Positions 1 to 64,000 of a DNA stretch of 64,000 bases are shown one piece after another. Below the pieces are notes generated by a model. The model searched no databases. It had not been told where the DNA came from and saw only the letters and a program-made list of their open reading frames with translations. This DNA comes from Chiloscyllium plagiosum. Lineage: Eukaryota. Location of the stretch: assembly GCF_004010195.1 (NCBI RefSeq), contig NC_057719.1:25056750-25120749 (forward strand), read 5' to 3'. Position 1 is the first letter of the stretch. The number at the start of each line of letters is the position of its first letter. The translations under genes and the position numbers were made by a program.

Positions 1-180
1 CTTGTACAATTGCAACATTTAAAAGGCATTTGGATGGGTATACGAATAGAAAAGATTTGGAGGGATATGGGATGGGTGCTGCCAGGTGGAACTAGATTGG
101 GTTGGGATATCTGGTCGGCATGGACGGGTTGGACCGAAGGGTCTGTTTCCATGCTGTACATCTCTGACTCTATGACTCTA
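1..180 (+). mobile_element. CR1/HER1-type LINE 3' end fragment
   Basis: Typical shark CR1 3' end (acatttaaaaggcatttggatggg ... ggaccgaagggtctgtttccatgctgta) with a ctctatgactcta tail; similar to the copies at 3060-3247 and 53480-53660. Confidence 0.85.
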
Positions 181-2253
181 AACAACAATGACCTATTTGC
201 AGTTAATTTTAAACAATACATAATCTGATTTATGTGAAGAATTCTGTTTAAAGCCTTTTGAAGTTTCCATTGAATACTGTTCCTGAATCTTTCTTTAGGG
301 CTTCTTATGATCGATCAAGACAAGACTAATTGTTTGGGAGCCATCTTTTCCCTCCCAATTTGAAAGTCGCAAGTTGTACAAATCATGGTGGATTTATTCT
401 TGATTATATTTTTGATATTGATCTTGATTGAAGTTGTATTTTTCTCAGTTTTTTTCTTTGAGGTGTTTTTAACCCGTACCATCACAATTCTGCCAATAGC
501 ACTTTGCAACTGTTTAAAACACCAAGAGAACAATCTGGGATGATTCCATCTCATTGCTGTATTCTTGCATTTCTCTCCCAATGGGGGAATGCTCCTGGTT
601 TCTGCTTGCTTCACCATATTGTATACTTCAGATTTGATGCGCAAATAAGAACAATGTTAAAGATGAACGATTGTTGTTCCTTTCCCCCTCGAATGAAAGA
701 TTGAAATGTATTCTTGGTATTTATAACAATGTGTTTTTGTGGAAATCATTACTTTTTTAAAAGTAACTTGGAATTGTACTTTGTATTTTACATTGTTTTA
801 ATTATTAACATGAAGGTCCCTTCCTTTTCATAGTTGCTGGAGGAAGTATTTAAGTGCATGTTGTTAGGCTTCCTAGTGAAGACAGAATTCTTGACAAGTA
901 TACTTGCTGCTACCAATAATACAATGTGAAGTATATGTTGTTATTTGATTATCATTTTAAAATTAATATGCGGAGCAGAGGCTGGTGGATTTACAGTACT
1001 GTATATCAGAAATGGCTTTTCAGTTCTGTCAGGTACTGCCTGGAAGCATGATTCATTTAAGCTAATAACTCTGCAGTACATTCAGAAATGAAGCTAGAAA
1101 ACGGGTCAGCCTTTGTCTGTGCAAGAAAAAAATAATGACTGAAAATTAGTTTGTTCAGTTAAAATGTTTGTTTGTTCTTTTTCATGATATGGAATCCATA
1201 ATTACCTTTCGTATCTTCCAGGAAATCGTCTTTTTCATGTAAAAGAAAATCTTGATTGTTTTTCTTGACTGAAAAGGACATTTGCACATTTCAGTAAAAT
1301 AACGAACCATCAGAAATGCTGGAAATCTGAAATAAAATAGAAAATTCAGGAAGTATACAGCTGGCCTATTACACTTGTCAAGATACAGAATTAATTGGTT
1401 TCCCAATTTATTTCCTGCTAATTGGTCTGGATTTTAAAAACTGATTGGCGTTTCCCATGAGATTTACATAGCTTTGGGTGGATGAGAAGGTGATAATATT
1501 GTGATGCCTACAACTGTGTGGGACTATCTAGGTGGACTGGTTTTATTTTTCAATTTTGTCTATTTTTAAGTGTCTAAGCCTTCACTTAACAAAGTGCATT
1601 TTTTAGCAAGTTTGGTTTTTAAATTTCAGATTTTTTGTACCAAAGGTTTTTGGTCAGTTTGCAAGCAATTACTGTAATTCAAGTTTTCATAATAAATTAT
1701 TCCTTTCCTATTCTTGTTAGAGTCTTTGCTGTCGTTGTTCGATCAATTCAGATTATGTTATGTGCCATTTTTAAACCATTTCCCTCCCCACCCACCCTCA
1801 CAATCACTAAAATGCCCAAGGCTGAGCTTTAAACTTTATGGTTTTGTGCAGGGAAGCTTCACTAATGTACAATTACTGGAAGCAATAACTGAACAGATGC
1901 GAACAAGAATTTACACTAAGGCAAATGTACTGGTGTCTGTAATGTGATCACGATTGACAAAGAAAATGTTATCCATGCCAAATGATGCATATTATTGTGG
2001 AGCTCTTGGGTTTTAGCTGTCAACATGTCTGTTTGGGATAAATCTCTTAAGTGACTAAAGTTGAGCTCTATGCATTGTGTCTTTCAATGTGTAATGCTAC
2101 AGTATTGGGCTTGATAGAATTTTCCAGCCATGGTTTGGCAACAGTGTAACTAAGATGTTGTATCTCATGACCTGGAAATGAAGATTTGGTGATAGAAAGT
2201 TTTGTGTGCTTTTTGAAAGAGAGGAACTGAGTAAAAGATGTTTATCTGTGGTA

Positions 2254-2389
2254 GGCAAAAGTGAGGACTGCAGATGCTGGAAATCAAAGTTTACATTAGA
2301 GTGGTGATAAAGGGCTTTTGCCCAAAATGTCGATTTTCCTGCTCCTTGGGTGCTGCCTGACCGGCTGTGCTTTTCCAGCACCACTCTAA
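2254..2389. mobile_element. Short Penelope-derived fold-back element, decayed hammerhead remnant
   Basis: aaaagtgaggactgcagatgctgg...attagagtggtg then gggcttttgccc-aaaatgtc ... caccactctaat; same family as 4055-4369 and 29574-30336. Confidence 0.75.
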
Positions 2390-2404
2390 TGTTTATCTTT
2401 GGTA

Positions 2405-3247
2405 TACCAAGAAGGCATTTGGAATGCTTCTCTTTATTGGTCAGTGAATTGAGTGTAGATAGATTTTTAGAATGCGAGGTGCTGCATTTTGGAAAAGCAA
2501 ATCAGAGCAGGACTTCTACACTTCATGGTAAGGTCCTGGGGAGTATTGCTGAACAAAGAGACCTTGGAGAGGAGGTTCATAGCTCCTTGAAAGTGGAGTC
2601 GCAGGTAGATAGGATAGTGAAGAAGGCATTTGGTATGCTTTCCTTTATTGGTCAGAAAATTGAGTATAGGAGTTGGGAGGTCATGTTGTGGGCTGTACAG
2701 GACATTGATTCAGCCACTTTTGGAATATCGTGTACAATTCTGGTCTTTTTCCTATTGGAAGGATCTTGTGAAACCTGAAAGGGTTCAGAAAAGATCTACA
2801 AGGATATTGCCAGAGTTGGAGGATTTGAGCTCTGGGGGGAGGCTGAATAGGCTGCTTTCCCTGGAGCGTTGGAGGCTGAGGGGTGACCTTAAAGAGGTTT
2901 GTAAATCATGAAGGGCATGGATAGGATAAGTAGACAGCTCTTTTTTCCTTGAGTGGGGGAGTCCAGAACTAGAGGGCATAGGTTTAGGGTGGGATGGGAA
3001 AGATACAAAAGGGACCTAAGGGGCAACTTTTTCACGCAGAGGGTTGTGCGCATATGGAATGAGTTGCCAGAGGAAGTGGTGGAGGCTGGTACAAATGCAG
3101 CATTAAAAGGCATCTGGGTGGGTATATGAATAGGACGGGTTTTGAGGGATATGGGCTCGGTGCTGACAAATTGGCAGGATATCTTGTCGACATGCACAAG
3201 TTGGACCCAAAGATCTGTTTCCGTGCTGTACATCACTATTACTCTAA
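2405..3247 (+). mobile_element. CR1 LINE, 5'-truncated (end of RT ORF2 plus 3' UTR)
   Basis: Frameshifted ORF2 motifs CEVLHFGKAN, QRDLG, LYRTLIQPLLEYRVQFWS, ERVQKR, LRGDL; CR1 3' tail. A ~50 bp piece at the 5' end (about 2409-2458) repeats internal sequence at about 2620-2668. Confidence 0.9.
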
Positions 3248-3812
3248 GGTGTTATTCAGGATAAATTACAACATGCAAAGTGGTTTATAAAGTATTTGCA
3301 GTACAAAATATAAGCATTTCACTTCATGCTGGTGTGTATATTCTACACAAGCCTCCTTTCATGCTGCTGTAACTAACTCCATCAGTGTATCTATAGACCA
3401 TCTCTCATCTTTGCTTTTTAAATTTTATTGCAAGGTCACATTCTGTTCTATTGTCCTGTCTCCGTCCCTTACTCCTTCACAACCAGTTGCTCCAGTTGCC
3501 TCCTTTGCATAGGCTACAGCTTTTTCCTGTTTTTTTTAAGCTTGTGCGTAAGTTGTTGGCATCACTGGTTAGGCGAGCAATTATTTCCCATACTTTAATT
3601 ATCCTTGAGAAGCTGGTGGTGAAATTAGTTTAGTTGCACACCCATAAAACATGTGGCTTTGAAGGATCTGATTCTGTTTACGGAACTGAACCTTCCTGAA
3701 CCTACATTCATCCTGCCCTTAAAGTTCTGTAATCATTTTGGAAACCATGAGTGGCCATGCAGGGATTTCCTGGAATTAAGGTTTCTGCCAATCCCTATGG
3801 ATTTCAACATTC

Positions 3813-3878
3813 TGCTGTGCTGTTCCAGCAATAAAGTTTCAACTTTGATCTCCAGCATCTGCAGACCTCACTTTCTCC
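3813..3878. mobile_element. 66-bp Penelope-derived terminal fragment flanked by a perfect 59-bp direct repeat
   Basis: The insert tgctgtgctgttccagca...ctccagcatctgcagacctcactttctcc matches the PLE-derived terminus; 3754-3812 is identical to 3879-3937. Confidence 0.85.
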
Positions 3879-4116
3879 GCCATGCAGGGATTTCCTGGAA
3901 TTAAGGTTTCTGCCAATCCCTATGGATTTCAACATTCATTTTATCTAATGTTCTTTTTGGCACATGGTTCAATAAGGGTTGGTCACTTTGCTCACTCAGG
4001 TGGCGATTCCTCATGTGTGAACCTAAATGGTTGGTAGACTAATCTTTTGGGGAGGCAGCATCCGAGGAGCAGGAAAATTGACATTTCAGGCAAAAGCCCT
4101 TCATCAGGAATAGAGG

Positions 4117-4233
4117 NNNNNNNNNNNNNNNNNNNNNNNNNNNNNNNNNNNNNNNNNNNNNNNNNNNNNNNNNNNNNNNNNNNNNNNNNNNNNNNNNNNN
4201 NNNNNNNNNNNNNNNNNNNNNNNNNNNNNNNNN
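4117..4233. other. Assembly gap (117 N)
   Basis: Run of N characters. Confidence 1.
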
Positions 4234-4242
4234 CCTCTATTC

Positions 4243-4270
4243 CTGATGAAGGGCTTTTGCCCGAAACATC
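4243..4270 (+). ncRNA. Minimal hammerhead-ribozyme motif (stem III altered)
   Basis: CTGATGA-A-GGGC-tttt-GCCC-GAAAC-ATC; a mirror copy lies on the minus strand at 4080-4107. Confidence 0.6.
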
Positions 4271-5636
4271 GATTTTCCTGCTCCTCGGATGCTGCCTGAC
4301 CTGCTGTGCTTTTCCAGCACCACTCTAATCCAGACTCTGGTTTCCAGCATCTGCAGTCCTCACTTTTGCCTAATCTTTTGGGGAGTTGGCAAGATAGAAG
4401 GTAGCATAACTGAGCCTGATCCAACCATCAGCTTGCACTCCTTTGCAATGAGCCTAGATGTTAAACCCCAGTCAATTTTGCAAAGGCCCTTAACAAAGGC
4501 TGTCACTAAAGCAAAGCTGGGATGTGAAAACTCCTTAGACTGGGGAATAAATTGCAATCTTAAACTTTATAAAAGCATTTTTTGGAGATTTGATTTAACC
4601 AAAAACTAAAATTGGGGTTTAGTGAATGAATGGATTGGACAGATATGTTTTTTTTGTTGAAGGGCAGAGTTGCCCAGTTATTTCTTTGATATCAGCCACT
4701 CTGTGAGAAAGTGTATCAGGTATGAGCAGATAGGGGAAGAGTTAAGTTTTGGGTTGCAAGACAAAGGCTCAGCTAGCATGACTTTGACCAGATAAGAACT
4801 TGCAGAAAACAATGAGCTGCTGGAGGTAAGGGTAGTGGGTTAATGAGGTTTAAAAAATCCATTTGTGTAATGCCAGTTAACAAGGTGAAAAGCATCCATT
4901 GTATAATGTCAGATGGCTTGATCGTTACTGCTGAGGCTCGCTGCTTGTAACGGTCACCCAGTCAATATAGATGTGGCCTTATTTGGATGTTGCTCCCTGT
5001 AAGTGACCACATAATTCCTTAAGAATCTGCTGTTCGAGAGAAGACAGAGAATCCATGTCTCTATGCACTTGGGCGATTGTTCTGTCTTCCTCCAGGGCCC
5101 AGAATAAAGGTGGAGATAAAGCCATACTGTGTCTGAGTGTTTGTTTTGACTGATACAGGAATAGGGAAACGGGTCAACGTCTGGGGTTGACTGAGAAATG
5201 ACTGGACTCAGGCAATATCATTTTTCCATTTAGGATTTAAATTGTTAGTCTAGAAATCATGATATTATACTTTATGCTTGTAGCTATTGGTGTCATGCAG
5301 CTTTTTGGTAATAAAAGCAATGCTAGAAATATCAACAAGACAAATTATCTCAATTGTTAATCTTTCACCAGGTTGATTTAGAGGTTACGCATTAAATCCT
5401 ATAATGCCTCCTCAAGATGAATCTTTTCTATACTTGTACCATTATTCTTCCTCCCACTCTTACCCTTGGCTTACGGTCTCATCCTTTTTGGAATTTAATA
5501 TCTCTTGCCTTCCACCCTATGCTGCTTCATTCTTCAAGTAGTACCAGCACCTGTGATAGTTTGCTTCTGTTGTACTATATTGGAGCCTGGATTGTAACTT
5601 ATAAAATGCGTTTTGATATATTTCTTCTTTCAACAG

Positions 5637-5725
5637 ATGAAGATGAAGGTGACAGTGAAGACGAATCGGCTGATAAAGGAGATGGAGATGCACCTCCTTC
5701 CAAAAGGACCAGGAAACAATGTTGA
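5637..5725 (+). CDS. GON7: GON7 (C14orf142, KEOPS/EKC complex subunit), last coding exon
   Basis: Polypyrimidine acceptor tttcttctttcaacAG at 5636, phase 1. Encodes (D)EDEGDSEDESADKGDGDAPPSKRTRKQC*, an acidic stretch plus PxxKR end like the human GON7 C-terminus. Position and orientation match GON7-LYSET-ITPK1 synteny. Exon 1 lies upstream of the window. Confidence 0.8.
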
Positions 5726-6225
5726 CTTTACCCTCTGAAGCCGTCTGACTGCTCCAGTTTGTTTGAGGTGCTGCAATGACTTCCTTTAAAAAGTCACCAG
5801 TTTAAATTGAGGCTCCTCTTCATGGCTACGCCACTTTTTCTACGACTTAAAGATATTTTTAAAATAGACAAGTTTGTTTCTTATGTAAACCATAAAAAGT
5901 GACATTTCTATAATCTTGTTTTTTTCTTCAGAGAAAATGAAATCTGGGTGATGAGGACAGATCTCAATTGTGGAGTTCTTGTCTAAAGTAGATATGTGAA
6001 TGAGAATATCTGAATATTTTAAAGATTTTTCAATAATTTTAAGACAATGTAGGAATTCTATGATTCTGTAAGTAATTAAGTCTGCAATTTACCCATGTTC
6101 CCACAGGGAAGCACTGTGGGCTAAGGTGAGGCCTAGATGATTGCTGTTAATTTTTGTCTGTCGAAAAGGCAGTGAGAGTTTGTAATTAGATTTCTTCATT
6201 AAATGACCTAAAATCATGGCACAAT
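5726..6225 (+). other. GON7: Probable GON7 3' UTR
   Basis: Non-repetitive AT-rich sequence after the stop; ATTAAA at 6198-6203 followed by T/G-rich sequence. The end point is inferred. Confidence 0.45.
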
Positions 6226-6272
6226 ACTTTGTTTGTCTTGCTGCTCAACTTCACCTTAACAGAGGTATGGTT

Positions 6273-9200
6273 TGGGAGATCCAAGATGGTGGCAATCTGA
6301 GAGGTCTGCTGTGCTGGGCTCTGCACCATATCCCAAGTTCAGTGGAGCTTTTACCCCCCCTCTAATTAGCCATCCATGAGAAAGATCGAGAGAATGGAGT
6401 GTAATAAGATCCCTAGAACCCTTTAAGTACTAATCTTAACATTTTAAGAAGAAGGTGACGTCGACTAAAGGGAAGGGAACGGGAGGATGGCAGCAAGCAA
6501 GGCCTATAGTGCCAGGCACACCTGAGGCCACGGCCCCGACTCCCGTAGTGGCGCCCTGGAACCTATTTGGAACAAAAGAATTTGTTGTTTGGAAAACTCT
6601 GACTTGTAAAAATCAAGTCAGCGCTGGAACCAATCTCTGCCACGCCGCAGAAGCATCAGCAGGAGATCCAAGTACGGGACTAACGCGCCAAGATGGTCGA
6701 CCAAAGGACCTTGGCAGCGGAGACTGCAGCTGAGAGTTCGGAGGGGAGGATTCAAAAGCTGGAAGGCCAGGTTCAAGCCCTGTTGGACCAGGTCTGCGAC
6801 CTTGAGAATAGAGGTTGAAGGAAAGACTCACGGTTAGTCTGGCACCCGGAATGTGAAGAAGGTGAGGGCCTGGTCAGCTTCCTGGTGCAGTGGGCTCCCG
6901 CAGTTCCTGGGGCTGGGAATTGAGTCGGGCAGCGTGCGTGTAGAGTGGGCCCACCAGATCGCAATGCGCAGGTCTGGGTTGGATCAATGCCCCTCCCTGG
7001 TCCCAGTGCGACTCCAGTATTACAAGAAGAAGCAGATGACAATGGAAACCTCCAGAAGGCCAAGAAAGGACTCACAGGCCCTGGTGTACAAGGAGTCAAA
7101 AATTGTCTTCGCAATACTTTTCTATGAGGCTGTAATTAAGAAGAGAAAATCTTTTGATGAAGTCAGGAAGAGGTTGAGAGACTTGAATATCCAATACTCT
7201 GAGGTACCTGGCAGTACTACGCTTCAGCCATGGAGGGTATGTTTACAACTTTGACTCAGCAGACAAAGCAAGGGATTTCCTAGACTCTTCGAAATAGGAG
7301 GTCTGGGTCAGAAAAAATTATGGTCAATGGTGTATCCTTTGCTAAATCAGTTGTTGGTTTTGTATGCTGGGCATTGCTTGCATATAAGATTCCCTCTTTC
7401 CTTTTTCTTTTTTTTTGTATAGTCATGGCTAGTGGTTCATTTTGATGGTGCACCTGGAACATTAAAAGGGGGTCAGTCTCCGATCAAAAGGAAGAAGGTG
7501 CTCTCAAACCTCAAAGGAGGGGGTTGACATCGCCCTGCTACAAGAGAGACACCTCAGTGATCAGGAACATTTGAAATTACAGCAGGGAGGGTCTGGTGGG
7601 GTATTCTTTTCCTCTTTTAATTCTAAAAGCAGAGCAGTGGCCATACTAATACAGAAGAACCTCCTATTTCAGATAATAGACCAAATTAAGGACAACATGG
7701 GTAGTTCATCATCCTTAAGGCCTTGGTACACTGGGAAGAATATGGCATCCTGAATGTCTATTGTCCTCTAACGCACCCTCTTAAATACTTAATTGACACA
7801 TTCTCTAAATTGATGGCTCTTGGGGTACACAATATGATTATAGGAGGAGACTTTAACTGTTCTTGTGGACCCTGAGGTGGACAGGATGCCAAGGGGTCTC
7901 TCTGGTATCTCCCTGCAGTCCAGACAGTTGGTGGATTTATGTGGGACATTGGCGTTGGTGAATGTGTGGTGGTGTCTCCACCCTAATGGTAGACATTTTA
8001 TCTTTTACTCCAGCCGCCCAAGTGCCACACAAGAATTGATACGTTCTTTGTTCCATCGATCTGTCTGGATTCTGTGTTATCCTGCAGGATTGGGAGCATT
8101 GCCATTTCGGACCATGCGGCAATGTACTTAAATATTAAGATCAGAGGTAGTGGAATAGATATTGGCGCTTAAGTTCATTTCTTTTGAAGGATAGAAAATT
8201 TGTAGAGTACTTCACTGCCTGTAACGAATCAATGCTTTGGGAATTTTACTTAAGGGGTTTAATTATTTCATATTCAGCAACCAGGAAGAGCCAGAGTGGA
8301 GAACAGCAATGTATGGTTGAGGCCCGGCTGAAGGCAACTGAGTTGGCATATTATGACAGACCATCCGTGACTAAGTTGCAGCAGGTCACAGCTCTCTGGG
8401 CTGCTCTGAATTCAGTACTTAGCCAGGCGGCGAAGAGACAGGTTTCCTTATTTGAATACAGTAATAAGCCAGGTAGATACCTGACATATTTGGCCAGGAA
8501 GAAATGTGCCCACAGTCCATTGTGTCCATTAGAGAGAGAACTGGTACTATCACTTGAGTCTAAAAACGTTAATACTACATTTAGAAAATTTTACCCAGAG
8601 GATTGGAGGGTTGTGAGGATGGAGTAGCAAGGATAGAATCCTTTTTTTTAAGAATCTGGACCTCCCAAGTATATATGCAGAACATTCTCTCTTTTGAATG
8701 CATCCTTAACAATACAAGCGGCAGTAAGGCAGCTCTAAAGTGGCAAAGCAGCTGGCCCAGACGGGTTCCCAAGTGAGTTCTATAAGGAATTCATAAACAC
8801 CTTGGCCGAACCAATTGTTTACTCAGCCAGGACTGCCTTCCACCCTCTTTGGGAGGCCAATATTCCCCTTATTCTAAACAGAGGGGAATACTGAAGACTG
8901 TGTGCCTCGTATAGGCCTATCTCGCTACTGAATATAGATTTTAAAGTCTTGTCTAAAACGCTAGCTTTGAGATTGGAGAAGGTATTGCCCACAATCATAA
9001 AGGAAGACCAAACAGGCTTTATTAAGGGTGCTAACTCTTTCAATGATATCAGGAATGTGTTGAATGTTGTACACTTATATCAGCAGAGGTCAATTCCGGA
9101 CTTGGTGGTCTCCTTGAACGCGGAAAAGTCATCTGATTGGGTGGAGTGGCCATATCTTTTGGCATCCTGGAATGTTTGGGCCTTGGGTGGGCTTTTGCTA

Positions 9201-10397
9201 GGTTGGTGGCAGTATTTTATAACGACCCTATGGCAGCGGTCCTCACAAGCAGCGTAAAATTAGATAACTTTGGCATTGAGAGAGGCAGCGACAAGGGTTT
9301 TCTCTCTCGCCGCTGCTATTCATCTTAGTAATCGAACCGCTGGCGGAGGCTACTGGCAAGGACTCTGAAATAGTTGCCCCAAAAGTAGGAATGGGAGAGC
9401 ACAAAATTACTCTTCACGCTGATGTTCTCCTCTTTCTGGCTAACCCAGAAAAGTCTATACCCCAGTTAATACAAGAGTATTCAGCATGTTTTACAAAATC
9501 GTAAATCAGGTCTGTGGGGGGCTTGCCGGGAGTACCTGATCTGGAGGATCTTTTATTTGGTGTTGTAGAGCTCCAGAGCGATTAACAAAATTCTAGAAAA
9601 GAGCATCTCCACGGTTCCCGCAATGTAAAACAAGCACTGGCACCCTGACACATTGTCTAAATTTGTGTCATAAGATCTACAGGTACTGGGGTGCCTTAGT
9701 GAACGAGGTGGAGGAGATTCTGGGAATTAAAGTTAGGGCGGATCTGGTATTCCTTCTTTTGGGACTGCCTAAGCTGCCCTCATTAGATGAGTGTGGGAAG
9801 AGATTATTCAATTATTCAATATTCTTAAGCATCGTGCAAGGAAGAACATTTTAATGAGCTGGACCTCAGAACCCCCCCCCCTCGCAGTTCTTATGGGGTG
9901 GCGTAGACAAGTGTTGGAGCACGTTCCCCTGGATTTTCTTAGAATGTGGTGCACCAGAAAACAGAACTATTCTGTAGTTGCCTTTCTAAATTACATAGGC
10001 ATGGACTTGTTAGCCACATTGACTGGGCCTTTATATATCCATTTGGCAGTCTGGGGGCCTTTGCAGGGGAAGCTTGAATAAATAGAGGTATAATGACTAA
10101 CGCTCCCTTGGATGGGAGCTTTGGTGGGGATGCGCCGAGTGGCGTAATTTAATTTAATGAGTCGAGTTAATTTAAGTTAATCCTATCAAGTTAGATTGGG
10201 TCAAAGTTAGGTCAGTTCAGTATAAGGTAAGCTAATTTAAACTAATTTGCCAAGTTCAACTACTTATCGAGTTGTAATCTGGAAAGATTGTTCCATAGCT
10301 TTGTGATGGTCTTGGTTTGTTTTGTAGGAGGTAGTTTATTGTTAATAAGACCTTTGTATTTTTTATTGAAAAAGGTTTTTATTTTTCACAAAATTAT
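6273..10397 (+). mobile_element. L1-clade LINE, near full-length, degenerate with an internal deletion
   Basis: 5' gggagatccaagatgg head; ORF1 remnant (VIKKRKSFDEVRKRLRDLNIQYS). ORF2 from about 7426 with APE motifs (TWNIKG, DIALLQE, GGDFN), RT motifs (YRPISLLNIDFKVLSKTLALRLEKVLPTIIKEDQTGFIKG) and a C-terminal region. Imperfect TSD aggtatggtt/agttatggtt. Many frameshifts and stops. Confidence 0.9.
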
Positions 10398-10475
10398 AAA
10401 GTTATGGTTCTGAAAAGATTGAGTAATTGCATAATATGACTATAATATGATCCCAGCTGGAATTATTACTAGACT

Positions 10476-11320
10476 TGTCAGATGCCAAACTGAAATTAGA
10501 CTTGATAATTCATACTGTTTGTGTTTTTAACAAGGTGAGCTCTCACTGCAATGCATAAACATGCAATGTTGTGGATTTGGTTTTAACAATAAAACAAGTT
10601 TATTGCATGTAAAATTGAACTGGAATAAACCAAACTGTGTCCATATAAGATATCTAAAGGTTTTTAAACACACAATATAAAATACAATCTCATTAATCCC
10701 AACAGCATCCAGTACAGTACTCAAACACCAGTGAGAATGCTGTCCCACATTAGATTTGACTTTGCTATGACTTCAGTTCCCATTCATGAAAATCTGATGG
10801 CCTCTTCCTTGTTCATTTTATAACCAAACTTAAACTTTCTCACTGTGATGTGACCTCTTCTAGGGTTTTAACCAAACACTTCTGGTCTAGAATTTACCAA
10901 CTAAATTCCTCACAATGAGTTAACTTCTTTAACAATTCAAAGCAATCTTCTCCCTTGTGTGTAAGCAATTGCTTTACACATCCGGTTTTGCCAATTACTA
11001 TGTGCAGAACTGCCCTAAACAAACCAAAATAACAATTACAAAGTTATGGGTGTTTTCCTTAAGCTTAAAAAAAATCCAGAATTGTCAATCTGAATGTTAC
11101 TTTGGGAGAGTTTGAGTGAATAATGTAAAAAAATTTGCATTAATCTCCCTCCTGTCACGTAGTTTTAAAATAAATCACCATGTCTATACAATTAGTTACA
11201 AGTTAATCATGAAACTCCTTTAGGCACACAGACAGCAAGCCACAAGTTCAAATTCATGTTCAATTCAAGTAAATTACATTTAAAATATGTATGAATCATA
11301 TACCTTACTGAACCATAACA
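10476..11320 (-). mobile_element. Possible solo LTR or old repeat fragment
   Basis: Minus-strand aataaacttgttttattgttaaaaccaaatcc resembles an LTR R/U5 segment; TG...CA boundaries are tentative and there is no clear TSD. Confidence 0.3.
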
Positions 11321-13028
11321 CTAGCTCACAATAATATTGCCATTCGTTGATGCTCTGTTCATAGAGTCATAGAGATGTACATCATGGAAACAGACCCTTC
11401 GGTCCAATCCGTCCATGCCAACCAGCTATCTCAACCCAATCTGGTCCCACCTGCCAGCACTCTGCGCATATCCCTCCAAATCCTTCTGATTCATATACCC
11501 ATCCAAATGCCTCTGATAGGAAGGAGACCAGAGTTGCACGCAATATTCCAACAGTGGCCTAACCAATGTCCTGTACAGTCCCAACATGACATCCCAACTC
11601 CTGTACTCAATTCTCTGACCAATAAAGGAGAGCTTACCAAATGCCTTCTTCTCTAGCTTATCTACTTGCGACTCCATTTTCAAGGAACTATGACCCCGCG
11701 CTCCAAGGTCTCTTTGTTCAGCAACACTCTCCAGAACCTTACCATTGAGTGTATAAGTCCTACTAAGATTTGCTTTCTCAGAATGCAGCATCTCGCATTT
11801 ATCTGAATTAAACTCCATCTATCACTTCTTGGCCCATCTGGTCAAGATCCTGTTGTAATCTGAGGTAAACTTCTTCGCTGTCCACTACACCTCCAATTTT
11901 GGTGTCATCTGCAAACTTACTAACTGTACCTCTTATGCTCGCATCCAAATCATTTATGTAAATGACAAAAAGTAGAGGGCCCTGCACCGATCCTTGTGGC
12001 ATTCCACTGGTCACAGGCCTCCAGTCTGAAAAACAATCCTCCACCACCACCCTCTGTCTTCTATCTTTGAGCCAGTTCTGTATCCAAATGGCTAATTCTC
12101 CCTTTATTCTGTGAGATCTAACCTTGCTAACCAGTCTCCCATGGGGAACTTTTGATGAATGCTTTACTGAAGTCCATATAAATCACATCTACCATTCTGC
12201 CGTCTTCAATCCTCTTTGTTACTTCAAAAAACTCAATCAAGTTTGTGAGACATGATTTCCCACGCACAAAGCCATGTTGACTATCCGGAATCAGTCCTTG
12301 CCTTTCCAAATATATGTACATCCTGTCCCTCAGTATTCCCTCCAACAACTAGCCCACCACCGACGTCAGGCTCACTGGTCTATAGTCCCTGGCTTGTCCT
12401 TACCTCCTTTCATAAACAGTGGCACCATGTTAGCAAACCTCCAGTCTTGCACCTCACCTGTGACTATCGATGATACAAATATCGCAGCAAGGGGTCCAGC
12501 GATCACTTTTCTAGCTTCCCACAGAATTCTAGGTACACCTGATCAGGTCCTGGGGATTTATCCACCTTTATGCGTTTCAAGACATCCAGCACTTCCTCCT
12601 CTTTAATCTGGACATTTTGCAAGATGTCACCATCTATTTTGCTACTTTCTATATCTTCCATATCCTTTTCCACAGTAAATACTGATGCAAAATATTCATT
12701 TAGTATCTCCCCTATTTTCTGTGGCTCCACACAAATGGTGCCTTGCTGATCTTTGAGGGATCCTATTCTCTCCCTCATTATCCTTTTGTTCTTAGTGTGT
12801 TTGTAAAAACCCTTTAGATTCTCCTTAAATACTATTTGCCAAAGCTACTTTATGTCCCCTTTTTGCCCTCCTGATTTCCCTCTTACGTATACTCCTACTG
12901 CCTTTATACTCTAAGGATTCACTCGATCTATCCTGTCTGTACCTGACATATGATTCCTTTTTCTTAAGCAAATCCCAAATTTCTTTAGGCTATCCAACAT
13001 TCCCTATACCTACCAATCTTTCTTTTCA

Positions 13029-13187
13029 GGAGAAAGTGAGGTCTTTAGATGCTGGAGATCAGAGCTGAAAATGTGTTGCTGGAAAAGCGCAGCAGGTCAG
13101 GCAGCATCCAAGGAACAGGAGAATCGACGTTTCGGGCATAAGCCCGAAATTCCTGAAGAAGGGCTTATGCCCGAAACGTCGATTCTC
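13029..13187. mobile_element. Penelope-derived fold-back mini-element nested in CR1
   Basis: ggagaaagtgagg...gatgctggagatc terminus; perfect 28-bp inverted repeat at 13118-13145/13161-13188; degenerate 16-bp TSD at 13013-13028/13188-13203 (13/16 identical). Confidence 0.85.
13153..13180 (+). ncRNA. Minimal type-I hammerhead ribozyme motif, intact core
   Basis: CTGAAGA-A-GGGC-ttat-GCCC-GAAAC-GTC: CUGANGA and GAAA boxes, 4-bp stem II, palindromic ACGU stem III and a GUC cleavage triplet. Stem I is short and imperfect. Confidence 0.7.
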
Positions 13188-16100
13188 CCAGTCATTCCTT
13201 TCACCCTAACAGGAATATACTTTCTCTGGATTCTCGTTCTCATTTCTGAAGACTTCCCATTTTCCAGCTGTCCCTTTACCTGCGAACATCTGCCCCTAAT
13301 CAGCTTTTGAAAGTTCTTGCTTAATACCGTCAAAATTGGCCTTTCTCCAATTTAGAACTTCAACTTTTAGATCTGGTCTATCCTTTTCCATCACTATTTC
13401 AAATCATATAGAATTATGGTCGCTGGCCCCTCAGTCACCTGCTCTGCCTTATTTCCACAGAGTAGGTCAAGTTTTACACCTTCTCTGGTAGGTACACCCA
13501 CATACTGAATCAGAAAAGTTTCTTGCACCCACTTAAGAAATTCCTCTCCATCTAAACCCTTAACACTATGGCAGTCCCAGTCTATGTTTGGAAAGTTAAA
13601 ATCCCCTACCAAAAAACCACCCTATTATTCTTACAGATAGCTGAGATCTCCTTACAAGTTTGTTTCTCAATTTCCCTCTGATTATTTGGGGTCCATAGTA
13701 CAATCCCAATAAGGTCATCATCCCTTTCTTATTTCTCATTTCCACCCAAATAGCCTCTCTGGATGTATTTCCAGGAATATTCTCCCTTAGCACAGCTGTA
13801 ATGCTATCCCTTATCAAAAACGCCACTGCCTCTCCTCTCTTGCCTCCCTTTCTATCCTTCCTGTAGCATTTATATCTTGAAACATTAAGCTGCCAGTCCT
13901 GCCCATTCCTGAGCCATGTTTCTGTAATTGCTATGATATCCCAGTCCCACATTTCTAACAATGCCCTGAGTTAATCTGCCTTCCCTGTTATGCCCCTTAC
14001 ATTGAAATAAATGCAGTTTAATTTATTAATCCTACCTTGTCCCTGCCTGCTCTGACTGTTTGACTCGCTTCTGTACTCAAATATACAAGTCTCAGATTGA
14101 TCTCTTTCCTCAGTATCTCCCTGGGTTCCTAATCCCCCCACCTTACTAGCTTAAATCCTCCCAAGCAGCTCTAACAAATCTCCCTGCCAGTATATTAGTC
14201 CCCTTCCAATTCAGGTGCAAACCATCCTTCTTGTACAGGTCACTTCTACCCCAAAAGAAATCCAATGGTTCAAAAATGTGAATCCTTCTCCCATACACCA
14301 GCTCCTCAGCCATGCATTCATCTGCTCTATCCTCCTATTCCTGCCTTCACGAGCTCATAGCACTGGGAGTGATCCAGATATTACTGCTCTCAAGGACCTC
14401 CTTTTTAAATTTCTGCCTAACTCTCTGTCATCTCCCTTCAGAATCTCAACCTTTTCCCTTCCTCTGTCGTTGGTTCCAATGTGGACAATGACCTCTTGCT
14501 GGCCTCTCTCCCCCTTGAGAATATTCTACACCCTCTCTCTGAGACATCCTTGATCCTGGCACCAGCGAACCAACACACCATTCTGAATTTTTCCTGCTGG
14601 CCACAGAAACTGGAGAATCCCTTAACACAATTGATCACTTGGAACCCGACGTACCCCTCATTGCATTAGACACAGTCTCGATATCATAAACTTGGCTGTT
14701 TGTGCTATGTTCCCCTGAGAATCCATCACCACCTACATTTTCCAAAACAGCATACTTGTTTGAAATGGGTATAGCCACAGAAGGCACCTGCACTAGCTGC
14801 CTACCTCTCTTCCCTTTCCTGGAGTTAACCCATCTATGTGACTCTGAGATTTTTCCCCCTTCCTTTCACTGTCATCCATCCCATACTGTTGCTGTTGCAA
14901 ATTTCTCATTGCTTCGAACTGTCTCTCCAACCGATCCATTCGATCTGATAAGATTCACAACCAACAGCATTTATAGCAGATATAATCCACAGTAACTCTT
15001 AAACTCTCTTTAAACTCCCATATCTGACAAGAAGCGCATATCACTCTACAAAAGGCCAATTTTGCTTCTTCACAATCTACAGACCCAGAAAATAACCCCA
15101 TCTTATTCCTCTACAAAACACTACCCCAGGTTAAATTAATAGTTATGGCTTATGTTTTAAGTTTAATCAAGAGACAAATCTCAAAAACCTATAATCAAGA
15201 AAGAACCCTCTCCACTCACTACTGCAGACTTTCTGTAGGTCACTTAAAAACAATACACTTACCTGCTTCTGTGCTGTGAACTTCACCCAAACAGTTCCTT
15301 CACAATCAGTTGTGAATTTCACTGTTTGTTAATTTTCCCAGACGCACTCCGATGTCCAGCAATACATGAATTCAAACAGCAAAGGCAGTAACTGTGCAGG
15401 TTCAAAGCTGTGTCAGTTTCTTTCTCTCTCTCTCTCCCCTGCACTGACCTCACCATGTGCTTCCTTTGTCTGTTCTTCTCCCATTTCAAACTGTTGTTTT
15501 GACTTGTTTTTTCCAAAGTTGTCAAATGATCTGTTAGAAGCACAGAATGATTGCAACATAGGTGGTCCTCATTCAACCCACCATATCGGTCTTGGCTCTA
15601 TGTAATAACAATCCACCTAGTACAACTTATTCACTCCCTTTCAACGTTCCTTTCAAGCTACATGATTATGCAGTTTCCGGTTATCTGAGCAAACTGACTG
15701 GTGTGGGGGTATTGGAGGTCTCTGCAGCAGCAAAAAAAAAGTACAGCATAGCTTCCCCTCACTTTTCCCATTTTCTCACCAGTTAATCATTCAACTCTTT
15801 TACAGGCCCCAAATTAACCTGCTGCCACCTCTGTGTCAGGCAGTGCATTACAGCTCCAAACAACTTCCTGTTAAAACAAGCATTGATGGAGGATTTTAAA
15901 ATCATTTTAAATTTGCATCCACTGGTTCTGGATTCTTCCACCCATGGAAACAGTTTCTCCCCATTCTATCCTGTTCAGACCTCGAATGATTTAAATATCT
16001 CTACCACATCTTTTCAAGGGGAATTATGCATTTCTCAAACCTATTCACGTAAGTGAAGCTTTTGAACTTTGAATAATCATTGTGAATCTTTTCTGCACCT

Positions 16101-16789
16101 TTATCTAACATTTTAGTGTCCAGAAGGAGAGATATACTCCAGTGTTTTAGACAAAAAAAAAAGTTGCTGGAAAAACCCAGCAGGTCTGGCAGCAAATGTG
16201 AAGAGAAAGTAGAGGTAACATTTTGGGTCCAGTGACCCTTCTTAGCTAGGTAAAGGTGGTATATGTGCTGACGACAAGGGTGGGAATGTTGGGAAGTAGT
16301 AAATGATCAGTGGTAATGGAGACCAGAGACAGAGAACAGAACATTTTAAATATTTTTATCATACCTTCCTTGGCAAGCAGTGGGAAATCTGCCATTATTT
16401 AGAAGCTGATGAAATGTTATATTGTGACTTTCTGGACTGCTATAATGCCATTTGAAGAGGTGGCAGCAAGGATGCCTGTTTTGGTTGGAATAAACTTGAA
16501 TCTCTTCCAACATTAATTTTTCATTTGAGGTGTGCAATTAGTTTGAAGTTTGGATCATAACTGCACTTTTAAAATGTTTTGTACATATGTTACAAAGTTC
16601 ATATTTTAAGGAAACTATTTCTCTACCACCTCTTTTGATAGCCCAGCTTGGTCTGTTTACATATTATGTTACTTGTTGGAAATTTCTAAACTTTATTTTC
16701 ATTAGTAAGCCAAGGCTTGAAAGTTTGTTTCTCCGGGGATCACTGATGTACTTTCAATTTATTTTTAACTCATCAAAAACCACTTAAAA

Positions 16790-19700
16790 CAATTCTGTAC
16801 TAAAACAATATTTATTGTATTTCAAAAGCAAAAGGATCATATGACAATAATTGAATTGATAATTATACATCTTCAATGTATAAACATAAACATTGTTTAT
16901 CATGATTCAGTTTCTATTGACCTGGATGTCTAGTTACTGTACTGTAAACAAGATAATTCTACTCCAGGTCATGGGCAGGAAAGGTAAACACTCTTGGGAA
17001 AATAAAAACTTCATGGGATTTAGAGAGTTCATACAAAATAAAATTTAGTTGTCAGCCATGAAAATAATCACCTGCTGAGTCTATTCGTGCAAAAGTTAAA
17101 ACTCATCTTTTCTTTCCTTTCCTACTTACAGTTTAGTACCAAGTCTTTCATGTAAATATAAAATTTATTCTGTTCATACCATGAACCTGAATCATCTGTC
17201 CCATACCAAGCCAATATGGCCATTCTTGCTGTTCAGTCACCGAGATAATCACAAGCATGAATCTTTGCTCAACACCTATATACAATCACTTTGCAATAAC
17301 TGTACAATATGATGGCACATTGGAACCAATTGTCAGTGCTCTGACTATTGAAATGCCTGAGATCAGCAAATTTCAAATAGAGCATGTATTGAATTGTTTG
17401 ATCTGAAACACACAGTGGTCAGCAGTAGACTTCCCCAAATCAAATTAACTTTTAAATCATATGTTTGAAGTTTAGTGGACTAGTTAAGGGTTCCTTTGTA
17501 TCTTGAATGAACCAGGATGCTTTTCTTTCAGAATATGTTAAAAACAAATGCTTCTTAACATTAGCTTCCATACCAAAGAAACCTGTGTCCAAAAGATCAA
17601 GAAACTTATGACTTTTTAAAACATCAAATACAAAGCCAGAAATTACTATATACTCAATAAATGAAAATGTATTAAAAAGAGGTAGACTATTGCTATTGAA
17701 AGTGTATTGGATTAACAATCTCTAGGTTTCTAACAGTTAAGTAAAACAATTACACATGAATAAAAGACAAGGAAATTAAATGTCATATATTAGTTAAATT
17801 ATTTATAAGTTGTACTTATTTGCATGGCTAGCGTGCACATAAGGTACAGAAAGAGGAAACTGATCCCACAAATTGTTAGGAATTCAGTACATGTTTATTC
17901 CCTGCACAGTTTTCCACATAAAATAACAGAGATAGATGATTTAACTCTTATATTACAACTACTTTACTTGGCAGCCTGTTGTTTCTACACTGAGACTCTT
18001 GAATTAAATTATACAAAATACAAATCAGAAGTTAAGAGGGCTTGAAAAGTTATCTTTGAGGGAATGAATGGTACCGCCTTAGTTTTGATTATGTTGAACT
18101 ATTTTTACAAAGATCCAAATGAACATTTAGAAACCAAACTACAGGACAATTCTACAATGGACAAATTGTAAGCTGGGAGATTGAGATCATTTGCAACGTT
18201 TACATGTGGGCAGTTATGAGATTTTAAAAAGGTGAAATACAGACTTTGCTAACTTGATCAAAAATCAATAACAAAGCTCCTGACCCTAAATAATGTCAAA
18301 TAATATAGCATTTATACTGTTCATGGCTCTTTTATGCAATGTAAGGTTATTAAGAGCATTGTCATACTTTGCCACATTTATAAATCTCACCTATAAATCA
18401 GGTGGTGATGATAACTGCCACCCTTGCTTCTTTGGAGTTTGCTGAAGAATTGCATTCAATAGAGGTTTACTATGGTAATAGTAAAGTACACAGATGCTGA
18501 AATTGAATTTAGAATGCACAAAAATTATAGGACCGAAACTAAATATTGAAAATTTTTAATTGGCAGAACAATACTCAACCATATTTTTCTTATTAAACAA
18601 CTTTAGAGTCAGCAAGATGATTTGATTGGATCCAATCCCATCTCATGAGACCATTAGCACATGCAAATTTACAATCCTAGAAATGAATTATTTTCACTCT
18701 GGTATTGAAAACAGCAAGACACTTTGGAGTCTATATAATACTTGATATTGTTAAACTGGTTTAAACCAAATGTTCACACTCATTAAAAGACAAGTCTTTA
18801 TTTGCAGAAAATTTTGTAATAATAGAAGCAGCAGCAAATCCAGCACCATATTTCTTACAATTGTCTACATATCAGATAAAAGGCATCTGTATTCTGGATG
18901 TGAGCTGGGGTTCCAAACACTAGCACAAGTCTTAAACACTTAAATGGCTTTAATGTAACTTTTTTAAAGCAAAACATTCACAGCTGTCTTATTGGCTCCA
19001 TATTACAATATTAGTTTATGGCAACACCATTAAATTAATTTTATATTATATGCAATCAACCACACAGGAATAAAAACATCCCCTCCACCGCCTGCTGTTT
19101 CCATTCAGATGGATGAACGATCCAAATTTGTACCCCAGGTAGGAGAGAACGAAGCATTAGCTGCCTCAGCTCACATCAACAACCCTTCATTCCTCAGCTA
19201 TTCATTTTATACAGTCAGATCAGCATTTGAGCAGCACTTGATGACATTGCTATTGTCATCACTTTGGAACTTAGACACTTTAAATAAATCCCTATTTGGC
19301 CAAATTGTGCAACAAATACAGGTGATTTCCCAAAATGTAGTTTTCAACATTCAGATGAGGGAGGGAGAGGGGCTGGTGGCAAAGAGGCAACAGTAGATGC
19401 ATGCTAGTCCTATCTTGGTTGTTCAGCACTATTTGGGCTCAGCTAGGCTTCTTTCATACATTTTATATAATTGTGTCAGGTTAAGTTTGTGGCAGTTGTC
19501 TTTTTCTCTTCCATTTCCAATAATAAAGTTACAACAGGAAGTGAGATGAATGTTGCAAGGAATTTAATTTATCCTAAAAGCAGCTGAAATTTCCAGGCAT
19601 AAGTTAATAAGTTGCAAATCAAGATTTATATAAAATTACTTTTTTAAAAAGATCTCTCCTTGTGGTATGATCACTGAAGTGCTCTCCACTAAAAATATAA

Positions 19701-20871
19701 AAACAATTTGCATTAGAATTTGTAGAAAAGCATTGAGAGGGGGCAGTGTCATTCGGTACACTTTTCACTACAACCTGCTGCTCTGCAAGTGATACTTTGT
19801 CTGCATCAGACAATAAGCTAATTTTTGCTCATCAGTGTTTTTGTGAAGGACTTACGATTGCAATTTAAAATCCAGTTTGTCCTTCAAATATTTTTGATCA
19901 GGTTACAATGCATGATAAATAGCTACTAGTTTAGTACAGATTAATCTTAGTTCGACCATGATCTTAATGTAGAGTCCAGTACTGTTTAAATTTATATTTA
20001 AAAATTAACCAAACAGAAAATAAGTGATCCCTTCCCTACATTGCCAATAATCAAGACTCACATTGATACATTAATTACCCAAATACGATTGGCCTGCAAC
20101 AGCTAGTGAACTAGGTTACACATTTTGTCCAAAACCTGGTGGATTTTACAATATTTAAAAAAAATTTACCAGCTCTTTCGGTTTATCCAAAATGACTTTA
20201 GTTATAGGGTTAGCCCTTTATTAACAGAATACATGAATTTACAGTGAATTATCTTCCTTTGCTACATAGTGGCAAGGGAACTGAAGTGAACACAGGTTAA
20301 AGTTTTGTGCAAACAAAAAAGGAAATGACATTAGTAGATGGTCAAATAATCTTTATTCACAAGGCCATTTTGAAAACACACCATTTCCAAAAATGATTGG
20401 TGTGAATGTAATCAGTGTTGTTTGAATTAACCGAAATAAACATTTTGCTAGAAGTAGAAAAAAAACATTTACTGTACCTTGTTTTAAGTTACAGTTAAAA
20501 ACTGAAGTGCAAAAGACAAAAATATAGGTTTAAAACATCAGGATGAAACAAAACCCTTTCCACCAAAATAGCCTTAAAGAGCTGAGAATTCCCATTGGAA
20601 AATAATGAAAATTCCTGAAATGTGCACGCTGAATGGAGTTACTGGAGTGATTCATGGTGATTGACTCTTAAATATGAACAAAATCCAAACAATGTCATCT
20701 TACACCATTGTCTGCAGGATTTGTACTATCCCAAATAACATAATTTTTAAAACCACAGTAATGAAATTCGGTGCAGCCAGACATTTCATTACAGATTACA
20801 TCACACTAAGCATTCATGCTCTGAAACTTGATTTGGTGTTAACTTATCATAACCTAAAGTGATCGGTCCAT
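16790..20871 (-). other. LYSET: Probable long LYSET 3' UTR
   Basis: About 4 kb of AT-rich sequence with no recognisable repeat, following the stop codon. Minus-strand AATAAA at 20352-20357, 20217-20222, 18797-18802, 17894-17899, 17164-17169 and 16811-16816. The actual end is unknown. Confidence 0.45.
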
Positions 20872-21267
20872 TCATGTGTCAATTATTTTCAATCTATTGA
20901 TTTGATTGGAGGCTTTGACAAAAGCTTGGTGTCGATTGCAAACAACAGCCATGTAGATTGGGAAAATACAGTAACCAACTGTTTTGGGATTGGCTCGTGT
21001 ACACGAGTAAAGGAACAAGAAGATTTGCAGGTATGGAATCAGAAACAGGAAACCCCACAGCCAGAATGGGAGTGAAAACAAGCGGGCTGTTACTGTCTGT
21101 GTCCAAGAGGCTCCATTGCCCAGGTCCTCAGAGTTCCGTTGAATATGCTCTAAAGCCAGTTGGTTGTAAGTTTCATTTATTTCAAATACATAATAAATGG
21201 CTGCAGCACTTGCTAGAAGATATAATCCTACTCCAATCCAACCCATTCGCTGGCGAAAGTTCATCAT
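20872..21267 (-). CDS. LYSET: Lysosomal enzyme trafficking factor (TMEM251/GCAF), 131 aa, complete single-exon CDS
   Basis: MMNFRQRMGWIGVGLYLLASAAAIYYVFEINETYN...PYLQIFLFLYSCTRANPKTVGYCIFPI...CNRHQAFVKASNQI...IDT closely matches the short human isoform; two hydrophobic TM segments. The splice acceptor (polypyrimidine + CAG, 21287-21289) lies 19 nt upstream of the ATG. Confidence 0.97.
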   Translation of the reverse strand: MMNFRQRMGWIGVGLYLLASAAAIYYVFEINETYNQLALEHIQRNSEDLGNGASWTQTVTARLFSLPFWLWGFLFLIPYLQIFLFLYSCTRANPKTVGYCIFPIYMAVVCNRHQAFVKASNQINRLKIIDT

Positions 21268-21274
21268 TCTCCAT
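21182..21274 (-). promoter_or_regulatory. Out-of-frame upstream ORF overlapping the LYSET start (30 aa)
   Basis: gttATGG 7 nt before the main ATG, with G at -3 and +4; reads MENDELSPANGLDWSRIISSSKCCSHLLCI*. Translation is not demonstrated. Confidence 0.5.
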
Positions 21275-21631
21275 AACCTACTTTATCTGCAATGTAAAAA
21301 AAAGGAAGAAAAATGGGTTACAATAAATGAACATCTCAGCCAATCTACAAGGGAATCATTGACTTGTGATTTGCCCTACCACCATGAGACTATAAACAGT
21401 TCTCCCACTGAAGACGACAGGATTATCAGTGTTAAAACAAGAACAAACTTGTAAATGCACGGTCAGCAACTGAAAGAAGCTGTGTTGATCATTACAGCCT
21501 CTCTAATGTTTGAATACTGTCCTACTCATTCTGCCATCATTTCTACAGTGACCCCTCAACCAACACCTCCATTTTTTATCATTCCCGCTGCTTTCAAAAG
21601 CAAATATGTTTTTGGCCTTAGTGATCTCCTT

Positions 21632-21687
21632 GCTGTGGTTCTGTTCGCCGAGCTGGAAGTTTTTGTTGCAAACGTTTCGTCCCCTGT
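21632..21687 (-). mobile_element. 56-bp Penelope terminal fragment with a 15-bp TSD in the LYSET intron
   Basis: cttagtgatctcctt at 21617-21631 and 21688-21702; the insert resembles the terminus of the 57194-58214 element and contains GAAACGTT on the minus strand. Confidence 0.75.
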
Positions 21688-22249
21688 CTTAGTGATCTCC
21701 TTCCTACTTGGCATATATTCTGCAATTCCAGAAAGTATTTATGTAAAAAAACTCAAGGCCACACCTGCTGAGATGCCAGCAACTCAGACTTAGGGAGAGG
21801 CCATTCAGCTTCTGAATGTGGGGGAAGATATTCTTCATCCAACTTGCAGTCACACAAGAGTGTTCACATTGCTGAGAGACCCTTTCAATGTTCTCTGGGG
21901 TGATAAAAAGACAAATGCTATATCTCCTACTCTTGGATGGAAAGGTGCATGGGAGTGGTGGGAGAAGACCATGTTAAGGGTGACTAAGTAATTGCCTCCA
22001 TTACACCCAGGTCTATAGTTCCCTTGCACTGAAACAATAGAAGGAAGGAAGATATTGGGGACATCAGGCTAGAGGTGGAGGATGGCCCATTGAAAGTGCA
22101 GGCTAGTGCATGGACAGTCAGGATAAGATTAACTTATCATATTCTGGGAAGGAATGGGTTGAGTGCAGAGGGATAAAGTAGATGGGCAGGGAAAAGGACC
22201 ACAACTGCAGTGGTGTGGCAATTCTCGGAGAAGAAAGGAAAGCCTGTCT

Positions 22250-22640
22250 GAAACGCCCCAGGATAGGGGAGTCCAAAACTAGAGAGCATAGGCTGAAGGT
22301 GAGAGGGGAAAGATTTACAAGGGACTTGAGGGGCAACTTTGTCATGCCTATGTGGAACAAACTGCCAGAGGAACTGGTGGAGGCAGTTACAATTACAACA
22401 TTTAAAAGTCATTTGGGCAGGTACATGGACAGAAATTTTCTTCCTCTGGAGTTAGTGGAGGTTTTTAATTTATTTGAGGTGGAATGAGAGATTTCTGACA
22501 GACAAGGTAGTATAGGGTTATGGTGGCAGGCAAAACGAAGATGATAAGAGCTCAACTAGATAAGCCATGATCTTCTTGAATGGTGGATAGGATCAAAGGA
22601 TCAAATGTGCCACTCCTGCTCCTAATTTCTATTCTTCTGT
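22250..22640 (+). mobile_element. CR1 3' fragments
   Basis: ggagtccaaaactagagagcataggctgaaggtgagaggggaaagattt...; ctcctgctcctaatttct tail. Confidence 0.75.
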
Positions 22641-24779
22641 ATTCATTTCAAGTGTTAGTGTCTGGAATGTTGGGAGCTTGCTGGAAATATAGCTGAAAGA
22701 AACCATCAAGGGCTTTATCAAAAAAAGAGTACCTTTGTTTCAAATTACCCTGATCAAACAATGTATTGTTCCCCTTTATGCAATTGGAAAGCATTCTTCA
22801 ATATATCTGCCTTGCCAGATCTTCTTTTAAAAAGATTGAGATGTGCTCCACATTGCAAAGTAGAAGCAGAATTCAGCAAACTTCTTTGCCACATTGTCAA
22901 ATGGATGAGTGCAATGAGAACAACTGTGCTCTCATATATACATTGAAATAGATTGCAATGTTCACTCCCTTCCTTTCAAACAAAGATGCTGGCTCCAAAG
23001 GGAGTATAACAATTGATGTTAATCACTCATCAGTTCTTTTTCCAACACAGCATTTTTCTCTCTCAGCCAACTAAATAAGGCTATTCTACATCAGTTAAGT
23101 GCTTGATCATTTCAGAAACGACTGTTAAGACAATTCGTCTGATGTACATTTGATACATTCACATACATCCATTCCTACCCAGAAGCAACATATTTGTGTT
23201 AGACAACTCAATGATTAGTGTTACTGGAAAGAAATGGCAAAACAGGCTTTAAACCGAGATAAAAACTGCCTTAAAAATTTACTTAAGAACTAATGTGATC
23301 AATTTTGCTTTGGAACATGCTAATTTAAGCAGACATCATAATTGCTAACAGGATGAATTATTACAACAACAACTGGACTATCAGCTCATCCACTAGTCAA
23401 CAAAAATCAGTAAATTTTCAATCATCAACCGGGCTACAAATGTATTGCCACCAGATCAATGGCATGCTGAGACACCTATAAAAACAGTCAGTTTCTCCAA
23501 CAGCGAGCTATTTGGAAATTAATTTGTTTGCGGGAGGGGATTTGCTCCATGCATAAAGACAGAGTAGGGCGTTTGTTTCTTTGAGCATGCTCCAATAAAT
23601 ACGACCAGGTCTGATCTTATGCCTTAACTCTATGTTCCTGTACTTGCTCCTTATCCTTCAATTCCTTTAGCATTGAAAAATATACCAACATTTGTCTTGA
23701 AAATGCACAGATTATTCACAGTCCTAAAGATTCACAATCCTCTCAGTGAAGAAATTGTTGCTCATTGCAGTTCTAAATAATTGATCCCTTATCCTGAGAC
23801 TCTGTGTTCTAGATTCCCCAGTCAGGAAACCGCATCAAAATGTTGCAATTAAACCACATTCTTCTAAATTCCAGGGAATACAGCAAACTATAATCAAAGG
23901 GTAACAAAGCAGTAACCCTTAAAAAAAAGGCACTGCAGGAAAATGCAAAGTGTTCTGGAAGGTTCACTTTCAGGTATAAATCAGGCAATACATTCTCCAA
24001 TGATTTCACATAAAGATGGCATTGTAGCAATTTACTGCTTCAGCACCAACTTAAAACCACATACGGTCACACAAACACAAGTTAGCGAGGCAACTACTTA
24101 GAATGAAGTATTGAAAATTGAATTTCTTTTGCAAAAGGTCTGAAGAGTACAAAGCCAAGGTCTTTCCCAAAGGATACTACAATCGAATAAAATTGTTCAA
24201 ATTTATTTAAGTAATAAATTTATTTATGGAGTTACTCATCACATCTTATAGAAACATTCTGAACAGCTCTTCATTGAATGAGTACTGTTGTAAACAGGTA
24301 TGATTTCATGTTAACCTTTTGGTGCTGTAATTCAGAGACAAGTGTTGGCAATCCCAATAATTTCCTTGTGCTTGTATGAACAGCACAAGATCTTTCATCC
24401 ACGTGAGCAAGCAGTTGAGGTTTCAGAAGTACAGTCCTCTGACAAAGCAGCGCTGCCCCAGAACAGCACTGCTGTGTGAACCCAAGATGATCTGCTCAAG
24501 ATCTTCCCGTGTAGTTACAAAATTGTTATTAAGACCAGCCCTGACACAATGACAGACGGACATTCATGAAGCACTTTGGGATACTCCGCGGTCAGGCAAA
24601 CCATTCCTGGTCAATTTTGGGCACTTTCGAACTTAAGTCGCTGTTCCAATGCAGTAAAACGTGGCAGGAAGAGACCCACACACAGCAACAGCCGGTTAAT
24701 CTGCGCTGTTAATAATGTTGTCAGTCATAACACGGCGGAAAACTTCGTCGCTCTTATTTGTCAAGAGTACCAGGGAGGG

Positions 24780-25350
24780 GTGATTTATTTTTAAACGACC
24801 ACGTGAGATAGAGAGCAGTTGAAGGTTTTATGCAAAAAAACCGGCTCCTCCGACAGTGCAGCTGCACCCCTACCCCGGGCAGGTCTGTCCCGGGGGGGGG
24901 GGGGGGGGGTAGGAGAGTGTCAGCTCAGGTTATGGTGCAGATGGCCACCCGAGAACCAGGAGGCTGCGGTTTCCCGGGCGGGGGTTGGTGAAGAGAGACA
25001 GCTCCACGAGCCGGTCCTCTCTCTGAGGGGCTGACGGAGTGACCGAGCTGTCAATACCCGGGGCCCCCTAACCCACACTCACCATTGTCAAGAAAGGAAA
25101 CGCTGCTGTGGCCGGGGAGGGGAAGGGAAGGGGCCGCCGCGGCGCTCGGTCCCCCTCCCTGCTTCAATCCATCGCTTCCGTTCTCTCTGTTTCCGCGGCC
25201 TCCGCCGGCTGACGAGTCACAAATCGACCCACTTCCGTCTCCTCACCAACTCGATCCGGGCTGTTGCCGGGGAAACCAGGGCACAAGAGGTGACCTCTAA
25301 TACCAGCGGCCCGTGTGAGCCCCAGCGCGCCTCTAGCGTCTGGAGGACCT
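24780..25350 (-). promoter_or_regulatory. LYSET: CpG island / LYSET promoter
   Basis: GC- and CpG-rich island 3.8 kb upstream of the LYSET coding exon; ETS-type acttccg and gcttccg motifs; G18 run at 24892-24909. Confidence 0.8.
25083..25230 (-). other. LYSET: Probable non-coding LYSET exon 1
   Basis: Consensus donor ...GACAATG|GTGAGTGT on the minus strand (intron begins at 25082) inside the CpG island. The TSS position is approximate. Confidence 0.6.
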
Positions 25351-25399
25351 CACTTCACCTCCCTCTACACACACTGGGACAAGGCAATTGAGTCACAAA

Positions 25400-25900
25400 T
25401 TCGATGCTACCTTGAGGTATAAAACCTGCGCCCACACCTCCGCCCAAGGCACCAAAGGATTTGTTCAAGGATTTTTCATGCACATCCAAACACTGTCATC
25501 TACTGTGTCCATTGCTCTCAATGTGGTCTCCTCTACATCGGGGAGACAGGATGCCAACTTGCAGACCGTTTCAGGGAACATCTCCGGTACACATGCACCC
25601 AACAACCTCGCCACCCTGTGGCCGACCACTTAAACTCCCTCCTCCATTACACCAAGGGCATGCAAGTCCTGGGCCTCCTCCACCACCAAGTCCAAGCCAC
25701 TCAATGACTGAGGAGGAAGTCTCATCTTACGCCTTGGGACCATTCAACCGCACGGCATCAACATCGATTTGAAAAGTTTCCAAATCCCCTCCCACTCACC
25801 TCTTCCGGGATCCAATCCTCCAACTAGGCACTGCCCTCTTGACCTGTCCTGCTCCTTGAATGCTGCCTGACCTGCTGTAGCACCACACTTCTCAACTCTA
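25400..25900 (+). mobile_element. Penelope-like element fragment (GIY-YIG endonuclease remnant plus terminus)
   Basis: Translates to VIYCVHCSQCGLLYIGETGCQLADRFREHLR; ends in the tgctgcctgacctgctgt terminus. Confidence 0.85.
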
Positions 25901-25939
25901 TTCTTGATTAAGTTGTCTGAACCTTGTGGTGTCAGACCA

Positions 25940-26178
25940 GGTAGCACAGTGACTCAGTGGTTAGCACTGCTGTCTCACAGCGCCAGGGATTCAGGTTTGA
26001 CCCTTGGGTGACTATCTGTGTGGAGTCTGCACTACAGGTATTCCAGTTTCTTCGCACAGTCACAAAGATTTGCAGGCTAGGTAGATTGGCCATGGGAAAT
26101 GTAGAATTCTTGGGTGGGATGTTTTTTGGAGGGCTGGTATGGCCTGCTTCTACATTGTAAGTTTCTGTGATTTCTATG
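25940..26178 (+). mobile_element. HE1/V-SINE, diverged and internally deleted
   Basis: tRNA-like head gtggttagcactgctgtctcacagcgccaggg, tgtgtggag core and CR1-like tail. Confidence 0.8.
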
Positions 26179-26194
26179 AAAGACTTATTTGGAA

Positions 26195-26430
26195 CAGGAG
26201 TAAACAGAAAGCACTGGAGAAACTCATGCAGGTCTGGCAGCATCTGAGGAGAGAGAAACACAGTTAATATTCCAAGTCCAATATGACTCTTCCTAGTGTC
26301 TTCAAGGGCCATATCAGATTCAAAACATTAACTCTGATTATTTTTCCGTACCGTAGATGCTGACAGACCTGCTGAGTTTCTCCAGCATTTTTCACTGTTA
26401 TTTGATTTTGGGCTCTGCAATAATTTGCTT
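26195..26430. mobile_element. Fold-back Penelope-derived mini-element (decayed)
   Basis: ctggagaaactcatgcaggtctggcagcatct ... agatgctgacagacctgctgagtttctccag inverted arms. Confidence 0.7.
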
Positions 26431-26577
26431 CCACAATTCTTGTTCTTGTTCTTCAATTCTTACTGTCTACTGGTATCTTGTTAAGAGAAATGTTTATCTT
26501 TCTTCAATTTTATCAACATTAACGTGCTGTCCATCCAACTTACTTTGCACCGTCTAAAGTTGGGTGTAATATTACTG

Positions 26578-26887
26578 GACGGCATGGTGGCACAGTGGTT
26601 AGCACTGCTGCCTCACAGTGCCAGAGACCGGGGTTCAATTCCCACCTCAGGCGACTGACTGTGTGGAGTTTGCACGTTCTCCCCATGTCTGCGTGGGTTT
26701 CCTCTGGGTGCTCCGGTTTCCTCCCACAGTCCAAAGATGTGCAGGAGAGGTGAATTGGCCATGCTAAATTGCCCATAGTGTTAGGTAAGGGGTACATGTA
26801 GGGGTATGGGTGGGTTGTGCTTCGGCGGGGCGGTGTGGACTTGTTGGGCCAAAGGGCCTGTTTCCACACTGTAAGTAATCTAATCTA
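26578..26887 (+). mobile_element. HE1 SINE (V-SINE), full-length, young
   Basis: A box tggcacagtgg, B box ggttcaattcc, V-domain core gtgtggagtttgcacgttctcccc..., HER1-like tail ending in (aatct)n; 7-bp TSD attactg at 26571-26577/26888-26894. Confidence 0.92.
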
Positions 26888-27009
26888 ATTACTGCTTGTT
26901 ATTTTCTCAGTTAAGATAATTATTATTCTTTGGTAGAATCAGCAAAGAGAATAGCATATTTATTTCGTACTCCCTCAAATTCAGTCAACCCCATGAGCTG
27001 CATTGATGT

Positions 27010-27360
27010 CAGCTATGGCTTAATTAGTAGGACTCTAGCCTTTAAGTCAGAAAGTTGTAAATTATAAAGTCCACCCCCAGGATGTAACCAGAAAATACAA
27101 AGCTGACACTTCATTGAAAACTGAGGGAATGCTGCGTTGTCAGAAGAGCCATATTTTAGATGGGATTTTAAGTCAAAGCTCACCTGCCCTTTCAGGTGGG
27201 AGGTAAAAATGCCATGGTACTATCTCAAATAAGAGCAGAAGAGTTTTCTTCTGCTGACCAGGCCCTCAATCAACACCACAACAAAATTATCTGTTTATTA
27301 GATAATCTGTTTATCTCCTTGCTGCTTGTGGAAGCAGTCAGTTTGTGTGCTAAAATTCAC
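27010..27360 (+). mobile_element. DeuSINE-type ancient SINE (SacSINE1-like)
   Basis: tRNA-like head followed by a Deu-domain-like core: gctgacacttc..ctgagggaatgctgc..tgtcaga...caggtgg..gtaaaaatgccatgg..ctat...gagcag...ccctcaatcaacaccac. Confidence 0.65.
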
Positions 27361-28362
27361 AAATACTTGATTGACTCTAAAGTTCTTTGAAATATAATTG
27401 TGAAATCTGCCATAAAAATGCTAATGATGCAACCTAGCTATCAGAGATGAAAGGTCCTATACTTCCCAGCTAAGGACGATACTACTTGTCATATCATTGT
27501 ACCCATTGTACTTGATGACAATGGAGCTTTCAATGTCTATTTTAAAATTATCAACCAGATCTTTGTGGAAGAAAAGGAACAATTGTAAGATGATAGAAAT
27601 CTATTTATTCTAACTTAATGTTTCAGCACATTAACAGTGTTACTTTTCATCATAAGCTATCAAACGCCAACTTATCTGTAGTTTAGAATACCATAACATA
27701 TTTAGATATCTATCTGGTGAGTAGCCAGATCAAACTTAGTCAAAAAGTCATAGGTTCAATCTCCAGTTTGTGCTGAGTTATCTGAACTCTTCCAAGAGAG
27801 CAACAAGTTTAGTGTTTTGGGGCTAAGGAGGAAAAAAATCATCCAGGAATCCCACTTTTGTTCATTATTGGGAATGTCACCAGCAGTAACTTTCTTTCCA
27901 AGCCACACATCATCCTGTCTTAGAAGCAAATCACTGCTCCTTCACTGTTGGGAGGTCCAAATTCTGGAACTCTCTTCCTAACAGCATTGTGGGTGTCCCT
28001 AACTCTCAAAGACTGCAGTAGTTCAATAAGACAGCTCACTATTGTCTTCCCCAGCACAATTAAGGATATACCAGCTAGTGATGCCCAAATCCCATGAATG
28101 AATACAAAAACAAATCAGTGACAACTTCCAATAAGGCATACACATGAACATTCATTTAGGTCCTGTACAATCTGGATTGTGGAGCTCCCTCTGATGAAAT
28201 AAATATTTCTGTGAAGTTAATACAATTAACTAGAGTCATACTCATTTTAATCCAATATGGGGTTGACTTTGCTTCCTTCTCACAGACTGACACATAAACA
28301 TTTCTTTCTACTTGTTGGTGCATCACCCATGATTAGTCAACTGAAATGTATAAACTCATCTT

Positions 28363-28677
28363 GGGATGGTATGGTGACTCAATGATTAATACTGCTGCCT
28401 CACAATGCCAGGGACCATGGTTTGATTCCTGCCTTGGATAACTGTCTGTTTAGAGTTTGCACATTCTCCCCGTGTCTGCATGGGTTTCCTCCCACAATCC
28501 AAAGATGTGCAGGTCAGGTGAATTGGCCATGCTAAATTGCCCATAGTGCTAGGTGCATCAGTCAGGGGTAAATATAGGGTAGGGGAATGGGTCTGGGAGG
28601 ATTACTCTTTGGAGGGTCAGTGTGGACTTGTCGGGCCAAAGGGCCTGTTTCCATTCTGAAGGGAATCTAATCTAATC
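28363..28677 (+). mobile_element. HE1 SINE (V-SINE), full-length
   Basis: Homologous to 26578-26887; ends in gggaatctaatctaatc. Confidence 0.9.
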
Positions 28678-29573
28678 TTTGAAAGACTTGCAGGTAAATA
28701 TTGACCATGGGCATAAAACAAAACAGAGAGGCATAGAGAGTTATTCAAGCTTTGCTGAGAATTGATTCATAGCTGGGCCACCAGATCGGATGCAAAAATT
28801 GATGTCACTGTCTATGGGACAAAATTATATACTGCCTGTTGGGAATCTTGTGTTTGTGGATATCAGATGAGAGCACAATTATTTTAGCTGTAATTTGTTC
28901 CCTCACCCGCACATTCCATATACTTTGCTGGCACTTTCGGTTCATGCATGATGGATGGGTACACGCTGTGCTTATGTTGGTGCCTGTGAAGTCACACACC
29001 AATAGGAATCAGCTCTTTCAGGACAGGATAAAGTGTCAGCTGAGCCTTCAGCAAACATACTCAGAAATCTGCTGTGCTTTGGCATTGCGTCACTTCAATG
29101 GTGCTTTGTGCTAACACTTGCTTTATAAAATTTTAACCTCAATGTTCCACTGTGCTTCACAGATACTTTGCAGTATATCTAGGAGAGATGGCCACAAGCC
29201 CCATGGGAAAGACAGGTTTACAGGAGACAATAAAGTTGGGGATTGTGCTGGGAGGAGTGTTTCGTCAATTAGGCTGTGGTGGCTGGATACCACATCTGCT
29301 GCCATTTTTTGGAAAAACATTCAAAGAAGGGATGCATTGAAAAAGAGAGTCAGATGATTAAGTTCATGAGCTGTTGCACGCAGCTGAAGATGGTTGCAGA
29401 GGGAAAATGAAATGAATCACTGAGAATTTGGAATGTAGGACTAAGATTTCAGTCTGGGGTAACAGAAGTGTATGGATTTCGATAAGGACAGGACTAGCGG
29501 AACTCAGACAGAGAGTAGCATGCTGCTTGTGTTACTAGACTAGATAAACAAGACAATGTGGGTTGAAATTCCA

Positions 29574-30336
29574 GAGTCTAGATTAGAGTGGTGCTGGAAA
29601 AGCACAGCAGTTCAGGCAGCATCCGAGGAGCAGTAAAATCGGCGTTTTGGATAAAAGCCCTTCATCAGGAATACAGGCAGAGAGCCTGAAGGGTGGAGAG
29701 ATAAGTGAGAGAGGTGGGGGAAGGGGAAATGAGGAAACTGTTGAAGTCCACATTGATGCCCTGGGGTTGAAGTGTTCCAAGGCGGAAGATGAGGCGTTCT
29801 TCCTCCAGGCATCTGGTGGTGAGGGAGCGGTGGTGAAGGAGGCCCAGGACCTCCATGTCCTCGCCTGAGTGGGAGGGGGAGTTGAAATGTTAGGCCACAG
29901 GGCGGTGTGGTTGATTGGTGCGGGTGTCCCAGAGATGTTCCCTAAAGCGCTCTACTAAGAGGCATCAGTCTCCCCAATGTAGAGGAGACCGCATCGGGAG
30001 CAACGGATACAATAAATGATATTGGTGGATGTGCAGGTAACACTTTGATGGATGTGGAAGGCTCCTTTAGGGGTTCCCCCCCACCCCCCGACCTATCACC
30101 TTCATCCCCTCCCCCACTCACCTATTGTACTCTATGCTACTTTCTCTCCACCCCCCACCCTCCTCTCATTTATCTCTCCACCCTTCAGGCTCTCTGTCTG
30201 TATTCCTGATGAAGGGCTTTTGCCTGAAACGTCGATTTTCGTTCTCCTCGGATGCTGCCTGAACTGCTGTGCTTTTCCAGCACCACTCTAATCTAGACTC
30301 TGGTTTCCAGCATCTGCAGCCCTTGTTTTTACCGGG
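29574..30336. mobile_element. Fold-back Penelope-like insertion with a GIY-YIG remnant, nested in an older SINE
   Basis: Inverted arms at about 29571-29720 and 30152-30303; the spacer encodes NIIYCIRCSRCGLLYIGE on the minus strand; TSD tgaaattcca at 29564-29573/30337-30346. Confidence 0.88.
30206..30233 (+). ncRNA. Minimal hammerhead ribozyme motif
   Basis: CTGATGA-A-GGGC-tttt-GCCT-GAAAC-GTC; core boxes intact, G.U at the base of stem II. The mirror copy at 29641-29668 (-) is decayed. Confidence 0.62.
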
Positions 30337-30529
30337 TGAAATTCCACCATGGCAAGTTAAGGATTTGAATTCTATTTGTCAATCAAATTGACCACAATGA
30401 AGTTGCATTGTTATTCAAACTCCAGAGAAAGTAGTGTGCTGTTCTTACCCGATCTGGCCTATAGGTGACTCTAGTCCCATTCTGATAAGGATGACTGTTA
30501 ATTGCACTTTGAAGTAACTAAATGAGCCC

Positions 30530-32330
30530 AGCAGTTGTGGCAACGTTTATCAGGGCGGTTAGGGACGGGCAACAGGTATGATGCTCGGGGGGAATCGGCA
30601 AGAAACATATTCAACTTGCTGGGTCCGGAGGCAGGAAAGACGTTGTTACTAATTTCACTCCACGGGGAGTGAGGTATTGGCAGAGGGAGACAGCGTTGCT
30701 GAGATGGAAATAAACAGTCTTGGATGTCGGAATCGTAATAGATCCAAGCTATTATCAGGATTACTATTTTAAAATAAATCTCAACAAAGTCCAATGGAAA
30801 CGGCAAGTAGATGGAACCGAATAACTTTTACAATTATTAAAAATAAAGAGAACTGAAGGTGACGCCCACTATTGCCATGACGCTTGTTCAAAGATCATAT
30901 ATGCTCAGATCGGAGTTTGGACTAACACCGAGTTGTTTCCTGGCGCACTTTTATTGGCGATGCTAACCTTGCAGTTTGTGGCTGAATCACTAAACATGTC
31001 CGTGCCAGCCTGTCAGTCACAGAACAGCGCAGGAACAGCATTGCAAAGTTGTCAACCACCGAGTGTGAATCCCAGTTCACACGCTACCTGATTTCTTAGA
31101 TACTTTAAAATAATAAGTGTATAATTTATGACGCACAATTATCCAAAAGACTTGCAGCTGGTCATTTCAGAAACGCCAAATCCATCATCCCATTACATAT
31201 ACAGCAGGGTTGCTGCCTGCACGAATCCAAACCACAAACTCCAGGAAATTATGTTTCCAACTTTAAGTGAAATGGGTGTTTTGGACAGTGTGATGAGCTG
31301 CGCACTTCTACAATATACCAGAAGTAGACTAGTCTTTATTCACCAAAAAAATACACTCCAATTTTCATTAAAAGAAGCATATAACTCAGAGGCACTCCTC
31401 CGGAAATCCTGTAACCCAAAGGTCACTACGACTTGATCAGTTGGGGCGAGTACTGCTCACCAGCATCCCCACTCCACACCCCATTCCAGGTTAATGTAAC
31501 AACAACAAAAAATGCTCCTCAGTCTCCTGGAGCAAATTTTAACTCGAAACGTGTCACTGGAGAAATGTTAAGCCCGGGGCGAGAAAAAAAAATTCTGGAA
31601 GTATTTGGTCATCACCGGTTGGCTCGACGGAAAGCAGAACAACAGAAATACTTGCATTTGTGTAGCGCCTTACACAGTCTCGAAAGGTCGCAAAGCGCTT
31701 GACAACTTTTTTTTAGTTGAAGCTGTTGCAATGTTCAAATGGGTTCAGTGGTGGGCGGTTGGAGGATTCGCCGGTCGTCAGACTGATAGAATATCACCGG
31801 GGTGCTGAATTAGAACTGAAAGAAGTGACGGATTGTAATTGGTTTGATTGCACTGCTTTGCCTTTACGTCCATCCCTAAACCCAGCCAGTATTCCGCGGC
31901 TCATACGGACTTAGAGGCGCTGTCATTTTTCGCCGTGGTTATTGCAGGGAAAGGAGGTCCCAGTTTAAACAGCGTGATCAAATGGATACATTTTATGATC
32001 GTAACTTTCATGGTTTAAACCGGTATTGACAAGTGACGTTATTTAGTTCTCACGTTTAGGAACTCGAGCATACATTTTCAGCAGGTAATACATTTTCACC
32101 TTTGATGTCTGTTCGCTCATTTTTTCACCACTGTGTGTATGGGTGGATATACTGCAATTAACATATTTTGAATGCAAATTTGCTTCACTTGCCAGCGGGA
32201 AATGTACATTTGTAGTTGAACGTGTATTGTCCCATTTCACTGTGGATGAGGACTATTAGCTTTCTTAGTGTAGGTTACGTAGGGAGAAGATTCGTTTTAC
32301 TTTAGTTTTATTTTACCCACGCTAATGTGA
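30530..32330. promoter_or_regulatory. CpG-retaining, largely non-repetitive region (candidate regulatory element)
   Basis: CpG is visibly more frequent than in the flanking intergenic DNA despite modest GC content; no credible ORF. Confidence 0.4.
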
Positions 32331-32659
32331 TAGAATTCCTTGCATTTATACAGCAGCTTTCACGACCTCCGGGTATTCAAGAGCCTATGTAGCTGATGAT
32401 GTACTCTGCAATGTTACTGTGTTATTGTTGTAATGTTGGAAATTTTACAATCTGATAATGTCCAGAGAGCGTATTTCGCCCATGTTGGGTGGAGGTTACA
32501 TATAAAGGTACATGTAATTTTTTTTCTTTATCTGAAAATGAAACATTGGATTTTTAAAGAGGGTAAAAGTTGTGTGTCAACTATGGTTCAGTTTGTGACA
32601 CTCTTCCTTCGGAGTCAGAACATTATGGGTCTGAGTTCCACAGTATGTTATGAGCGCAG

Positions 32660-32812
32660 AAGTCATAGAGATGTACAGTTCGGGCATAGACCCTTCGGTT
32701 CAACTCGTCCATGCCGACCAGTTATCCTAATCTAATCTAGTCCCATTTGCCAGCACTTGGCCAATATCCCTCCAAACCCTTCCCGTTCATATACCCATCC
32801 AGATGCCTTTCT
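32660..32812 (-). mobile_element. CR1 3' end fragment
   Basis: agtcatagagatgtacag...gacccttcggttcaactcgtccatgccgacc...catccagatgcc. Confidence 0.8.
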
Positions 32813-32995
32813 TGCCTGAAATTTTCACTGTCCTCATTTGAGTACACATGACAATAAAGCGAATTCAATTAATTTCGATAAAACGCTTGTGAAGTACGAA
32901 GTTGGAGGTGCTGGCTTTTGAATGGGACGTTCAATGTTTTTCTTCTATGGTGAGCGTAAAATGGCACTCTTGTTGAACAGTAGGGGAGTTATCTC

Positions 32996-33290
32996 GATAG
33001 GAGATCATTCAGCCCTGATGAAGGGCTTTTGCCCGAAACATCAATTTTCCTGCTCTTCGGATGGTGCCTGACCTGCTGTGCTTTTCCAGCACCACTCTGA
33101 TCTAAACCCTAGGAGATCATTCAACTCATCATTCTTGTGCTGGCTCTTTGAAAAGCAGGTTGTACCCTATACCTGTGTTCACCTATTGCTACCTCATCAC
33201 GCCACCCAAAACCCTCCCCTATCTCCTCCTTTACCTGCAGCTGCCATTACACCCAACCTCAATTCTGAAGAAACTTTCTGAAAGCTTGAC
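32996..33290 (+). repeat. 295-bp duplicate of 34258-34552, inserted into a DeuSINE remnant
   Basis: About 3 mismatches relative to 34258-34552; contains a PLE mini-insert with TSD taggagatcattca (32998-33011/33110-33123) and a hammerhead-like motif at 33015-33042. Confidence 0.9.
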
Positions 33291-33429
33291 CAATATTGGC
33301 CAATATTTATCCCTCAATCAACATCACTGAAACAGATTATCTGCTCATTATCATATTGTTTGTGGGGATTTGCTGCGTGTAGCTTGGCTGCATGTCTTTT
33401 CTATTTGGTTTTATCCATTAAGTCTTTTA

Positions 33430-34250
33430 ATTATTTCAAATATATACTTTAAATCATCAAAAAAATCTTTATATATATATAATACATAGTCACAAATGCA
33501 ATTTGGTTCTGTAGAATAATTAGCATATGAAGAAAACAAGCAAACATTGGAGTTTGACTCTCCAAACAAACCAGGCATCTCTCACTTGAACCAAACTATA
33601 TTTACATGCATTTGAGGCACCAGGAGGGTCCAATAACTGAATGGACCCCCATTTAACTTCAGCAGGAAGACCTCAGACAGTGGTCTTTCCCCACTGCACT
33701 TCAGTAACAGCTGACCCACATTTTAGTGCATCCCTCAGGACACAGTCCTAGATCTTGGAATATGCTAGTTGCAACACTCGATCGGGGTCTGGAAGACTGT
33801 TTTGGAAGACTAACAAGTTTTGGCAGACAAAAGAGCATCTTTCACTGAGTTGATTGTCCTACAGGCACATTTGATGATTGTTTCAGGATGTGTCCCAGGG
33901 AACTTATCCAGAAGTAGTATCACAGACTATCGAATGGCTTTTTGCCCACCACCAAGTCATCTGTGTTGCTCTGATTCCCATGTTACAAGATGACCATATT
34001 AAGGTGCACTTCATTGGATTCAAAACATTCTGTCCTGTGTAAATGTATTTTTTTCTCATTTTAGTCAAACTGATCTTAATTTCAAAAGTCAAGAAAGAAA
34101 ACATACCTTATAATTGATACTGTAAATCATATTTCTTGCCAATATCTGTATAAAGTCCTTTTAACATTACTGATGCAAATCAGTCTTGATCATTTTCCAG
34201 AGCATCTCATTCAATCTTCAACATCTTTTAAGATTGTAGAATAAAGGTAC
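33430..34250 (-). mobile_element. Tx1/L1-type LINE 3' fragment
   Basis: Minus-strand remnants RTINSVKDAL and QWGKTTV*, followed by an A/T-rich tail near 33430-33490. Confidence 0.7.
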
Positions 34251-34257
34251 TCAGTAG

Positions 34258-34630
34258 GATAGGAGATCATTCAGCCCTGATGAAGGGCTTTTGCCCGAAA
34301 CATCAATTTTCCTGCTCTTCGGATGGTGCCTGACCTGCTATGCTTTTCCAGCACCACTCTGATCTAAACCCTAGGAGATCATTCAACTCATCATTCTTGT
34401 GCTGGCTCTTTGAAAAGCAGGTTGTACCCTATACCTGTGTTCACCTATTGCTACCTCATCACCCCACCCAAAACCCTCCCCTATCTCCTCCTTTACCTGC
34501 AGCTGCCATTACACCCAACCTCAATTCTGAAGAAACCTTCTGAAAGCTTGACTTCTCCACCTCCTGCTGTTGTCTGGCTTACTGTGTTCTTCCAGCCTCT
34601 CCTGCTTGTCTGCCTTTGAAAAAGCAGCCT
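34258..34630 (+). mobile_element. Two adjacent Penelope-derived short insertions (source copy of the 295-bp duplicate)
   Basis: Hammerhead-like motif at 34277-34304 with TSD taggagatcattca; the second element is flanked by tttgaaaa(a)gcag repeats and contains ctgaagaa...gaaagctt. Confidence 0.75.
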
Positions 34631-36824
34631 GTTATAGCATGGCTTTCTTGGTTTTCATCTGTAAACTTGTAAGTTCCACATTCTTAAGTACCTGTCCATC
34701 CCTTTATTAAAATTACTAATACAACAAGCTTCACACCAAAATTTCAGGTAGAGCACTCCCAATCCAACAACTCTCCTGTTATCCTGTTCATAACTTCTCT
34801 TGTCTCCTTTTGTGTAATCATCACATCATCCCCTTTGTTTGTGAAAAAGCAAGATATTCATTTAGTGCTTCAGTTCTGAACCCTGTCTTCACCTGGGTCG
34901 TGACAAGGCCCAACTTTTCTTCAAGCTAATGACTTATGCTTTATAGATATTGTGGCATTCACTTTATTGTTGCCTGCTAATTTTTTCAGAATATTTCTTT
35001 AACTCCGTGTAATATTTTCAATTTGCTGTTATACTTCTCATAATCATCCTGATTATTAACTGAATCTGCTCCTGCCCTTTTTCATAAGGATTCTTTTTTC
35101 TGTTTTATTTCATCCTTTGCATTTAGGGTGCACTGAAAAGGTATATGCTTAGTCTGATCCTGAATTGTGTCAACACTCTCTAGGCTGCAATTTCTTTGAT
35201 TCTAAAAAAATAGTGCTATTCTAAAGTTGAGTACATTATTAGACCAGTATAGAACAAGTTTTCCTCTGCATTCATTTTATACCATGTCTGAACTGGGAGT
35301 GGTTGTGTTGACATTAGATGCCAAAGATGAAAAATGACCCTGGCGTCCTTTGAGTACAATGTACAATAGCTTACATAAAGCGAGGATGCCTCTGTAATAT
35401 GATCTATAATCCTCACTAAATGGTTTTTCATCATGGAAGTATCAACCTTTTGACATGCTATTGAAGCTATTTCAAAGATATTGAAAGATGCATAAAACGG
35501 CTGTCTCAGGAGTGCAATTTCTCACACCACTGCCCCCAATTCATTATGTTAATGCTGTAGCAATGCCAGAAGTCAGGGGTGAAAAGGTCTACTGTACACA
35601 TATGTAACACAGATTGTCATGAGGTTAACCTAAAGGATAAAGGTCTAAATAACTTCACAATAATTAAAACCAGGAGGTTTTTAACTGTATCAAGTTAATT
35701 CAGGAGATAAGGAAACTGTTTAACCCCAGGCTAAGTTTCTGACAACCCCATTTTATCATTAAGCTCATTTCAATCCAATACAATTAAATTTCCCTGTTCC
35801 ACCCTGTTCATCAAATGCCTTCATCGTTTTGAGCTTCAACTTCCATATTGCTTCCTCAAGCTTCACAAATTACAACACATTTAAAAATTAATAATCTCTT
35901 ATGGAACTTGTCATCTCTCTGAAAACGTCACTGATTCTCTGTCTCAAACAACTTGACTTCACAATTATTGTTCTTGTATTTTAACTTATTTCATAGAATC
36001 CATAATGTGTGCCGCAAGTGCACTAGGACTGAGTCTGTGCTTCCATTAGAACAATTGGGTGTAGGCCCTTGTCAAAACTATTCTGACAAGTTAAATATTA
36101 AATTGGCTTGTCACTACATAAATATTGTCAAACCTGTCTGCGTTTCCAGCATCTTGTTTTGTTTGACATTTCAACAGTTAAAAATATGCCTAAGCAATTT
36201 ATTGCACATGACAGCTCTTTGAGTCATGAGGCATGTTTGTTGCAATGTAACTTACAATTGCAGTGTATGACACCCACATTAATAAATAAGAATTGATACA
36301 TTTTAAAAAAATAAAATATCTTAATTGTAATTCATTGATTTAAGGATGTTTTGAATGCCCTGAGGACAATGAAATAGGAACAGAAAATGCTGAAGAAACT
36401 CAGCAGTTCTAGGAGCATCTATAGAGAGATAATAGATGACAGGGATTGAAAGTGATGGTATTTATTTTGTTGACAAACGGGGAGGAGGAGTAAGTGAAAC
36501 AGATAGTGAGGGACAAGCGAGGGGATGGGTAAGTATACTTGGTGGCCATATTCTGTCATTTCAGCCACTACCAAACGTATCTCCTCGTACTTCCAATATA
36601 AGCCAACACAACCTGGAGAAACAATATTTTCCACTTAGGTACTTTACAGCTCTCAGGACTCATTGTTGATTCCTGAACAGCCTCAGAACATGAACAATAC
36701 CGTCCATCTGATTCCACCTCCCTGCCCCCCACCACTCACCATGTCTTGCTTGTGTGGATTTGTTCTTAGCAAAATTGACCTAATTTCGACTATCCACAGA
36801 TAACTTTAACATCTATTTTGCATT

Positions 36825-37880
36825 GAGTCAGAGAGAGATTTACTGCACAGTAAAATGTCCTTTGGCCCATCATTTCTGTGCTAGTCAAACCACCTAACTA
36901 TTCTAATCTCATTTTCTAGCACTTGGCCCATAAATATTGTATACTTGGCATTGCAAGTGTACATCTAAGTACATCTCAAATGTTATGAGGGTTTCTGTCT
37001 CTACCACCCTTACAAGCAGTTAGTTCCAGATTCCCACCCCCTCTGGGTGAAAAAGTCTTTCCTTAATTCTTTAAACCTTATGCTCCTTCTTTTAAATGTA
37101 TATCTGGTCATTGATCCTTCCATCAAGAGAAAGCATTTTTTCCTGTTTACCCGATCTATGCCCTCATAACATTAAACATCTCAACCTCATTTCTTCAAAA
37201 GAAAGCAGCCCTAGCTTCTCCAACCTCTCTTCATAACTGCAACTCTCCAGGTCAGGCAATATCCTTGTAAATCTCCTCTGCACCCTCTCCAGTCCTATCA
37301 CATCCCTCCTATAATGTGGAGTCCAGAACTGCATACAATACCTGGGGCCCAACCAACATTTTATGCAGTTCCAGCATAACCTCCCTCCTCTATGCCTTGA
37401 CTAATAAAGGCAAGTATACCATATGCCTTCTTAACCCCTTTATCCACCTATCCTGATACCTTAAAGGATTGGTGTACATGCAATTCACCATGTATTTCTT
37501 TGCCTTGTTTTGCCCTGCTCAAGTGCATTACTTAATATTTGTCTGGATTGAATTCCATTTGCTGATGATTAGCCCATTTGAGCAGTCCATTTATATCCTG
37601 TTGTAATTTAAGGCTATCCTCCGCACTATTTACCAACCCACCAATCTTTGTAACATCTGCAAACTTAATGATCAAACTTCTGATATTCAAGTCTAAATCC
37701 TTTATGCAATCACAAACAGCAAGGGCTCAAGACTGACACCTGTGGGACCCCACTGGTCTCAGGCTTCTAGTCAGAAAAACAACTCTCAACTATCACCTTC
37801 TGCTTTCTGCCACTCAGCCAATTGTGAATCCAATGTGCCAAATTTCCTTGGATCCCATGACCTCTTACTTTTACTAACAG
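36825..37880 (-). mobile_element. CR1 LINE 3' portion
   Basis: Minus ORF YCMQFWTPHYRRDVIGLERVQRRFTRILP; RT remnant and tail. Confidence 0.85.
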
Positions 37881-38354
37881 TTTACTATGTGATTTCACTC
37901 ATTTACCACCATTGGCATTCCTTCTGCTTTTGCCTCAGGGTACTATCACTATTTCTTCCACATATTCCTCTTCCCTCTTGGCCAATAACATACATAGCAT
38001 CATTTTCTAGCTGCCATCAACTTCGAAGAAGAGTTATGGGAGGGGACACTTGAAATGTTGACTTTGTTTCCATGCCACCAGACCTGCTGAGTTTCTCCAC
38101 GATTTTCTGTTCCTAATTCAGATCTCCAGCATCTACTAATTTTTCTTTTATCTGAGGATCTTGAAGCCCTATGTGAACACAATCTTTTGAAATCAATTCT
38201 TGGCAAGGAGTCACTCAAAATTAATGAGATGCAAAAGACAAATGAAAATCAATGACCCACTCAGGAGAAAATAAACATACTAACTGAATACAATTCTAAA
38301 TCTGATGGATACACGCTGCATGAAACGCCTATCCCATAACAAAGGTAATGGACA

Positions 38355-38502
38355 TGATGTGGCGATGCTGGAGTTGGACAGGGGTGGACAAGGTCAAACA
38401 TTAAACTACACAAGGTTATAATCCAACAGGTTTATTTGAAACTGCAAGATTTTGGAGCTCCGCTCCTTCAAATTCAAATAAACCTGTTGGACTATAACCT
38501 GA
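38355..38502. mobile_element. Fold-back PLE-derived mini-element (family of 54319-54761)
   Basis: Inverted arms aggttataatccaacaggtttatttgaa / ttcaaataaacctgttggactataacct. Confidence 0.7.
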
Positions 38503-38759
38503 AGTAATCGAGTCATAGAAACGTACAACGCGGAAATACACCCTTCGGTTCAATTCGTCCATGCCGACCAGATATCCTAAATTAATCTAGTCCCAAGTAT
38601 GTGGTGAATTTAGATTGCACAACCTAAAGCAGGCATATTTGACGTGCAATTTAACAGACGATATTTTCAAAACCAGCACTGCAGAAATGTGTATTTTTAA
38701 AAAGAAAAACTGCAGTAGAATAGGTTAATCGTGGCTTTGAAGTGTTTTCCTGTTTGGGG

Positions 38760-39700
38760 AAGGGCAGGACAGCTTTAAGGGGCAGCGTTGAGGGGGAGTG
38801 GGAGAAGGATGACCATGTTGGCAGGCGGCTCGGGAGCGTCCCCTGTTGTCCCGATGCGCTGCTGCCTCTATTTATTTAGAATGCGAGCCGGGGTCTGAGG
38901 GATTTCAATGAGCCGAGAGACTAGGCTTTGGAGGAGGGGAAATCGGGCTGCAGGCGGCTGCCGGCTGTCGGTCTCTGTTCTGCCTTGTTCCTTCCCCCGT
39001 CACTGTGTGTGTATGCGGCCAGTTTGTGCTGAAAATCCGGGGCTGGGCTTGGAAGCCGCACTCTGTGTATTTGAGAGACTATTATTGATTGAGGGAGACC
39101 TCGGAGCAGCGGCGTCTGATCAGAAAGCCCAGGCGCGAACACCAGGGCAGAGGGATTTGTGATGAACCGGGCACTCACCATTGATAGAGGTCTCTTTGCA
39201 GTTCCCCCCACCCCCGTGTGTTTTGTTTTTTTTTTCCTCTCCTCTCTGTCAAATTATTTTTCTTCTCCTGTTGTAGTCTCTCCTGTATTGGGTTCCTGTG
39301 CATGAAAAAAAAATGTAAATGCAAAATATTGTATGTATGCAACGCTGCCACTTTGGTGTAAAAGGTACACCATTGATTTTTTTCAGGTTTGTTAACCTAC
39401 GGGAGGCACACGGTGTAGATTTCACTTCCGCACTTGTTCCATTTTCAAGATGCAGACTTGGCTGAAAGGCAAGCGGGTCGGATACTGGTTGAGCGAGAAG
39501 AAGATCAAGAAGCTGAATTTCCAGGCCTTCGCGGACCTTTGCAGGTAAAGCCGAGAACACCCCCTCCATGGTTTGAGAAATTAATCGATTGCGTCTGGAC
39601 TTGGGGAAAGGCAGCAGGAAATAACGCTGATCATGTAAGCAGCAGCCCATGTGCAGTCCGCTTCACGGCCACCAGCTTCAAGGAGGCAGAGGCAGAGGGA
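38760..39700 (+). promoter_or_regulatory. ITPK1: CpG island / ITPK1 promoter and 5' region
   Basis: CpG-rich region surrounding the first coding exon; TATA-like tatttattta near 38868. Confidence 0.75.
39450..39544 (+). CDS. ITPK1: Inositol-tetrakisphosphate 1-kinase, first coding exon (95 nt)
   Basis: MQTWLKGKRVGYWLSEKKIKKLNFQAFADLC(R) followed by the donor AG|GTAAAG; nearly identical to the human ITPK1 N-terminus. Candidate acceptor tttttttcAG at 39386. Too short to appear in the ORF track. Confidence 0.96.
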
Positions 39701-41225
39701 GAGAAAGCCAGAAATAACCAGTAATCTGCTGCTGTTGCACAGTCACCATCACTCTCACTTTAGCGGGTTAAAGGGAGGGAGGTGTTAATTTCCCCTCATT
39801 GTATAAAACAATAAGATGCTTTCTTCAAGATTTAAATCTTTCATTGGTAGAATAGTTTGTGTCATATTCAAACCCCCAAACACCAGCCTTTCTGGTCGTT
39901 TGCAAAGTATTGCAAATGCACTGTACTGAAATAGGAAGGGTGTTTTTTTTTTAATGAAAGTTTAGGATGAAGAACATGGTTCTGGATCTCGGGCTGTAGG
40001 AGTTATGGAGTTGTGAACCGTTTCCTTGGTATAGATTACAGCAGACACGACAGTCAAGTGATCTTTTCTAGACTGTGTTAAAGTTGCTACTGGCAGGGAA
40101 ATTGAGGATGCTGCAGCAGGGATCTCCATGTTGGTTCAAGTATGTACTTCAGCTGTCTTGGAGGTGAACTCTGAAGTGATTGTTTATGAAGTTAATGTTA
40201 CTGTTTTGCTGGCTACACTGTTGAAGGGATATACTGCTGGCTACACTGTTGAAGTGATCTCCCCTATTTAACCTGTTGTGGTTATCAATAGAATGCTGCC
40301 GTTTATTGCGTGGGGAAGTGAGGGCTGAAGGGACTTTAGAGGCTAAGCGCTGGCAAGAGATTTCTCTTTTTTGAAGGAGAAATTAGAGCCAGTCAATATA
40401 TTTAAAAATGAGGGATCTCCCATTTATGAGACACAACTTCACTGAGTCATTAATCCTTGGTATCCTCTTCCTCCAAAAGCAGCGAAGGCGGGGACATTGA
40501 GTATATTCAAAGCTGAGTCCAGTGTTTTTAATCAACAGGTGGGACCAGAGTTTCAGAACCTAGAAGGAAAGAGCAGTTAAGGTCCCAACAGACCTGCCTT
40601 ATTGAATAGCTGAGCAGTTTGATGGACTTAATGGCCATTAATGGCCTAATCTTGTTCCTGTTAATGATCTCCAAATGATTGAGTGGAAATATAGTGATAA
40701 TCAGAATTGTATCACCTCTCATTCTTCTAGCCTCCAATAAGTACAGGCCCAAACCGCTCAACCTTTTACCCCAAAATCATACTGAACCTTCTCTGAACTG
40801 CGACCAGTGCAAGTATGTCTCTCCTTAATTAAGGAGACCAAAACTGTACACCATACTTCGGGCATAGTCTCATCAATGCCCTATTGAGCTAGGGCAAGAC
40901 TTGCCCACTTTTATAATCAATCCCCTTAAAGGATTAAATGAATAAAGCAGTAAAGGACACCATTCTACTTGCCTTCCTAAATTCTATATTTCAACTATGA
41001 TTCATGTACAGGGACACCCTGTATTATATTATGCTACAATACTGTTTTTTGTTTACTATTCATGCTAAAGTGGATCATCACACAATTCCAACATTTTCCT
41101 CCATTTGACAAACCTTTGCTCACTTAACCTATTTACATTCCTTCACAGATATTTTGTTTCCGCCTCACTGCTTGCTTTCCTATCTATCTTTGTCTGATTA
41201 GCAACTCTGCCTATAGTTTAATTTA

Positions 41226-41453
41226 TTACTTCATCAAAGTCATTCGTATAGATACAACATTGAAGCTCCAGCACTGAGATCTGTGACATCCTGTTACTTA
41301 AAGTTTGCCGACCTGAAAATTGCCTTTCCCGCCCATCTCTCCTTTACTTCATCAAAGTCATTCGTATAGATACAACATTGAAGCTCCAGCACTGAGATCT
41401 GTTACTTAAAGTTTGCCGACCTGAAAATTGCCTTTCCCGCCCATCTCTCCTTT
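41226..41453. repeat. Tandem duplication, 118-bp unit; second copy lacks 10 bp
   Basis: ttacttcatcaaagtcattcg... at 41226 and 41344; deletion between two ctgt words in copy 2. Confidence 0.9.
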
Positions 41454-41725
41454 CTAGTTGACCATTCACGTATCCGTGCTTATGTATCACTACCATGTAC
41501 ACTTATTGTTATGCTGTAATCTTTTATATGGAATTGTATCCAATGCCTGAGATTAATCCAAATCCATCTGCTAGTTGCATCCTCACAGAATTCTTAATGA
41601 ATTTATCCAATGAAGTTTCATTTACGAAAACACCTTATTGACTCTGCCTGGTTTGCTTATGATTTCGTAAGTGTCTGGCTACCACTTCCAAATTAATGGA
41701 TTTCTTCACTTTCACCAGTGACAAC

Positions 41726-42552
41726 AGTAAGACTTCCCGTCCTCTTTCCTTTCTGATTAATTGTATTATATTGATGGCTTTTCTTTCTGTTGGGAGACTT
41801 TAAGAATCTTGGGAATTTTGGGAAATTCCAACCAATGAATTCACAATCTTGGCTGACATTTCCCTTTAAGGGTGTAGGATGGAGGCCATCGGGTTCCAAA
41901 CACATGTCAGCCTTGAGTTCCATTAGATTTCCTAGTACATTTTCTCCAGTGATTGTGAATGTTCTAACTTTCTCCCTCCCTATTAGCCACTGCTATATTA
42001 CTCTTCTTGGGACGCTTTCTGTATCTTCTGAGTTTGAATTTTGATTGTTGTCACATGAACTGTAATACAGTGAAAAGTGTTGTTATGCATGTTATACAGA
42101 CAGATCCTACACACAAAGTGGATCGGGGTCGCAGAACCGAGTAAGACTTCCCGTCCTCTTTCCTTTCTGATTAATTGTATTATATTGATGGCTTTTCTTT
42201 CTGTTGGGAGACTTTAAGAATCTTGGGAATTTTGGGAAATTCCAACCAATGAATTCACAATCTTGGCTGACATTTCCCTTTAAGGGTGTAGGATGGAGGC
42301 CATCGGGTTCCAAACACATGTCAGCCTTGAGTCCCATTAGATTTCCTAGTACATTTTCTCCAGTGATTGTGAATGTTCTAACTTTCTCCCTCCCTATTGG
42401 CACTGCTATATTACTCTTCTAGGGACACTTTCTGTATCTTCTGAGTTTGAATTTTGATTGTTGTCACATGTACTGTAATGCAGTGAAAAGTGTTGTTATG
42501 CATGCTATACAGACAGATTCTACACACAAAGTGGATCAGGGTCGCAGAACCG
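41726..42552. repeat. Tandem duplication, 414/413-bp unit
   Basis: Copies at 41726-42139 and 42140-42552; AGTA microhomology at the junctions. Confidence 0.93.
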
Positions 42553-42865
42553 AGTACAGTGTTACAGCCACTGAGAAGGTGCAGAGAGAGAGATCAAAAT
42601 TAATAAGAGATGTCCATTCAAAAGTCTAATAACTATGGGGAAGATGCTGTTCTTGAATCTGTTGTGAGTGTATAAGGAGTATAGTAGGGGTCTGAGCCCT
42701 GTCGTCTTGTAGGGCACAGGTGTCGAGCATTATGATGGAGGTTTGTTCCCTATTCTTACTGGTTACAGTCAATGGGTCAAGAAGTCCATGATCCAGTTAC
42801 AGAGAAGGGAGCTGACATCTAGGTCTCTGAGTTTAGAGTTTGTTTGGAATTATGTAGGAGTGTAA
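42443..42865 (-). mobile_element. Rex/Babar-type LINE fragment nested in CR1
   Basis: Minus strand encodes PLLYSLYTH (Rex1-like RT motif); 3' tail at about 42443-42500. Confidence 0.6.
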
Positions 42866-44884
42866 GTTTCTACCTTCTGTTGTGAAGACACATTCAAAAT
42901 ATTTGTTCAAACCTCTGCCATTCCCTTTTTTCCCATTTTTAATTCCACATTGTCACCATTTAAGGAACAAATACACACTTTATTTTTGTATTGCTTTTAC
43001 TGTCTGCTTCTTTATATTTCTTGCTAGTATTTGTTCTATTGCAATTTTTCCACCTTTTTAAATTATCCTTTTAAAGTCTCTAAACTCCTCCCAATATTCT
43101 GGGATCTACTAACCTTTCTTTCAACTTGATATCATCTTTGCATACCTTCAATGCAATGTTCTATCCTTCTGATAGCAACTTCCTTATGCAATAAGAAGAG
43201 ACGGGAAATATATCCTTAAATACTTGCTCTGCTTCTCTATTGTGCTAATCCATTTTTTTTCAATCCATTTTGGACAACTTTGTCTTGATTTCTTTACTTT
43301 ACATTTAAGACAGCAGTCATGGATCCATATTTCTCACTAGCAAACTGAGTGCAAAATTCAGCGTGTCGTGATCAGTCTTGGGTGGAAGATCCTTTAGGGT
43401 GAGGTAACTAACCAATACTTTCTTATTAGATATTACTGAGTTGACAATAACCTGTTCACTGGTTAGTTCTAAATAGAATTGTCCTCAAAATATTTCATGA
43501 ACTCATCCTGCATACTACTTGCAATATGATTCATCCAATCTGTATGAAGATTTTTAATGTCTGAATACTGCAATGCCTTTCTTGCAAGCTCCTGTTATTT
43601 CTTGATTCATACTTTATACTACAGAGTAGCTCAGGGGGACTATTCCTACCATTGACTTTGTTTTTTCTTACCTCCGCCCAAATTGATCTTGCAGCTTGAT
43701 CATCTGGGTCAAGACCATTTCTCACTAGTTGTAATGATCTCATCCATTATTAGCAGTGCCATCTCACCACCTTTTATATCTTGTCTTTTTGAAGTGTCAA
43801 ATACGCTTGAACATTTAAGTTCAAGTTGTGGTCATTTTGCAAATGTATATGGTTCTGGAATGGCAATCACATCACATTTCTTTGTATCTGTGCTATGAAT
43901 TCATCCTCTTGATTATGAATGTGGTGTGTATTCAGATGAGGACAAGCATAGGCCATTCAATTCTTTGAATCAACTTATGCTGTTTAGTGAGATTCTGGAT
44001 GTCCAGTGACCTCAATACTATTTTCCTGCACTATTCCTGAATCCCTTGTTTTTAAAGTGTGGCGATCTGTAGATTTCAGTCTTCAATAATTGAGACTTCA
44101 CAGCCCTCTTGGGCAGAATGGTGAAATGCCTTCGCATCTCAGCCTAATGGCATATCCCCTTATTCTGAAACTGTCCTTTCATTCCAGTCAGAGAAAATAT
44201 CCTTTCTGTATCTACCCTGTCAGTCCTTGTAAGAATTTTGAATGAGATCATTTTTCTAAACTCCAAAGAATATAGGCTGAGTGTATGTAATCTTTTCTCC
44301 TAAATTAATCCCTCTATTCAAGGAATTTGGTTGGTCAACATTTATTGCACTCCTTCGAGATCCTTCCTTTTGTTTGTATTTTACCTTTTTTTCTTTTCTC
44401 TGGCTTCATTTGATGGACCACTGTTACATTTGAATGCATTGTTCCTTCTGGTCATTATTGGCTACATCATTGTCTTGCCTTGTCCTTTGTCATAGATTTC
44501 CTAACCTCCTCTCACATGAACTCCTGCCATCTCCACCCCCATAAATCCCCAAGTTAGTTAGCGTAATACCTTCTAGAGCCATAGTGATGTGATTTATTAG
44601 GTCAATGGTCCTAGCAGGGTTTGGATGTAGACTTCCCATGGTGCACTCTGTCTTTCCTCATTATTTATTCACTAATGTCCTTCAGGGAGTGAAACTGCCA
44701 TGTTTTCCTGGTCTGGCCGACATGTGATTCCAGATTCACAGCAATGTGGTTGATTGCTCATCCTTAATTGCACAATGAATGCTGGTCCAGCTAGCAACAC
44801 TCACATCCCATGAATGAATAATTCTTTGGTGCTAGTGCCCTATGAGTCAAAACCCATTCCCTTGCACTGATCTCTGAGCCACTA

Positions 44885-45105
44885 CAGTTGGTTCTGCAAT
44901 AACATGTGTTTCTTCAATGCGAATTGGCTATAACGCGATTGAAGAATTTAGACTGTTATTTGTAGAACGTGAACTTTCCTTACCTGTATTGGCTACATCT
45001 TGATTTCAGTCCCATTGGTTTAAATGGTGCTGCTATTGCATGATTTTTTTAAAACGTGGGTTTGCACGGAAATTGAGCTATCGCTTAATATCAGAAAACA
45101 GACTG
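44885..45105. mobile_element. Tc1/mariner (Tigger-like) MITE
   Basis: TA|cagttggttctg...cagaaaacagactg|TA: imperfect TIRs starting with CAGT, and a TA duplication. Confidence 0.6.
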
Positions 45106-45257
45106 TATTCAGTTATCTATTGTAAGGGATTGTTACCTTTAGTGCTTCTGTTTTCTAACATAATGCCAAGCTGCTCCTGCTCCCTCAACAGAATCTCTTT
45201 CTTAGTCCCATAGTCCCACTTATCTGGAGTGCTGTTATATTATTTACTTAGTATAAT

Positions 45258-47740
45258 ACTTAGGATAACAAAGATGATTCTAGATAGAAGCGAAAGTAAC
45301 AGGGCAGTTGTTATGGGGGACTTTAACTTTCCAAATATTGACTGGGAATCTATAGTCTGAGTACTTTAGATGGGTGAATTTTTGTCCAACACGTGCGGGA
45401 GGGTTTCCAGACACAGTATGTGGACAGGCCAACAACGGGTGAGGCTACATTGGATTTGGTACTGGGTAATGAACCCTACCAGGTGGTAGATTTGGAGGGA
45501 GGTGAGCACTTCGGTGATAGTGACCACAATTCAGTTATGTTTAATTTAACAATGGAAAGAGATAGGTATATACTGCAGAACAAGAGTTATAGCTGGGGGA
45601 AAGCCAATTATGATGCAAATCGGCAAGTTTTACAATGCATAGGATGAGGAGGAAATTACAGGGATGGGCACAAATGAAATGTGGAGCTTATTCAAGGAAC
45701 AACTACTGCGTATCCTTGATCAATATGTACCTGTCAGGCAAGGAGTAACTGGTCAAGCATGGGAGCTGTGGTTTACTAAAGAAGTTGAATCTCTTGTCAA
45801 AAGGAAGAAGAAGGCTTATGTAAGGATCAGAAGTGAAGGCTACGTTAGGGTGCTTGAAAGTTACAAGTTAGCCAGGAAAGACCTAAAGTGAGAGCTAAGA
45901 AGAGCCTGGAGGGGACATGAGAAGTTGTTGGCAGATAAGATCGAGGGAAAACCCTAAAGCCTTCTACAGGTATATCAGGAATAAAAGAATGACTAGAGTA
46001 AGATTAGGGCCAATCAAGGACAGTAGTGGGAAGTCGTGCATGGAATCAGTGGTGATAGGTGAAGCACTAAATGAATATTTTTCATCAGTATTCACACTGG
46101 GAGAAAGACAATGTTGTCAAGGAGAATACTGAGATATAAGCTGCTAGACTAGCCAGGATTGAGGTTCACAAGGAAGAGGTGTTAGCAATTCTGGAAAGTG
46201 TGAAAATAGATAAATCCCCTGGGCTGGATGGGATTTATCCTAGGATTGTCCGGTAAGCCAGGGAGGAAATTGCAGAGCCTTTGGCTTTGACCTTTATGTT
46301 GTCATTGTCCACAGGAATAGTGCCAGAAGACTGGAGGATAGGAAATCTTGTCCCTTTGTTCAAGAAGGGGAGTAGAGTCAACCCTGGTAATTATAGATCT
46401 GAGCCGTACTTCAGTTGTGGGTAAAGTGCTGGAAAGAGATAGGATTTATAATCATCTAGAAAGGAATAAGTTGACTAGGGATAGTCAACACCATTTTGTG
46501 AGGGGTAGGTTGTGTCTCACAAACCTTATTGAGTTCTTTGAGAAGGTGACCCAACAGGTAGATGAGGGTAAAGCGGTTGATGTGATGTATATGGATTTCA
46601 GTCAGGAGTTTTGATAAAGATCCCTATGGTAGGCTATTGCAGAAAGTATGGAGGCATGGGATTGAGGGTGATTTAGCAGTTTGGATCAGAAGTTGGCGAG
46701 CTGAAAGAAGACAGAGGGTGGTGATTGATGGAAAATGTTCATCCTGGAGTTCAGCTATTGGTGTATACTGCAAGAATCTGTTTTGGGTCCACTGCTGTTT
46801 TTCACTTTTATGAATGACCTGAATGAGGGCATAGAAGGATGGGTTAGTAAAGTTGTGGATGACACTCCGGTCGGTGGAGTTGTGGTAGTGCTGAAAGATG
46901 TTGCAGGTTACAGAGGGACATAGGTAAGCTGCAGAGCCTGGGTTGAGAGGTGGCAAATAGAGTTTAATGTGGAAGAGTATGAGGTAATTCACTTTGTAAG
47001 GAGCAAAAGGAATGCAGATTACTGGGCTCATGGTAAGATTCTTGGTAGTGTAGATGCGCAGAGAGATCGCTGTCTACGTACATAGATCCCTCAAAGTTGC
47101 CAACCAGGTTGATAAGATTGTTAAGAAGGCATACGGTGTGTTGGCTTTTATTGGTGGAGGGATTGAGTTTTGGAATCACAAGGTCATGTTGCAGCTGTAC
47201 AAAACTCTGGTGTGGCCGCACTTGGAGTATAATGTACAATTCTGGTCACCACATAATAGGAAGAAAGTGGAAGCTTTGCAAAGGGTTCAGCGGAGATTTA
47301 CTATGATGTTGCTTGGTATAGAAGGAAGGTCTTCTGAGGAAAGGCTGAGGGACTCAAGGCTGATTTAATCAGAAAGAAGAAGGTTAAGAGGTGACTTAAT
47401 TGAGACATTTAAGATAATCACAAGATTAGATAGGGTGAACAGTGAGAGCCTTTTTCATCAGATAGTGATAGCTCACACAAGGGGGCATTGCTTTAAATTG
47501 AGGGGTGATAGATATAGAACAGATGTTGGAGGTAGTTTCTTTACTCAGAGTAGTAAGGGTGTGGAACACCCTGCCTGCAGCAGTAGTAGACTCTCCAACT
47601 TTAAGGGCATTTAAATGGTCATTGGACAGACATATGGATGAGAATGGAATAGTGTAGGTTAGATGGGCTTCAAATGGATTTCACATTCAGCACAACATCG
47701 AGGGCCAAAGGGCTTGTGCCACGCTGTTACGTTCTATCAT
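45258..47740 (+). mobile_element. CR1 LINE, 5'-truncated ORF2 (APE end plus RT), degenerate
   Basis: GDFNFPNIDW, ATLDLVLGNE, GDSDHN, DKSPGLDG, SQHHFVRGRLCLTNLIEFFE, LYKTLVWPHLEYNVQFWSP; CR1 tail. Confidence 0.92.
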
Positions 47741-48029
47741 TGCATTAAAGCATAGGAACTAGATGGGATCAGCACATGATCTCTGGAGCAGATCTGTAAT
47801 ATAATGCCTAGTCTGATGTTGAAAAGCTTTGTCCATTTATGGGGCCAGTACTCGATCCTAATTTTGCGTAAGCTCCTGAGAGTCCATGAAATCAGAAAAA
47901 AAAAGTCTCCAAGGTGCTTCGTTGGAAGCATTTTCAATCCCAGAAAGTGTTCTCATCTTTGTAATTCATTAAATTGTGTGATTCAAAGTAGAAGCTAGTT
48001 TGTCAAGTCAGAGTTTTTTTATTTAAAGA

Positions 48030-49555
48030 CTCATCGAGTCCTACAGCATGGAGGGAAGCCCTTTGGCCCAAACTGGTCCATGCCGACCAAAATGTTCATC
48101 CATGCTAACCCTGCTTCTCTGCACCTGGCCCATATCCTTCTAAGCCATTCCTATCCATGTATTTGTTCAAATGCCTTTTCAATGTTATTAATGTCCCTGC
48201 CTCAACCATGTCTACTGGCAGCTCATTCTGTATGTGTACCACCCTCTGTGTTTAAAACAAAAATTGCTCCTCAGGTTTCCTTTTTATTTTTTTCCCCATC
48301 TAACCTTAAACTGATGCCTTCTAGTCCTCAATTTTCCAACCCTGGGAAAAAGATTAAGTGCATTTATCCTCAGCATGCCTCTCATAATCTTATATACTTC
48401 AATAAGATCCCCCCTCAGTTTCCTAAATTAAAAAGAAAATGTCCTAGCTTGTCCAGACAACTCAGACCCTTGAGTCCTGGCAACATCCTTGTAAATTTCT
48501 TCTGCATTACTTCTAGTTTAATAACATCCTTCCTGAAGCAAGATGACCAAAACTGAACACAATACTCAAGTGTGGCCTCCCCAACATCCTGTACAACTGC
48601 AACATAACTTCCCAACATGTACATTCAGTGCCCAAACTGATGAAGGCCAGTGTGCCAAAAGCCTCCTTCGCTGCCCTGTCTACCTCTGACTCCAATTTCT
48701 GAGAACTATACACCTGAATTCCAAGGTCCCTCTGTTTCACTACATTCTTTAAGGTCCTACCATTCACTATGAAGCTCCTACCTTGATTTGACTTTCCAAC
48801 ATGCAAGACCTCACACTTATCTATATTAAACTCCGTTTGTCATTTCTTGGCCCACTTTCCACAATTGGTCAAAGTCCAGCAATTATTGATAATCTTTCTC
48901 ACTGTCCACGATACTTCCTATCTTAGTCTCATCTGCAAAGTTATTAATCATGCCTTGTACCTTCTTATCCAAGTCATTGGTATAGATAACAAATAGCAAT
49001 GGGCCCAGCACCGATCCTGAGGCACTCCAGTAGTCACAGGCCTCTAGTCCAACAAGCATCCTTCCACTATTGCCCTCTGCTACCTACCATCAAGCCAATT
49101 GTGTATCCAATTTGCCGCCTCTCCTTGGATTCCATGTGATCTAACCTTCATAATAGCCTACCTTGTGGAACCATCTCCAAAGGCCTTCCTGAAATCCATA
49201 TAGACTATTACTACCACCTTGCCCTCGTCAACCTTCCCGGTCATTTCATCAAAGAGCTCTAACAAATTTGTGAGGCATGATCTCCCATGCACAAAGCCAT
49301 GCTGACTATCTCTAATCAAACCCTAACATTCCAAATGCATGGATATCTTATCTCTCAGAATCTTCTCGATTAACTTACCTACCAAAAATGTTAGGCCTAC
49401 TGATCTATAGTTTCCAGGTTTTTCTTTGCAGTCCTTCTTGAATAATGGCACAACATTCGCTACCCTCCAGTCTTCCAGGACCACCTCATGGTTAATGATG
49501 ATGGAAAAATATCAAGCCAGGGTCCCCCCAATTTTTTTCCTCTAGCCTCTTGCAG
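48030..49555 (-). mobile_element. CR1 LINE, 5'-truncated RT region
   Basis: Minus ORFs HVGKSNQGR..QRDLGIQV, LEYCVQFWS, FTRMLPGL; tail at about 48030. Confidence 0.9.
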
Positions 49556-51576
49556 TGTTAGGTGTAGCTGTTGTTTTCTTTGCTTCCAGTGTGATGGGCC
49601 AAGTTTTAAACCTGGAGGTATAATGTAATTTTTCTCCTAGATATTTTTGAAAGACAGTGCTAGTGTAGTTGGGTACTTTTCAATAGAGTGTCACTTAAAT
49701 GAATACTAATTAGGTGTTGTATTTGGGGAGGGGGGCGGGTGTTGGTGGTGATGGTTCAATCCACAGAACCCACCTGAAACATTGTCATTTGGGTAGTCTC
49801 CTACCTCAGTTATGGTGGAAATCACTGAACTAAGCCCTGGGTGCTGTAAAGAATGTTTTGTTATTGCCATAATGATTGCCATTCTTTTTTAAAACCCATT
49901 GCAAACAATAATTAGGCCCACTGTAGCCTACATTTTGAGCAAGTTGTGAAATATGAACAAAATTTCTTATGATGGAGAGCAAGCTAATATATAACATTTT
50001 GAACAAGAGCTTACCAGGGCCTGGGAAAATTTTTCAGCAGGGGGCCCCTTAACCTTAAGAAAATGTTGAATGAATATTCATGTCAGCAGTTAAATCTGCC
50101 AGAATTTACTCTGGACAGCTAGTAATCCATTAGTAGTGCAGATTCGCAACTGATCCATTAAATGAGCAAGACTAGATGTTTTTGTGAAATGCATTGTTTG
50201 AAGCTTGTCAAACTATGGATTGGATGTTGCTGGATATAAATGTTTCTGAGCCAATGGGGAATAAAAATTCCACTGAATAATCAGTTTGGAATCTCACTTG
50301 AAAGTCTTTCAGGAAAGAAACCAAGATTTAGTGAATTTGGATGGGTTAGTGTAAAAGGAGAATCAATTTTGGATAACGTTTTTTGCCCCTGGTTTCATGA
50401 TGCCACCATTTTAAAAATTCTCTTTTTTTTTGCTTTCATATCCCTCCATGACCTTGCAAACATCCCCCACCCCTCTCTCGCCACCCCCAATATCTCTACA
50501 AGGGCTTATAGCCTTGCAATTGTTCAAATCTCTATACTCTACTTTTTGTTTCTTGTGCATCCCTGGTACTCATTGCTCAACAGCTTGTGCCTTCACCTGA
50601 CATGGCCTCCAGCTCTGAAATTCGCCTTCATAAACCTTTCCTCAATTTCTTCCATTGAGGCAACCCTTAAGTTTATGGATTTCAGTGAGGCTTTAGCTAA
50701 CAGTGCTAAATGCCTGGCTTGGTTTGCTATTGTGTTTTATAATGTTTCTGGGGTGCACTTTGGGGGTGTTATGACATTTAAATGTGCTATATGATTGCAG
50801 ATTATTGTTGTCCATTATCTAATGAATTGGAGTGGAAGTATTTTTCACTCTGGCAGCTGGCAGCTGGCTAAGCGTATTTGCTTTTGTGTAACATGTGAAT
50901 CAGGGATTGACATAACCCAAATATGAATGTAGCATCCATAAGGTGATATCAACCATATCTCATGTCATTTGCCTTTGAGCTAGATGTGTTGGGCGAAAAA
51001 ACTTTGTCCCGTGTTTAGTAGAATCCTGAAGTTGCCCTTTGCTATTATAGTAGATTGAATGAGGTTTGGCATAATGTTGATTGTCCAAAATCTTTTATCC
51101 CAAACTCAGTGTTCAAAATGCTGAAAATAAATAATCTGTAGAACAAAGTCCCATATATTAAATTAAAACAAAGACTGGAATTGCCTCGGAGTGTGCAGAT
51201 TTTTGTTGGCTGTGTATTATCATTTAAAATAGACAGTATTTAGGGTATTGTAAAGTTCTAAGATGTTGTGCTGCACAGTAATTCACTTGCATGTAGATTT
51301 GTACATCAGTTGACACTGTGCTATACAATGTTATAAATGTGGAATAGAATTTGTTTAATGTACGTTACATATAAATGTCTTAAATGGCTTTTTGGTTGAA
51401 CTTACTAGCTCAGTTGTACCTAGTTTTGTAGTAAGTATTATGACTTCTTATGGAACCTTTAAGAGAAAGGCCAAAAAGGTTGTATAAAATCCTCCGGGTA
51501 ATCACTACCTTTATATGGGGATCCTCACCATATTTGGAAGTGACAAAACTGCAAAAGTAGGTTGTAATTGAAGGTT

Positions 51577-51739
51577 AAAAGCAAATTACTGCGGATGCTG
51601 GAATCTGAAACCAAAAGAGAAAATGCTGGAAAATCTCAGCAGGTCTGGCAGCATCTGTAAGGAGAGAAAAGAGCTGACGTTTTGAGTCTAACTGACCCTT
51701 TGTCAAAGCTAGCATTTTTCCAGCATTTTCTCTTTTGGT
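51577..51739. mobile_element. Fold-back PLE-derived mini-element with a 15-bp TSD
   Basis: aaaccaaaagagaaaatgctggaaaa / ttttccagcattttctcttttggttt inverted arms; TSD ttgtaattgaaggtt at 51562-51576/51740-51754. Confidence 0.8.
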
Positions 51740-53199
51740 TTGTAATTGAAGGTTGTCATGGGAAACAAATTAGCACTTGTTGTATTTTATTACTTTTTAG
51801 TTAGGGGTCAAAAGGTCTGAGGCATTGATAAGCCACCACTGGAAGTTCTATATAAAAAGTATGGATTGTTGTGTTGGAACTCTACTTGCATCCCCAGCAT
51901 TGCTGTTTCCTGGTTTTTTTTGCAACTCTATTTGCTTCTCAATGTGTCAATTCAAACATAATTATAACAACATATACTGGAGTAGGAAATATGACTGTGA
52001 ACAGTGAGCATGAGCAGGCTATTAAACCAATCCTGCTTTCTTTCAACAAAGACCAATAGGTATTGCTCATAAGTGGGAATGTCTTCCAGTTGCACATTTC
52101 AATAAACCACATTATTCTTGTGTTAACATTTCCATCCTAGGCCCACTACAGTGTTCTAGTGAAGCTCAATACCAACTGGAAGTATAGCACCTCATTTTCT
52201 GCTTAGGCATTTTACAACCTTCTGGACTTAACGTTGAGTACAACAACTTTAGACTGTGAACACTGTTCACCATTTTGCTCTCAGCAGTGCCACCCCATTT
52301 TCTCCTGTTCAAATCTACCATTCACACTTATTTTATATCTCAATTGCTCCTTTACAAGTATCAGGACTCCCTTTAGTTTTTTGCTCAGGGCACCCTCACC
52401 ATTTGTTCTACTGGCTCCACCTCTGCCTTTTCAACAGGATAGAAAACTTAATATTCTAGACCTATAAAGGCTGACTTCTATGAATGTTGGAAATCTGAAA
52501 CTGATGTCGAGAATGCTGGAGAAATTCAAATGGAGGGTCATACCTGATTTGAAATAGTAACTCAGCATCCTTGGAAAGAGAAACAGCTTGAGTTGGTAAG
52601 CTTCAACCGCATTCTGTGTTTATCTTTGTCCAGCCCTCTTTGGTTCTGCAGATGAGTCAGTTGGATTCAACATTATCTCTGTGTTTCTCTCTCAGCAATT
52701 GCTGCCATGTCTGACTTTCTCCAGCACTTTATTTTTATTTCACATTTCCAGTGCTTGCAGTATTTTGTTTAATGTATGGGAATACCTCATTTTGGATTTC
52801 CTTCTGTTGCTGATCTCTACAACCTTGGGACTCTGCTTCATTTGGTTTACAGCTGTATCAATCTAATTCTTAGTGCAAACTCTGACTCGATAGAAGAAAT
52901 GTTTCTCCTTCCTTTGCTTGTTTCCTGTGATGGCCAATGTGATTTTGAGTGCAGACTTGTTTGCATGTTAGTCTAATGGTCCTTTCCAGAACTAAATTTC
53001 CCTGGAAAATGATTTCTTATTAAAAGTAATTTTCTGTCAAGAACTTATCATGTAACCAAACAATAAACTTAAAGGGGTTTATAAAAAGGGACAACAAAAG
53101 TTAATTAAAGCAGGAGAAATTGATTCCAGGATATCTTCTGTTTTCAAATTCTGGTGTGCCTGCTGTTGGAAATATGTTGTGAGACTTGTAAATCTTTTC

Positions 53200-53660
53200 C
53201 CAACCTTTTTCAAGGATGTTGCCAAGTTTGGAGGGTTTGAGATACAGGGAGAGTCTGAATAGGCTGGGGCTATTTTCACTGAAGCATTGGAGGCTGAGGG
53301 TTGATCTTCTGGAGGTTTATAAAATCATGAGGGGCATTGATAGGGTGAATAGTCGAGTCTTTTTCCCAGAGTAAAGGAGGCCAAAACTAGAGGGCATATG
53401 TTTTGGGTGAGAGGGGAAAGATAAAATGGAGCTAAGGGGCAATTTATTCGTGGTGTGTGTATGGAATGAGCTCCCAGAGATGATGGTGGAGGCTGTTAAA
53501 ATCGCAGCATTTAAAAGGGATCTGGATGGGTACATGAATAGGAAGGCTTGTGGGCCAAATGCTGGCAAATGGGACTAGATTAATTCAGAAAATCTGGTTG
53601 GTGTGGACGAATTGGACCAAAGTGTTTGTTTCCATGCTGTACAGCTCTATATCTCTAAGC
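53200..53660 (+). mobile_element. CR1 3' fragment
   Basis: aggatgttgcc...ggaggctgagg...aaaactagagggcat...gtttccatgctgtac tail. Confidence 0.85.
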
Positions 53661-53777
53661 AGTTGAATTTAGAATAAGCTGACTGTTTGATAGGCATATG
53701 CTCTGCAGAATTCAACTTAAAATCTCTCTGCCTGAAAGTTTTTAAAAATGTTGATAACTGAATGAATGATTCTATAA

Positions 53778-54100
53778 ACACGGTGGCACAGTGGTTAGCA
53801 CTGCTGCCTCACTGTTCTAGGGAATGGGGTTTGATTCCACCCTCATTCAACTATCTCTGTGGAGGTTGCACATTTTCCTTGTGTCTGTGTTTGATCCCTC
53901 CAAGTGCTCTGATTCCCTCCCACCGTCCAAAGATGTGCAAGTTGGGTGAATTGGCCATGCTAAATTACCGATAGTGCCCAGGGATGTGTAGGTTAGGTGT
54001 GTTGGCCAGGGGAAATTGTAGGGTTACAGGGATGGGGTAGGGGGATGGCCTGGTTGGGATGCTCTTCAGAGACTTGAATGGCCTGTTTCCACGCAGTTGA
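53778..54100 (+). mobile_element. HE1/V-SINE
   Basis: cacggtggcacagtggttagcactgctgcctcac head; ttggccatgctaaatt core; ggcctgtttccac tail. Confidence 0.85.
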
Positions 54101-54318
54101 GATACTACTTTTCAAAAAAAGATCAATAATGAGTTAGATTCCTGGGATAGCTAAGCTGAGAAGAGTGTTCCCAGATGGAAAACCCCAGAGTTGAAGGACA
54201 GCCTAATGTTCGGAGCTGAGGTGGCTATGCTTAAGATACTAATGAAGCTTGTCTTAAACTGGAAGTCTTCCGTTGAAACCTCCTCCAACCATTCCATGCT
54301 GAAGACCTTGCCAGAAGT

Positions 54319-54761
54319 AAGTTAAAAATCACACGGCATCAGGTTATAGTTCAACAGGTTTATTTGGAAGCACTAGCTTTCAGAGCGCTGCTCCTTCATC
54401 AGGTGGTTGTGTCAACTTGAGCGGGTTCATGATCCGTAATCCTTTTGATCTTTTCCTGCATTTCTGCAGAAACTTGATTGTGTGTCGATATGTGCAATCT
54501 TCTTGGAGATCCTCTCGACTTTAAGCCAGCAGTTAGTGATGTCGGTGGTAGTCATGATTTGGAGATGCTGGTGTTGGACTGGGGTGCACAAAGTTTTAAA
54601 ATCACAGGTTATAGTCCAACAGGTTTATTTAGAAGCACTAGCTTTCAGACCGCTGCTCCTTCAAAGCTCGTGCTTCCAAATAAACCAGTTGGACTATTAC
54701 CTGGTGTTGAGTGATTTTTAACTTTGTACACCCTAGTCCAACACCGGCATCTCAAACATGA
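54319..54761. mobile_element. Composite PLE-derived insertion (tandem plus inverted termini) with a 12-bp TSD
   Basis: TSD cttgccagaagt at 54307-54318/54762-54773; 54554-54760 is a palindrome with ~90-bp arms; a third partial terminus lies at 54320-54410. Confidence 0.8.
54371..54405 (-). ncRNA. Minimal hammerhead ribozyme motif, second family
   Basis: Minus strand: cac-CTGATGA-A-GGAGC-agc-GCTCT-GAAA-GCTA-gtg; 3-bp stem I, 5-bp stem II, palindromic AGCU stem III, CUA triplet. Confidence 0.65.
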
Positions 54762-57193
54762 CTTGCCAGAAGTGGCAAGCCTGTGAAATTCGTTTATAAA
54801 AACTTGGAAACAGTTACATTTTCCAGTTTCTGTGTTTCTGACTTGTGTTTTTGATGTAAGTCAACTGATAGAGAAAAATATCAGAATTAAGTTGAGACTA
54901 TGACTAACCTTATTCATCGTAACTTTAATATCTTTAATATGACATTCTAGATAAGGTAGAGGTAGTTATTAGTTTGCACCTAATTTTGATTTCTGTTTTA
55001 AACAGTGGCTTCATTTTGTTAGTAGATACCTGGGTTTTCTGGTTCAAAAATAAAGTAAAACTTACCAATGTCTATTGAAGTCAGAACACCAAGCAGATCA
55101 ATAAAATAGACAAGATCTTTGTTTTCCTAATTAGACATTCAAATGAACTGGGTGAAGTGGAAGCAAAAGATAATGTGGTATTTTTATATTCTTCCTTGGA
55201 GAATGCGATGAGCAGGATCTGAAGTTCAGCTTCCCCATGTGTTGGTCTGCTTGCATCATGAAGATTTATTATACTGGGTGTAAATATGTTGAGGCACCAG
55301 AGTGAATTTGGCTGTTTGATAAAATATTGGAGGCAGTTGTTACTGCCGCAGGAGCCTGAGGAAACATTGTTTAATACCAGAAACGTGACCATTTATTTTG
55401 AGTGCTTGCATTCTCAGTAGTTCACAGCACTGACATGTGATCAGATTGCCCTTTGTAACCTATAGGCATTTTTTTTTGTCATTTATGGGATGCTTGCTAG
55501 CTGGGTCACCATTTATCCTCAATTGTCCTCAAGAAGGTGTGATGAACATGTCTTTGAGCACTAGCAGTTGTGTTATAGTTGTGCTATTGAGAAGTGAGTT
55601 ACAGAATTTTGACTCATGACCATGAAGAAACACTGATTTATAGTTGCAAGTCAGGATGTTGTGTGGTTCAGAGGAGAAATTAAAGGTGGTAATGCTTCCT
55701 TGCTTCTACTGCCCTTGTCCTCCAAGGTGATAGAGGTCATGGGTGTAGAAGGTACCTTGGTGAAAGTACCTTGTGTGGATGGCATACACTGTTGCCACTG
55801 TGCAGTGGTGAAAGGAGTGAATGTTGAAGATAGTGGATAGAATGCCAATCCAGTTGGTTGCTTTGTCTTAGATGGTATTGAGGATTTTCAGGTGTTGGAG
55901 CTGCATTTGACCAGGCAAGTGGATCAATCCTGTCTTGAGAGAGTTTGATATATATTTCAGCAATTCATAATTAGAATGTATGTAGATTGAAATTAATACC
56001 AATTATTTTCTATCCTGTTATACATAGTTAATGAGAAATGTTTTCTTGATAAAGAAGAGGCACAATTGGGTTTTATGACCAAAAAATGCATGTGGAATAG
56101 TTTTAAACATTTTAATTTAAAAAAAAATGTTTGCTTCTCGTGTCAAATTACATTTTTTGCTGGCCATGAAGCTAGATAGTTCATTTTTAGAGTTTTGCTA
56201 ATGCAGACCTCAATGACTTGTTTTAGTGTCATTAGTCTGATTAACCTGCCATCCTCTCCTTTCCAAGGTATCTTGGCTAAAAGTGGGCATTCTCTGTGTA
56301 TGGGGATCGATGATTGATTGGTTATTAATTTGAATGTTGAAAACACCTAATTGAGGTGTTTGGGATGATTAAAGGATTTTGATAGGGTAGAAAGTATTTT
56401 TTTAGGCTTCCTTGTTCTATACCTAATGTTAAACTGAGTCAGGCTTTTTCAGGGACGATCTCAAAAATGGGGGTTGACAGTCTAAACTGTTCCAAACACT
56501 CAGAAGGCTAGGTTATTAAGAATTGGTAAATTTCAGAGATTTGACAAAAACCTAAGTATTGAAGAATAGTCTCTGGATTAAAAACATATAACTTTGCTTT
56601 CTCTCCACAGATGCGCTGAGTGTTCCCAGCAATTTCTGTTTTTCTTTGAGATTTGTTAGGTAAGGGTAATAAACATTTATAAACATGGAGTTAAGGTGCA
56701 GATTAGTCATGGCCTAACTGGATAATGGAACAGATTCAAAGGACTGAATGTTCTACTGCTGCCCAGTTATCTTCATGGTGTAACTCCAATGTAATGGATT
56801 AGTCTGGTGCTGCAATTGTTTTTCATAAATCGGGGTCACTATAGGAGCACAATACTTGGCTTGAGCACCCTGACATAGGAGAGAATATTTGGGTGAGCCT
56901 CTGGTTCTGTCCCAGTGAGTTGCTGCTAGATAACACTGTTGTGGAAACCTTGGTGGAGGTGAGGATCAGCCTTTGCTTCAATGCACCCTGTATAATACCA
57001 ACCCTGAATTGGGCTTGACTTTCCTTTGAAGAATGGGTAACACGTTAAAGGATTGCTCATAATTCTCAAGCTATAATGTCTCAAGAATCAATGCCTTTGG
57101 AGAAAAGGAGAAGAACATTTTTCTTTTGTGTTTCTTAAATAGCTTTATGGTCACTGTTATGCTTTATGGCATTAAGGAGAGACTGTAGAGTGA

Positions 57194-58214
57194 TAGTGAG
57201 ATTTGAGAAGATTTGTAAGTCAGGTCGAGGTTCTGGATGTAGGTTTGTTCACTGAGCTGGAAGGTTCATTTTTCAGATGTTTTGTCACTGTACTAGGTAA
57301 CATCTTCAACGAGCTTCCAGACGAAGCACTACTGGTGTTTCCTGCTTTCTATTTATATGGTTGGGTTTCCATGGGCTGGTGATATCATTTCCTGTGGTGA
57401 CATCATTTCCTGTTCTTTTTCTTAGGGGGTGGTAGATGGGATCCAAGTCAATGTGTTTGTTGAAAGAGTTCTGGTAGGAATACCATGCTTCTAGAAATTC
57501 TTGTGTGTGTCTCTGTTTGACTTGTCCTAGGATGGCTGTGTTGTCCCAGTTGAAGTGGTGTCCTTCCTTATCTGTATGTAAGGATACTAACCACTCTCCC
57601 CTACATCAAATACAATTTGAAATTGATTGCTAGACTATTCAGACCTCTTGGCATCATGGTAGCCCACAAACCCACCAACACACTAAAACAGCAGCTAATG
57701 AACTTGAAAGGCCCTGTACAGACAACAAGCAAAACTAATGTCATTTACAAAATACCATGCAAGAACTGTAACAAACACTACATTGGACAAACAAGCAGAA
57801 AACTAGCCACCAGGATGCATGAACATCAACTAGCCACAAAACAACATGACCCTCTCTCACGAGTATCCTTACATACAGATAAGGAAGGACACCACTTCGA
57901 CTGGTACAACATATCCATCCTAGGACAAGCCAAACGGACACACGCACGAGAATTCCTAGAAGCATGATATTCCAACTGGAACTCTATCAACAAACACATT
58001 GACTTGATCCCATTTACCACCCCTGAAAAAAGAACAGGAAATGATATCACCATAGGAAATGACATCACCAACCCAAGGAATCCCAAACCTATAAATAGAA
58101 AGTAGGAAACACCAGCAGTGCTTCGTCTGGAGGCTCGCTGAAGATGTTACCTCGTATGGTGACAAAACATCTGAAAATGAACTTTCCAGCTCAGTGAGCA
58201 AACCTACATCTAGA
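57194..58214. mobile_element. Penelope (GIY-YIG) retroelement, 5'-truncated with an inverted terminal copy
   Basis: ORF 57617-57967 contains NVIYKIPCKNCNKHYIGQTSRKLATRMHEH (GIY-YIG). Arms about 57231-57588 (-) and 57862-58214 (+); TSD actgtagagtga at 57182-57193/58215-58226; decayed hammerhead at 58138-58171. Confidence 0.92.
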
Positions 58215-59894
58215 ACTGTAGAGTGAGCAATTATTTTAGTAAACAGGCATCCGTAACCAAGTGGCAGATGTTGGATGTCGTGACTTTTCTGAACTGTAAT
58301 TTATTTATTTTAGTGTACAAGAGACTTATATTTTCTGTAATAACTGTTACAATTATTTTATAGGTGGCTGTACAGATTTAAAAGTGGATGTGTAATGGGG
58401 ATCTTCAAGTTGGCACTCACTCACACATACATACAGTATGAATATTTGAATATCTTTTGACTGTTTTCAGGAAGGAGTTGGATGTAATTCTTAGGGTGTG
58501 GGGTGGAAGTGGTTGACATTCAGAACTGATCATATATTGATGACCAAGGGACTCAGTGTGCTACTCTTGCTCCTATTTTTAATGTTTCTACGTTGCTTGT
58601 TTAACTTGAAGCCATTGAGCCCTGGCATAAGTCCATTTTCAGTTCTGTCACTGTGTCCATCTAGATTAAAATTTTATCAAGTATTCCTCTTAATATAGGC
58701 TATGTTTATCATCTTCATCATTTCTAGTGTTCTTTTGTGGTTGCATAAATAAGGCGGTGTCTCATTCCTTTTTTTCCTGAAGGCACAGACTGTTCTTAAG
58801 GTATTTGCCAAGATCTGGTACTTGGCTTCAAATGTAAGCCAAGATACCGGGTCCTAAGATTTAGCAGCAATGTTGACAAACTAGCTTGATTGAGCGTAGT
58901 TAGCTTGATGCAGGCTGGAGATCCTATTTTGGCATATTATCGAGTGAGTGTGGGAGAGCTTGGTGAAGATCTCTATGACACTCTGCCAACTAATCTGTCA
59001 CATTTCAATTAGCTGTCCACACACAGTATGTAAGGTAGAATCTTACAGATTACTGATGATCCTGTGTATGGTTGAATTGACACATACGTCTTAATGTTGG
59101 AATAACTGCTGTTGTTGTGTAAACACTCAATGCTGTAAGTTGCTGTAATTTGTGCCTAAGGGTTGTTTCCTTCACATTTTAACAGCATTATATAATGTAT
59201 ACAGTTAAAAAGAATTCATCTCCTGCAGAAGAATGAGACTTGGAATTCTTCATTATATGTTTTCGAGAGATATACTTTTGGTCCTCCAAGCCTCTTCAAG
59301 TTAGACTGCCTCAATGACTGATTATGTCTGGGTACCATAATCTCCTTTTGAGACTGAAATCACCAGCATTGCTGCAATTCCTTTTAAAGTGTATAATTAC
59401 TGGCAAAATTTCAACTTTTATCAAACTGCTATCTTCATTAAACTGTTCCTGAATCTCTCTGAGCTCCAATGTTTCTCAGCTGGATCAAGCAATTAGTACT
59501 TGTGGACGTTTTTCACCCTGCTTGGTGTGCATTGATCTATCAATGGCTCCTCGGGATTTTCTTCTACCATTTTTCCACGCCATGAACCACCACTTCCCAG
59601 CCGTTTGCAGTCCACTAACCAACAACACTCCTTCTGCTTTAGCATTCTCCTAACCACAAGCTAATTTCTCTCTTCCTTCAGTAAGAGAACTGAGATATTG
59701 AAACTAGAGAATATGCTTAGACACCCATCTCCATAATGCATAACTTGCTCTGATCTATCCTTGATCTGTCTTTTAGGGTAAGTAAATCATATTTTACAAT
59801 TTCTGCTTGGCTGAAGTCAATGGGTTTTACATCTTTGAGTTAACTAAGTGTTTTAGTATTTAGCTGTAACTCCCAAAACAATCACTATTTCATA

Positions 59895-60230
59895 AGATCC
59901 CTACAGTGTGGAGACAGGTCATTTAGCTCAGCAAGTCCACATCGACCCTCTGAAGAGCATTCCACCCAGACCTGTCCCCCTACCCTGTACTTCCAATGGC
60001 TAACGCACCTAACCTATACAACCCTGGAGAGTATGAGCAATTTTTAGCTTGGCCAATCCCCCCAAGTTGCACATCTTTGGATTGTGGGAGGAAACCGGAG
60101 CACCTGGAGGAAACCCATGCAGATACGGGAGAATGTGCAAACTCAATACAGACAGTCACTCGAGGGTGGAATTGAACTCGGTTCCCTGGCCCTGTGAGGC
60201 AGCAGTGCTAACTACTGAGCCACTGTGCTG
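59895..60230 (-). mobile_element. HE1/V-SINE
   Basis: Reverse complement of HE1 (gtgaggcagcagtgctaac; ggaggaaaccggagcacctggaggaaaccca). Confidence 0.88.
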
Positions 60231-61574
60231 TGGCCTGTCAAGACCACAGGCAGTAGAGACAGCATGCCTCCACTCTGCAAGCTCTCCTGACTTTACCTTT
60301 TTAGCTATTGACCTTGCAAAGTAACATGACCCTAAATATTTAAGACCCTCATGTGCATGAATTGCATTTATTCCATTTTCCGCAGTCAAACTTTAGCACC
60401 TAAAAATTACATAAGAGAGAACGTGAACCCGACATTGTGTCCTATTTCATCTGTCTTGATTAAATAGCCCTGATAGCTATCTAAATCTAATTGGAGTGGA
60501 CCAAGCTCTTTTTTTTTTCCCCTCAAATCCTACCTGAGATACTAAGATATTTAAACTTGAAGTTATTGTTCTTTTCTGACCTAGTTCCTCACACACCAAG
60601 TGGACCAATAATGTACATTGTAATCTAAATCTGGTCTAACCAAGGTCTTGTCTTGTACAAAGACAAACCAATGTGTTTTATTGTAGGTTGAATACACTTG
60701 TCTGTACAAACCAATTTGCTTTAGGTTTTGTTTACTTTGAATCTTAAGCTTTTTTCTGTTGACAATTTGCAATTCAGTTTGATGTAAAGAAGAATTATTG
60801 GTCTTGCCTGTGTACATAACCAAGATAAATGGTGTTATGTGCCACTTACTAGACCTTAGACCATCCTCCCAATTAATTTTAATCTGCTAACATAAATTTG
60901 TTCTTCACCCTGCAGCTTTGTTTGTATTGGATTCATGCCAAATTTTAATTCAGCTACGTTCACTATGTACAGTAGTGAAATGATCTACTTTGCATAGCGT
61001 GCAGTACGGTGGTGCTCAACATTGAGATCTGAAATGAAAATCATGTGGTGTAGGCAGGATGCAAGTAGCTCTGCTGTCTGTGTATTGACAGAGGGCTTGT
61101 ACTTGGGTTAATGCACAGGGAACCTCCAGTTTGCTTTCCTTTCTTTAACTTACCACAATCAATTCAGGAATCCAACTGTGAACGACATGTATAATAAATA
61201 CTCTTATGGTGCATTATAATTTGCACCATTCCATTCACTCTTGTCCCCTATGCTCACTGACCATGTCTGGCACTAATGCAGCAACATCTTGATTTTAACA
61301 ATCTCATCCTCTTCTCTCCCTATCATTGCAACCTCCTTTAGCTTTATGCTCTTGCAGAATTCTGTATTTGTATATGCAGCTTTCATTTCCTTTACCTTGC
61401 TGTTTGTGGCTGTGCCTTCAACCATTGGGGCCCTTAGCTCTGAAATTTCCCTTGTCAACCTTCTTGTCTCTCATGCCTTTTTTTCTTAGCTTTAACAGAA
61501 ACCCCTCTGAAAACAAAGGGCATTTGTTCAACTGTCTTAATATTTCCTATGTCTAGGTGTGAAATTTGGACTGA

Positions 61575-61805
61575 AGTAAAAGTGAAAAGTGAAGCCACCA
61601 TAGTCTTAGCAGATCATACAGCTGCTCTCTTTTAGAGAGAGAGAGAGAGACAACTGGCAGAGGTTTACTCGGAGGGTCACCACACCAGGCAAGGTAAAGA
61701 GGTTCAGAAGGAGAATCCTTCATGGTAACCTCCGTCGGTGTGGGAATTGAACCTGAACTGTTGGTGTCACTGAGCATTACGAACCAGCCATCCAATCAAT
61801 TGATC
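61575..61805 (-). mobile_element. tRNA-derived SINE, family not assigned
   Basis: Minus-strand tRNA-like head with B box ggttcaattcc, and a (cacttt)n-like tail. Confidence 0.6.
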
Positions 61806-62399
61806 TAGCATACATCTAAAATTCACAGCTTGTAACGGCTGGGAATAATGCTTTCTTTGAAACGTGTTGCAAAGTTACCTTTATTCCTCAGCGCTAGGAT
61901 TTAGCAGCTCCCAAAATGCTGGCTTACAGTATTCCTGTGGGAAATCAAGAGCAGGTGTAGTATCTTTTCACTCTATTCTGCTCTTTGAATGTCTGCAAGT
62001 CGAGCAACATAAGCCTTACCTGCAGGTTGTCTGTTCTCCTTCTCAGTTTGGGAATGAAGGGTAGAGGATAGAATGGAATTGAGGACAAGTTAACATTCAT
62101 TTGATTCATCTAAAATTAACATAATAATCTCTAAGTGACATCATGATCACAAACTAGGCGTATCCTCCGAGTGGTCTGTGAACTAAGGTTTTCTTGTATA
62201 CGCTCCTATTAACTTGTTGTATGTTTTGATTACTAAAAAAATGACCAGCAGTGCAGCTTTGTTTTAAAACAAGATCAAAAGTTGGTTTAATATGTAGCTA
62301 TTGCTGTAAGTTAATTGAGTAAAAAGTAAAGTTATTAGCTAAAACACATACAAAGACTTGAAATAAGTAAGAATAAAAGTTACACATCAAGAGGAATAT

Positions 62400-63000
62400 T
62401 AGATCAGTTTGTAAGTTTGCTCTCTGAGCTGGAAGGTTTGTTTTCAGACATTTTGTCACCATGCTAGGTAACATAGTCACTGAGCCTCCAGTGAAATGTT
62501 GGTGTTCTGTCCTGCTTTCTGTTGATGTCTTGGTCAATTAAGGTGGGTGATATAATTTCTGGTTCTTTTTTGCAGAGGATGGTAAATGGGTCCATCTTGA
62601 TGTGTTTATTGATGGAGTTCCAGTTTGAATGCCAGGCCTGTAGGAATTCCTGTGCATGTCTCTGTTTAGCCTGTCCTAGAATGGATTTGTTGTCTTAGTC
62701 AAAGTGGTGTCTTTCTTTGTCTGTATGTAGGGATATTAGTGAAAATGGGTCATGTATTTTGGTGGCTCGTTGGTGTTTGTGTATCCTGGTGGCTAGTTTT
62801 CTGCCTGTCTGTACGATTTGTAGTATTTGTTGCAGTCCTTGCAAGGCATTTTGTAAATGTCATTCCTTTTGCTGGTTATTGGTATAGGGTCTTTTTTGGG
62901 TTCATCAGTTGCTGTTTCAGTGTGTTGGTAGGTTTGTGGGTGACCATGATGCCAAGGGATCAGAGTAGTCTGGTAGTTATCTCCAAGATATCTCTGATGT
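62400..63000 (-). mobile_element. Penelope fragment (GIY-YIG remnant plus terminus)
   Basis: NDIYKMPCKDCNKYY; homologous to 57600-58200; decayed hammerhead at about 62447-62480. Confidence 0.85.
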
Positions 63001-63410
63001 ATCAACTGCTGACACAGAATTCTAAGATTTTTTTTCTCTTTCTCCTCCCCAAAGGCAGATGAGATGTGTCAAATACTAGAAAGTTAGGAATAAACAAATG
63101 GAACTTTCTTACCAAAAGGCTTAAAAAAATTACCAGACACTGAGTAGAAAAGAAACAGAAAGAGAACTGGTTTAGTCTGTTTAACCATTCAAGAGATCAT
63201 GTCTGATCTGTGACTAGACTCCATACACCTGTATTTCCCCAATCCTATTAACACCTTTGATTTAGCAAATATGTAACTGTGGCTTTTTAAAAATTAACCA
63301 TTCATCAACTTGCCATTTACAGGTGAGACTTGCAGACGGCCATGTCTCTTTTTTTGTGAAGGGAAATGTTTTTTTTTTCATTTCTGTTTCAGTTCCAATT
63401 CTTAGACTTT

Positions 63411-63413
63411 CTG

Positions 63414-63460
<47 letters not shown>
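63411..63460. repeat. (GT)n(CT)n microsatellite
   Basis: ctgtgtgtgtctctctctctctctctctctctctctctgtctctct. Confidence 0.9.
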
Positions 63461-64000
63461 TTCTGACTCCCCCACACCACCACTGTAGACCAAAACTCTT
63501 CAATTCTCAAAAGTACTTTTTGTCCTATTTAATCTGATACCTGTGATCACCTACATTTTAATCAAATCTCCATTTGCCCTTCTAAATTCCAGGAACTACA
63601 GCCATAATTTGTATTAGTGTAGTCCCTCCTTATAGTTTAATCCTTGAATTCCGATACCATTCGAAAAACCTTTGCTGAGTGACATCCAAATGTGTTACAT
63701 CCTTCCCAAGATCCTGCCCAGCAATGGTCAAAGCAATAGATATGATCTGAACAATGGTCTGTAACAGTGACATATTACAACTATTTTCTGATCATCTATT
63801 CCTGTGGATGTCAAGACCAGCATTTTATCACCTTTTTAAAAAATATTTTCTGCAACAATATGATATATTTTGCGAATAAGAAAGAATTGAAGAGTCAAAA
63901 AAGCAGGAAGGTGCTATTAATCTGAGGGAAAAAAATAGTATTTTATGTCAAAGGACCTTCTTTCCACTTCTAAGTAATAATTCTTCTGTTCTTCCTCGAT

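Follow-up and report, generated by a model that had tools for sequence, protein, structure and literature searches.

The hammerhead motifs spread through this 64-kb window (the whole stretch of shark DNA analysed) are very probably minimal type I ribozyme cores situated in the 3' pseudo-LTRs of 5'-truncated EN+ Penelope-like elements (PLEs) of three families, named A, B and C. A fourth and older family, D, is likely of the same kind. The link between hammerheads and PLEs has been known since 2014, and the shark families extend this known PLE feature.

Eleven motifs had been listed in a preliminary description, and the motif or a decayed version of it was present at all 11 positions. A strict core test (CTGANGA, one extra base, a stem II of at least 4 bp and GAAA-NN-UH) was passed by seven of them (4080, 4243, 13153, 30206, 33015, 34277 and 54374). 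These seven strict cores compare with a mean of 0.09 and a maximum of 1 in 100 dinucleotide shuffles. At the other four (29641, 57276, 58138 and 62447) AAAA replaces GAAA, and the first box is broken as well at 57276 and 62447. Only three of the 11 (13153, 30206 and 54374) have an intact core including the palindromic 15.2/16.2 pair. The fainter remnants reported near 2310, 16220, 38025 and 51680 proved genuine, and a family-profile search gave a total of 27 remnants, about one per 2.4 kb. The 11 listed motifs represent only seven insertions, because three head-to-head pairs are halves of single insertions and 33015 and 34277 both fall within a 295-nt local duplication. As described earlier, stem II differs between families, while its GGGTC/GACCC type was present in remnants only. 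An Rfam scan (4,227 families, E up to 10) gave nine weak matches, with no hammerhead among them. The elements of the window and two host exons are as follows.

2253..2390, unstranded: family A head-to-head stub with an inverted long tail; the plus arm starts within the first hammerhead box; target duplication of 13 bp with one mismatch, read by eye.
4053..4378, unstranded: family A head-to-head pair with cores 4080-4107 (minus) and 4243-4270 (plus), spanning an assembly gap (N at 4117-4233); 15.2/16.2 pair altered in both cores.
13030..13188, unstranded: family A (A2) head-to-head stub with an intact core 13153-13180 (plus); the minus arm has the long tail and starts at stem II.
16146..16243, minus: family D remnant with GGGTC/GACCC stem II and a decayed core.
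20875..21282, minus: coding exon of TMEM251 (LYSET) (PF15190, E=1.4e-66).
21603..21689, minus: family C (C2) remnant whose start lies in loop II, absent from the preliminary list.
26203..26390, unstranded: old family D head-to-head stub with decayed cores.
29574..30335, unstranded: single family A insertion flanked by a 10-bp target duplication; the minus arm holds a GIY-YIG remnant and the decayed core 29641-29668 and has a short tail; on the plus arm the core 30206-30233 is intact and the tail long.
33012..33108, plus: family A solo stub that begins at the hammerhead 5' edge, with a short tail and a 14-bp target duplication; its core 33015-33042 has C15.2/A16.2.
34274..34370, plus: second copy of the 33.0-kb stub within the local duplication (99% identity) and no separate insertion event.
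38024..38110, plus: family D remnant with a scarcely recognisable core.
38365..38505, unstranded: family B head-to-head stub with truncated cores.
39450..39545, plus: first coding exon of an ITPK1-type gene (PF17927, E=1.4e-06).
51597..51713, minus: family D remnant plus a short inverted arm.
54319..54760, unstranded: single family B insertion with three ends and a 12-bp target duplication; in order, an inverted long-tail arm, a pseudo-LTR reaching about 125 nt into the ORF start, and a second end, where core 54374-54402 is intact and the tail short.
57194..58213, unstranded: single family C insertion flanked by a 12-bp target duplication, G12 being lost in both cores; minus arm with core 57276-57308 and long tail; plus arm with a GIY-YIG remnant 57641-57961, core 58138-58171 and short tail.
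62402..63010, minus: older 5'-truncated family C copy with a GIY-YIG remnant and decayed core 62447-62480.

The minimal type I architecture with a palindromic stem III was borne out in the cores of the families. Both the CUGANGA and GAAA boxes, the extra base before stem II, the G10.1-C11.1 pair and stem II are all present, and at least 79 of 82 strict cores could be assigned to recognisable family types. Helix III is absent, as A15.1 and U16.1 are separated by just two bases in every family. Stem I is formed by 3-4 bp in A3 and B and by just 2 bp plus a mismatch in A1/A2. The 15.2/16.2 positions of the 82 strict cores are CG in 40, GC in 17, CA in 11, TG in 9 and other in 5, the CA and TG forms being CpG decay products of the palindrome. 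The third pair of stem I in family C (n=69) is T-A in 32, C-G in 24, G-C in 9 and other in 4; these are three subfamily states, and hence two or more events instead of 65. Covariation was thus found within a family, while the stem II covariation proposed between families depends on a structural reading, since plain sequence alignment misplaces family C relative to A, B and D. No pair counts were drawn from the cross-family MAFFT alignment for this reason. The suggested CpG decay was also confirmed, as the catalytic G12 decays like other CpG sites (altered in 20% of 121 family A cores, compared with 17% for C15.2 and 20% for G16.2). The stems covary between subfamilies, yet individual copies decay like neutral DNA. 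Judged from their sequence, most copies are probably inactive, as had been supposed, and the stubs likely no longer cleave. In published work, minimal hammerheads, which lack stem III, show weak cleavage as dimers and none as single motifs; such dimer cleavage was reportedly described by Lunse et al. in 2017. The hammerhead of one PLE is published to cleave only with the protein of the element.

The proposed Penelope origin was upheld by the upstream family sequence, which runs into GIY-YIG and RT remnants. A GIY-YIG remnant lies upstream of the core at 58138 (E=4e-4) and also of those at 29641, 57276 and 62447, and 28 of 30 family C loci have a hammerhead after their GIY-YIG match. RVT_1 was matched above the cut-off in a family C locus (L064, 40.4 bits) and just below it in a family B locus (L193, 27.6 bits), and GIY-YIG above it in a family A locus (L180) and just below it in L182 and at 57641-57961 of the window; three of these five matches thus narrowly missed the curated Pfam cut-off. 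All the RT- and GIY-YIG-bearing copies are broken. One full-length copy of family B (L194) was obtained, in which two cores 3,460 nt apart flank a broken ORF. It has direct pseudo-LTRs (matching repeats), and the ORF start follows the 5' one. Neither of its ORF pieces gave a Pfam match, and its best relative, 70% identical, carries RVT_1. The assembly is gappy, most long open frames being N runs, and the search turned up neither an intact full-length ORF in any of the families nor, outside family B, a full-length copy or direct pseudo-LTRs around an ORF; family D gave no ORF link. Translations revealed a Cys-rich RT-EN linker in L180, L182 and L188 of family A and in L194 of family B, which is absent from L062 and L063 of family C. 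This cysteine motif marks Neptune/Nematis and is missing in Penelope/Poseidon according to the parts of PMC8557442 compared, and by this motif A and B would be of Neptune type and C of Penelope/Poseidon type.

The shark cores resemble the minimal hammerheads of PLE pseudo-LTRs (Cervera and De la Pena 2014, PMC4209133, in the portions compared) in the core, the extra base between A9 and G10.1, the G10.1-C11.1 pair, the palindromic 15.2/16.2, the missing helix III, the presence of several families per genome and the prevalence of single motifs from truncated PLEs. That work already records opposite-strand pairs 100-700 bp apart, and sharks are not named in the portions of its text and supplement compared. 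Among the matches listed in a literature search on hammerheads or Penelope in sharks, no paper described these families. Genome-wide, at least 109,459 exact intact cores were counted in 3.56 Gb (31 per Mb), which is a notable number. The window is typical of its genome, in which remnants occur at about one per 3 kb. Far lower counts, about 4,000 cores for coelacanth and about 9,000 for Xenopus, were given in the parts of PMC4209133 compared, with differing methods and assemblies, while axolotl has 126,247 canonical hammerheads, in a far larger genome, against the exact minimal cores counted here.

The arrangement of the copies was analysed for the 439 remnants present in 1.35 Mb sampled from 3,556 Mb, a sample that rare arrays could escape. 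The nearest-neighbour layout was head-to-head in 206, solo in 185, tandem in 34 and tail-to-tail in 14. The 3' ends form two clusters, 35-40 nt apart, in families A, B and C. Among 63 classifiable head-to-head pairs, 53 have one long and one short tail (A 32/39, B 15/18, C 6/6), and target duplications are 10-14 bp. Upstream, the copies reach anywhere between 0 and about 740 nt in a continuous spread and have no fixed 5' end, self-matches of the family B and C copies of the window being left out of this count. The 5' ends are clustered nonetheless in two families. Among 73 young family A copies, drawn from 199 sampled copies plus those of the window, 36 start at -5 to +10, around the 5' edge of the hammerhead, and 2 at +26 to +30, around its cut site; only young copies were counted because some ends of older copies at -5 to -3 are missing-reference artefacts. 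In family B (n=69), 41 start at -13 to +8 and none at +27 to +30. Family C showed no pile-up at the hammerhead (3/23 between -13 and +10). One head-to-head junction, -1/+9, recurs 781 times in different subfamily backgrounds, and in 18 of 23 loci its long tail belongs to the arm that reaches less far 5', in 5 to the other arm. Both arms of a pair often carry common private changes, which fit a single template molecule or later gene conversion; two independent RNAs leave them unexplained.

The repeats had been regarded earlier as non-autonomous and retrozyme-like. On a full retrozyme reading, PLE proteins would reinsert short hammerhead units that had been transcribed, cleaved and made circular. 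Metazoan non-LTR retrozymes likewise have a type I hammerhead and a PLE pseudo-LTR link and are known in vertebrates including one chondrichthyan, according to the parts of PMC7229834 and bioRxiv 10.64898/2026.07.22.740005 compared; these describe tandem non-coding units of 150-450 nt with canonical hammerheads and circular RNAs. The short, non-coding nature of most copies and the recurrent junction agree with such an origin, as do a few insertions in which two same-strand hammerheads flank an internally deleted element (L128, 334 nt; L104, 389 nt; 54.4-54.7 kb of the window, about 265 nt). The 2026 preprint also reports, in the part compared, tandem retrozymes in its sole chondrichthyan. The shark copies, however, occur singly or head-to-head as stubs linked to an ORF, and their minimal cores lack helix III. 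The 34 same-strand neighbours are spaced by 57-805 nt, all different, and those inspected in part of the listing were nested or unrelated insertions with no repeated unit seen. The open-ended 5' extent, the continuation into a PLE ORF and the full-length family B copy argue in the same direction, and so does the recurrent junction itself, whose long tail occurs on either arm and in varied backgrounds. In one raw poly(A) RNA run of a relative, of a library type that cannot show circles, 95% of placed reads continue into unlike sequence, and there was one back-joint (4 reads from 2 starts). The retrozyme reading is largely refuted for the bulk of copies and appears quite improbable as their explanation.

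The exact ends of the copies likely record the copying process of the element. We tentatively propose that about one million shark insertions record two-ended priming, though this may well prove wrong. The protein of the element would nick both target strands, and each nicked end would prime a cDNA at one of two start sites, which would leave one long and one short tail. Both cDNAs would usually halt at the 5' edge of an uncut hammerhead, having run for 90-130 nt, and the two ends would be joined, often via a few shared bases. In Neptune-type elements the hammerhead may then act as a transcript start or RT roadblock, setting stub length more than cutting. Selection on the ribozyme would be confined to active master elements.

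A somewhat doubtful alternative for the same elements is that the inverted arm arose by fold-back, or self-priming, of the first cDNA, with the one-sided tail produced by endonuclease resolution. Self-priming from palindromic junctions (PMC3846280) and a tail through EN-mediated resolution (PMC8557442) are both proposed in the parts of these papers compared. The private changes common to both arms suit this model, and in about two-thirds of the sampled long/short pairs the long tail is on the arm reaching equally far or further 5'. A copied arm, however, can neither exceed its template at the 3' end nor begin upstream of the template's stop. In 9 of 32 long/short pairs sampled from family A this geometry is broken by at least 5 nt, and simple fold-back is ruled out at 18 of the 23 -1/+9 loci because the long tail sits on the arm of shorter reach. 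Self-priming on an antisense or tandem template, suggested in the part of PMC3846280 compared, may be a variant.

Stubs could also begin at the ribozyme cut site and be genomic traces of in vivo cleavage, but this is unlikely. A few pairs do start close to where the cut is predicted (L203 at +26/+28), 8 of 179 uncensored ends lying at +26 to +30, and a minority class of this kind is possible. For the bulk it was rejected on the 5'-end positions of families A and B given above. In RNA of relatives, the loose 5' ends are concentrated at -4 and +5 with no molecule-end pile-up anywhere, although a fragmented poly(A) library is weak evidence for true RNA ends.

Described elements offer close parallels to the shark families. 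The EN+ PLEs of the clades Neptune and Penelope/Poseidon show 5' truncation, partial tandems, an inverted 5' copy, a 30-40 bp tail often at one end and variable target duplications, while the typical shark insertion is a mere 100-250 nt (PMC3846280, PMC8557442, in the parts compared). In PAc, the Poseidon of Anolis carolinensis (Frangieh et al. 2024, PMC11167929, in the part compared), two internal RT start sites similarly define the tail, and the protein cleaves and extends both target strands. Its hammerhead is protein-assisted, insertion can proceed without it, and the cut site has no RNA-seq reads ending there. The PAc ORF starts inside the hammerhead with the RT start sites 111-118 nt into the ORF, whereas in family B about 130 nt separate the core from the ORF start, which coincides with the long-tail end. 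No analysis of inverted pairs was met in that part of the PAc study, nor was the tail asymmetry, the junction geometry or the 5'-end hot spot of A and B met in quantified form in the portions of the literature compared. The immediate value of the shark families is mainly in repeat annotation. Their greater use is mechanistic, bearing on the origin of inverted ends and one-sided tails in PLEs and on the role of the hammerhead, and the three features yield sharp predictions for the in vitro PLE system already published.

Domestication of intronic copies acting on host transcripts such as ITPK1 pre-mRNA is very improbable. The location of many motifs inside introns, stated earlier, is likely for the four listed ones beyond 39.5 kb, in an inferred ITPK1 intron; intron status in the window was judged from two exons, and the next ITPK1 exon motif was not found within it. 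The abundance of exact intact cores, and host RNA of relatives reading through copies, could favour a host role. Against it, catalytic positions decay as their neighbours do, few listed motifs are intact, and single minimal hammerheads were inactive in published work. As RNA, the stub at 13030..13188 is moreover predicted to form a 28-bp hairpin between its arms (z = -9.2) which buries the core.

The junction between ORF start and hammerhead at 54.4 kb was also considered as a deletion family and rejected, the ORF breakpoint being the same in 5 of 30 loci viewed and the 3' points all different. The ORF-side break is possibly a third start site.

The hammerhead motif, or a decayed form of it, was present at all 11 sites where the preliminary description had placed it. 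Pattern search found 7 strict cores (CTGANGA, one extra base, a stem II of at least 4 bp and GAAA-NN-UH) in the window, while dinucleotide shuffles averaged 0.09 (n=100). G12, or more than G12, is missing at 4 of the listed sites, and an intact core together with the palindromic 15.2/16.2 pair was found at 3 (13153, 30206 and 54374). By target duplications and geometry, 7 insertions account for the 11 motifs. Family-derived profiles detected 27 remnants in the window, and a Rfam search of it detected no hammerheads. Two local direct duplications, one of 32996-33290 and 34258-34552 (295 nt, 99% identity) and one at 41726-42556 (period about 414 nt, 96-99% identity), are either recent events or assembly artefacts.

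The repeats were sorted into four families on the basis of stem II.
Family A: stem II GGGC/GCCC; preceded by a GIY-YIG remnant and a pyrimidine-rich 3' region.
Family B: stem II GGAGC/GCTCC; full-length copy at the sampled locus L194.
Family C: stem II GTYACC/GGKRAC; preceded by a GIY-YIG match in 28/30 loci, with reverse transcriptase (RT) further upstream.
Family D: stem II GGGTC/GACCC; A-type tail; old; without ORF link.

The L194 copy has a frameshifted RT and endonuclease ORF between two matching repeats, whose cores are separated by 3,460 nt; the ORF starts about 130 nt past the core of the first repeat. Along with the GIY-YIG and RT remnants upstream of the cores, this copy supports the proposed derivation from Penelope-like elements (PLEs). 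Copies share anything between 0 and about 740 nt of upstream sequence, its start varying from copy to copy, and the hammerhead repeats of the window are 5'-truncated PLE ends. The linker cysteine motif which marks Neptune/Nematis PLEs, according to the available part of PMC8557442, is present in families A and B and absent in C. The motifs are real and of an already known kind, with members in a new host. Shark-directed literature searches found no description of families A-D; a term search of 2 of the 3 supplementary files of PMC4209133 was run alongside part of its main text, and parts of PMC6155905 and PMC8969392 were also drawn on.

In 5/30 family B loci (window 54403-54560; L097, L098, L101, L112), the ORF-start segment is interrupted some 120-125 nt into the ORF and continues at a 3'-region point that differs from locus to locus. 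The count may be biased, as the query itself ended at the break point. By analogy with the ORF-internal sites of PAc, the Poseidon element of Anolis carolinensis, this break is possibly a third reverse-transcription start site. PLE stubs often lie inside or beside stubs of other families (L245, L211, L176, L177, L193), which suggests an insertion preference for pseudo-LTRs. Family B PLE protein sequence was found within the public shark gene models P0006, P0007 and P0008 (NOXP20-like, PPP1R12A-like, septin 5a), and at L181:5093-6193 (-) an apparent host exon is continued, in the same frame, by a piece of PLE RT; these are either exonised PLE fragments or annotation errors.

The hammerhead-remnant load of the window is ordinary for this genome. 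A sample of 140 10-kb stretches at round positions of large contigs (1,352,153 non-N bases) contained strict cores at 61 per Mb (82 in all) and remnants at 325 per Mb (439 in all); the window has remnants at 422 per Mb. The first 60 stretches held 31 cores, against 0-1 in shuffles (n=10). Exact intact cores in the whole genome numbered 86,254 for A, 16,625 for B and 6,580 for C (single loop length counted), and reversed-motif controls gave 0 for each genome-wide. By extrapolation, the strict cores would number roughly 0.2 million and the remnants roughly 1.1 million. Assembly gaps often start exactly at young PLE stubs (L002, L011, L013, L016, L019, L023-L025; window 4117-4233), and the counts of inverted pairs and long copies are therefore probably too low.

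Between subfamilies the boxes are constant, while loop II and N7 are variable. At the 15.2/16.2 palindrome, families A and C have CG and family B has GC. The suspected covariation was observed at the third stem I pair of family C: among 69 copies, 32 have T-A, 24 have C-G and 9 have G-C, which represent three subfamily states. As judged by structure, the ribozyme appears to be under selection in master elements, and single copies do not appear to be selected as ribozymes. G12 is altered in 20% of family A cores (n=121), like other CpG sites, in line with the CpG-type decay noted earlier. A head-to-head pair is predicted to form a hairpin burying the core. Minimal hammerheads show no activity as monomers and weak activity as dimers (PMC4209133, in part), and the PAc hammerhead cleaves only with protein and is dispensable for insertion (available part of PMC11167929).

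Counted from C3, 36 of 73 young, uncensored family A copies have their 5' end at -5 to +10, including 14 at -5 to -3, and 2 have it at +26 to +30, where the cut is predicted. In family B, 41/69 were at -13 to +8 and 0/69 at +27 to +30; family C showed no 5'-end cluster near the hammerhead. When RNA of relatives was aligned to a copy of A2, a subfamily of A, the top loose 5' ends were at -4 (143 reads), recurring in two contig sets, and at +5 (102 reads), in one; 95% of the raw reads matching this copy run on into unlike sequence. The hammerhead was therefore usually still uncut in the template. The -4 end may mark the point where transcription begins, where the ribozyme, folded or bound by protein, forms a block, or where an endonuclease cuts at ATT.

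Retrozymes consist of non-coding units in tandem that carry canonical hammerheads (PMC7229834 and bioRxiv 10.64898/2026.07.22.740005, both in part). The shark repeats had been regarded as retrozyme-like, a reading which failed on three defining tests, namely tandem unit, separate non-coding unit and canonical hammerhead. By nearest neighbour within 1 kb, the 439 sampled remnants were head-to-head (206), solo (185), tandem (34) or tail-to-tail (14). Tandem spacings differ in every case, and the tandems listed are nested or unrelated insertions, except for partial tandems with internal deletions, L128 being an example. Rare true arrays, as reported for one chondrichthyan in the available part of the same bioRxiv paper, may have escaped the 1.35-Mb sample.

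Copies have two 3' end sites, 35-40 nt apart; the tail is tied to two internal reverse-transcription start sites in the available part of PMC11167929. One long and one short arm, ending at the further and nearer site, were observed in 32/39 classifiable head-to-head pairs of A, 15/18 of B and 6/6 of C, where independent choice predicts at most half; 6 additional pairs were unclassifiable. A one-sided tail is already described in words (PMC3846280, PMC8557442, in part). If the inverted arm were made by fold-back on the first cDNA, the arm with shorter 5' reach must not exceed the other at the 3' end. This rule is broken in 9/32 sampled family A pairs and at 18/23 loci of a single head-to-head junction found 781 times (the first 20 of 781 and 3 from the random sample). 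At this junction the long tail is on one arm in 18 loci and on the other in 5 (one assigned by eye), and the 23 loci differ in their subfamily markers; the junction was therefore made anew and is not the legacy of one master. The broken rule disfavours fold-back and favours two-strand priming, which we infer would start from both nicked target strands, in agreement with PAc, where both are cleaved and extended (PMC11167929, in part). Arms of one pair often share private changes, which argues against the simple two-RNA version of two-strand priming. These end statistics hold the remaining interest of the finding and are relevant to the still unsettled mechanism of PLE insertion.

Two exon matches give the gene context.
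20875-21282, minus strand: TMEM251 exon.
39450-39545, plus strand: ITPK1-type exon.
A motif taken to mark the next ITPK1 exon is absent from the window, which makes an intronic position likely for the four listed motifs beyond 39.5 kb. To that extent, by the position of the ITPK1 exon, the claim that many motifs lie inside introns is likely to hold. An acidic stretch at 5600-5722 (+) resembles an exon and matches DUF4611 weakly (E=0.058); it is probably the last exon of GON7, which, if so, may place the motifs at 2.3-4.3 kb within an intron. An older GIY-YIG remnant of family A (25300-25900) lies immediately next to the CpG island at 24500-25500, which is probably the TMEM251 promoter. The window also contains LINE reverse-transcriptase remnants and tRNA-like short repeats (11993-12125, 37739-37871, 49016-49148; 25945, 26583, 28370, 53779, 60127), presumably CR1/HER1-type LINE and HE1-type SINE.
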